The translations under genes and the position numbers were made by a program. A stretch of 42,482 nt of DNA, taken from positions 1 to 42,482 of the forward strand of contig JBGVOJ010000198.1 in assembly GCA_045126415.1 (NCBI GenBank), written 5' to 3'. Within the stretch, counting starts at the first letter, position 1. The number at the start of each line of letters is the position of its first letter. The DNA comes from Eubacteriales bacterium. GTDB taxonomy: Bacteria; Bacillota; Clostridia; Oscillospirales; CAG-272. Positions 1 to 42,482 of the stretch are shown here, piece by piece. The notes beneath the pieces are model-generated. The model saw nothing but the letters and a program-made list of their open reading frames with translations. It was not told the DNA's origin and ran no database searches.

Positions 1-851
1 AAAAGGGGAAGATCGGCACGTCCGTGACACCGGCTGCCGGAAATTCCGCAGATAAACAGAGCAACGACCGCGAAAAATCCCGTCTCCTGACGGGAAATGA
101 AGAATTCCTGAAAGCACTGGATGTCGCCGACAAAAACGGCCGCATCCATGACAAAAAGCAGGCGAAGTTCCGCCAGATCTGCCGGTTCTCCGAGTACATC
201 GCGGAAGCGGCGGCAAAGCTGAATCCGGAAGGCGAACTTTACGTCTGTGACCTCTGCTGCGGCAAGAGCTATCTCAGCTTTGCGGCGTACCATGTGCTGA
301 CCGCCGTTCTCGGACGGCAGGTGAAAATGTCCTGCGTCGACCTCAAAAAGAGCGTCATTGACTACTGCGCGGACATCGCGAAGCAGGCGGGTATGGACGG
401 CATGGACTTCATCTGCGGAGACATCAACGAGTTTGAACCCCTGCGCAAGCCCGATCTGGTGATCTCGCTTCACGCCTGCGACATCGCGACGGATATCGTG
501 CTGAACTTTGCCGTACGGCATCACGCGGAAGCGATTCTGTCCACGCCGTGCTGTCATCACCAGATGAACCGCGAAATGGACTGCCCGACGCTTTCGTTCA
601 TTGCGGAACGTCCGGTGCTCCGTCAGAAACTGGCGGACGCGGCGACGGATGCGCTCCGTCTCCTCATGCTCGATGCGGCAGGCTACAAGACCGACGCGAC
701 CGAGTTTATCGATCCGGAAGACACGCCGAAGAACATCATGCTCCGTGCGCACCGCCGGAAGAACTGGCGGGAGGATTCCCGTGAGGCGGCGGACAAGTGT
801 GAACGCTACCGCGCGGCGTACTTCTTCATGTACGGGAAATACCCGGACTGA
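1..851 (+). CDS. SAM-dependent methyltransferase, 5'-partial (frame open to window edge)
   Basis: ORF 24..851. The same frame has no stop back to nt 3, so the true start is probably upstream of the window. YVCDLCCGKSYLS SAM-pocket-like motif and DLVISLHACD. TGA stop. Confidence 0.75.
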   Translation, partial: KGKIGTSVTPAAGNSADKQSNDREKSRLLTGNEEFLKALDVADKNGRIHDKKQAKFRQICRFSEYIAEAAAKLNPEGELYVCDLCCGKSYLSFAAYHVLTAVLGRQVKMSCVDLKKSVIDYCADIAKQAGMDGMDFICGDINEFEPLRKPDLVISLHACDIATDIVLNFAVRHHAEAILSTPCCHHQMNREMDCPTLSFIAERPVLRQKLADAATDALRLLMLDAAGYKTDATEFIDPEDTPKNIMLRAHRRKNWREDSREAADKCERYRAAYFFMYGKYPD

Positions 852-894
852 CAACGACCATCCTAAAATTTTACATAACGAAAGGCAAACGATT

Positions 895-2172
895 ATGGAA
901 ACTGCAGAACTTCTCAAGACCATATCCAGAGTCGACATTTCCGCGGACGAGCGTCTCGCCGCTCTTGCGGAGCTCAAGAAAAAGATCGACGCGGGCGAAA
1001 TTCCGACCCCTGAACGCGGAATTTTCGTCAACAACCACATTCACACCTCGTACTCGTTCTCGCCTTATACTCCCACCTCCGCAGTCTTCTACGCGTGGAA
1101 GGCAGGCCTCCGCACCGCCGGAATCATGGACCACGACAGCGTCGGCGGTACCAAGGAATTCATCAAGGCCGGTGAAATCATGAATATGCCGATCACCTGC
1201 GGCTTCGAATGCCGTGTGAACGTGGACGGAACTCCCCTCGTCGGACGCAAGATCAACAACCCCGACCAGAATTCCTGCGTGTACCTCGCGATGCACGGCA
1301 TTCCACACCAGAACATCGACCGTGCGGAAGAGCTGCTCTCCGGCATCCGTGAAAAGAGAAACCTCCGCAACCGCAGGATGTGTGACAACATCAACGAACT
1401 GGTGAAGGAAGTCGGCATCATTCTCGACTTTGACGCGGATGTATATCCGCTGTCCATGGCGCACGAAGGCGGCAGCGTGACCGAGCGTCACATCTGCTAT
1501 GCGCTGACCAAGAAGATCACCGGCAAGTATCCGAACCGTGCGGACGCGTGCGACTTCCTCGAAAAGATGACCGGCGTGCCGCTCGGCAAGACCCGTGAAA
1601 AGCTGATGACCGCTCCGGAAGAATTCTACGAATACGACATTCTCGGCGTTCTCAAGGGACATCTCGTCGGCAAGTTCTACGTCGATGCGACCGACGAATG
1701 CATCAACATCCGCGAATTCACCGCATTTGCGAAGGAACTCGGCGCGATCTCCGCGTACGCGTACCTCGGTGACGTCGGTGAATCCCCCACAGGCGACAAG
1801 AAGGCACAGAAGTTCGAAGACGACTACCTTGACGAACTGTTCAGCGTTCTCCGCGACTGCAGTTTCTCCGCTGTGACTTACATGCCGTCCAGAAATACCA
1901 AGGAACAGCTCCGCCGCGTCATGGATCTCTGCCATGCAAACGGTCTGTTCGAAATCTCCGGCGAAGACATCAATTCCCCGCGCCAGTCCTTCATCTGCCA
2001 GGCACTCGCTGATCCGGCATACGCGCATCTCCGTGAAGCGACCTACGCCCTGATCGGTCACGAAAAGGCGGCGACCGCGAACATCGACGATGCCATGTTT
2101 GCTCCCGCAAACACTGCCGCACTCGACGAAAAGATCAAGAAGTACGCAGCCATCGGCGGCTACGAAGGTTAA
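895..2172 (+). CDS. PHP-domain metal-dependent phosphoesterase
   Basis: In-frame part of ORF 601..2172. ATG 895 lies after the upstream stop. PHP motifs NNHIHTSYSFSPY and GIMDHDSVGG. 425 aa. Confidence 0.85.
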   Translation: METAELLKTISRVDISADERLAALAELKKKIDAGEIPTPERGIFVNNHIHTSYSFSPYTPTSAVFYAWKAGLRTAGIMDHDSVGGTKEFIKAGEIMNMPITCGFECRVNVDGTPLVGRKINNPDQNSCVYLAMHGIPHQNIDRAEELLSGIREKRNLRNRRMCDNINELVKEVGIILDFDADVYPLSMAHEGGSVTERHICYALTKKITGKYPNRADACDFLEKMTGVPLGKTREKLMTAPEEFYEYDILGVLKGHLVGKFYVDATDECINIREFTAFAKELGAISAYAYLGDVGESPTGDKKAQKFEDDYLDELFSVLRDCSFSAVTYMPSRNTKEQLRRVMDLCHANGLFEISGEDINSPRQSFICQALADPAYAHLREATYALIGHEKAATANIDDAMFAPANTAALDEKIKKYAAIGGYEG

Positions 2173-2215
2173 TTTTCAGCTCAATCTTACATTAATATAA
2201 AGGAGATCAGTCATC

Positions 2216-4165
2216 ATGAGCATTGAAACTCTTGTTGAATTTTCCAATCGGTACGGTAAAAATGCGGCGTTCGTTCTTGCGGGCGGCGGCAATACCTCCT
2301 ATAAGAATGACGAATACCTCTACATCAAGGGAAGCGGTACCTCCCTTGCGACCATCACGGCGGAAGGCTTCGTCAAGATGGAACGCGCGAGACTCGCGAA
2401 AATCTGGGAAAACCAGTATTCCGCAGATACTGCGACCCGCGAAGCGGAAGTTCTCCGCGACCTGATGGCATCCAAGGCGATCGGCGAAGAAGCAAAGCGT
2501 CCGTCCGTGGAAACCCTTCTTCATGACCTGTTCCCGCAGACCTTCATCCTCCACGTTCATCCGTCCTCCGTCAACGCAGTGACCTGCTGTGCCGGTGCGG
2601 AAGCAAAGGTGAAGGAACTCTTCCCGGAAGCCGTCTGGGTTGACGAATGTGAACCCGGTTACATCCTCGCGGCAAACTGCCGTCAGAAGCTCCTCGCGTA
2701 CACCGAAGCAACCGGCAAGGCTGCCAATGTTGTATTCCTCCAGAACCACGGTATCTTCTTCGCGGCAGATACTTCTGCGGAACTGGACGTTGTTGTTGCT
2801 TCCGTTATGGACAAGATCGCGGCTCTCCTCACAGTAAAGCCCGATTTCTCCGAATGCGAAACCGATACCGCAGCGGCTGCAAAGATCGCTCCCGTTCTCC
2901 GTATGACCTACGATGCAAACGGCGACGCGGCAGTTGTATTCACCTGCAACAAGGAAATCATGAAGTACGCGGCATCCGCGGAAGCGTTTGAAACCCTCCG
3001 TGAACCGCTGTCCCCCGACCACATCGTATACTGCAAGGCAGAACCCCTCTTCATCGAAGACTTTACCGTTGCAGGTATTCAGGCAGCATTCGCTGAACTG
3101 ACCGCACGCCGCGGCTTCCAGCCGAAGGTTGTTTTCGCGAAGGGCATCGGTATGTTCACCATCGGCAAGACCGTGAAGGAAGCAAAGACCGCTGCTGCTG
3201 TATGGCAGGATGCGATGACCATCACCACCCTTTCCGCAAACTTCGGCGGCGTACGCCACATGGCTCCCGCGATGGTTGACTTCATCGTGAACTGGGAAGT
3301 TGAAAGCTACCGTGCGAAGGTAAGCCTCGCAGGCGGTTCCGCAAAGGCTCTCGCAGGCAAGATCGCGATCGTTACCGGCAGCGCACAGGGCTTCGGCGCA
3401 GGTATTGCAAAGTACCTCGCAAACGAAGGCGCGTCCGTTGTAATCGCCGATATGAACATCGCCGGCGCGGAAAAGACCGCGGCGGAAATCACGGCGGAAA
3501 CCGGTGCGGCTACTCTTGCGGTTGCGGCAAACGTATCCGACGAAGACAGCGTACGCGCGATGATCGAAAAGACCGTTCTCGCGTTCGGCGGTCTCGACGT
3601 ATTCGTCAACAACGCGGGCATCGTCCGTGCAGGCTCCCTCGAAGAAATGACCAAGGCAAACTTTGAACTTGTTGCGGCGGTCAACTACACCGCATACTTC
3701 CTCTGCGCGAAGTACGCTTCCGCAGTCATGAAGCTCGAACGTGCGGCTTCTCCGGAATACATGACCGACATCGTGGAAATCAACTCCAAGTCCGGTCTGT
3801 CCGGTTCCAACAAGAACTTTGCGTACGCAGGTTCCAAGTTCGGCGGCATCGGTCTGACTCAGTCCTTTGCGATGGAACTGGCACCCTACGGCATTAAGGT
3901 CAACGCTGTCTGCCCGGGCAACTTCCTGAACGGTCCGCTGTGGTCCGATCCGGAAAAGGGTCTGTTCGTTCAGTACCTGAACGCAGGCAAGGTTCCCGGC
4001 GCGAAGACCGTGGAAGACGTCAAGAAGTTCTACGAATCCAAGGTTCCGCTCGGACGCGGCTGTGAAATCGAAGACGTCGCAAAGGCCGTCCTCTACATTA
4101 TCGACCAGAAGTACGAAACCGGTCAGGCAGTCCCTGTAACCGGCGGTCAGGAAATGCTGAAGTAA
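2216..4165 (+). CDS. Bifunctional class II aldolase/adducin-domain + short-chain dehydrogenase (rhamnulose-1-P aldolase/SDR-like)
   Basis: 649 aa. N-terminal aldolase-II-like half. C-terminal SDR with TGSAQGFGAGIA (TGxxxGxG) and YAGSKFG (YxxxK). RBS aaaggag upstream. Confidence 0.9.
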   Translation: MSIETLVEFSNRYGKNAAFVLAGGGNTSYKNDEYLYIKGSGTSLATITAEGFVKMERARLAKIWENQYSADTATREAEVLRDLMASKAIGEEAKRPSVETLLHDLFPQTFILHVHPSSVNAVTCCAGAEAKVKELFPEAVWVDECEPGYILAANCRQKLLAYTEATGKAANVVFLQNHGIFFAADTSAELDVVVASVMDKIAALLTVKPDFSECETDTAAAAKIAPVLRMTYDANGDAAVVFTCNKEIMKYAASAEAFETLREPLSPDHIVYCKAEPLFIEDFTVAGIQAAFAELTARRGFQPKVVFAKGIGMFTIGKTVKEAKTAAAVWQDAMTITTLSANFGGVRHMAPAMVDFIVNWEVESYRAKVSLAGGSAKALAGKIAIVTGSAQGFGAGIAKYLANEGASVVIADMNIAGAEKTAAEITAETGAATLAVAANVSDEDSVRAMIEKTVLAFGGLDVFVNNAGIVRAGSLEEMTKANFELVAAVNYTAYFLCAKYASAVMKLERAASPEYMTDIVEINSKSGLSGSNKNFAYAGSKFGGIGLTQSFAMELAPYGIKVNAVCPGNFLNGPLWSDPEKGLFVQYLNAGKVPGAKTVEDVKKFYESKVPLGRGCEIEDVAKAVLYIIDQKYETGQAVPVTGGQEMLK

Positions 4166-4178
4166 AATATAGTTTTTT

Positions 4179-4238
4179 GGGGGAAACCTTTTTGAGGAAA
4201 AGGTTTCCCCCAAACCCCTTTCCAAAACCTTTTTGAAC
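4179..4238 (+). repeat. Intergenic palindromic element, copy A (type 2, ACC/GGT stem)
   Basis: GGGGGAAACCTTTT-tGAGG-AAAAGGTTTCCCCC hairpin 4179-4211 plus tail AAACCCCTTTCCAAAACCTTTTTGAAC. Starts 13 nt after the stop at 4165. Confidence 0.9.
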
Positions 4239-4255
4239 TGGAAAGGGGATTTTTT
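4215..4255 (+). terminator. Rho-independent terminator built from the tail of copy A
   Basis: CCCCTTTCCA (4215-4224) pairs with TGGAAAGGGG (4239-4248), followed by T6 (4250-4255). Confidence 0.65.
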
Positions 4256-4263
4256 ATATTTGT

Positions 4264-4328
4264 TTGTAAAGGAAACTTGACAGTGCGGCGATTTTATGCT
4301 ATAATCGCATTGTAAAGGAAACTTGACA
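4264..4328 (+). promoter_or_regulatory. Two perfect 19-bp direct repeats (TTGTAAAGGAAACTTGACA), candidate operator pair
   Basis: Identical 19-mers at 4264-4282 and 4310-4328. The first overlaps the -35. The second lies between the -10 and the RBS of the XRE gene. Confidence 0.6.
4277..4305 (+). promoter_or_regulatory. Consensus sigma-70/SigA-type promoter
   Basis: TTGACA (4277-4282), 17-nt spacer, TATAAT (4300-4305). Lies 39 nt upstream of the TTG start at 4344. Confidence 0.65.
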
Positions 4329-4343
4329 ACGGGTGGTGATTGA

Positions 4344-4553
4344 TTGAAGAACAGGGTGGAAGAACTGCGGAAGGAACGCGGGATCAGCCAGTACGAATTC
4401 GCACGGGCGATCCGGGTTTCGAGGCAGACGGTCAGTTCGATTGAAAACGGGAAGTACAACCCGTCGCTGGAACTGGCATTTATGATTGCGGAATATTTCG
4501 GAATGAAGATTGAGGAGATTTTTCTCCGGGAAAGGAGTACAAAGCATGAATAA
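4344..4553 (+). CDS. Small XRE-family helix-turn-helix transcriptional regulator
   Basis: 69 aa, TTG start. MKNRVEELRKERGISQYEFA..RQTVSSIENGKYNPSLELA is a typical Cro/C1 HTH. Confidence 0.9.
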   Translation: MKNRVEELRKERGISQYEFARAIRVSRQTVSSIENGKYNPSLELAFMIAEYFGMKIEEIFLRERSTKHE

Positions 4554-4989
4554 ACGGCATCTGATCGACGGAATCGCCTGTATTGTAATCGCGGGGATCG
4601 CATTTCTGCTGACCTTTCATCCGGCGATCCTGACCCCGGGACGGCTGACCAGTCTGGCTGTGATCTACATGATTCTCGGGTTGAAAGCAGTCATCCGGTA
4701 TTTTTATTACAATTCTCCCCGATACCGGGATTTCTACCATGAAAAGCTCGAATACGAAGCCATCGAAGAAAACGACGAACGCCGGATCCGGCTCTGCGAG
4801 AAAACCGGTTGGTACACCTATCAGTTCGGGCAGGAACTTCTTGTGGTCATGATTATCGTCTGTGCGATTCTGGATTCCTTCGGGCTGCTCGAAAACGCGG
4901 ACACATTCACTCTCGTGCTGGCGGGTTATATGATTCTGCAGGGCATCGCGGAACAGGTGATTTTCCGGTATCTCAGCAAAAAATACTGA
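4546..4989 (+). CDS. Four-TM membrane protein, translationally coupled to the XRE gene
   Basis: ATG 4546 with RBS aaaggag (4531-4537). Overlaps the XRE stop by 8 nt. 147 aa with four hydrophobic segments. No family recognised. Confidence 0.7.
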   Translation: MNKRHLIDGIACIVIAGIAFLLTFHPAILTPGRLTSLAVIYMILGLKAVIRYFYYNSPRYRDFYHEKLEYEAIEENDERRIRLCEKTGWYTYQFGQELLVVMIIVCAILDSFGLLENADTFTLVLAGYMILQGIAEQVIFRYLSKKY

Positions 4990-5058
4990 GTTTTTCATAC
5001 AACTTCGGTATGGTGAAACGCCCCAAATTCCGTTTGGTTTAATTGGCTAGAATGTTCA

Positions 5059-5087
5059 TTGACAAATATCGTTATTTATAGTATAAT
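5059..5087 (+). promoter_or_regulatory. Consensus sigma-70/SigA-type promoter for the blaI-like operon
   Basis: TTGACA (5059-5064), 17-nt spacer, TATAAT (5082-5087). Confidence 0.6.
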
Positions 5088-5155
5088 TGCTGTATGTGAA
5101 TCGGCGCGTTTTTTGTGACTTTTTTATGTACGCGCCATAAAGGAGAACATTATCC

Positions 5156-5554
5156 ATGAGAGGAAGAAGAAAAACTGTGAAAATATCCGAAGCGGAATGG
5201 AGCATCATGAAGGTACTGTGGGACGGCTGTGACCGGAATGACCGCGGCATGACCCTCGGCGAGATCGTAGCCGCGCTTGCCGAAACGTCCGACTGGAGCA
5301 ATACCACTATCCGTACCCTGATTATCCGTCTGGCGGAAAAGGGCGCGGTCGACATCGACAAGACCACCGGTGTTTACAAGTACACGCCCCGTACCTCCAA
5401 GGAAGACTGCGTGAAGAGTGAAGTGGAATCCTTTATCGAACGTGTTTTCGACAATTCCACCTACAAGCTCATGGCGTCCCTCGTTCGTGAAGGGCGTCTG
5501 ACCGACAAGGAAAAGAAGGACATCATCAATATTTTAAGCGACATCGAAGACTGA
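5156..5554 (+). CDS. BlaI/MecI/CopY-family transcriptional repressor
   Basis: 132 aa. ISEAEWSIMKVLW..TLGEIV...WSNTTIRTLIIRLAEKGAV is a winged-helix Penicillinase_R pattern. RBS aaaggag. Confidence 0.9.
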   Translation: MRGRRKTVKISEAEWSIMKVLWDGCDRNDRGMTLGEIVAALAETSDWSNTTIRTLIIRLAEKGAVDIDKTTGVYKYTPRTSKEDCVKSEVESFIERVFDNSTYKLMASLVREGRLTDKEKKDIINILSDIED

Positions 5555-5595
5555 AAATTATAAGTTTAAACAAAACGATATGATCCCTTTTGTTT

Positions 5596-5694
5596 AAAAG
5601 GTTTTTGGAAGGGGTTCGGGGAAACCACGGAGGTTACGGAGTAACCTCCAGAAGGAACGAAGTTCCTTCATTTTTCCTTAAAAAAGGTTTCCCC
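5596..5694 (-). repeat. Intergenic palindromic element, copy B (type 2) with 44-nt nested insertion
   Basis: Reverse-complemented tail at 5596-5617. Arm GGGGAAACC at 5618-5626. Insert at 5627-5670 holds two perfect hairpins (5629-5649 and 5651-5669). TTTTTCCTTAAAAAAGGTTTCCCC at 5671-5694. Confidence 0.85.
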
Positions 5695-5723
5695 GAGAAA
5701 CATCCCCCTGTAAGGTAACTTTT

Positions 5724-7928
5724 ATGGCGGAATTTTTAGTACTGTTATTGATGCAGGTTACTGTTTTTTCGTCAGTCACAGCTTTGATACTGATTGCGGT
5801 CAAGCAGATCTTCAAGTGCCGGATTCCGCCGCTCATCGGAACGATGATGTGGGTCGTGCTTCTGGCGCGGCTGGTCTGTCCGATCTTTCCGGAGAGCAGC
5901 ATTTCGGTCTATAATTTCATTCCCGTCGGGCGGAACATCATGTTTACGCTGACATATGATGTCGGCGTGAGTCTGGAAGAGCAGGAAGCTGCCTTTTCGG
6001 AACGGGAGAATCCGTATGTTCTGCACGGGCTTCCGTCAGAAGAGTCGCAGGAACCTGCGGTGGGGATGTCCGCGGATGAGACGGGAACTCTTTCGCTCGG
6101 GGAATATCTGGGCGAAGCCATCGCGGATGAAAAAGAGGAGGCCGTTGTCTACACGAGACAGCTCAATCTGGCGATTCTGTTCGGGTATGCTGCCGGAATC
6201 GTTGGAATGCTGACTTATCACATTGCTGCGTATTTCCGTGCGAAGCGGATGGCAATGCTTCTTTCCTCGCCGTGTGAGGACGAGGAACTGCTGAAGATCT
6301 ACCGGAATGCGGCAGCTTCTGCGGGGATCTCCATCTATGCTCTTCCGGAACTGCGGGTCGGTTTTTCTTCCATGGTTGTCGGATGCGTGAAGCCGTGCAT
6401 TATCTGCCGGGACGGCACCGATGAACGGGAAGCCGGCATGATGTTCGCGCATGAGCTGATCCACTACAAGCATCACGACAACGCGCTGCTCCTGTTTGCG
6501 ACGCTGATCGCCTGCCTCTACTGGTACAATCCGCTGATCTGGATCGTCCGTGCGATGCTGCGGGAGGACATTGAGCTTCTCTGCGACTCCCGGACGCTGG
6601 AGGAATGCGGAATCGTAGGAACGGATTACGCGATGATGCTGTGCCGGAACTCGGCGTTCAATGAGCTTGCATACAGTGCCGGATGTCATATGTCGGCAAG
6701 CGGACGGCATCTCAAGACCAGACTCCGGACGATCTCCCTGCGTAAACGCCGGAATTTTTTCTCGCGTGCAGGGTCCGTTCTGCTGTGCACCGCGATTATT
6801 ATGCTGTGCCTGACCAATCCCATTGTCTCGCAGAGCAGTGAATACTCTACATACATTGAACATTATGCCGCCCTGACCGGAGCCGACAAACGGACAATGC
6901 ATCTGCAGTCCGGTGTGACGGTTTCAGATTATCTCGGGCAGATCGGTACCCTGGTAACACAGAAAGCGGGTACGGAGGCCTGGCGGAAGATCGGCGGCAA
7001 TCTGGAAAAATTCAAGCGGATCTGCGAAGCGGATACCACCATTTCGTCCGCTGTGAAGCAGGATGTACGCAAGCTGAAGACGGATGAACTTCTGACCAGC
7101 AAGAGCTGTGCACTCATCACGGACTGCATGGTGCATCTGCTGTCCGGCGGAAAAACATTTGGTGCGGAGGAGCTTCTTCTCCTGCCGGATGTGATCGGAA
7201 CGGCGGACATGGAAGCACTGCTTGTGAACCTGACGGAAAATGAAGGAAACGCTGTGTTATCCTGTTATAACCGCGGGGTACGCGGTGCGGACGTGCAGTT
7301 TGCAAGGATTTACACGAGCGCGATGATGGAGCTGATTCTCTCGCGCATCAACGACGACTGGTTGAAGCTGAAGGTTCTCGGGTTCTACCAGAAGGTTGAG
7401 GGGGAACGGCTGTCGGACTATGCAATGAGTGAAGCAATGCGGACAGCTCTCGAAGCGGTCGGTGCGGGACGGGATTTCTACATCCTTGACCCGAACACTA
7501 CGCAGGCGGAAGAAAATCTCCTGCGAAATATTCTTGCTTTTGCGGCGGCCGGAGAGGACGAAAACGTCTATTACCGGAAAGGTGCAGAGGACGGATGCGA
7601 CTGGGAGACTGCGGCGTTCCTGTTCTACCGTGCCGGATATACGCATGAAGCGATGTTCCGGAATTATGCGGAGATCGGCGATAACAACGCACGGCTTGCC
7701 GTGGATGCCGTGGTGTATCCGGTTCTGCGGGATGTGCGGAACATCACGCTGCGCGGAACGGGTACGGCAGGAGCACGCGCGGCTCTGCTGAATGTGTACG
7801 CGCTGGGAATCCTTGACGCGGACGCAGGTGTTCTCGATATGAACGAACGCCTGAACTGCGGCGAAAGTCTTGCCGCAGCGTATCGTCTGGTGTATTATGC
7901 CGTCGGAACAGATATGGCTGTGAACTGA
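5724..7928 (+). CDS. M56-family (BlaR1/MecR1-like) membrane metalloprotease/sensor with a non-PBP C-terminal domain
   Basis: 734 aa. HELIH zinc motif at residues 243-247. N-terminal TM helices. About 365 aa of soluble C-terminal domain that I cannot assign. Confidence 0.85.
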   Translation: MAEFLVLLLMQVTVFSSVTALILIAVKQIFKCRIPPLIGTMMWVVLLARLVCPIFPESSISVYNFIPVGRNIMFTLTYDVGVSLEEQEAAFSERENPYVLHGLPSEESQEPAVGMSADETGTLSLGEYLGEAIADEKEEAVVYTRQLNLAILFGYAAGIVGMLTYHIAAYFRAKRMAMLLSSPCEDEELLKIYRNAAASAGISIYALPELRVGFSSMVVGCVKPCIICRDGTDEREAGMMFAHELIHYKHHDNALLLFATLIACLYWYNPLIWIVRAMLREDIELLCDSRTLEECGIVGTDYAMMLCRNSAFNELAYSAGCHMSASGRHLKTRLRTISLRKRRNFFSRAGSVLLCTAIIMLCLTNPIVSQSSEYSTYIEHYAALTGADKRTMHLQSGVTVSDYLGQIGTLVTQKAGTEAWRKIGGNLEKFKRICEADTTISSAVKQDVRKLKTDELLTSKSCALITDCMVHLLSGGKTFGAEELLLLPDVIGTADMEALLVNLTENEGNAVLSCYNRGVRGADVQFARIYTSAMMELILSRINDDWLKLKVLGFYQKVEGERLSDYAMSEAMRTALEAVGAGRDFYILDPNTTQAEENLLRNILAFAAAGEDENVYYRKGAEDGCDWETAAFLFYRAGYTHEAMFRNYAEIGDNNARLAVDAVVYPVLRDVRNITLRGTGTAGARAALLNVYALGILDADAGVLDMNERLNCGESLAAAYRLVYYAVGTDMAVN

Positions 7929-7943
7929 ATGAAACAGAAAATC

Positions 7944-8000
7944 GGGGGAAACTTTTTCGAAAAAGAGTTTCCCCCGAACCCCTTTCAAAAAACTTCAATC
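7944..8000 (+). repeat. Intergenic palindromic element, copy C (type 1)
   Basis: GGGGGAAACTTTTTCGAAAAAGAGTTTCCCCC plus tail GAACCCCTTTCAAAAAACTTCAATC. Starts 15 nt after the stop at 7928. Confidence 0.9.
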
Positions 8001-8018
8001 GAGGACAGATTGGAGTTT

Positions 8019-8441
8019 TTATTCTTTGAGCTGATAGAGATAATAGGTATCTTTGTTTTCATCGTAGACGGCGATGGCGTTTTCGTTGTCGAGGACAGCG
8101 TAGAAGGGAGAACCGAAGATACGGAACGGTGAGGTGTTGTCGGGAAGGATGTATTCCTCAAAATTTTCGATGTATGAGGGAACATCATTATCGGTATATC
8201 CGAGAAGTTTACCGACATTTTCGAGGAAAACTTCTGTCTCGTTCCAGTCACCCTCATAGATATGTCCGTTGTATTTGACAAAGTCACTCCATTCTATATA
8301 TACCGGCGCAGGAGTATCTCTTGCGACAGTTTCCCCGATCGCACTCGGCGGTGAGGCTGTTTCGGCGGAATCCTCCGGCTTATGATTGCAGGCGAGCAGG
8401 CAAAGGATGATACAGAGAGCGATCAGCAGCAGTTTCAGCAT
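8019..8441 (-). CDS. Hypothetical lipoprotein
   Basis: 140 aa. Signal peptide with lipobox LLAC. RBS ggagg. Lower GC than neighbours. Confidence 0.7.
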   Translation of the reverse strand: MLKLLLIALCIILCLLACNHKPEDSAETASPPSAIGETVARDTPAPVYIEWSDFVKYNGHIYEGDWNETEVFLENVGKLLGYTDNDVPSYIENFEEYILPDNTSPFRIFGSPFYAVLDNENAIAVYDENKDTYYLYQLKE

Positions 8442-8571
8442 GGGAATATCCTCCGTTCGCAGTGTTTTCTGATAATATAGACGAACGAAAGCGGCAATTT
8501 GTTCCGGATTTTGCGATACTTTTTATCTATAATTCAACTATTGAATTTTCATTATTTACAAAATACTGATA

Positions 8572-8593
8572 ATGTGTTATCATTAAAACACAT
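8572..8593. promoter_or_regulatory. Inverted repeat ATGTGTT-N8-AACACAT (LysR-type T-N11-A-like box)
   Basis: 7-bp arms at 8572-8578 and 8587-8593, in the divergent region between the lipoprotein gene and the LysR gene. Confidence 0.4.
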
Positions 8594-8624
8594 ATTAACG
8601 GGGAAACCATCATGGGGGTTCACT

Positions 8625-9533
8625 ATGACGATCCAACAATGCAAATATATTCTTGCGATCGCGCGGCTCGGTTCGATGAATGAAGCAGCAAAGGCACTTC
8701 TGGTATCGCAGGCAAGCCTGTCGTCGGCGGTGCGGGAGCTGGAGAACGAATTCGGGATCCATATTTTTGACCGTTCCAACAAAGGCGTGCGGATCACGCG
8801 GGAAGGTTCGGAGTTTATCCGGTATGCACGGCAGCTTCTTGCGCAGTATGAGGTCATTACCGACCGGTATGAACGGGATGACAAAAAGACGGTGAGGAAT
8901 TTTGCCGTGACGTCCCAGCATTACGATTTTGTCGCGGAAGCGTTCGTGCGCTTCATGAAAAAATACCGTTCGGACTATAACCTGTCGCTCAAGGAAGCGC
9001 GTACCATCGAGGTTATCGAGGACGTCCGGAACCTCAATTCCGACATCGGTATTCTCGCTTACCTCAAGGCTCCCGCCGGAGGGTACATGGAACGCTACCT
9101 CAAGCGCAACGGACTTGAATTCCGGCAGCTTTTCGAAACCTGTCCGCACGTTTTCATGGGGCGCCATAACCCTCTTGCGTCCAGTGAAAAACTCACCCGC
9201 GAAGACCTTACCGAATATCCTTACATCACTTACGATCAGGGCGAGACCGGCCCCGTTGAGTTTTCCGAAGAACTTTCCGAATACAGCCAGTCGAAGAAGC
9301 ATATCCGCATCAACGACCGCGCGACCCTTATGAACCTTCTTCTCAGTACGGACAGCTATACCCTTGGCACAGGCGTCATGACCTCCGATCTCAATAACGG
9401 CAATGTCATCGCTATTCCCCTCGTCTCCGGCGACGTCTACACAGTTGGTATCATCAACCGTGCCGACGTCGGTCTCAGCGAGGAGGCGGAACGCTTTGTG
9501 AAGATCCTGTACGAAACGGTAGGGGACAGATAA
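8625..9533 (+). CDS. LysR-family transcriptional regulator
   Basis: ATG 8625 inside ORF 8499..9533. MTIQQCKYILAIARLGSMNEAAKALLVSQASLSSAVRELE is a LysR HTH. 302 aa. Confidence 0.9.
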   Translation: MTIQQCKYILAIARLGSMNEAAKALLVSQASLSSAVRELENEFGIHIFDRSNKGVRITREGSEFIRYARQLLAQYEVITDRYERDDKKTVRNFAVTSQHYDFVAEAFVRFMKKYRSDYNLSLKEARTIEVIEDVRNLNSDIGILAYLKAPAGGYMERYLKRNGLEFRQLFETCPHVFMGRHNPLASSEKLTREDLTEYPYITYDQGETGPVEFSEELSEYSQSKKHIRINDRATLMNLLLSTDSYTLGTGVMTSDLNNGNVIAIPLVSGDVYTVGIINRADVGLSEEAERFVKILYETVGDR

Positions 9534-9536
9534 AAG

Positions 9537-9570
9537 AAAACCTCTTTCCAGCTGGGAAAGAGGTTTTTTT
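9537..9570. terminator. Bidirectional rho-independent terminator between convergent genes
   Basis: AAAACCTCTTTCC-AGCT-GGGAAAGAGGTTTTTTT, with an A-run upstream and T7 downstream. Confidence 0.8.
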
Positions 9571-9589
9571 ACGGGGAGTTTCAAGAGGT

Positions 9590-10873
9590 TTATGCTTCTA
9601 CGTTAGCGTATTCGAGAAGTCTCTTTTCGGCTGCTGCGCACCAGAGGTTGCCGGCTTCCTTGCAGAGCTTGTCGAGATCTGCGTAGAGAGTACCGAGGTC
9701 GGTGCCTGCGTTTTCTTCCGCTGCCTTGCCGAAGTCTTCGACTGCGGTGAGCGGGAGGTCAACGTGAGTATAGATGAGCTTCTTTGCGCCCTTGATCTTC
9801 GGGAGGTTGAGGGTCGCTTCCGCGCATGCGTTCAGACCGCCGATGTGGGTGATCATACCGGACGGATTGATGAGCTTCTGTTCCATGAGGGAGATGGATT
9901 CCTTCATGTCGTCGGTGTTGCCGCCGGAAGTGCCGACGATGTGGGTTGCACCGTAGTGTACGTTGTAGAAGTTGAACATTGCGGAGAACGCGGTGTTGGT
10001 CGGGCCTGCGAAGAAGTTCAGGCAGCCGTCACGGCCGAGGAGCGCGTCGCCGAGTTCGACAACGGACTGTACGGGAGCGTAAACGAATACGTCGTTGAAG
10101 CCTTCGCCGTCGGTGAAGGAACGGAGGTATTCTGCGGGATTTTCAATGGATGCAGTGTTGATGTAGTGGAGGTCAACACCGTACTTTGCAGCTTCTTCCA
10201 CGGTGAGAAGTTCCGCTGCGCGTGCGAGTCTCGCGTCGTCGATGTCGGTGACGATCAGGAGCTTGGGAGCGCGTCCGCCGTGAACCGCGTAGTCCGCGCA
10301 GCCGAGACCCATCGGGCCGGCACCTGCGAGGATTGCCATGCAGCCGCCTTCAACAACACCCATGTCGTGAACGTATACGCCGGGTCTGGTGTGGTAGTTT
10401 GCGTGGTAGCCGCCGACGATGCAGCTCATCGGTTCTGCAAGGCTGCCGTAGAAGTATGCGTCGCCGTCATAGGGAAGGAGACAGTTGCAGAGCATAACTT
10501 CTTCGGGAATGATAACATAGGTAGCCGCGCCGCCGCAGTACTTGTAGGAGTAACCGGGGGATGCAAGGGAACCCTTGTAGTTGATTGCGGGCTGGATAAC
10601 GAACTTGTCGCCTGCCTTGAACTGGTCTGCCCACTTTGCGCCGACCTTTACGATTTTACCGCAGAATTCGTGACCGATGATGACGGGATTTTCCGCAACG
10701 TCGTCCGGAACTCTCTTGTGATTGGAACCCTGGGATGCAGCCTTATAAGAAGACATGCAGATACTGTCGGAAATAACGCACGCGAGAATTTCACCGTCGG
10801 TGATTTCCGGAAGTTCAAATTCTTCCATGCGAAGGTCCATCTGACCATACAGTCTTACAGCCTTTGTATTCAT
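9590..10873 (-). CDS. Zinc-binding medium-chain dehydrogenase/reductase (sorbose-1-P/sugar-alcohol dehydrogenase-like)
   Basis: ATG 10873 with RBS aaggag. GHEFCGKIVKVG and GAGPMGLG motifs. 427 aa. The longer ORF up to 11041 only reads through repeat copy D. Confidence 0.85.
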   Translation of the reverse strand: MNTKAVRLYGQMDLRMEEFELPEITDGEILACVISDSICMSSYKAASQGSNHKRVPDDVAENPVIIGHEFCGKIVKVGAKWADQFKAGDKFVIQPAINYKGSLASPGYSYKYCGGAATYVIIPEEVMLCNCLLPYDGDAYFYGSLAEPMSCIVGGYHANYHTRPGVYVHDMGVVEGGCMAILAGAGPMGLGCADYAVHGGRAPKLLIVTDIDDARLARAAELLTVEEAAKYGVDLHYINTASIENPAEYLRSFTDGEGFNDVFVYAPVQSVVELGDALLGRDGCLNFFAGPTNTAFSAMFNFYNVHYGATHIVGTSGGNTDDMKESISLMEQKLINPSGMITHIGGLNACAEATLNLPKIKGAKKLIYTHVDLPLTAVEDFGKAAEENAGTDLGTLYADLDKLCKEAGNLWCAAAEKRLLEYANVEA

Positions 10874-10904
10874 GATATTTCTCCTTTGAAGTGGATTTTT
10901 TATC

Positions 10905-10960
10905 GGGGAAAAACTTTTTGAAAAAAGTTTTTCCCCGAACCCTTTTTCAAAAACTTTTAT
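10905..10960 (+). repeat. Intergenic palindromic element, copy D (type 1)
   Basis: GGGGAAAAACTTTTT-G-AAAAAAGTTTTTCCCC plus tail GAACCCTTTTTCAAAAACTTTTAT. The hairpin ends 31 nt upstream of the dehydrogenase start on the minus strand. Confidence 0.9.
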
Positions 10961-11012
10961 ACTATAAAAAATAAAGTATGCGAAAAGGGGGGAGTAACTT
11001 TTTTCAGTTTTT

Positions 11013-11041
11013 ATTATAACACGTTTTATAAATTCCGTCAA
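11013..11041 (-). promoter_or_regulatory. Predicted promoter for the dehydrogenase gene
   Basis: On the minus strand: TTGACG (11041-11036), 17 nt, TGT-TATAAT (11018-11013). This implies a roughly 130-nt leader containing copy D. Confidence 0.5.
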
Positions 11042-11147
11042 TCGGGAAAAATCAACAAGAAAAAACTTGTGGAATGAGCGATGTTAAGAAGCTGTCAAAA
11101 ATGTGAAGTATGTTAAATTTACACCATACTCCACATTTTCTTTCCCA

Positions 11148-11207
11148 GATTGAAGTTTTTTGAAATGGGGTTGGGGGAGAAACTTTTTTTCAAAAAAGTT
11201 TCTCCCC
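11148..11207 (-). repeat. Intergenic palindromic element, copy E (type 1, GAGAAAC/GTTTCTC variant stem)
   Basis: GATTGAAGTTTTTTGAAATGGGGTT + GGGGGAGAAACTTTTTTT-C-AAAAAAGTTTCTCCCC. Lies 8 nt from the trpS stop. Confidence 0.9.
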
Positions 11208-11215
11208 AAGAGTCC

Positions 11216-12223
11216 TTATCTTCTCTTCAGTTCAATGAAACCGAGCTTGCGGCGAACCTTGGACATGGTACGTGCGGCGTCGCGGGCAGCAGCTTCCGCG
11301 CCCTTTGCCATGACATCTTCGAGGTATGCCTTGTCAGCCATGAGGCGGGCGAATTCTTCCTGAACGGGGACGAGGGCGTCCGCGCAGGTTTCGCCGACGG
11401 CGAGCTTGAAGTCGCCGTAGCCCTTGCCTTCGAATTCCGCTTCGATTTCGTCTTCCGTCTTGCCGGTGAACGCGCTGTAGATGGACATCAGGTTCATGAT
11501 GCCGTCCTTGCCTTCACCGCGCTTGATTTCGCAGCCGGAGTCGGTAACGGCGCGCTTGAACTTGCGGATGATCGCGTCCTTCGGGTCAAGGATACGGACA
11601 ACGGCGTTTTCGTTTTCGTCGGACTTGGACATCTTTTTGGTCGGTTCCGCGAGGGACATGATCTTCGCGGTGGTCTTCGGAATGTACGGATCCGGCACAA
11701 CAAAGGTATCGCCGTAAACCTGATTGAAGCGTTCCGCGATGTCACGGGTCAGCTCGAGGTGCTGCTTCTGGTCAACGCCGACCGGAACCATGTCGGTCTG
11801 GTACAGCAGGATGTCTGCCGCCATGAGGGACGGATAGGTGAACAGACCTGCGTTGATGTTGTCGGCGTTCTTGGCGGACTTGTCCTTGAACTGGGTCATG
11901 CGGGAGAGTTCGCCGAACATGGTGTAGCAGTCGAGGATCCAGCCGAGTTCCGCGTGCGCGGAAACATGACTCTGCACGAACAGGGTGTTCTTTTCCGGAT
12001 CAAGACCGCACGCAATGTAGAGAGCGAGGGTTTCGTAGGTGCGCTTGCGCAGTTCCGCGGGAACCTGACGGACTGTGATCGCGTGTTCGTCCACAACGCA
12101 GTAGTAGCAGTGGTATGTGTCAGAGAATTCGGAGAAATTGCGGATCGCACCGAGGTAGTTGCCGATGGTCAGCACACCGGACGGCTGCACGCCGGAGAAT
12201 ACAACTTTTTTGTCTTTGTACAT
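11216..12223 (-). CDS. trpS: Tryptophan--tRNA ligase
   Basis: 335 aa. SGVQPSGVLTIGNYLG (HIGH-class motif) and KMSKSD (KMSKS). Confidence 0.95.
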   Translation of the reverse strand: MYKDKKVVFSGVQPSGVLTIGNYLGAIRNFSEFSDTYHCYYCVVDEHAITVRQVPAELRKRTYETLALYIACGLDPEKNTLFVQSHVSAHAELGWILDCYTMFGELSRMTQFKDKSAKNADNINAGLFTYPSLMAADILLYQTDMVPVGVDQKQHLELTRDIAERFNQVYGDTFVVPDPYIPKTTAKIMSLAEPTKKMSKSDENENAVVRILDPKDAIIRKFKRAVTDSGCEIKRGEGKDGIMNLMSIYSAFTGKTEDEIEAEFEGKGYGDFKLAVGETCADALVPVQEEFARLMADKAYLEDVMAKGAEAAARDAARTMSKVRRKLGFIELKRR

Positions 12224-12260
12224 GGTATGAAAATTCCTTTATGTTGGGATTACTTGGAAA

Positions 12261-13757
12261 TTATTCGCCGATCAGATCTTTCAGCGTCTTTTCCATCATC
12301 TTGTTGATGACTTTCTTCTGGGATGCGAAGGTGGAAGCGGGTTCCTTGCCGTTGAGGACGATGCTGGAAACGGCGTTGGAAGAACCGAAGGAGAAGACGT
12401 GTTCGAGTTCGTATGCACGGTTGTCGATAACGAGGTCGAGCATTTCGATGGATTCCTTGTCGCGGAGATACTTCATGGAGAGAGCGGTTTCGTAGTATGC
12501 CGGACGGAGAACTTCACGGGACTTCGCGGACATTGCTTCGAGAACGAAGGAGCTGTCTTCAACGCTTGCCGCGCTGATCGGAATGGTGGCGTAGGAACCT
12601 ACGTGCCATACGATGTTGCGGTAGTTTTCCTGCTGTTCGTCATACTTCGGGCAGGGAGCGATACCGAAGTCGGTTTCCATTTCGCGGAGACGGATGACCA
12701 TCTGGAGGTTGGTGATCCAGAACAGACCGCGGTTTTCTTCGAACATCTTGGTGGTGCAGAGGTGGTAGCCTTCGTTGCCGTAGTTGTGGTAGTTCAGGGA
12801 TACGGACGTATCGAGCATGAACTGGGAGAGGTCTTCGAGAATACTGTAAGCGCGTTCGTCGCCTTCGAGCGTGAAGATCGGCATATCGTTTTCATCCTTG
12901 TCGATGAGGTGGTAGCCGAAGGTTACAAACATGGCGGTTCCGTTTTCGTTCTGGGTGAGGTTGGCGATGGAGTCCGCGGAGTCGAGGTCACCGTCACCGT
13001 CGAGGTCGATGGATGCACCGGTGCAGAGAGTCTTGTAGGTGTCAAAGGTCCATTCGTCGTTTGCTACGTAATAGTAGGGCGTTTCGAAGCCGTGATCTTC
13101 CAGAACCTGAAGGTTGATCATGGTACACCAGGTTGCGTCGTTGTTCAGGGTACTGATGTCACCGGAGACCATGTAGAGCTTGTGCGCGATGCTGAGGTCG
13201 GCGATGGAACGCTGGTCCCACCATGCACGGCTGAGATCCATGTGGGTCGCATCGGCGGCAAGGTCGGTCAGATAACCGTTCTTGACGAGGGTACCGGACT
13301 GGTCGAGCGGAGGCATGGCAACGTCGAAGGTATCATCGCCGGCGGTAACTGCGTTCTGAACGGTGGAAACGAGAACGCCGTTGTCGCATTCCTGAGCGAG
13401 AATGTTCAGATTGTAGGTTTCGTTGACATAGGAGTTACGGTCATACACGGCGTCGTTGAGAACTTCGCCGGTGTAGCCTTCTACCCAGATGCTTCCTTCT
13501 GCCCAGTCGGTGAAGGATGCCTGCGATTTGGTGATGAATGTAAAGTTTCTTCCGCCGAAATCCTTGTCACCGAGTTCCGGATCGAAGGATTCGACTTCCT
13601 CTTCTTCAACAACTTCTTCCCCTGCGGAAGGAGTTTCTTCACTGGATGCGGTCGTTTCAGCAGCGGTGGGGTCGGTATTTGCGTCGCTTTCCGCGCAGGC
13701 AAACATTGAGGATGCAAGCATCAGCAGTGCGAGCATCAGACAGAATTTCTTTTTCAT
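12261..13757 (-). CDS. Extracellular solute-binding lipoprotein (large sugar ABC substrate-binding type), no permease genes adjacent
   Basis: ATG 13757 with RBS aggag. MKKKFCLMLALLMLASSMFAC lipobox. 498 aa. Ser/Thr/Glu-rich linker followed by an SBP-like body. Confidence 0.75.
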   Translation of the reverse strand: MKKKFCLMLALLMLASSMFACAESDANTDPTAAETTASSEETPSAGEEVVEEEEVESFDPELGDKDFGGRNFTFITKSQASFTDWAEGSIWVEGYTGEVLNDAVYDRNSYVNETYNLNILAQECDNGVLVSTVQNAVTAGDDTFDVAMPPLDQSGTLVKNGYLTDLAADATHMDLSRAWWDQRSIADLSIAHKLYMVSGDISTLNNDATWCTMINLQVLEDHGFETPYYYVANDEWTFDTYKTLCTGASIDLDGDGDLDSADSIANLTQNENGTAMFVTFGYHLIDKDENDMPIFTLEGDERAYSILEDLSQFMLDTSVSLNYHNYGNEGYHLCTTKMFEENRGLFWITNLQMVIRLREMETDFGIAPCPKYDEQQENYRNIVWHVGSYATIPISAASVEDSSFVLEAMSAKSREVLRPAYYETALSMKYLRDKESIEMLDLVIDNRAYELEHVFSFGSSNAVSSIVLNGKEPASTFASQKKVINKMMEKTLKDLIGE

Positions 13758-13822
13758 GACAGTTCTCCTGAAAAATATTATAAAATTTTTATATATTGGG
13801 GTGTTGGGACGGTTTTGAATTG

Positions 13823-15535
13823 TCACGCGTTCTGTTCGTCGCGGATCTTCCGCAGACGCTTCATCACGTCGTTTCCGCCGCGGCCGAAGTAGTCGTGCAG
13901 ACGTTCGTATTCCGCGTACAGCTTATCGTACACGGCTCTGTTTTCAGGAATCGGACGGTAAACTTTGTCGGACAGACTGCCCATCGCATTCACGGCGTCA
14001 TCGAGGTTATCGTAGCCGCCCGCTGCGCTGCCTGCCGCGTATGCCGCGAAGATTGCCGAACCGAGCGACGGGCACTGTGCCGAACCGGCAATGCGGATGT
14101 CCATGCCCGTCACGTCTGCGTAAATCTGCATGATGAACGGGTTTTTGACGGCAATGCCGCCTGCCGCACGGATTTCATCGACGGCTGCACCGTGTCTGCG
14201 CTAGATTTCGATGATCATGCGGGTACCGTAGGCAGTCGCTTCGACAAGGGCGCGGAAGAGGTCTTCCGGACGGGTGTTCAGATTCATGCCGAGGAACAGA
14301 CCGGAAAGGTCAAAATCCACAAGAACACTGCGGTTGCCGTTCCACCAGTCGAGTGCGAGGATACCGGATTGACCGGGTTTCTGCTGTGCCGCTTTTTCGG
14401 TCAGCAGGGCGATCGGGGAGATGCCGCGTGCTGCCGATTCTTCTTTATAATCCGCCGGACAGAGAGTATCTGCGAACCACGCGAAATGGTCGCCGACGCA
14501 GGTCTGTCCCGCTTCGTAGCCGTAATAACCGGGGATGAGACCGTCCTTCACGACGCCGCAGACACCGGGAACGGGGAGACACTTTTCGGAAACGAGCATA
14601 TGGACGCTCGAGGTACCCATGACGATGGCCATCTGACCGGGTGCGGTGACTTTCAGCGAAGGTGCGGTGACGTGCGCGTCGGAAACGGCGGTGGAAACCG
14701 CGATACCCGGACGGAGTCCGAGATGTACGGCGGTCTTTTCGGTCAGACGACCGGCGAGAGTACCGACCGGGGTGACCGGACCGGAGAGCTTGTCCGAGAA
14801 GATGTGGGCAAGGCGCGGGTCAAGCGCGGACAGAAAATCTTCGGAAGGGTAGGCGTCGTTCTGATACAGGGCTTTGTAGCCGGTGACGCAGGTGTTGCGG
14901 GTGAGGGTTCCGGTGAGCTGCCAGACGACCCAGTCGCCGGCGTCCACGAAATAAGCGGCGGTATCGTAAACTTCGGGCGCTTTGTCGAGCGTTTCCCAGA
15001 CCTTGGGGATCATCCATTCGCTCGAGACGCGTCCGCCGTATCTGGAAAGCCATGCTTCACCGCGTTCCTGCGCGGTTTCTGTGATGCGGTTCGCGTATTC
15101 TTCGGCGGCATGATGCTTCCACAGCTTGACGTAGGCGTGCGGATTGTCCGCGAAGCGTTCGTCGAAACAGAGCGGGGTCCCGTCGGCAACGGTGGGGATG
15201 AGTGTGCAGGTGGTGAAGTCCACACCGATGCCGATGATGTCATCGGCGGAGACACCGCAGGTTTTCAGAAGTTCGGGGATGATGTGGTCGAGGGCGTCAA
15301 AGTAATCCTGCGGATGCTGGAGCGCAAAGTCAGGCGGGAGCTTGACGGAGCCGTGCGGGGTGAGGAGCGTTTCATCCATAACGGCGTGCGGGTAGTCGAA
15401 CACGGTCGTGCCGATTTCGCATCCGTCGGAGGTTCTCACCAGAAGCGCACGTGCGGAGAGGGTCCCGAAATCGAGACCGATGGTATAGGCTGCTCTTTCC
15501 ATGGAGAGTTCCTTTTTTTGCTGATAATTTTCCAT
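13823..15535 (-). pseudogene. araB: Ribulokinase (FGGY family) interrupted by a single in-frame TAG
   Basis: ORFs 14201..15535 and 13823..14131 are in the same frame. TAG at 14201-14203 gives ..[40 protein letters not shown].. N-terminus YTIGLDFGTLSARALLV. Start is ATG 15535 or 15502. Confidence 0.8.
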
Positions 15536-15590
15536 TTCACATTATACTCCATTTCTGTAAGGAAGTCAAGAAAACGCGGGAAATGAATTC

Positions 15591-15619
15591 TTGAAATTGA
15601 GAAAAGGACGTGTTATAAT
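15591..15619 (+). promoter_or_regulatory. Predicted promoter (extended -10)
   Basis: TTGAAA (15591-15596), 17 nt, TGT-TATAAT (15614-15619). Its position argues for the ATG 15648 start. Confidence 0.55.
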
Positions 15620-15647
15620 GAAGAAAAAGTTTACAGGAGCAGGTAAA

Positions 15648-16172
15648 ATGAGCGTTATTTTTATCACCGGGGCGCCGGGAACGGGTAAATCCACCGTAGC
15701 GGCAATGATTCACGAACAGCTGCGGTGTCCGTGGTTTGAATTCGGCTGGATTCCGGAGTTCCGGAATCTGAATCCGCATACCGAAATTTCCTATGAAGAG
15801 GAAGAGCGGATGTCTTTCGAAAATCTCATGCTCGTTACGGAAAATTACCTCCGTCACGGGTTTGAAAACGTGATCCTGACCGATATCCGCGAGGAATTCA
15901 CGGACGAAGTGCGGGAGAAATTCGGGAATCGTGTGCGCGTGATTGTATTGTACAGTACGTCCGACGAGGTTATCCGTGAACGTGTCCTCGGACGCGACAA
16001 CGGGAACGAATACCGCAATGCCGACGAAGCCGTGGAGATCAACCGCCGCTTTATGGAACGTGTGCCGCGGGAAGGAGAGATCCGTGTCCGCTGCAATGAT
16101 GTGTCCGCGGAAGAAGTGGCACAGTGTGTGATCGACGCGCTGAATATTGAAAAAATGCCGTTACATCCGTAA
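15648..16172 (+). CDS. P-loop NTPase/kinase (AAA_33- or chloramphenicol-phosphotransferase-like fold, function unknown)
   Basis: ATG 15648 with RBS aggag. Walker A ITGAPGTGKST. 174 aa. The start within ORF 15591..16172 is inferred. Confidence 0.7.
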   Translation: MSVIFITGAPGTGKSTVAAMIHEQLRCPWFEFGWIPEFRNLNPHTEISYEEEERMSFENLMLVTENYLRHGFENVILTDIREEFTDEVREKFGNRVRVIVLYSTSDEVIRERVLGRDNGNEYRNADEAVEINRRFMERVPREGEIRVRCNDVSAEEVAQCVIDALNIEKMPLHP

Positions 16173-16189
16173 CGGCATTTCGTTTTGTT
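16155..16189. terminator. Bidirectional terminator between the convergent P-loop and aph genes
   Basis: ATGCCGTTAC-ATCC-GTAACGGCAT. T5 on the minus-strand side and TTCGTTTTG on the plus side. The stop codon at 16170-16172 lies inside the stem. Confidence 0.7.
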
Positions 16190-16201
16190 CAGAACAGTTC
16201 G

Positions 16202-16999
16202 TCAGAATAATTCGTCGAGGAGACGATAGTAACGGAGAAGCTCACGATCCGGAGGGATTCCGAGCGCGTCAAACAGACGGTCAGGGTTGAAACCTTCGCG
16301 GACACGTCCGCCGTAGGAGCCGTCCATGTTGTGGATCAGACTTCGGTAACAGAGCGAGATGTCCTGATACCGGTCGGCGATTCCGCTGTCACCGAGATCG
16401 ATGAAGCCGGAAAGACGGCCGTTTTCCGCGAAAATGTTCGGCAGGCAGTAATCCCCATGGGACAGAACGAGGGTTTCCGGCGGACGGTTGTCGTACAGCC
16501 ACGCGAGAAGATGCTCCGGTGACGCGAATCCGCCGGGGCCGAACGTCTCCGGTTCAACCGCATTCACGTCAACCTGTCCGTTCACGACATGGCGTTCCGC
16601 CGCTTTCAGATGCCGCGTCAGCGAACTGTCGCACGGACAGTCCGAAATGTCAGTTTTCCACAGCATGTGCATCCCTTCCGCGAGGATGTCAAGCAGCACG
16701 TCCGCATTGTCGAGATATTCGTCTGTGCACGACATCACGCCGGGAATCCGCGACATCAGCAGATACCGTGTTCCATCGGTCACATCCGTGTGAAGAACCT
16801 CCGGCACCGGCAGTTTTTTCGAAGCCATCCACGCCAGCATGGACACTTCCCGGTCATGTGCGTCGGAATACGTCCCGATTTTCAGAACCATATCGTCAAA
16901 ACACAATACCTGAGAGCCGGACATTCCCACGTCATCCAGTGTATACGGACGTTCGCCAATGATTTTCTGAATTTCCGATGGTATAAACAAAATGTCCAC
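16202..16999 (-). CDS. APH(3')-family aminoglycoside O-phosphotransferase
   Basis: HGDYCLPNIF, FIDLGDSGIADRYQDI and C-terminal YYRLLDELF resemble APH(3')-III-type proteins. GTG 16999 gives 265 aa. The longer ORF would overlap the XRE gene. Confidence 0.85.
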   Translation of the reverse strand: MDILFIPSEIQKIIGERPYTLDDVGMSGSQVLCFDDMVLKIGTYSDAHDREVSMLAWMASKKLPVPEVLHTDVTDGTRYLLMSRIPGVMSCTDEYLDNADVLLDILAEGMHMLWKTDISDCPCDSSLTRHLKAAERHVVNGQVDVNAVEPETFGPGGFASPEHLLAWLYDNRPPETLVLSHGDYCLPNIFAENGRLSGFIDLGDSGIADRYQDISLCYRSLIHNMDGSYGGRVREGFNPDRLFDALGIPPDRELLRYYRLLDELF

Positions 17000-17006
17000 C
17001 GCCTTT

Positions 17007-17321
17007 TTACTTGGAATATTTATTTGTAAGGAATTCTGCGTAATCCAATAGAGCCTGTTTTTTATCCTGAGGAAAATTTTCAGGCAAACGAAGATAGGTG
17101 GAAAATGGTCTGGAAGATTCCGGATTATCCGTAAGTCCAAGCAAATAATCGACAGAAACATGGAAATAAAGAGCGATTGCCATTTTTATATTGTCCGGTG
17201 GTTCACTTTTATCACGTTCATAGGCAGAGATAGAATGTTTGTTGATATTCAAAATCAGTGCAAGTTCATCTTGCGTCATTCCGGCATCTTTCCGCAGATC
17301 ATATAATCTTTCACCAATCAT
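17007..17321 (-). CDS. XRE-family HTH transcriptional regulator
   Basis: 104 aa. MIGERLYDLRKDAGMTQDELALILNINKHSISAYERDKSEP. AT-rich. Its stop lies 7 nt upstream of the aph start. Confidence 0.9.
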   Translation of the reverse strand: MIGERLYDLRKDAGMTQDELALILNINKHSISAYERDKSEPPDNIKMAIALYFHVSVDYLLGLTDNPESSRPFSTYLRLPENFPQDKKQALLDYAEFLTNKYSK

Positions 17322-17396
17322 AGGGCTACCCTTTCTCTAAAATAGAGTTAATAGTGAATATGATTGTAGTTTATAAATCTATTTTCATTTGAAATA

Positions 17397-17425
17397 TTGA
17401 CAAAATAAACCCAACAAGGTATAAT
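17397..17425 (+). promoter_or_regulatory. Consensus sigma-70/SigA-type promoter
   Basis: TTGACA (17397-17402), 17-nt spacer, TATAAT (17420-17425). Confidence 0.65.
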
Positions 17426-17444
17426 AGTAGATAAATAATCTACT
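17426..17444. promoter_or_regulatory. Perfect inverted repeat AGTAGAT-N5-ATCTACT at the predicted +1, candidate XRE operator
   Basis: Arms at 17426-17432 and 17438-17444, immediately after the -10. Confidence 0.5.
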
Positions 17445-17496
17445 TATGCGCAGAAAAAGAGATTATTTGTAACCTAATGATACAAGGAGAAGATTT

Positions 17497-17952
17497 ATGT
17501 CAAAGGAAACAAAAAGTCTGTCCGTCATACCGAGTGACGAACAGAGGACAATTGATGAGATGCAGGCATTTGGCTGGGAATTGGTGAGTTCGCAGGAAAT
17601 AGCCACCAAGGATTCCCATCTGGAACGACATGGGGATACTCTTTATTCTGTTACGGAGAGCGAGAATTATGTGAAACTGGTTTTCAGCAGAGATACATCC
17701 ATTGAAAACTATGCGGAACTGGATGCCCTGTACCGTCAGTATTTGGAATATCCCAATGTCGGAAGACCGGGAGGCAGAATTAAAAAACTTCTGGCGTTTA
17801 TTTTGTGTATTACAATCTGGCCGGCAGGGATTATTTACATTATCTGGGGATTGGTTAAAGGTGTACAGGATCGCAATCAATACGCAAATTATATCATTTC
17901 CAGAGAAGAAAAAATCGAAGAATTGATGACGGAATCCAGAAAATATCGTTGA
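17497..17952 (+). CDS. Hypothetical protein: small soluble N-domain plus one C-proximal TM helix
   Basis: 151 aa. RBS aaggaga. AFGWELVSS motif. TM segment LLAFILCITIWPAGIIYIIWGLV. AT-rich. Confidence 0.7.
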   Translation: MSKETKSLSVIPSDEQRTIDEMQAFGWELVSSQEIATKDSHLERHGDTLYSVTESENYVKLVFSRDTSIENYAELDALYRQYLEYPNVGRPGGRIKKLLAFILCITIWPAGIIYIIWGLVKGVQDRNQYANYIISREEKIEELMTESRKYR

Positions 17953-18728
17953 GTGTTATGGGAAGAATCGTTTCATCCATTGCGCTGAATTTAGTGAAAT
18001 ATGTATTGGCAACAATTTTGGGGATGTTCTATATGGCGTGGATTATTTCAACGCAGACCTCTGAAAACCTATATGCCATTCTTTTTGAGTCTGAGCAGGC
18101 AGGTCTGATTTTTGAGGATGCACTGAAAAATATGGCGACAGAACTCCCGATTGTCGGAATTCTATTGGGACAAATTTTTTCATTTCAGAATGCTCCGACT
18201 ATTACTTTTTCCACAGGTTTTGAGGAGATATTCTCATTTGTTCTTATGCTGGTTGCAGTAAATGGACTGATAAAACCGTTATATTCTTATCCTGCCAAAG
18301 CGTTTAAAAGTTCCTACGAGGGGATTGATGTTGTAGTCAATACTTATGTTCTGGCAGTCGTCTCTTTGTGGGCAGTCGCGGGAACATTACTTATTCGCAA
18401 CAGTATTTTGAAATTTTTACAGTCTTTTTCGATGGCGGTATGGTTATACAACAGTATGCTTTTGATATTGACCATTGTGTTTGTTTTGGGGTATTATTGT
18501 ATTATGAAGCTATTGCACAGGGAGAAGGCAGGTTTTCTGAGTGCGATCTTGTTGGATATCTGTACAACGATGATTTTGCTGTGTTTTGTGAGTATGCTCG
18601 GAACATTGTCATATGCCGGTCTATCAAATATCACGAAGACCGATGAATTATTGATGTGTGCATTGGTAGTTATTTTACCGATTGCGGGAATCTATGTGAT
18701 CAGTCTGAAAGATAAATACGGTTTTTGA
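17949..18728 (+). CDS. Hypothetical polytopic membrane protein (about 6-7 TM)
   Basis: 259 aa. TTG 17949 overlaps the upstream TGA by 4 nt (alternative ATG 17958). No family recognised. Confidence 0.65.
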   Translation: MSVMGRIVSSIALNLVKYVLATILGMFYMAWIISTQTSENLYAILFESEQAGLIFEDALKNMATELPIVGILLGQIFSFQNAPTITFSTGFEEIFSFVLMLVAVNGLIKPLYSYPAKAFKSSYEGIDVVVNTYVLAVVSLWAVAGTLLIRNSILKFLQSFSMAVWLYNSMLLILTIVFVLGYYCIMKLLHREKAGFLSAILLDICTTMILLCFVSMLGTLSYAGLSNITKTDELLMCALVVILPIAGIYVISLKDKYGF

Positions 18729-18747
18729 TGTTTGGTGTATACAAAAA

Positions 18748-18795
18748 GAAAAATGAAGGAACTTTGCAGAAAAGTATTCTTCATTTTTCTTTTTC
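18748..18795. terminator. Rho-independent terminator at the end of the AT-rich island
   Basis: AGAAAAATGAAG (18748-18759) pairs perfectly with CTTCATTTTTCT (18779-18790), then a T-run. A-run upstream. Confidence 0.7.
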
Positions 18796-18796
18796 G

Positions 18797-18855
18797 TTGA
18801 AAAGGTTTTTGGAAAGGGTTCGGGGAAACCTTTTTCCTTAAAAAAAGGTTTCCCC
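18797..18855 (-). repeat. Intergenic palindromic element, copy F (type 2)
   Basis: TTGAAAAGGTTTTTGGAAAGGGTTC + GGGGAAACCTTTTT-CCTT-AAAAAAAGGTTTCCCC. Lies 16 nt from the fucI stop. Confidence 0.9.
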
Positions 18856-18871
18856 GAGAAACTTTATTCAC

Positions 18872-20683
18872 TTAAATTGTTCTCTTGAACTGAGGACCGT
18901 AGGTTGCGCATGCTCTGTAGTCTGCGCCTTCCTTGTCCATGCCGAATGCGTTCCATGCAGCCGGACGGAAGATGTCTGCGTCCGGTACGTTATGCATTGC
19001 GACCGGGATGCGGAGGATGGAGCAGAGGGTGATGAGGTCTGCGCCGATGTGACCGTAGCTGATTGCGCCGTGGTTTGCGCCCCAGTTGTTCATGACGTCG
19101 TATGCGGTCTTGAACGGGGAGCCTTCCTTGCCGTCGCAGCGAGGTGCGAACCATGTGCACGGCCAGGTGTAGTCGGTTCTCTTCCAGAGGGTGTCGGTAA
19201 CTTCGTCGGGAAGGTTTACAGTCCAGCCTTCGGCGATCTGGAGAACCGGGCCGAGACCCTGTACGAGGTTCAGACGGATCATGGTGCAGGGCATTTCTGC
19301 CTTGGTTACGAAACGGGAGGAGTAGCCGCCGCCGCGGAAGTAGCCGAGGTCAGCGAAGTTCCAGGTGGTGTTTTCCATGATGGCCTTCTGGTCCGCTTCG
19401 GTAACATTGTACCATTCCTTGATGAGGGCATTGCCGTTTTCGTCCTTTGCTTCGGCATTGGCGTCAACGCAGCACGCACCGGAGTTGATGAGGTGGATGA
19501 AGCCGCCGTTTTCGAGGGCTACGCCTTCCACGTCATAACCGGTCGCTCTCTTGACCGCTTCGGGACTCCAGTAGGTACGGACGTCCGCGAACATCTGGGG
19601 ACGGTTGGTGAGCAGCTTCATGAAGAGCATGCCGAGACCGTTGAGAACGTCGTTTTCGGTTGCGAGGATGTAGGGTTCGCGTGCGCCGTTCCAGTCGAAG
19701 GAGGAGTTGAGCATTGCTTCCGGGAAGTCGCAGTTCGGATAGAAGTCCGTCCACTGTCTCTGACCCTGAAAACCTGCGGCGATGGCGTTGTGGCCGACCA
19801 TTTCTTCTTCACAGCCTTCGGGGAGGTTCGGGTTGCCGTTCATGAGGTCCTTGATGATGACCATCATCTTAACGACGAATTCCCACTGAGCGTCCTTTTC
19901 TTCGCGGGACTTCTGCATATCTTCGGGGTTCTTGTCGAAGCCTTCGATGCAGTTCGCCTTGGTCCATGCGAGAGCCTTTTCGAATTCGGCCTTGTCATAG
20001 ATTTCTTCGGTCATGCGGCGGATGAGTTCCACTTCGTCAACGGATTCAACGCGCATGCCGAGGTATTCTTCGATGAACTTGGAGTCGATGATGGAACCGC
20101 CGATACCCATGCAGATGGAGCCGATCTGGAGATAGCTCTTGCCGCGCATGGTAGCCGCTGCAACTGCCGCACGTGCGAAACGGAGGATCTTTTCCTGAAC
20201 GTCCGCGGGCATGTCGGTGACTTCGTCAAGGTTCTGAACGTCGTGACCGTAGATGCCGAACGCCGGGAGACCCTTCTGTGCGTGGGTCGCGAGAACGGAT
20301 GCGAGGTAAACCGCGCCGGGTCTTTCGGTGCCGTTGAAGCCCCATACTGCCTTGATGGTGTTGGGATCCTGGTCCATGGTTTCGGAGCCGTAGCACCAGC
20401 AGGGAGTTACGGTGATGGTGATGTCAACGCCTTCCTTCTTGAACTTGGAAGCGCAGGCAGCGGCTTCGCCGACACGGCCGATGGTGGTGTCCGCGATGAT
20501 AACCTTCACGGGTTCGCCGTTGGAGTACTTGAGATTTTCGGAGATGAGCTTCTGAGCAGCCTTGGCCATAGCCATGGTCTGATCTTCGAGGGATTCACGA
20601 ACCTTCAGCGGGCCGCGTCTGCCGTCGATAGTGGGACGAATACCGATTACGGGATAATCGCCGACAAGTCTGGATGTTGCCAT
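18872..20683 (-). CDS. fucI: L-fucose isomerase
   Basis: 603 aa. The N-terminus [24 protein letters not shown] and overall length are typical of FucI. Confidence 0.9.
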
Positions 20684-20722
20684 TATGATAATTCCTTTCG
20701 AAATATAGAATGTGAGGTTCTT

Positions 20723-20779
20723 GGGGAAAACTTTTTTTCAAAAAAGTTTTCCCCAAACCCCTTTCAAAAAACTTCAATC
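20723..20779 (+). repeat. Intergenic palindromic element, copy G (type 1)
   Basis: GGGGAAAACTTTTTTT-C-AAAAAAGTTTTCCCC plus tail AAACCCCTTTCAAAAAACTTCAATC. The hairpin ends 39 nt upstream of the fucI start. Confidence 0.9.
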
Positions 20780-20846
20780 TGGGTGAATTTACAAGGTGCA
20801 GCTGAAATCGTTTGGAAAGGGGCGGACGAATCGCTTTCTATAGGGA

Positions 20847-20875
20847 ATTATACCATGGGCAAAGGAAAATTGCAA
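20847..20875 (-). promoter_or_regulatory. Predicted fucI promoter (extended -10)
   Basis: On the minus strand: TTGCAA (20875-20870), 17 nt, TGG-TATAAT (20852-20847). This puts copy G inside a roughly 155-nt leader. Confidence 0.5.
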
Positions 20876-20891
20876 TGTGTTTTTATGAATT

Positions 20892-22502
20892 TTATGCTTC
20901 GGCGGCGTAGAGACTGAGCCACGGGCGGTCATCTTCTGTAGGGACGGAGAGAAGTCCGCGTTCGCCCGCATCGTACAGACTGCGGGTGATGAAAATGTGG
21001 AGGGAGTTCGACAGGCGGTTTGCCGCCTGAGGAAGAAGGTGCTTCGGAACGTCCGGGATGAGAGTGTCGGTGATGATTTTGTATGCGGCGTCGAGATGCG
21101 GCCTGAACTGCGGATAGACTTCGTTGGTGAGTTCCGCGAGCTGGACGAGACGGTCGTATTTGCAGGAATAATAATTCGGAAGGAAGATGTCACCGTCAGT
21201 GAGGATGAGTTTCCGGTCGATGGCGATGCTGAGGAGGTATTTCTGATCGTCGGTCAGCGTATGGACATTGAGTTTGGCGGAGGTACCGAGGAAGTCCATA
21301 CAGAAGCGGAACACACCTTCGGGAAGGTCGAAGAAGACGCTGCTGTCCAGTCCGCTCCACCAGTGATGGAAGCTCTGGACGTATTCGGAAGGCCGGTGGA
21401 CGGGGCCGTCCCATTCTTCGTAGGAATACGGCGGACGTTCCGGTGATTCACTGGAGTCTGTGAAGCCGAGAGCGATCCAGTTGCCGCCGTTCGGACGTTC
21501 GGGAACCTTGTCGGAAGTGATGACATGGCATTCCTCGCCTTTGTAGCGGGAGGTCATGAATTCCGTGACCATGTGGATGTACACCCACAGCAGGCGTTCC
21601 CATGAGAATCCGGCGGGGTTGTACTCCGGCGAGGTCAGCAGGGAACGGTGGTCTTCGAGGAAGGCGAAAAGTTTGTCGGAAAAGGCAGGGAAGCAGGCTT
21701 CGACAATCTGATCGTACATCCGGAGCGAGGGATTTTCAAGGATGACGAAATCGGTCTGGTAGCGGTCAGCACCGACCTTCCGCATGAGCTGGTTATAGGT
21801 GAGATACTGCACTTCGTCCTCAATGTACGGTGCGGCGATGCCAAGCTCGGTACAGAGTTCTTCGATGGTGAGCGGCTGACGGTAGGCGGCGAGGAGGATG
21901 TTCTGGGCGGATTTCCGCTTGGCGCAGGACATGGGTTCGCCGTCCGCGCCGGGGGAAAACTGACAGGAGAGAACGAGATTTTCGGGCTTGAAGCTTCTTT
22001 CACCGAATTCACGCATGGTATGGATACCTTCTTTCAATAAATTTCGTGCGTCGTGGAGCCACCATTTGACGGTGCCGGGGCTTTTGCGGAGGGTTCCGGC
22101 GATTTCCGCAACGCTTTTTCCGTCAAAGTAGTGCATCACGACGGCTTTCCGGTAGTTTTCCGAGAGAAGGGCGATCTCGCGGCGGAGGAGATTTTCCGTT
22201 TCCCGGCGGGTGATTTCCTCCTCGATATTGTCGGATGAGACGATATCCTCGGGGAGGTAGACAGTGCCGCCGGTTTTTTTGTCGCGGAGGCGTTTGAGAA
22301 AGATATTGTTCGACACGCGCCAGATGAACGCGCCGAGATTGTCGATGGTTTGTCCTTGGCGGACGATTTTGATCAGTTCGAGCGCGATGTCCTGCGCGAG
22401 GTCTTCGGCTTCCTCGCGGGTGTTCATGCGCAGGCAGCAGAAGCCGAGGATTTTGTCGAAATAGTCTTCCTCGAGGAGATGCAGGATGTCGGATTCCGTC
22501 AT
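20892..22502 (-). CDS. Sigma-70-family (ECF-like) RNA polymerase sigma factor fused to a roughly 370-aa C-terminal extension
   Basis: ATG 22502 with RBS gaaaggaagg (alternative ATG 22544). Region 2-like EAEDLAQDIALELIK. Region 4 HTH SVAEIAGTLRKSPGTVKWWLHDARNLL. 536 aa with no TM segment. Confidence 0.8.
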   Translation of the reverse strand: MTESDILHLLEEDYFDKILGFCCLRMNTREEAEDLAQDIALELIKIVRQGQTIDNLGAFIWRVSNNIFLKRLRDKKTGGTVYLPEDIVSSDNIEEEITRRETENLLRREIALLSENYRKAVVMHYFDGKSVAEIAGTLRKSPGTVKWWLHDARNLLKEGIHTMREFGERSFKPENLVLSCQFSPGADGEPMSCAKRKSAQNILLAAYRQPLTIEELCTELGIAAPYIEDEVQYLTYNQLMRKVGADRYQTDFVILENPSLRMYDQIVEACFPAFSDKLFAFLEDHRSLLTSPEYNPAGFSWERLLWVYIHMVTEFMTSRYKGEECHVITSDKVPERPNGGNWIALGFTDSSESPERPPYSYEEWDGPVHRPSEYVQSFHHWWSGLDSSVFFDLPEGVFRFCMDFLGTSAKLNVHTLTDDQKYLLSIAIDRKLILTDGDIFLPNYYSCKYDRLVQLAELTNEVYPQFRPHLDAAYKIITDTLIPDVPKHLLPQAANRLSNSLHIFITRSLYDAGERGLLSVPTEDDRPWLSLYAAEA

Positions 22503-22614
22503 GGGGGATGCCTTCCTTTCGCGGAGTTTTTGATGACCGGTCATTTCGATAGTAAAGTACCGTGAGCGGGGATTCGGTTGGAAAAATTTTTTTTGAGAAA
22601 TTTAAAAAAACCTA

Positions 22615-22645
22615 TTGACTCTCACGTTACGTAATAGTTTATAAT
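22615..22645 (+). promoter_or_regulatory. MerR-type promoter with 19-bp spacer and internal palindrome
   Basis: TTGACT (22615-22620), 19-nt spacer containing TTACGTAA (22627-22634), TATAAT (22640-22645). Confidence 0.65.
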
Positions 22646-22668
22646 ATAAGCGCATGGGAGGAATATAT

Positions 22669-23388
22669 ATGCGAACAGTAAATGAAATTAGCAAAGTTAC
22701 AGGTGTGAGTGTGCGCACACTGCATCATTATGACGCAATTGGACTTTTGAAACCTACAAAAGTAACCGATGCAGGCTATCGGTTGTATGACGATACAGCC
22801 CTTGGCCGATTGCAAAGTATTTTGTTGTTTCGTGAATTGCAGTTTCCGCTGAAAGACATTAAAGCATTTCTTGACAGTCCCACATTTGACGCCCGAGAGG
22901 CATTAGCTCAACAAATCAAACTATTAGAAATGCAATATAAACACATAGGCGAACTGATTTCCTTTGCCCGTGAAATTCAAACAAAAGGAGTTAAACGAAT
23001 GGATTTTCAGGTTTTCGACAAAAACGAAATGGAACAGTACAAAGAAGAAGTAAAAGCAAAATGGGGTGAAACCAAAGCATATAATGAGTATATGCAAAAA
23101 AGAGATTGTGATTATGGTGAAATCGCAAATCAGTTGATGTCGTTGTTTGCAGAAATAGGTGCACTTCGAGATTTGCCGCCTTGTGATGAAAAAGTGCAAG
23201 AGAAAATTCGTGTGCTGCAGAGTTTCATTACGAAAAACTACTATAATTGTACTAACGAAATTTTGAGCGGATTGGGACAGATGTATGTGTGTGATGAACG
23301 CTTTAAGAAAAACATTGATAAAGCTGGTGGTGAGGGTACGGCTGAATTTGTCATGAAAGCAATAAAGGTTTATTGCGCCGAGAAATAA
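22669..23388 (+). CDS. MerR-family regulator with TipAS/Mta-like C-terminal domain
   Basis: ATG 22669 with RBS gggagg. VNEISKVTGVSVRTLHHYDAIGLLKP is a MerR HTH. 239 aa. About 35-40% GC by eye. Confidence 0.85.
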   Translation: MRTVNEISKVTGVSVRTLHHYDAIGLLKPTKVTDAGYRLYDDTALGRLQSILLFRELQFPLKDIKAFLDSPTFDAREALAQQIKLLEMQYKHIGELISFAREIQTKGVKRMDFQVFDKNEMEQYKEEVKAKWGETKAYNEYMQKRDCDYGEIANQLMSLFAEIGALRDLPPCDEKVQEKIRVLQSFITKNYYNCTNEILSGLGQMYVCDERFKKNIDKAGGEGTAEFVMKAIKVYCAEK

Positions 23389-23629
23389 AATTGTCTGCAA
23401 CGGAATGGGGAAGCCCACGCGGGTTCACTCGCCATTTGAGCAAAAAGTATCACACAAACAGGAGAAAAAATGCCGAGAAGTCGCAAAAACATATAGTGTT
23501 TATGCGGGTTTCCGGCGTTTTTCGATCCATCGACCGAGCAAAATTCACCGAAACGGTATCATTCCGCTTTGATTATACCACATAAAATCACGGTTTTGCA
23601 AAAAATTACATTCAATTCTCGTTTTGATA

Positions 23630-23658
23630 TTGATTTTCCGGCGATATTCTGTTACAAT
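23630..23658 (+). promoter_or_regulatory. Predicted fba promoter
   Basis: TTGATT (23630-23635), 17 nt, TGT-TACAAT (23653-23658). Confidence 0.45.
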
Positions 23659-23707
23659 AATGTAGTTGAAAAACAATTATTGTTTTATATAAAAAGGAGA
23701 AATAGAA

Positions 23708-24667
23708 ATGGCACTTGTAACAACCAAGGAAATGTTCAAGAAGGCTTACGAAGGCGGCTACGCGATCGGTGCTTTCAACATCAACAACATGGAAATCATC
23801 CAGGCTATCACAGAAGCTGCTGCTGAAGAAAAATCTCCCGTTATTCTTCAGGTTTCCGCAGGCGCAAGAAAGTACGCAAAGCAGGAATACCTTCTCGCTC
23901 TCGCAAAGGCTGCGATCGCTGACTCCGGCATCGACCTCGCTCTCCACCTCGACCACGGCGCAGACTTCGAAATCTGCAAGGCGTGCATCGACGGCGGCTT
24001 CACCTCCGTTATGATCGACGGTTCCCACCACTCCTTCGAAGAAAACATCGAAGTTACCAAGAAGGTTGTTGAATACGCACACGCTCACGGCGTTGTTGTT
24101 GAAGGCGAACTCGGTGTTCTCGCAGGCGTTGAAGACGACGTTGTTGCAGAACACTCCTCCTACACCAAACCCGAAGAAGTTGAAGAATTCGTAGGCCGCA
24201 CCGGTGTTGACTCCCTCGCAATCTCCATCGGTACTTCCCACGGCGCATACAAGTTCACCGCTGCACAGTGCACCAGAAACGAAGAAGGCATCCTCGTTCC
24301 CCCGCCGCTCCGCTTCGACATCCTCGAAGAAGTTGGCAAGAGACTCCCGGGCTTCCCGATCGTTCTCCACGGCGCATCCTCCGTTCCGCAGCACTATGTT
24401 AAGGAAATCAACGAACTCGGCGGTCAGCTCCCGGACGCAGTCGGTATTCCGGAAGAACAGCTCCGCAAGGCAGCTACCATGGCAGTCTGCAAGATCAACA
24501 TTGACTCCGACATCCGTCTCGCTCTCACCGCAGGTATCCGCCGCGTGATGACCGCTCAGCCGGAAGTATTCGACCCCAGAACCTACCTCTCCGTTGCCCG
24601 CGAAGAAGTTAAGAAGACCGTTTACCACAAGATCGTAAACGTCCTCGGCTCTGCTAATACTCTTTAA
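23708..24667 (+). CDS. fba: Class II fructose-1,6-bisphosphate aldolase
   Basis: 319 aa. GGYAIGAFNINNME, LHLDHG and GTSHGAYKF motifs. RBS aaaggag. Confidence 0.9.
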   Translation: MALVTTKEMFKKAYEGGYAIGAFNINNMEIIQAITEAAAEEKSPVILQVSAGARKYAKQEYLLALAKAAIADSGIDLALHLDHGADFEICKACIDGGFTSVMIDGSHHSFEENIEVTKKVVEYAHAHGVVVEGELGVLAGVEDDVVAEHSSYTKPEEVEEFVGRTGVDSLAISIGTSHGAYKFTAAQCTRNEEGILVPPPLRFDILEEVGKRLPGFPIVLHGASSVPQHYVKEINELGGQLPDAVGIPEEQLRKAATMAVCKINIDSDIRLALTAGIRRVMTAQPEVFDPRTYLSVAREEVKKTVYHKIVNVLGSANTL

Positions 24668-24683
24668 TTGATGAACTTATATC

Positions 24684-24740
24684 GGGGAAAACTTTTTTGA
24701 AAAAAAGTTTTCCCCGAACCCCTTTCAAAAAACTTTAAAC
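24684..24740 (+). repeat. Intergenic palindromic element, copy H (type 1)
   Basis: GGGGAAAACTTTTTT-G-AAAAAAAGTTTTCCCC plus tail GAACCCCTTTCAAAAAACTTTAAAC. Starts 16 nt after the fba stop. Confidence 0.9.
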
Positions 24741-24838
24741 AAATATATTTGCAAAGTGCAGTGCAGATTTTACGAATGGACTTTTTGAATATATTGGTTT
24801 AAATTGAGTTCTATTAAAAAAAATGGAGAGTACGACGG

Positions 24839-25558
24839 ATGAAATGGTCGGGAGACTATAAGGTAAATGCGAACGATGTGGATTTCAACAACATCGTTTC
24901 GGTTTCGAATATTCTGCGGTATATGCAGGACGCGGCGAATTACGCAATGGAGGCGGACGGGCCGTCCTATCTGGAACTGTTTGAGAGGGGACTGGCGTTT
25001 ATTCTGAGCCGGATCCGTCTGAGTCTGTACGCGCCGGTATATTCGCATGAGAAACTGGAGGTTCAGTCGTGGGCGTGTGAATCGAAGGGGGCGCAGTTCA
25101 ACCGCTGTTACCGGATTCTGCGGGAAGGAGCAATTGTTGCCGAAGCGGTATCGGTATGGGCGCTGTGCGGGGTGGAAGACCGCCGTCTGCACCGGGTGAG
25201 TGAGTTTGATTTCGGCTACCGGACGGACGAGATGCTGGAACTGGATCTTCCGGCGCGGTTCAAAATTCCGGAGGACGTTTCGCTTCGTCTGGTCGGAGAG
25301 AGAACCGTGGAATACGCGGATATCGACATGAACGGGCACATGAACAACACGAAATATCCGGACATTCTGTGCGGGTATATCGGGGATATGCGCGGTCAGC
25401 GGGTGATTTCGATGGCACTGTCGTTTGTGTCGGAAGCACCGCTGCATGAGGCGCTGAAGGTTTACGCCGGATCGAGCGACGGGGTATGGTATGTACGTAC
25501 CGTGAGAGAAAACGGACAGACCAACGTCGAGGCGGAAATTATTACGGAAGCAATCTGA
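24839..25558 (+). CDS. Acyl-ACP thioesterase (double hot-dog)
   Basis: 239 aa. VDFNNIVSVSNILRYMQDAA and DIDMNGHMNNTKY are typical of the Acyl-ACP_TE family. Confidence 0.75.
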   Translation: MKWSGDYKVNANDVDFNNIVSVSNILRYMQDAANYAMEADGPSYLELFERGLAFILSRIRLSLYAPVYSHEKLEVQSWACESKGAQFNRCYRILREGAIVAEAVSVWALCGVEDRRLHRVSEFDFGYRTDEMLELDLPARFKIPEDVSLRLVGERTVEYADIDMNGHMNNTKYPDILCGYIGDMRGQRVISMALSFVSEAPLHEALKVYAGSSDGVWYVRTVRENGQTNVEAEIITEAI

Positions 25559-25573
25559 AAAATTGAAGATGAG

Positions 25574-25616
25574 AAAACCTCCGGGAGTTCGTAAGAACTC
25601 CAGCGGAGGTTTTTTT
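25574..25616. terminator. Bidirectional rho-independent terminator
   Basis: AAAACCTCCG..GGAGTTC-GTAA-GAACTCC..CGGAGGTTTTTTT between convergent genes. Confidence 0.8.
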
Positions 25617-25631
25617 ACTATGTAAAGATTT

Positions 25632-27101
25632 TCACTTCGTCAGTGTACGTCCGACGGCGTCGTTCCAGCCGTTGTAAAGCTGTGTGCGCTTTTCTTCCGT
25701 GATCGCCGGCGCGAAGGTCTTATCCACCGCACGGAGTGCGAGGAGTTCGTCCTTCGACTGCCAGAAGCCGGATGCAAGCCCTGCGAGGAATGCTGCGCCC
25801 AGTGCGGTCGATTCGCGGACGACGGGACGGATGACGCGGCGGTCACTGATATCCGCCTGGAACTGCATCAGAAAATTGTCACGGGTCGCGCCGCCGTCCA
25901 CGCGGAGTTCGTGGATGGGTGCGCCGGTATCGCGTTCCATGGCGTGAATGAGGTCGGCGGACTGGTAGGCGATGGATTCTTCCGCCGCACGGATGATGTG
26001 TTCACGCTTCGTTCCGCGGGTGATCCCGACGATGGTACCGCGGGCGTACATATCCCAGTGCGGTGCGCCGAGTCCGGTGAACGCGGGAACGAGGTAGACG
26101 CCGCCGCTGTCGGGGACTTTGGTCGCGTAGTATTCTGCGTCGCGGCTTTCGGAGAAGAAGCGCATTTCGTCGCGAAGCCACTGAATGACGGAGCCGCCGC
26201 AGAAAACGCTGCCTTCAAGAGCGTAGGTGACGGGTTCGCCTTCCAGACCTGCGCAGATGGTGGTCAGCAGGCCGTTTTCGCTGTATTCGCGCTTGGTGCC
26301 GGTATTGAGCAGGAGGAAGCAGCCGGTGCCGTAGGTGTTTTTCGCGTCACCTGCGGAGAAGCAGCCCTGTCCGAACAGTGCCGCCTGCTGGTCGCCCGCA
26401 ACACCGCAGACAGGGATGTCACAGCCGTCGATTTTCGCGGTGCCGAAGAATTCGGAGGAGGATTTCACGTCGGGAAGCATGGACGCAGGGACGCCGAACA
26501 GTTTCAGCAGGTCGCTGTCCCATTCGAGCGTATTGATGTTGTACAGCATCGTGCGGGATGCGTTGGTGCGGTCGGTGGCATGGATGCCGGTGAGCTTCCA
26601 GATGAGCCATGTATCGACGGTGCCGAACATCAGATCTCCGTTTTCCGCACGTTCGCGGACCCCTTCGACGTTGTCGAGAATCCACTTGATCTTGCTGGCG
26701 GAGAAGTATGCGTCCGGAACAAGTCCGGTTTTTTCACGGATCACGGTGTGATGCGGAGCCATTTCGTCGATGATGGGCGCCGTCCGGCAGCACTGCCATA
26801 CAATCGCGTTCATGACAGGCGTGCCGGTCTTTCTGTCCCAGACGATGGTGGTTTCACGCTGGTTGGTAATGCCGATCGCGGCGATTTCATCGGCGGAAAT
26901 TCCGGTTTTCGCGATCACTTCCATCAGACAGCCGTATGATGTAGACCAGATGTCGATGGGATCATGCTCTACCCAGCCTTCCTTCGGATAAATCTGCGGG
27001 AATTCTCTTGCCACAACCCCGACGATCTGTGCGGCATGATCGAACAGAATTGCCCGCGAGGAAGTCGTTCCCTGGTCAATGGCGATAACGTATTTTTTCA
27101 T
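25632..27101 (-). CDS. glpK: Glycerol kinase
   Basis: 489 aa. [22 protein letters not shown] family. RBS ggagg. Confidence 0.95.
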
Positions 27102-27170
27102 GGTAATCCTCCAAAATGTAAATCAACAGGTACTTCAAATTCGGACCATACTCTGTCATTTTTTTCAGTG

Positions 27171-27223
27171 CAAAGTTTTTTGAAAGGGGTTTGGGGAAAA
27201 CTTTTTTCAAAAAAGTTTTCCCC
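27171..27223 (-). repeat. Intergenic palindromic element, copy I (type 1)
   Basis: CAAAGTTTTTTGAAAGGGGTTT + GGGGAAAACTTTTTT-C-AAAAAAGTTTTCCCC. Lies 15 nt from the upstream gene's stop at 27239. Confidence 0.9.
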
Positions 27224-27238
27224 AAGAAATTCAATTTT

Positions 27239-29599
27239 TTATATTTCCAACCTCGCGGCTCCGCCGGACTCAGCTGCGAGGGCTTCTTCGCGGCGGCAGG
27301 TGAGGATGAGGTACTGACCGTCGATCATGAGGGAGACGATGGCTTCGATGCGGGAGGTATCGATGTGTGCGAAGCTTTCGTCGAAGATCATGAAGGGTGT
27401 TTCGTTTTTGAAAATTTCTTCCGCGAGGGCGATGCGGAGAGAGAGGTAGGCAAGGTCGGAAGTGCCGCGGGAGAGATATTCGCCCGGCAGGATGTCCGTT
27501 TCGGTGGAACAGCCCGCATTGAAGCTGCCGTCGAGGGTGATGGATTCGTGCGTGCCGCTGGTCGCGCCGGAGAGAAGGATCGACGCGCTTTCCGCAATTT
27601 TCGGGAGGATACCGGAACGCATCTTTTCGCCGGCCTGTGTCAGGGCGGATTTCGCGAGTTCGCATGCGTCGTGACGCAGGGAGAGCTCTTCGATACGGCG
27701 GTCCAGTTCGTCGAGTGCCGTGGCGGCTTCGTCGGGATTGTGGGCGGGAGAGCCGAGTGCGGCAAGCTGGTTCTCAAGCTCATGCTGACGCTTTTCCGAC
27801 GATTTCAGCGCACTGTTCGTGAAATCCCGTTCGCGCATGAGATTCTTGATGCCGTCCGCGTTCAGGGACGCCGCGGTCTGTCCCCACGGCAGCTTGATCG
27901 TTTCGAGATATTCGTATTCCGCATTGACACGGTCCACGCCCGTGAGCTGTTCGTTCAGGACTTCCAGCTTGCCGGTCAGGTTGGAGAGCTTTGCCGTCAT
28001 CGCTTCGCGGTCGGCGCGGATGTCATCCGCCGTGGCGCAAAGCGTTTTAAGCGTAGCGAAGATATCTTCCTGCGGTTCCACGCCTGCTGCGGAGCATAAT
28101 CCGTCTATCCGGACAAGGGCTTCGTCGAAGCGCTGTTTCGCCTGCGCAAGGATCAGATCGGTCGGACGGAGACTGCTCGGATCGTCCGTGTCCGTCTTTG
28201 GCTCCTCCTCTTTCTTATCCTCTTCGGAATCTCCCGGCTCATCGGGAACGTCCGTCGGCGGGGTGGAGGTTACCGGTTCGGAACAGAGCCGTTCCAATTC
28301 ATCGATGGATTCCACATTCCAGTCCTCAAGCAGCTGTGTCAGTGCGGCGGAGGTACGGGCATTGCGGACGATGAAGAAAACGCCGAGGGTGACAAAGGCC
28401 AGAGTCATCAGAAGCGGAAGAAGATAGAAATCGGTATTGAACCAGTACAGCAGCAGGGTGATGCCGAAACCGAAGAGTCCGGCAACGAAGAGGGCCATCG
28501 AGGCAATGAACTGGTTGTGTGCGGAAATATCGAGCTGCTGGGCAGTTACAACGGGATTTTGCTCGGATGCAGCAGTGTTTTCCGGTTCCGGCGGAAGGGC
28601 GTCTGCCTCATCTGCGGGATCGATATCCGGGAATACATCCGGAATTCCGCCGTTCGCGGAGGAAGGCGTATGTCCGTAGGCGTCACAGGCTTCTGCGTAG
28701 GCGCGGATATCGCGTTCGGCTTCCTCCACGGCTTCGGAAAAACCGGTACCAAGAGGAGATTCGTCCAGAGCAGCAATGGTTTCACGCAGCGCGGCGATGT
28801 TTTTTTCTGCTGTCTCCGCACTGTCGATGCGGCGTTTGAGCATGATCTTATCGAGGGACTGAAGAATACCGTCGCAGCGGCGTTTGTCTTCCCAGAGTTC
28901 ATTGATGCGTTTCCGGATGTCGTTCAGGGAATTGCTGACACGGATGATCTCGGAGGAGGTGCCGGAGGACTGCCGGATCTCTTCGGCGATGGCGGCACGT
29001 TTTTCACGCAGTTCCCCAAGTTCACCGCCGCTGCCGTTCTTGTGACAGATTTCACGGCGGACATTATCAATGGTGCGGATCGCTTTTTTGATGTCGACGT
29101 TTTCGTCCGCGGAGGAAAGAAGATTCTCCACTGCCGAGCCGACGCTTCCAGCGTCCGGTTTGATGAGCGCGGTCTGTCCGACGAAGCAGGTGTTCATGAA
29201 CACATCCTCGGAGATGCTGAAGAAGTATTCGCCGGGGTTCTGACCGGTGAGGGACTCGCCGGTCGCACGGTTGATGATGCGCACGCGTTCGCGTGCGGGA
29301 CCGTCGTCGGAGGTAAGGATCGCGCGTTCCAGACGGTATTCGACCCCTTCGTCCGTTTCGAGAAGAATGTAGCCGGCAGCCTGGCCGGTGAGACGGTTGA
29401 TGTAACGTGCACGTTCGGACGGTTCACCGTTTTTCGGCGTTTTTGCGGACAGTCCGTAGAAGACGAATTTGATGAACATCGCCGCAGAGGATTTCCCCGA
29501 CTCGTTCGCGCCGTGGAGTACGTTCACTCCGTCATCAAGGCGGATTTCGTAGTTGGAAAGTCCGCCGAAGGAAATGATGTGTAAAAGTTTCAGTTTCAT
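27239..29599 (-). CDS. YhaN/SbcE-like SMC-type AAA ATPase with a central TM hairpin
   Basis: 786 aa. Walker A GANESGKSS. C-terminal FMIFDESFAHID. Coiled-coil-like middle. Hydrophobic residues about 364-411 (nt 28367-28510). Confidence 0.85.
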   Translation of the reverse strand: MKLKLLHIISFGGLSNYEIRLDDGVNVLHGANESGKSSAAMFIKFVFYGLSAKTPKNGEPSERARYINRLTGQAAGYILLETDEGVEYRLERAILTSDDGPARERVRIINRATGESLTGQNPGEYFFSISEDVFMNTCFVGQTALIKPDAGSVGSAVENLLSSADENVDIKKAIRTIDNVRREICHKNGSGGELGELREKRAAIAEEIRQSSGTSSEIIRVSNSLNDIRKRINELWEDKRRCDGILQSLDKIMLKRRIDSAETAEKNIAALRETIAALDESPLGTGFSEAVEEAERDIRAYAEACDAYGHTPSSANGGIPDVFPDIDPADEADALPPEPENTAASEQNPVVTAQQLDISAHNQFIASMALFVAGLFGFGITLLLYWFNTDFYLLPLLMTLAFVTLGVFFIVRNARTSAALTQLLEDWNVESIDELERLCSEPVTSTPPTDVPDEPGDSEEDKKEEEPKTDTDDPSSLRPTDLILAQAKQRFDEALVRIDGLCSAAGVEPQEDIFATLKTLCATADDIRADREAMTAKLSNLTGKLEVLNEQLTGVDRVNAEYEYLETIKLPWGQTAASLNADGIKNLMRERDFTNSALKSSEKRQHELENQLAALGSPAHNPDEAATALDELDRRIEELSLRHDACELAKSALTQAGEKMRSGILPKIAESASILLSGATSGTHESITLDGSFNAGCSTETDILPGEYLSRGTSDLAYLSLRIALAEEIFKNETPFMIFDESFAHIDTSRIEAIVSLMIDGQYLILTCRREEALAAESGGAARLEI

Positions 29600-29630
29600 A
29601 GCGGTACCATGTCAGATTCAGATTTCAGGT

Positions 29631-30752
29631 TCAGAACGTCTTTTCTCCGGCAAGAGCGGAGAGGGCATAACGGAATGCACGGATACCCACTTCCCGTGTC
29701 CGTGCGTCTTCCGCTTCAATGGTGGGTTTCAGGACGCGGTAGAGTTCGCCGGTGATGGTGGGAGCGCTTTCGAGGGCGGTCCGGTCAACGTCCGGAAGGG
29801 TGGCGTCCTCCACGCGGAGGAAGAACAGACCGCAGGGGTTGTTTTCCAGAGCTTCCGTATCGATGACAAGGGCAGGGGCGACAATGCCGGTGAGACGGAG
29901 GGAGAGCAGGGTATCCTCACCGAAGCGGTTCTGCGCGATGTAATCGGCGACGGCTTCGCCGACATCCGCCTGTGTGGAGAGACCGGTGAGGGCGAGTTCG
30001 CCTTTTTCGTAGCGGCGTTTGGAGAAACGTATCCTTTTGATCGTGACATTGGAGGAAGTGCCGGTTTTGTCGATTTCAACGACACAGGCACCCTTCGGAC
30101 CGGTTTCGTCAAAGGCACGGGCTTCCAGACATCCGCAGTAGCACCAGCGGCCGTCATGACCGGGAGCGGGCGGGTTGTGAATATGACCGAGAGCGGCATA
30201 ATCTGCGCCGAATGCGTCGAGATGTTCCGGCGTTATCGGGCAGTCCTTGGTGGAGGACTTCACGCCGGGCATGTCGCAGTGGCAGACGAGCAGATTCACG
30301 CGGGAAGGGTCGGCGGCACGCATTCCTTCAATGGGGACGGTGACAAGACTGTTTTCCGTGAAGCCGAAGCCGTACACGGTGACGGGAAGATCCGGTACGT
30401 CTGCGGAAGAGAGGGTGTTTTCACGGAAAATATGGACGTTTTCGGGAAAAGTGATTTTTGCCCACACGCTGTCGGCGGAAGCCGGGTCATGGTTGCCGGG
30501 GGCGATGAAGACGGGTTTGCCGAAGCGTTCGAATTCACGGATGAGGAGCGCGACGGTCTCGCGGGTGACATAGCCGCCGTCAAAAAGGTCTCCGGCGATG
30601 AGGAGAAGATCGACGGCATTGGCACGGGCATAGGTCATCATGGATGTGAAGGCGGCGCGCAGCTCGTTCCGGCGGATCTCGGCGTGACGGGAGTCAAGCC
30701 CGGAGAACGCACTGTCGAGGTGGATATCGCCTGTATGCAGAATTTTTATCAT
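29631..30752 (-). CDS. YhaO/SbcD-like metallophosphoesterase (DNA repair exonuclease)
   Basis: 373 aa. HTGDIHLD, IAGDLFDG and APGNHD motifs. Confidence 0.9.
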   Translation of the reverse strand: MIKILHTGDIHLDSAFSGLDSRHAEIRRNELRAAFTSMMTYARANAVDLLLIAGDLFDGGYVTRETVALLIREFERFGKPVFIAPGNHDPASADSVWAKITFPENVHIFRENTLSSADVPDLPVTVYGFGFTENSLVTVPIEGMRAADPSRVNLLVCHCDMPGVKSSTKDCPITPEHLDAFGADYAALGHIHNPPAPGHDGRWCYCGCLEARAFDETGPKGACVVEIDKTGTSSNVTIKRIRFSKRRYEKGELALTGLSTQADVGEAVADYIAQNRFGEDTLLSLRLTGIVAPALVIDTEALENNPCGLFFLRVEDATLPDVDRTALESAPTITGELYRVLKPTIEAEDARTREVGIRAFRYALSALAGEKTF

Positions 30753-30883
30753 AAAGTATGAAAATCCCTGTAGTTATTATTTTTTTCATTATAACATATT
30801 TACAGATGGATTGCAAGAATACTCGCTTTTCCAGATTGTAAATTTAAATGGAAATCGCTGTGCGGAGAGTTTGAAATTTCATA

Positions 30884-30912
30884 TTGAACTTCCCCTGCTT
30901 TTGTGGTATAAT
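30884..30912 (+). promoter_or_regulatory. Predicted rbfA operon promoter (extended -10)
   Basis: TTGAAC (30884-30889), 17 nt, TGG-TATAAT (30907-30912). Confidence 0.5.
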
Positions 30913-30977
30913 AAAATGTATTTCTATACGCTGCAGGGCGTATACTGTAAAAATTATCAGATAAAGGATTTGGATAT

Positions 30978-31361
30978 ATGGCAAAATACAGAAAGAACCG
31001 CATCAACGACGCCATGACCGCCGAATGTGCACAGATCGTCCGCGAAATCAAGGACCCCCGCGTTTCCGGCGTCATGATCACCGTCATGAATTCCGACGTT
31101 TCCGCTGACCTGAAGTTTGCGAAGATTTATTATTCCGTTCTCGGCGAGTGCGACGAAAAGGAACTTGCAAAGGGCCTCAAGTCCGCGGTTCCGTTCGTGC
31201 GTTCCCAGCTCGCACAGCGGCTCAATCTCCGCATTACGCCCGAGCTGACCTTTGTACGCGACGAAGGTGTCAAGCACGGTGCGGAAATTTCCAAGTTGCT
31301 CCGTGAAATCGCGAAGGATACGGAGACGGCAGATGAGGAGGACGAAGAAGACGATGAATGA
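30978..31361 (+). CDS. rbfA: Ribosome-binding factor A
   Basis: 127 aa. RINDAMTAECAQIVREIKDPRV..ITVMNSDVSADLKFAKIYYS. Acidic tail. Confidence 0.9.
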   Translation: MAKYRKNRINDAMTAECAQIVREIKDPRVSGVMITVMNSDVSADLKFAKIYYSVLGECDEKELAKGLKSAVPFVRSQLAQRLNLRITPELTFVRDEGVKHGAEISKLLREIAKDTETADEEDEEDDE

Positions 31362-32448
31362 GATGAACGAACTCTTCACGGAAGAAACCGCTCCCGTTTA
31401 TGATACCGTTGACCTTGCGTTCCTCGCGGACGAAATCGCGGATACGAAAAATGCGCTCATCCTGACCCACGTGAATCCCGACGGGGACTGCATCGGTTCG
31501 GCGTTCGCTCTGCGGAAGCTGATTCTCGCCTGCGGCGGGAACGCACGTGTGGTCTGTCCGAATGATCTGCCGAAGCGGCTGCGCTTCCTTGCGTCCGACA
31601 GTCTGTACATGGGAGAGGATGAGGAACCCTACGACGCGCATTTTGATCCCGAAACCGATCTTACGGTATACGACCGGATTTTCTCCATTGACGTGGCCTC
31701 TCCGATCCAGCTCGGCGACCTTGCCGTGCTGATCCCGCACATCTCCTTCATGGTCGACCATCACGGAATGGGAGAGGCGTTTGCGAAGAATTATATCGAT
31801 CCCACCGCTTCCGCGGCCGGCGAGATTGTTTACCGTCTGTATACGGAGCTGAAAAAGCGCGGCGTGATCGGCGATGTTCCCGAAGCGTCCAGACGGATGT
31901 ACGCGGCGATTGTTTCCGATACGGGCAGCTTCAAGTTCTCGAATACCATGCCCGATACGCACATGGCGGCGGCGGAACTCGTCCGTGAAATCAATCACGC
32001 GGACGACGGCGGCATGGATACGGCGGATGTCTGCCGTTCCCTGTTCGGTCAGCGCACCCTCAAGGAGCTGACCGCGCAGATGCTCGCGATCCAGAATCTG
32101 CGGTTTTATGAAAACGGCCGTCTCGGCGCGGTGCTGTTCACGCAGCAGATGCTTGCCGACGCAGGGCTTACCGAAGAGGAAATCGGTAACGTGGTCGACA
32201 CGCCGCGCGGCGTGGAAGGCGTGCTGATCGGCATTTCTCTCCGTCAGCTGGCAGCCGACCCGACGCAGTACAAGGTTTCCTCCCGTGCGAACGCGGAAAT
32301 CGACTGTGCGGCGGTCTGCGCGAATTTCGGCGGCGGCGGACATGTCCGTGCTGCCGGATGTACGATCACGGCGGACGATCCCGAGGAAGCTCTCGCACGG
32401 ATGGCGGAAGCCTTCGGTGCGGCGATCCGTGAAGCGAAAGGCGAATGA
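31354..32448 (+). CDS. nrnA: DHH/DHHA1 phosphoesterase (NrnA-like oligoribonuclease/pAp phosphatase)
   Basis: ATG 31354 overlaps the rbfA stop. LTHVNPDGDCIGSAFAL, VDHH and GGGGHVRAAG motifs. Confidence 0.85.
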   Translation: MNEMNELFTEETAPVYDTVDLAFLADEIADTKNALILTHVNPDGDCIGSAFALRKLILACGGNARVVCPNDLPKRLRFLASDSLYMGEDEEPYDAHFDPETDLTVYDRIFSIDVASPIQLGDLAVLIPHISFMVDHHGMGEAFAKNYIDPTASAAGEIVYRLYTELKKRGVIGDVPEASRRMYAAIVSDTGSFKFSNTMPDTHMAAAELVREINHADDGGMDTADVCRSLFGQRTLKELTAQMLAIQNLRFYENGRLGAVLFTQQMLADAGLTEEEIGNVVDTPRGVEGVLIGISLRQLAADPTQYKVSSRANAEIDCAAVCANFGGGGHVRAAGCTITADDPEEALARMAEAFGAAIREAKGE

Positions 32449-32451
32449 TCC

Positions 32452-33393
32452 ATGGGAAGACGCAAACCGGACACCATTTCCGGTGTCCTTATTATCAACA
32501 AGCACGCGGGGGTGACGTCGCACCGGATCATTTCGTCCGTGCGGAAGCTGTTTGACACCTCCCGCGTCGGTCACACGGGGACGCTCGATCCGATGGCGAC
32601 GGGGGTTCTGCCCGTTCTGCTCGGACGTGCGGCAAAGGCATCGGATTATCTGATGATGCACGACAAGGAGTACATCTGTGAGATGAAGCTCGGGCTGACG
32701 ACCGATACGGAGGACGTCACCGGCGAAATTCTCTCGCAGTCTAACGCAATCCCTGATGAGGAAACCGTCCTTGCGGCGTGTGCGTCGTTTGTCGGGAAGA
32801 TTGAACAGATTCCGCCGATGTATTCCGCAGTCAAGGTGGACGGCCGCAAGCTCGTCGACATCGCCAGAGAGGGCGGAGAAGTCGAGCGTAAGCCTCGTCC
32901 GGTGGAGATCTATGAAATCGACGTACATAAAGTGGCGGACGACGTGTATTCCATGCGGGTCGCGTGCTCGAAGGGGACGTACATCCGTACGCTGTGCAGC
33001 GACATCGGCAAGAAGCTCGGCTGCGGCGCGGCGATGCAGTCGCTTGTGCGTACGAAAACCGGACAGTTTACCCTTGACGACTGCGTGACCGTCGAACAGC
33101 TCGACAGCATGACCTTTGAAGAGCGGCTGACTCTGCCGAAAACGGTGGAATCGCTGTTCATGGAGCTTCCGGAAGTGAACATTCCGGATTATTACGTGAA
33201 GCTGGTGCGCGGCGGGACGAATCTGTTCCAGAAGAAGCTGAAGGCCGAATTTGAGGACGGGACGCTGATCCGTATCCGGAACCGCGGCGAGTTCATCGCG
33301 CTTGGACGTGCAGAAACGGATGAGAACGGCAAGGCGGTCATCCGTCCGGAAAAGCTGTTCAGTCTCGGAGAACAACCGGACGCGGAGGGCTGA
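32452..33393 (+). CDS. truB: tRNA pseudouridine(55) synthase
   Basis: 313 aa. VGHTGTLDPMATGVLPVLLG catalytic motif. Confidence 0.95.
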   Translation: MGRRKPDTISGVLIINKHAGVTSHRIISSVRKLFDTSRVGHTGTLDPMATGVLPVLLGRAAKASDYLMMHDKEYICEMKLGLTTDTEDVTGEILSQSNAIPDEETVLAACASFVGKIEQIPPMYSAVKVDGRKLVDIAREGGEVERKPRPVEIYEIDVHKVADDVYSMRVACSKGTYIRTLCSDIGKKLGCGAAMQSLVRTKTGQFTLDDCVTVEQLDSMTFEERLTLPKTVESLFMELPEVNIPDYYVKLVRGGTNLFQKKLKAEFEDGTLIRIRNRGEFIALGRAETDENGKAVIRPEKLFSLGEQPDAEG

Positions 33394-33394
33394 C

Positions 33395-34018
33395 ATGAAG
33401 ATTATCGACTGCCCGTTCATTGACCAGCGGGAGAAATATCCGACCGGATGTGAAAGTGTGTCGGCTGTGATGCTCCTGCGGCATTTCGGCTTTGACGTGA
33501 CGCCGGAGGAGTTTATCGACAACTGCCTGCCGAAGGCACCGGAGCCGATGTGCGAAAATGGCGTCTGGTATGCCGCCGATCCGCAGCATTTTTACCTCGG
33601 CAATCCTTACACGGACGACGGCTGGGGCTGCTTTGCGCCGGCGGTCTGTGCAGGTCTGCGGGAATATCTCGGCGATTCGGAAGAATTCGAGGTACGGGAA
33701 GTGTACGGCAGTACGCTTGCCGATCTCTGCCGTGAGTACATCGGACGGGACATCCCCGTGATTGTATTCGCGACGATGGGAATGGCGGCTCCGCGGGAAT
33801 ACCGGACGTGGAAAATTCCCGGGACGGAGAAGACATACACGTGGAAGACCCCGATGCACTGTCTGCTGCTCGTCGGGTATGACGGAGAGTCGTTCGTGTT
33901 CAACGATCCTCTGGTCGGGAAGAATACCGTTTATCCGGAGGAAACGGCGTCTGCCGCCCATGAAGGTATGGGGATGCAGGCGGCGGTGCTGTTAAAACGG
34001 TTAAATAATTGTAAATAA
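33395..34018 (+). CDS. C39-like papain-fold cysteine peptidase
   Basis: ATG 33395 lies directly after the truB stop. YPTGCESVSAVMLL (Cys) and HCLLLVGYD (His). 207 aa. Confidence 0.6.
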   Translation: MKIIDCPFIDQREKYPTGCESVSAVMLLRHFGFDVTPEEFIDNCLPKAPEPMCENGVWYAADPQHFYLGNPYTDDGWGCFAPAVCAGLREYLGDSEEFEVREVYGSTLADLCREYIGRDIPVIVFATMGMAAPREYRTWKIPGTEKTYTWKTPMHCLLLVGYDGESFVFNDPLVGKNTVYPEETASAAHEGMGMQAAVLLKRLNNCK

Positions 34019-34115
34019 TTGCGGAAAACACACTATTTGTTTCCAATGTGTGTTATAATTAAAAATCAGGATAATCAAAAAACGACGGGAGTTTTGGCTT
34101 CCGTCAAGGACAGAA

Positions 34116-35456
34116 ATGAAAAAAAAGTCAGTTTTTGACACAAATTATCTCACGCGTACCGGTCTGTACGTTCTGACAGCGGCTCTGGCGTTCGGCGTTC
34201 TTGTCTACGCGGCGTATCATCTTCTCGGGCGTTTTTCGCCCGGTCTGGAGCTGGTCGACGCCGTTCCGACGAGTGTGTCGAAGACCGTTTCCGCTGATGG
34301 CTACATCATGCGCGACGAAACGGCAGTCTATGCGACGGACGTTTTCGGCGGCAGTGTGGCTCCCGCAGTAAGGGACGGTTCGCATGTCTCCCTTTACGGG
34401 AAGATCGCGGATGTTTACGCCAATTCTTCGCCCGATACGGAAACGCGTCTGAGGGAGCTGGACGAACAGATCGCACTTCTCGAAAAAAATCAGTCCGAGA
34501 ACCGTTCGGTGCAGAGCGCATCCGGGCTGGACGCGGATATTTACAGCGATCTTTTCACCATCCGTTCCCATTGTGAGGACGGAAATTATGCCGATGCACT
34601 CGCGCTTCGTACCGAGCTTCTCGTCGGTATCAAAAAACGTGCGATCCTGACCGGGGAGATCACCGACTATGCGTCGCAGATCTCTATGCTGGAAGGAGAA
34701 AAAGCCTCCCTGCGCACCGGTCTGGGCGCAAATCTCGGTTCGGTCTACAGTGCGTCGGCAGGGTATTTCTTCTCGGATGCCGACGGCTACGGGAATATCT
34801 TTTCTTCCGACAGGATCGACAGTATGACGTTCGATGAATTCCTGCAGATGACGGAGACCGATCCGGAAACGGGAACCGGACTCAGCATCGGGACGATCGT
34901 AACGGATTACAAATGGTACATCGCCTGTCTCATGGACAAGGCGGATGCGGCGGGTTTGGCGGATCGTTATTCCTGCGACGTCATGTTCCGGTACAGCGGG
35001 CAGATGCTGGAAATGCATGTGTACCGCGTGATCCCCGAAACGCCCGGAGACCGTTCCGTGGTCGTTCTGGAGTGCGGGAAGATGCCCGTTAATTTTGATT
35101 ATACGCGCATGCAGCCGGTGGATATCGTGACGGCGACCTATACCGGATACGAGATTCCGTCTTCCGCAGTCCGGGTGGTCGGCGGTTTTCAGGGAGTCTA
35201 TGTCAAGAACGAGGTCACCATTGAATTCCGGCGCATCCATATTCTGTATGAATACGACGGAAAGATCATCTGTTCCGGAAAACCGGACAGCATGAAATAC
35301 GAGAAGGGCCCCGACGGTACCTACAAAACAGATGAAAACGGACGGCGCATTGAGGTCGTCGATACCAACGACGAGATCTATCCGTGGATCGCACAGAACG
35401 ATATCGTGGTTGTGAGCGGTACGGAACTGTATTCCGGCAAGACGATCGACGACTGA
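34116..35456 (+). CDS. HlyD-like membrane-anchored coiled-coil/beta-barrel protein
   Basis: 446 aa. N-terminal TM. Coiled-coil segments RLRELDEQIALLEKNQ and SMLEGEKASLR. The position upstream of yggS recurs in Clostridia, from memory. Confidence 0.55.
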   Translation: MKKKSVFDTNYLTRTGLYVLTAALAFGVLVYAAYHLLGRFSPGLELVDAVPTSVSKTVSADGYIMRDETAVYATDVFGGSVAPAVRDGSHVSLYGKIADVYANSSPDTETRLRELDEQIALLEKNQSENRSVQSASGLDADIYSDLFTIRSHCEDGNYADALALRTELLVGIKKRAILTGEITDYASQISMLEGEKASLRTGLGANLGSVYSASAGYFFSDADGYGNIFSSDRIDSMTFDEFLQMTETDPETGTGLSIGTIVTDYKWYIACLMDKADAAGLADRYSCDVMFRYSGQMLEMHVYRVIPETPGDRSVVVLECGKMPVNFDYTRMQPVDIVTATYTGYEIPSSAVRVVGGFQGVYVKNEVTIEFRRIHILYEYDGKIICSGKPDSMKYEKGPDGTYKTDENGRRIEVVDTNDEIYPWIAQNDIVVVSGTELYSGKTIDD

Positions 35457-35484
35457 CAAGGCAGAGATTCAAAGAAGGCACAGA

Positions 35485-36201
35485 ATGACAGAAAGACAGA
35501 TCGAACTGCATGACAATTACATGCGGGTTCTTGAAAAAATTGAAAACGCGAAGGCAAGACGCACAGTGAATACCGGACGGGAAGTGACCCTTCTCGCCGC
35601 AACCAAAACCGTTGCTGCGGAGGACATTACGTTTCTTGTGGAAAACTACGGTCTGCGGCTGTGCGGGGAAAACCACGCGCAGGAGTTCAATGCGAAGTAT
35701 GAGGCTGTCACGGCGGCGGGTGCACGGATGGATTTCATCGGGCATCTGCAGACCAACAAGGTGAAGTACATCGCCGGACGCGCCGGGCTGATCCATTCCG
35801 TAGATTCCGTCCGTCTGGCGCAGGAGATCGACCGGAAGTGTACCGCGCTCGGTGTCCGTCAGGGAATTCTGGTGGAGGTCAACATCGGTATGGAGGAATC
35901 CAAAACCGGTATCGCTCCCTCGGAATTCGAACGATTTGTGGAAGAAATTTCCGGATTTTCGTCGATTGACATTTGTGGGATGATGACGATGGCACCGAAA
36001 TGCACGGAAAATGACGAATTTCGCAAATATTTTAGAGAATCTTGCAGAATATTTCTTGACTTTTTCGCAAAAAAAACGCATAATATAGGAGAGCCTGTTT
36101 TGTCTATGGGAATGAGTGACAGTTACGAGTGCGCCATAGAGGAAGGCTCCACGATGGTACGCGTCGGCAGTGCGATTTTCGGTTCCCGGAAATACACCTG
36201 A
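35485..36201 (+). CDS. yggS: YggS-family pyridoxal-phosphate homeostasis protein
   Basis: 238 aa. LLAATKTV, GENHAQE, FIGHLQTNKVKY and SMGMSDSYE motifs. Confidence 0.9.
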   Translation: MTERQIELHDNYMRVLEKIENAKARRTVNTGREVTLLAATKTVAAEDITFLVENYGLRLCGENHAQEFNAKYEAVTAAGARMDFIGHLQTNKVKYIAGRAGLIHSVDSVRLAQEIDRKCTALGVRQGILVEVNIGMEESKTGIAPSEFERFVEEISGFSSIDICGMMTMAPKCTENDEFRKYFRESCRIFLDFFAKKTHNIGEPVLSMGMSDSYECAIEEGSTMVRVGSAIFGSRKYT

Positions 36202-36298
36202 CCGTGTGCTATCGGATCAATACCTGGCACAACTTATTTTATTATTTAAATAATTTATGTGGATTACACTGCCGAACAACGGCAGCATGGAGGTTAAC

Positions 36299-36877
36299 AT
36301 GGGACTTATGGATCGAATCAAGAAGGTAACCGGCACGAACGACTCTTACGATGATTCCTACGATGACGATTACTACCAGGGCTTCGATAACGGCTACGAC
36401 GAAGGCGGCATGGCACCGGAAGATGATGTTCAGGTTGCCGGCGGCATGAATATGGGTATGGGCAATACGCAGCAGATCAATCCTCAGCCGATGGGCGGGA
36501 TGAACATGAACGCACAGCCGGCACAGAACGGCCCCATCGGTTTTTCCGGTTCCAACATCAAGATGCAGGTCGTTCGTCCGAAGACCTACGACAGCGATAC
36601 CGCTTCTCAGATCGCAAATCACCTTCTCAACAAGTGCACCGTCGTTCTGAACCTTGAAAATTCCAACAAGGAAACCTCGAGAAGACTGATCGACTTCCTC
36701 TCCGGCGTTGCTTACTCCATCGGCGGCAACCTCAAGCGCATTGCTGTCAACGCATACGTGGTTACTCCCGCGAATGTTGATGTGGAAGATGCAAAGATCA
36801 AGGCTGCTCCCCGCCGTTCCGAACCCCAGCCCGAAGCAAAGGAAGCTGCAAGCGAAGATTTCTCCGATTTTAACTGA
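36299..36877 (+). CDS. sepF: Cell division protein SepF
   Basis: ATG 36299 with RBS ggagg. The C-terminal half VVRPKTYDSDTASQIANHLLNKCTVVLNLE..RLIDFLSGVAYSIGG is SepF-like. Confidence 0.9.
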   Translation: MGLMDRIKKVTGTNDSYDDSYDDDYYQGFDNGYDEGGMAPEDDVQVAGGMNMGMGNTQQINPQPMGGMNMNAQPAQNGPIGFSGSNIKMQVVRPKTYDSDTASQIANHLLNKCTVVLNLENSNKETSRRLIDFLSGVAYSIGGNLKRIAVNAYVVTPANVDVEDAKIKAAPRRSEPQPEAKEAASEDFSDFN

Positions 36878-37024
36878 GAACACTCGGGAACTATAGGGAT
36901 ACATAAGAATACACAAACGTAAACTGAAGCTGTACGGCGATCAGGTTTTGTTTGTGTACTCAAAAATGCGGTTTCGCGACAAACTAAGAAACCGCAGAGA
37001 CCCATTATCCACCGGAGGAAACAA

Positions 37025-37291
37025 TTGTATCAGTTTTTTTATGTGCTGACTGCCACAGTAAGTTATCTTATCACCGCGATCCAATTGCTGATGTTCGCGC
37101 GTGCGATTCTGAGCTGGCTGCCCATCGATGAAGACAATCCCATTGTGAACTTTCTTTATGCCGTGACGGAGCCGGTTATCATGCCGGTCCGCGCGGTGAT
37201 CGAACGCTTCGGATGGTTTGAAGGAATGCCGATCGATATGTCGTTCTTCATTACGTTCCTTCTTTTGTCGATCCTTGAAGTGATGCTTTGA
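37025..37291 (+). CDS. yggT: YggT-family membrane protein
   Basis: 88 aa, TTG start with RBS ggagga. LMFARAILSWLP..NPIVNFLYAVTEPVIMPVR. Confidence 0.85.
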   Translation: MYQFFYVLTATVSYLITAIQLLMFARAILSWLPIDEDNPIVNFLYAVTEPVIMPVRAVIERFGWFEGMPIDMSFFITFLLLSILEVML

Positions 37292-37316
37292 CCTTTTTGT
37301 ACTATCTGACCGAACT

Positions 37317-38156
37317 ATGACAAACAGCAATACGATGGTATCACGGGCAATGGACAGATTACGCGAATCGGAGTATGCCATTGCCGTGACCGATTTTATG
37401 ACCCCCGCGGAGATCGCGGAGGTTTACAGCAATTTAATTACCCGGAGCGGCGGCGGTATCGCCAGATGCTTTTTCTGGGGCGGATGCCGTGGAGCCGAAA
37501 GGTCTACCGCGGTTTTTTTGCCTGAGTGGTATCTTCCTGAGCCGGACGCACCCCGCCATGCTCTTCCGCTTGATACGGCGAGACGCGATGCGTTTGCTGC
37601 ACATCTGGCAGCGAATCCGGAGATCGCCGCCGAGATTCCGATCCGTGCGATCCGGATCCGGGGCAGCGGGTTCCGCGAACTGACGCACCGGGATTTTATG
37701 GGAGGGATTCTCTCCCTCGGCATTGAGCGCAGTACGATCGGCGATATTGCCGTGATTTCCGAGGCGGAGGCGCTGGTGTTTGCGCTCGACAAAATTGCAC
37801 CGTACATCGTTTCCGAACTGCACAAGATCGGAAGGGACGGCGTCCGCGCGGAGCTGTGCGAACTTCCGCCGGAGTACGAAATTCCCCGCCGGTACGAAAC
37901 GATGGAAATTGCCGTATCGTCCGCGCGGCTTGACGGCATTGTCCGTGCGCTGACGGGCAAATCCCGGGAAGCGGCGGCCGACATGATCCGGACCGGTCTT
38001 GTGGAACTGCGTTATCTCCCGACGGAGAACGTCTCTGCCGAAGTAAAAGACGGCGACATTTTATCCGTCCGAGGTTTCGGCAAATACGTGATCGGGGAAA
38101 CGGACGGTCAGACCCGGAGCGGTCGCATCAAAATCAAATGCCGGAAATACATCTGA
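37317..38156 (+). CDS. ylmH: YlmH-like S4-domain RNA-binding protein
   Basis: 279 aa. C-terminal S4-like ARLDGIVRALTGKSREAAADMIRTGLVELRY. Start is uncertain because the RBS is weak. Confidence 0.8.
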   Translation: MTNSNTMVSRAMDRLRESEYAIAVTDFMTPAEIAEVYSNLITRSGGGIARCFFWGGCRGAERSTAVFLPEWYLPEPDAPRHALPLDTARRDAFAAHLAANPEIAAEIPIRAIRIRGSGFRELTHRDFMGGILSLGIERSTIGDIAVISEAEALVFALDKIAPYIVSELHKIGRDGVRAELCELPPEYEIPRRYETMEIAVSSARLDGIVRALTGKSREAAADMIRTGLVELRYLPTENVSAEVKDGDILSVRGFGKYVIGETDGQTRSGRIKIKCRKYI

Positions 38157-38206
38157 TGATATAAAAATTTCTGTTTTTAATTTTTATGATTTTCATATGT
38201 GTATGT

Positions 38207-38262
38207 GAAAAGATTTTGGAAAAGGGTCTGGGGAAAACCTTTTCCTTAAAAAGGTTTTCCCC
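38207..38262 (-). repeat. Intergenic palindromic element, copy J (type 2)
   Basis: GAAAAGATTTTGGAAAAGGGTCT + GGGGAAAACCTTTT-CCTT-AAAAAGGTTTTCCCC. Ends 40 nt upstream of the divIVA start. Confidence 0.9.
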
Positions 38263-38302
38263 AGAAAACTTTATTTTATAAGGAATATTAAGGAGAACGA
38301 CC

Positions 38303-39871
38303 ATGCCGCATGATTTCAGAAACAAATCCTTTCAGAAGGTTCTTCGCGGATACGCACCGGATGAAGTGGAAGAGTATATTGCTTATTTGAATGAAGAATA
38401 CCGGAAACTCGAACAGCGGACGACGGACAGCGAACGCAAACTCGCACTCGCTCTGAAAAAACTGTACGAAAGCACCAAAAACGGCTCGACGAATTCCGTC
38501 GGACCGGCTGCACGGGAAGAGGCGGCGAAGCTCCTGCGGAAAGCGGAATCCGAAGCCTCCGGGATCGTCGCGAAGGCGGAAGAGCAGGCTGAGGAAAAGG
38601 CTCTGGAGATCGTGCATAAAGCGCAGGTACAGGCACAGGCTGTGGTCGTAAAAGCTGCACAGCAGGCGGAGTCCGGAGCCTCCGGGATTATCGCAAAGGC
38701 GGAACAGCAGGCTGGGGAAAAGGCCATGAATATCGTGCATAAAGCGCAGGTACAGGCGCAGGCTGTGGTCGTAAAAGCTGCACAGCAGGCGGAGGTCATT
38801 CTTGCGGGGGCGAGAGCAGAAGCAGCCGCACACCGTGATGAGGTGAAAAAAGCGCAGGATACCGCAAAGAGCATTTATGATGAGATCGGTTCGTTCCGCG
38901 ACCGTCTGTTTGCCCTGTACAACGAGCATCTGGACGCACTGGAAGGCGTGACCGATGTGGCTCAGGAATTTATGGAAGCGGTGGACGGTCAGACCGGCAC
39001 AGCTCTCGCGGAAGACATCCGGAAGCCGGAAGAAGAGGTGTCTGAATCTGAGAAAGAAATTCCGGAAATCGCGGAAGAAGAACTGCCGGAATCTGCAGAG
39101 GATGCACTTCTTCCTGAAAAGACGGAATGCGAAGATGCGGAAGAGCAGGAAATGAGCGGAGAACCGGACGATTCTGCCGAAGAAGCGGAAATGCCGGAAG
39201 AGGCTCCTGATGCCGATGAACTGGCAAGCAACCTGGCGTTCATGGACCGGCTTTTTGCCAATCTGCAGACTGCGGAAGAGACAGTCGGTGATGACCTGTA
39301 CATTGATATCCCCGAAGAGGAGGATTTTGATCTCTCGGAATATCAGGAAATGGATGAATCTGCGGATGTCGTGGAAGAAGCCCCGGAAGGGGATGACATG
39401 AAAATGGAAGATGAATTTCCCGCGTTCATGATCGACTGGAAGAATCGCAGTGCCGTTTCCGCACTGGAAGAAGAAGAGGCGTATGGAACGGACGAAGCGG
39501 ACGGAGAAACGGTGAGCGAGAGTGATGATTTCCGTTCCGCGGATGGTTTCGAGAAATTCGAAGAGGAAGTCAGCGATTTCGAGGAAGAGGTAACGGAAGA
39601 AAACTACGATGATTACAGCCCCGAAGAGCTTCCCGAAGAGGAAGAGACCGCGGACGAGGAATATGAAGAAACCGAAGAAGAGCAGGACGAGTACCACGAT
39701 ATGGACCAGATCTTCAACGAGGACAAGTCCAAGCGGGAAATGTCCCTGACCGACGAATTCAATATTATTTTTGATGATTCCAAGAGTAATCAGAATGTGA
39801 AGGAGATCAGCCGTCAGCCCATCCTTACGCCGGACAATCCCAAAAACGCAAAAAAGCATAAGAAATTTTAA
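38303..39871 (+). CDS. divIVA: DivIVA-domain protein with internal duplication and long acidic tail
   Basis: 522 aa. N-terminus FRNKSFQKVLRGYAPDEVEEYIAYLNEEYRKLE is the DivIVA domain. RBS aaggag. Confidence 0.9.
   Translation: MPHDFRNKSFQKVLRGYAPDEVEEYIAYLNEEYRKLEQRTTDSERKLALALKKLYESTKNGSTNSVGPAAREEAAKLLRKAESEASGIVAKAEEQAEEKALEIVHKAQVQAQAVVVKAAQQAESGASGIIAKAEQQAGEKAMNIVHKAQVQAQAVVVKAAQQAEVILAGARAEAAAHRDEVKKAQDTAKSIYDEIGSFRDRLFALYNEHLDALEGVTDVAQEFMEAVDGQTGTALAEDIRKPEEEVSESEKEIPEIAEEELPESAEDALLPEKTECEDAEEQEMSGEPDDSAEEAEMPEEAPDADELASNLAFMDRLFANLQTAEETVGDDLYIDIPEEEDFDLSEYQEMDESADVVEEAPEGDDMKMEDEFPAFMIDWKNRSAVSALEEEEAYGTDEADGETVSESDDFRSADGFEKFEEEVSDFEEEVTEENYDDYSPEELPEEEETADEEYEETEEEQDEYHDMDQIFNEDKSKREMSLTDEFNIIFDDSKSNQNVKEISRQPILTPDNPKNAKKHKKF
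38543..38788 (+). repeat. In-frame tandem duplication, 2 x 123 bp (41 aa)
   Basis: Copy 38543-38665 versus 38666-38788, about 12 mismatches by eye. Encodes AESxASGIxAKAExQAxEKAxxIVHKAQVQAQAVVVKAAQQ twice. Confidence 0.85.
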
Positions 39872-39886
39872 AGGACTGCACCATAC

Positions 39887-40399
39887 ATGATAATTACAGT
39901 TGTAATAATGATCCTGTGCGTGGTTCTCGATCAGGTGACAAAGCTCGCTGTCGCAGAGAAACTCGCGCCGATCGGTACGTACCCGCTGATTGAAGATGTT
40001 TTCCATTTTACGTATGTTGAAAACCGTGGGGCGGCGTTCGGTATGCTGGCGGATCACCGGTGGGTGTTCATGATTTTATCCACCGCCGCGATCCTTGTGA
40101 TGCTGGTCTGGCTGTTCTGGGAAAAGCCGAAGAGCTGGTGGATCCGCGTGGCGACGGCATTCGTGATCGCGGGCGGTATCGGCAACATGATCGACCGTGT
40201 ACGTCTCGGTTATGTTGTGGACTTTATCGACTGCCGGTTCATTGATTTCTATGTATTCAACGTGGCGGACTCGTTTGTCTGCATCGGCTGCGGCATGTTT
40301 CTCGTCGGCGCGGTTTACATGGAAATCATGGAGCAGAAAAAGAAGAAGGCCGGGGCGTCGGATGTAACGGAAAGCGGGGACGGCGGCTCCGATGAATGA
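39887..40399 (+). CDS. lspA: Signal peptidase II (lipoprotein signal peptidase)
   Basis: 170 aa. VENRGAAFG and FNVADSFVCIG motifs. Four TM helices. Confidence 0.9.
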   Translation: MIITVVIMILCVVLDQVTKLAVAEKLAPIGTYPLIEDVFHFTYVENRGAAFGMLADHRWVFMILSTAAILVMLVWLFWEKPKSWWIRVATAFVIAGGIGNMIDRVRLGYVVDFIDCRFIDFYVFNVADSFVCIGCGMFLVGAVYMEIMEQKKKKAGASDVTESGDGGSDE

Positions 40400-41357
40400 A
40401 AACGGGATGGAAATGGAAAAAAGCGCGGAGCTGGAAAATGTCACGTTTCTGACGGCGGCGCGGGACGGTGAGAGAATCGACTCGTACCTTTCGGCGGAAT
40501 GCGGGATATCCCGTTCGGCGGCGCAGCGTCTGATTGCGGACGGTGCCGTGACGGTGAACGGAAAGGTCTGTGCGAAAAATTACAAGACAAAGACCGGCGA
40601 CGCGGTCGAGATCACGTTCCCCGAAACGGAGGAATGCGACGCGAAGCCGGAGAATATCCCGCTCGATGTGGTATACGAAGACGGGGATATCATCATCGTG
40701 AACAAGCCGTGCGGGATGGTGGTGCATCCCTCGCCGGGACACGCGGACGGAACGCTCGTGAACGCGCTGATGTATCACTGCGGGGATTCGCTGTCGGGCA
40801 TCGGCGGGGTTCTGCGTCCGGGGATCGTCCACCGGATCGACCGCGATACGTCCGGTCTGATCTGCGCGGCGAAAAACGACGCGGCGCACCTGTCGCTGGC
40901 GGCACAGCTTGCCGATCACTCGATGCACCGTGAATACCGGATGATCGTCTGCGGAAATCTGAAGGAAGAATCCGGAACCGTGGACGCACCGATCGGGAGA
41001 CACCCGGTCGACCGGAAACGTATGGCGGTGGTGAAGGACGGCAAACATGCCGTGACACACTGGAAGGTACTCGAACGCTATCCGGGGTTCACGTATGCGG
41101 AAGCGGTTCTCGAAACGGGACGTACCCACCAGATCCGTGTGCATCTGTCACACATCGGTCACCCTCTCGCCGGAGACACGGTCTACGGCGGCGGACGGAG
41201 TCCGTTTGAGAAGCACAACGCATCTCTGCTCGACGGACAGGCTCTGCACGCAGTTGCGCTGATCCTGCGGCATCCCGTGACGGGAGACGCGATGCGGTTT
41301 GAGTCGCCCCTGCCGGACGGATTTGAGACGGTGCTTGACAAGCTGAGAAAATTATAA
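40392..41357 (+). CDS. rluD: RluA-family 23S rRNA pseudouridine synthase (RluD-like)
   Basis: 321 aa. N-terminal S4. HRIDRDTSGL catalytic motif. Overlaps the lspA stop by 8 nt. Confidence 0.9.
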   Translation: MNENGMEMEKSAELENVTFLTAARDGERIDSYLSAECGISRSAAQRLIADGAVTVNGKVCAKNYKTKTGDAVEITFPETEECDAKPENIPLDVVYEDGDIIIVNKPCGMVVHPSPGHADGTLVNALMYHCGDSLSGIGGVLRPGIVHRIDRDTSGLICAAKNDAAHLSLAAQLADHSMHREYRMIVCGNLKEESGTVDAPIGRHPVDRKRMAVVKDGKHAVTHWKVLERYPGFTYAEAVLETGRTHQIRVHLSHIGHPLAGDTVYGGGRSPFEKHNASLLDGQALHAVALILRHPVTGDAMRFESPLPDGFETVLDKLRKL

Positions 41358-41390
41358 AAATGACATGACTGCAAACAGGAGAGAGGCATT

Positions 41391-42482
41391 ATGCTGACCG
41401 AACAGGAAAGAGTCGCAATGATGAGCGATGAGCAGAGAGTTGCTTTTGCGAAGGCACTGAAGGCCGAAGACTACCGGCAGATTCCGGAATACTGGAACGG
41501 GTATCTTGAGGAAAAGATCCGGCAGATTCATGAAAAACAGACAGAAGGCGGCGTTCATGCTGCAAGTTTCGGTGTGATCGCGGATTTCCATTTCACTGTC
41601 AACTGTCTGCATTCTCCCGCGCTGATGGAAAAGATTCTCGCGGACTGCGGGATTCCTTACTTCTTTCTTGCCGGTGATTTTGTCTCCGGAATGGGGATGA
41701 TTACTCCCGAAGATCTGATCCGTGAGACGGTCTGCGTACGCAGGCTCTTTTCGAAAATTGAAAATAAGATGCTGCTGGCGCAGGGGAATCACGATCCGTC
41801 CTACTCCACCATTCCTGGTCACGGTTATGCCGAGTCTCTGACCTCCGCGCAGATTTATGAGTATATGTTCCGCTTCCAGACGCAGTATCCGAACCGTGTC
41901 TTTGGTGAGGACGGCACGTATTTCTATGCCGACGACTGTGCCCATAAGATGCGCTACATCGTTCTCAACTCGCACGATACGCCGAACGATGACGTGAAGC
42001 CCGACGGACTTCCTGTGTACAGCAAGATGAAATGTCTGGGATTCGGGCAGAAGCAGATCGAATGGTTTGCGAATGAGGCTCTGAAGGTTCCGTCTGCCGA
42101 CTCCGGCACGGATGTCGCCTGGACGGTGGTCCTGTGTACGCATGAGAGCGTTTCCGGAGACGAGGAGTATTTCAATAAGGATCTCGTTCTTGGAATCATT
42201 GACGCGTTCCGGAAGCACACGCGCTACGAGGGTTCCAGTGACTGCACCGATCCTGCTTACAATGCGTCCGTTTGCGCCGACTTTACCGGCGGCGGAGGGG
42301 ATTTTGCGGTCTGGGTCGGCGGTCACACGCACCGTGACATGGAGCAGAACGCGGACGGTATTCTGCTTCTGACCACCGCTTCCGACAGCTTCAACGACAT
42401 CGGCAGTACCGACGAACAGTGTTTTGACATTTTTACGGTAGACAAGACTGCACACACCATTTACGCCACCCGTATCGGACGC
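41391..42482 (+). CDS. Calcineurin-like metallophosphoesterase, 3'-partial (runs off window)
   Basis: Not in the ORF track because there is no stop before the window end. My own translation from ATG 41391 (RBS aggagagagg) gives FGVIADFHF, LAGDFVSG, QGNHDP and GGHTHRD motifs. Confidence 0.75.
   Translation, partial: MLTEQERVAMMSDEQRVAFAKALKAEDYRQIPEYWNGYLEEKIRQIHEKQTEGGVHAASFGVIADFHFTVNCLHSPALMEKILADCGIPYFFLAGDFVSGMGMITPEDLIRETVCVRRLFSKIENKMLLAQGNHDPSYSTIPGHGYAESLTSAQIYEYMFRFQTQYPNRVFGEDGTYFYADDCAHKMRYIVLNSHDTPNDDVKPDGLPVYSKMKCLGFGQKQIEWFANEALKVPSADSGTDVAWTVVLCTHESVSGDEEYFNKDLVLGIIDAFRKHTRYEGSSDCTDPAYNASVCADFTGGGGDFAVWVGGHTHRDMEQNADGILLLTTASDSFNDIGSTDEQCFDIFTVDKTAHTIYATRIGR

Follow-up and report, generated by a model that had tools for sequence, protein, structure and literature searches.

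The 42,482-nt stretch of DNA analysed here (the window) carries ten full copies of a palindromic repeat, E1–E10, all of them where the original prediction had placed them, and exactly ten. We note that the window is a housekeeping chromosomal region. The copies and their associated features are as follows.

E1, 4176–4234, + strand: 13 nt past the stop codon of an aldolase/SDR gene (2216–4165), sense; basal TTT, left arm GGGGGAAACCTTTTT, loop GAGG, right arm AAAAGGTTTCCCCC, spacer AAA, tail CCCCTTTCCAAAACCTTTTT
E1 anti-tail, 4239–4255, + strand: TGGAAAGGGG then a T-run, pairing with tail CCCCTTTCCA
E2, 5596–5697, − strand: between blaI (5156–5554) and blaR1 (5724–7928), antisense to both; hairpin end 29 nt from the blaR1 ATG; arm G4A3C2, tail CCCCTTCCAAAAACCTTTT
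Secondary insert in E2, 5627–5670, + strand: 44 nt, two small GC hairpins
E3, 7941–8000, + strand: 15 nt past the blaR1 stop, between convergent genes; tail CCCCTTTCAAAAAACTT plus the extension CAATC
GATTGGAGTTTTT, 8008–8020, + strand: complement of the distal E3 tail, giving a terminator-like hairpin over 7988–8020
E4, 10902–10958, + strand: in the 5′ UTR of a Zn-ADH gene (minus strand, ATG at 10874, promoter-like site 11041–11013) and antisense to it; hairpin 30 nt from that ATG; arm G4A5C, tail CCCTTTTTCAAAAAC
GCGAAAAGGGGGG, 10980–10992, + strand: nearly complementary to the E4 tail, thus a second copy, inverted and partial
E5, 11140–11212, − strand: flanked by the stop (11216) and the terminator (11098–11139) of trpS, sense; arm GGGGAGAAAC, tail CCCCATTTCAAAAAACTTCAATCTGGGAAAG
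E6, 18800–18858, − strand: 16 nt past the fucI stop (18872), sense, with the fucI terminator next
E7, 20720–20783, + strand: fucI 5′ UTR, antisense to fucI, downstream of TTGCAA-17-TGGTATAAT; hairpin 39 nt from the ATG (20683)
TTTGGAAAGGGG, 20811–20822, + strand: complement of the E7 tail, paired with it in the minimum free energy (MFE) fold of 20716–20850
E8, 24681–24736, + strand: 16 nt past the fba stop (24667), sense
E9, 27172–27226, − strand: 15 nt past the stop of an SbcC-like gene (27239), sense
E10, 38208–38265, − strand: between ylmH (37317–38156) and divIVA (38303–39871), antisense to both; hairpin 40 nt from the divIVA ATG

The claim of a dense, dispersed family of intergenic palindromes holds. 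With up to two mismatches allowed, the arm pattern GGGGAAAACNTTTTT has 28 matches where shuffles predict 0.49, and a profile of nine copies recovers its own nine at E = 5e-21 to 6e-17; the interrupted copy (5596–5694) appears as two half-hits and the rest lies at noise level. That copy, E2, is unusually long because of its 44-nt insert, which is missing from the orthologous copy of the related genome L113. On a Pfam-supported gene map all ten copies lie between genes and the window contains no transposase or RAYT-like domain, both as originally described. The copies are divided 5:5 across the strands, and GC skew is of one sign throughout. Rfam gives no match even at E ≤ 1, in line with the supposition that the repeat is uncatalogued, and its 15–16-mers have no match in the literature; the repeat is an undescribed family of intergenic elements.

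Each unit consists of a 17–19-bp hairpin, a 3-nt spacer and a tail that mirrors the 3′ arm, the 5′ arm being (purine)8(pyrimidine)7, i.e. G4 A3–5 C1–3 T5–7. The anatomy first proposed, a hairpin of 14–16 bp with a tail on one side only, is correct except that the true stem is 1–4 bp longer, because the spacer that follows CCCC pairs with the 2–3 nt preceding GGGG. The proposed length of about 60 nt needs a similar correction: E5, the sole copy whose insertion can be delimited, measures 72–73 nt (11140–11212). The core conserved family-wide runs from about 5 nt before GGGG through ...AAAAAACTTT.

The hairpin is under selection. In its alignment 93.6% of cells are paired, and both partners have changed in 11 of 17 pairs (142 cells), a level reached by none of 500 shuffles. 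RNA folding z-scores of the hairpin range from −2.6 to −5.1. Two of the three spacer nucleotides also pair and co-vary with the 5′ flank, as TC/GA (28), TT/AA (24) and also CC/GG, GT/AC and GCGC/GCGC; column pair 9–44 is CG 42 times and UA 40 times.

A feature overlooked in the first reading is that the tail mirrors the 3′ arm. The spacer varies in sequence, and 84 of 91 copies have one of exactly 3 nt; the spacer and the hairpin arm or loop are the only places that tolerate additional hairpins. The spacer and the hairpin loop act as loops. Arm and tail co-vary in parallel polarity in several independent lineages, with coordinated changes G to C and A to T in the lower stem and T to A and C to G in the upper stem. 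When tails are compared with the parallel complement of the 5′ arm, a copy's own tail beats those of other copies at z = 9.4–9.9 (67 distinct types, 0 of 5000 permutations as good), although the copies share descent, so that permutation P values overstate independence and the truly independent coordinated changes number about a dozen. Block lengths change together as well (Spearman +0.74, p = 9e-9, for arm A-run and tail T-run; +0.92, p = 7e-19, for the two C blocks; +0.66, p = 1e-6, for arm T-run and tail A-run), and complementarity of columns is 95% at register 0, compared with 81% and 74% at ±1. Individual variants follow the same rule. Seven of the eight types with an upper-stem C-G pair have a G at the predicted place in the tail, as against none of the 64 without one (Fisher p = 5e-9); TTTTTC is matched by AAAAAG, TTCTTT by AAGAAA and TTTCT by AAAGA, in copies from Clostridia, Defluviitaleaceae, Thermodesulfobacteriota and Hydrogenedentota. 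Interrupted purine tracts are likewise mirrored in the tail, GAGGGAAA by CTCCCTT, GGGAGGGGAAA by CCCTCCCCTT and GGGGAGGAA by CCCCTCTT (Fisher p = 3e-4).

The copies are placed non-randomly, with the nearest gene on the hairpin-end side, a bias that had escaped the original prediction. Among 120 copies, 46 have a stop codon no more than 25 nt away on the hairpin side and 10 have one on the tail side, and stop-to-hairpin distances are 6–20 nt with peaks at 7–8 and 15–16 nt. The four start-adjacent copies of the window are all antisense, 29–40 nt from the ATG, and at least two of them sit downstream of promoter-like sites. The tails of E1 and E3 form part of terminator-like hairpins; that of E1 is a second hairpin made with the anti-tail (MFE of 4171–4262, −43.5 kcal/mol).

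Full copies occur in 43 assemblies, many from gut and rumen Clostridia, together with Thermodesulfobacteriota, Desulfomonilales and Hydrogenedentota, so the family is dispersed as originally claimed, not a set of local duplicates. It spans several bacterial phyla, which had not been noticed before, at about 90% identity; the 56-nt core of E8 is 100% identical to a copy in the metagenome-assembled genome RGIG1778. Copies turn over between related species. L113 lacks the 72–73-nt block of E5 and has an empty site, the one clean insertion event documented; no target duplication as long as 2 nt is seen at the junctions, and the two ends of the block resemble each other only loosely (CTYTY). E3 is absent from the same genome, where an ordinary terminator takes its place, the E6 site is occupied by a different subfamily, and both L113 and a second related genome, L067, have extra copies.

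The closest known kind is the BoxC repeat (= PIT element = TMECO), an intrastrand triplex motif of E. coli and other Proteobacteria (Holder et al. 2015, PMC4666352; also Hoyne and Maher 2000 and 2002, as cited in PMC4666352). TMECOs have the layout Y - N3-6 - R - N3 - RH and form a triplex in vitro, which was not detected in duplex DNA or in vivo; they are intergenic, occur in inverted doublets of two types and have no link to a transposase (PMC4666352). The present repeat shares with them the hairpin, the 3-nt second loop, the third block mirroring the adjacent arm, a strictly intergenic location in tens of copies on both strands, occasional inverted doublets of two different variants, the absence of linkage to transposons, phages and plasmids, and the gain, loss and change of copies between close relatives. 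The sequences are unrelated, however (CCCTCNCCC/GGGNGAGGG in BoxC/PIT/TMECO; GGGGAAAAC T6/A6 GTTTTCCCC here), and the hosts are Clostridia, Thermodesulfobacteriota and Hydrogenedentota rather than Proteobacteria. Whereas the TMECO belongs to class II (Y-R-RH), with a pure G-rich purine motif of 9 nt, one strand of the present repeat would fall into class III and the opposite strand into class I; the repeat has a longer hairpin (17–19 bp), and its 15-bp target changes purine strand halfway, so that a third strand must switch motif. TMECOs show no distance trend to ORFs, in contrast to the 6–20 nt past stop codons seen here, and their third strand is supported by biophysics, ours by evolutionary covariation in sequence.

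Because of its mirror tail and covariation we place the repeat with these elements, and we think it somewhat probable that it is a non-autonomous, structure-defined repeat of the BoxC/PIT/TMECO kind but of a different, undescribed family, whose triplex fold is kept by selection. A mirror tail co-varying with the arm would be the signature of a selected DNA triple helix, and only a strand-switching fold-back triple helix appears to explain covariation in parallel polarity. The physical triplex, the strand and molecule that fold, a mobilising enzyme and a host benefit we infer. When one strand becomes free, as single-stranded DNA or possibly RNA, the hairpin would form and receive the folded-back tail in its major groove. 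In the C-rich strand's version, CCCCTTT would lie parallel to GGGGAAA(A) in C+.G-C and T.A-T triples, the third strand would cross at the C block, and beyond the crossing the A-run would lie antiparallel to the A-run of the 3′ arm in A.A-T and G.G-C triples. The G-rich strand would form the complementary set, G.G-C and A.A-T and then T.A-T, and this form may be the more likely in the cell because it needs no protonation of cytosine. Selection may keep the fold because it is required by putative machinery for copying or moving the element, and copies may survive, or be placed, hairpin-first just past stop codons and ahead of terminators, where they would act as REP-like stable hairpins in untranslated regions, sometimes built into terminators. 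Several details argue against a triplex. The free linker of 0–1 nt is too short; as two spacer nucleotides pair with the 5′ flank, the base of the hairpin must open before the tail turns back. A row of four C+.G-C triples is disfavoured at neutral pH (at least two consecutive C.G-C triples destabilise natural RNA triple helices). The C block at the junction is matched by C where the purine motif predicts G, and the tail sometimes offers A, not T, to the first A that follows G4.

A REP/RAYT-type origin, in which an HUH (Y1) enzyme whose gene lies elsewhere in the genome acts on hairpin and tail, the tail is a cleavage or guide sequence and the mirror pattern is incidental, we regard as possible but unlikely. 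A hairpin with a one-sided conserved flank is the general layout of HUH substrates (REP/RAYT, IS200/IS605, relaxases), and the repeat fits it. Like REP/BIME/REPIN sequences, which are mobilised by RAYT (Y1 HUH) transposases, it is a short, intergenic, high-copy, non-autonomous hairpin, found in 3′ UTRs just past stop codons as singlets and REPIN-like inverted doublets, and E5 inserted without target duplication. Yet a GTAG-like 5′ tetranucleotide is absent, the 5′ flank being merely the paired stem base, and the DNA sampled around the copies (812 kb) yielded neither a RAYT nor a Y1-like ORF, a weak point given an approximate probe. No gene recurs beside copies across different genomes, and the 5:5 strand division despite GC skew of one sign also speaks against this origin. 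REP families are lineage-specific, whereas this repeat crosses phyla; REPs have no mirror-image third block, and a tail changing in step with the arm in parallel polarity would be left without reason. That no transposase is present in the window or recurs near copies counts against an ordinary MITE, descended from an insertion sequence of the DDE type and bearing terminal inverted repeats and target-site duplications, as do the E5 junctions and termini and the asymmetry of hairpin plus one-sided tail; short, multi-copy, intergenic elements with presence/absence differences fit that idea, which we nonetheless consider highly improbable.

A host element acting on mRNA is about as doubtful as the HUH substrate. 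Past stop codons, a very stable sense hairpin would block 3′ exonucleases or modulate translation termination in a REP-like manner, and in 5′ UTRs the antisense copies would present the tail complement GAAAGGGG as a Shine-Dalgarno-like stabiliser beside a 5′ hairpin. The orientation and distance bias past stops, the antisense start-adjacent copies with their promoter-like sites and the terminator-like use of the E1 and E3 tails all favour this account, as does the resemblance of the tail ACCCCTTTC to the anti-Shine-Dalgarno sequence ACCUCCUUUC. Against it, the sense strand folds no better (energies differ at p = 0.11), and the antisense strand has more wobble pairs than the sense strand (46 versus 20). 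Covariation in the upper stem obeys the rules of the purine motif (A.A-T, G.G-C), which RNA reportedly does not form. Such an element is absent from about 80 orthologues of fucI from other Firmicutes, and the host therefore does not need it; moreover, promoter or terminator activity was not seen in PIT elements (PMC4666352). A Watson-Crick switch, with the distal tail AAAAC(C)TTT pairing with the 3′ arm AAAG(G)TTTT in an attenuator-like alternative hairpin, is disfavoured and of the slightest probability: the 7–9 bp of complementarity, with C/CC and G/GG variants matching between subfamilies, would give a helix far weaker than the 15–19-bp hairpin and unused in MFE folds. Direct-repeat (Watson-Crick) models reach z ≤ 2.2 in the permuted-tail test (2.2 versus 9.9 for the mirror model), and TTCTTT/AAGAAA and like variants fit the mirror, not the direct, model.

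The fold-back triple helix that we favour also has parallels outside the BoxC/PIT/TMECO elements. By analogy only, RNA triple-helix stability elements (the ENE of PAN RNA, MALAT1, plant and fungal transposable-element RNAs) place a triple helix 3′ in a transcript, and some are carried by mobile elements; these are eukaryotic or viral and clamp an A-rich 3′ end with U.A-U triples, whereas an RNA form of the present repeat would need four adjacent C+.G-C triples and a purine-motif half, which is unlikely in RNA. With H-palindromes (mirror repeats that form H-DNA) and with synthetic intramolecular or alternate-strand triplexes the repeat shares a mirror repeat with a short central spacer and the C.G-C/T.A-T and G.G-C/A.A-T rules in the correct polarities, and with synthetic alternate-strand triplexes, for which linked third strands have been designed, two oligopurine tracts on alternate strands. 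In nature, H-motifs consist of long homopurine tracts that stem mostly from simple tandem repeats, whereas the mirror described here is a 15-nt composite that overlaps a perfect palindrome and is carried by a dispersed element.

A search of the window for the arm motif GGGGAAAACNTTTTT with up to two mismatches returned 28 matches where 0.49 are expected. These matches are both arms of ten hairpins, which lie exactly where the original prediction had placed ten copies of an intergenic hairpin-plus-tail element. Numbered by position, the copies are:

E1, 4176–4234, plus strand
E2, 5596–5697, minus strand
E3, 7941–8000, plus strand
E4, 10902–10958, plus strand
E5, 11140–11212, minus strand
E6, 18800–18858, minus strand
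E7, 20720–20783, plus strand
E8, 24681–24736, plus strand
E9, 27172–27226, minus strand
E10, 38208–38265, minus strand

Five copies lie on each strand. When nine of the ten copies were used to build a profile HMM, it recovered the same nine (E = 5e-21 to 6e-17), detected the interrupted copy at 5596–5694 as two half-matches, and matched nothing else in the window. Covariance-model searches of the whole window on both strands gave 0 Rfam matches at E ≤ 1. The Pfam gene map places all ten copies, as had been claimed, in intergenic gaps of a chromosomal region that carries housekeeping genes, and no transposase domain occurs among the window genes, in agreement with the reported absence of a transposase nearby. 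These genes encode an aldolase/SDR fusion, blaI-blaR1, a LysR regulator, a Zn-ADH, trpS, fucI, fba and FGGY kinases, together with sbcC/sbcD-like genes, nrnA, truB, sepF, yggT, ylmH, divIVA, lspA and rluD; no tRNA or tmRNA genes were found in the window. The G+C content is ~53%, and the GC skew is slightly negative over the first 4 kb and positive from ~4 kb on.

A 20-nt junction pattern scanned against 185,579 species genomes identified at least 110 loci in at least 43 assemblies beyond the window, showing that the copies belong to a dispersed family and did not arise by local duplication. By profile search, many MAGs of gut and rumen Clostridia contain complete copies, hairpin and tail together, and several often fall within 8 kb; the sampled loci of MAG RGIG1778, 93 kb in total, include 31, a density that is biased because these loci were chosen for containing a copy. 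Copies ~90% identical are present in Thermodesulfobacteriota (on contigs of 114–416 kb), Desulfomonilales, Defluviitaleaceae and a 1.6-Mb Hydrogenedentota contig. The element breaks short-read assemblies. Copies labeled 'Desulfovibrionaceae' are on contigs whose binning is doubtful, because they are short and often end within an element. Among these, L001, L002, L014, L027, L030 (L-numbers denote loci fetched from other genomes) and other CAYJGA/CAYJHT/CAYJHU contigs have a GC content of 0.45–0.50 and start or end inside an element. In IMG/VR a strict pattern gave 0 matches and a looser pattern 13 loci, only 2 with element-like sequence. One clear copy, at 6354–6405 of the predicted viral contig IMGVR_UViG_2751185719_000003 (L200), is situated immediately before a ribosome-binding site, its hairpin facing the gene start. 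Plasmid and phage collections gave no match by blastn, a search in which the low-complexity filter may hide matches. In the full text of the literature, 10-mers returned unrelated matches only and longer motifs up to 16-mers none, and nothing relevant was found on REP or MITE sequences in Clostridia. We are highly confident that this is a genuine and dispersed family, uncatalogued in the resources searched; the cautious interpretation offered originally is borne out by the lack of an Rfam match, the spread over at least 43 assemblies and the absence of a transposase domain from the window.

Each copy is laid out as follows:

Basal nucleotides: 2–3 nt, T[CT]
Left arm: G4-5 A3-5 C1-2 T5-7
Loop: 1–4 nt
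Right arm: exact complement of the left arm
Spacer between hairpin and tail: 3 nt, RAA
Tail, the one-sided block beyond the hairpin: C3-4 T2-5 C1-2 A4-6 C1-2 T2-5

The consensus is GGGGAAAAC(C)T5-6 ... A5-6(G)GTTTTCCCC RAA CCCCTTTC(C)A5-6C, and family-wide conservation extends from ~5 nt before GGGG to ...AAAAAACTTT. Folded as RNA, the hairpins are very stable, at −20 to −26 kcal/mol (z = −2.6 to −5.1). When 90 distinct copies from many genomes are aligned, paired cells amount to 93.6%, and 11 of 17 stem pairs have changed on both sides (142 cells), a figure reached by 0 of 500 shuffles. Two of the three spacer nucleotides belong to the stem, co-varying with the 5′ flank as base pairs (TC/GA 28, TT/AA 24, TTT/AAA 10, also CC/GG, GT/AC and GCGC/GCGC); alignment columns 9 and 44 pair as CG in 42 copies and as UA in 40. 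At the base of its stem, E4 differs by a compensatory change, TC/GA to TT/AA, from its counterpart in L113, a relative of the source genome. The spacer varies in sequence and measures exactly 3 nt in 84 of 91 copies, with rare hairpin insertions of 24–28 nt placed precisely within it; hairpins of 21–28 nt occur in the spacers of copies at L067 7643, L061 5308 and L053. E2 carries a 44-nt insert (window 5627–5670), missing from the orthologous L113 copy, that consists of two small GC hairpins, GGAGGTTAC-GGA-GTAACCTCC and GAAGGAAC-GAA-GTTCCTTC. This insert and the similar spacer hairpins may represent a second, even smaller insertion-prone module.

The tail is a mirror image of the right arm and is neither a direct nor an inverted repeat of anything. 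Read 5′ to 3′, it follows the block order of the left arm with G replaced by C, A by T, C by C and T by A. Comparison of each copy's own tail with the tails of other copies, scored as the parallel complement of its own arm, gave z = 9.4 (anchored) and 9.9 (local), a fit reached by 0 of 5000 permutations over 67 distinct arm/tail types, which, the copies being related, correspond to about a dozen independent coordinated events. A direct-repeat model amounts to Watson-Crick pairing of the tail with one or other arm; such models gave z ≤ 2.2, and a mirror of the 3′ arm fitted the tail better than the Watson-Crick, direct-repeat and mirror-of-5′-arm models did. Block lengths are correlated between arm and tail (arm C and tail C, rho = 0.92; arm A and tail T, 0.74; arm T and tail A, 0.66; arm G and tail C, 0.38). 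Types with an upper-stem C-G pair have a G at the predicted place in the tail A-run in 7 of 8 cases, as against 0 of 64 types without such a pair (Fisher p = 5e-9); these variants (TTTTTC to AAAAAG, TTCTTT to AAGAAA and TTTCT to AAAGA) come from Clostridia, Defluviitaleaceae, Thermodesulfobacteriota and Hydrogenedentota. Where the purine tract is interrupted, the tail likewise mirrors the interruption in register (GAGGGAAA to CTCCCTT, GGGAGGGGAAA to CCCTCCCCTT and GGGGAGGAA to CCCCTCTT; Fisher p = 3e-4), and complementarity across alignment columns is 95% in register as opposed to 81% and 74% when slid by one. The E1 orthologue in RGIG1778 (L017) differs by coordinated changes in left arm, right arm and tail (AAACC/GGTTT/TTTCC to AACCC/GGGTT/TTTCCC).

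Templated copying yields direct or inverted repeats, not mirror repeats, and mirror repeats have a single established property, the formation of triplexes. The mirror symmetry of the tail, together with the rules it obeys, led us to read the element as a fold-back triple helix. In such a fold the tail would leave the stem base parallel to the purine tract GGGGAAA(A), forming C+.G-C and T.A-T triples, would cross at the C block, and would then run antiparallel to the right-arm purine run, forming A.A-T and G.G-C triples. The complementary strand would form G.G-C/A.A-T triples and then T.A-T triples, and its fold would be the more plausible at cellular pH because it needs no protonated cytosine. 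Judged from sequence, the element combines a hairpin having an oligopurine arm with a third block that follows (reverse-)Hoogsteen rules in the correct polarity, and the second loop, 1–6 nt long in repeats of this kind and 3 nt in TMECO, is short here too (3 nt in 84 of 91 copies), with two of the three spacer nucleotides also pairing with the 5′ flank. Linked third strands that serve oligopurine tracts lying on alternate strands have been described in oligonucleotide chemistry. Natural RNA triple helices are destabilised by consecutive C.G-C triples, and triplexes of the purine motif reportedly do not form in RNA. The antisense strand has more wobble pairs than the sense strand (46 versus 20), and no RNA folding advantage of the sense strand was found; the wobble bias and the equal folding of the sense strand are consistent with a fold at the DNA level or of the G-rich strand. 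Against the fold, pairing of the spacer leaves a free linker that is too short unless the stem base opens, and the junction C is matched by C. We consider the chances that the triple-stranded fold is the selected feature to be close to evenly balanced. We propose more tentatively, as somewhat less than an even prospect, that a multi-phylum mobile element carries a strand-switching intramolecular triplex which co-evolves with both hairpin strands and is kept by selection. On this reading the triplex would probably be the structure recognised by a machinery that copies the element or places it behind stop codons. If true, this would be the first comparative-genomic proof of a triplex as a functional structure in bacteria. 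The third strand tracks the duplex with the correct polarity in at least four clades, which is hard to explain unless the fold is selected.

The closest known kind of repeat is BoxC, also called PIT or TMECO, of E. coli and other Proteobacteria, the only well-studied case, which forms a triplex in vitro that was not detected in vivo, has no known function and lacks promoter or terminator activity (Holder et al. 2015, PMC4666352). TMECO and our element both consist of a hairpin followed by a 3-nt loop and a mirror-image third block; both are intergenic, occur on both strands and as inverted doublets of two types, vary between strains and are not associated with mobile elements. They differ in triplex class (III/I for the element, whose third strand must switch strands, and II for TMECO), hairpin length, host phyla and position behind stop codons; unlike that of TMECO, the third strand of the element is supported by covariation. 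The element is not a member of the TMECO family proper, because its consensus has no sequence similarity to the TMECO consensus, CCCTCNCCC N3-6 GGGNGAGGG N3 GGGNGAGGG (PMC4666352). The family provides evidence of a type unlike that for BoxC/TMECO and a concrete, abundant test object in the form of a 57-nt oligonucleotide, natural compensatory variants and empty sites.

Placement of the element is REP-like. The 5′ tetranucleotide of REP/RAYT systems (GTAG or similar) is absent, the 5′ flank being T[CT] or a variant that co-varies with the spacer; a tblastn search of 812 kb around copies with an approximate IS200 TnpA probe, a weak test for a cognate RAYT (Y1 HUH) gene of the sort that REPs usually flank, found no match, and clustering 2217 ORFs from 110 loci all against all revealed no family recurring beside copies. 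A MITE of a DDE transposon is argued against by the lack of terminal inverted repeats beyond CTYTY-like ends and of a target-site duplication at E5 (one event). An intrinsic terminator would end in a U-run, and here RAACCCC follows the hairpin; a terminator scan picks up only E4, via a T-run inside its tail, the terminator-like hairpins of E1 and E3 need extra downstream sequence, and true terminators follow E5 and E6. Integron attC sites are imperfect palindromes behind cassette genes that end in R″/R′ core sites (RYYYAAC ... GTTRRRY), whereas the element ends in GGGGAAAAC ... GTTTTCCCC and neighbours core housekeeping genes (trpS, fba, fucI, divIVA). The defining features of a CRISPR repeat, a dif/Xer site, a CodY box and a G-quadruplex or i-motif are absent from the sequence, and to our knowledge none of BOX, RUP, ERIC and Correia resembles the element in consensus or host range. 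On balance we lean slightly towards the whole description, predicted fold included, of a new cross-phylum family of intrastrand-triplex repeats that is mobile or turning over and has REP-like placement.

The hairpin end points toward the nearest gene in all ten window copies. E1, E3, E5, E6, E8 and E9 are sense and begin 8–16 nt after a stop codon, and E2, E4, E7 and E10 are antisense, 29–40 nt ahead of a start codon; E4 and E7 lie inside 5′ UTRs, since they are downstream of promoter-like sites. Across 120 copies, a long ORF ends within 25 nt on the hairpin side in 46 and on the tail side in 10, and the bias is weaker for start codons within 45 nt (17 versus 9). A possible selective cause is that the tail, which resembles an anti-Shine-Dalgarno sequence, would mask the ribosome-binding site if sense in a 5′ UTR. 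At convergent gene pairs the orientation rule leads to doublets whose tails face a central terminator, and in Thermodesulfobacteriota one such doublet, built around a perfect 22-bp hairpin, recurs as a unit of ~230 bp. At L023 3670–3890 (also L049 and L052) this composite palindrome has conserved outer flanks and two different element variants, tails inward. Terminator-like hairpins occur after the tail in 35 of 113 cases and before the hairpin in 29; because this is no clear enrichment, we no longer consider terminators a target of the element. E1, E3, E4 and E7 are each followed by a short stretch complementary to their tail, part of an inverted second copy, which creates a second hairpin; at E1 and E3 that hairpin is terminator-like. 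In uncultured gut Clostridia the element occupies 5′ and 3′ UTRs of housekeeping genes, where it may affect mRNA fate; it also generates spurious small ORFs.

Relatives of the source genome were found through trpS. Identity to the window is 99.35% for L111, 98.3% for L112, ~87–91% for L113 and 83–92% for RGIG1778, and copies are stable among strains and not among species. E5 is a clean 72–73-nt block between the trpS stop codon and the trpS terminator that L113 lacks; filled and empty sites reveal no target duplication of ≥2 nt and only CTYTY-like termini (a single event). L113 shares E2 and E4, has an ordinary terminator in place of E3, and at the E6 site carries a different subfamily adjoining the same terminator. 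Two extra copies surround a terminator at L113 9217–9416, where the window (9534–9589) has a different, plain terminator, and the same contrast is seen between L067 330–600 and L102 1850–1900. The element is mobile, or at least turning over. Between related species the DNA separating convergent genes is replaced in full, with a plain bidirectional terminator in one genome and an unrelated hairpin flanked by two elements in the other. None of 80 metagenome fucI loci from other Firmicutes (80–90% amino acid identity) carries the element, their flanks being too diverged for alignment as empty sites.

An A-run followed by (G/A)AGTATG occurs after several tails and in trpS terminator arms (4 versus 0.5 expected; window 10966–10980, 11098–11139 and 24820–24834, and the central hairpin of L113), a signal too weak to call as part of a larger unit. 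In the window, an exact 18-nt direct repeat, TGTAAAGGAAACTTGACA (4265–4282 and 4311–4328), brackets a perfect TTGACA-17-TATAAT promoter (4277–4305) upstream of ORF 4546–4989 and the blaI-blaR1 pair, an arrangement resembling an operator. The consensus is matched perfectly by a second promoter, at 5059–5087. At 38543–38788, two tandem 123-nt units that are 90% identical form a coding repeat within the divIVA-like ORF 38303–39871.
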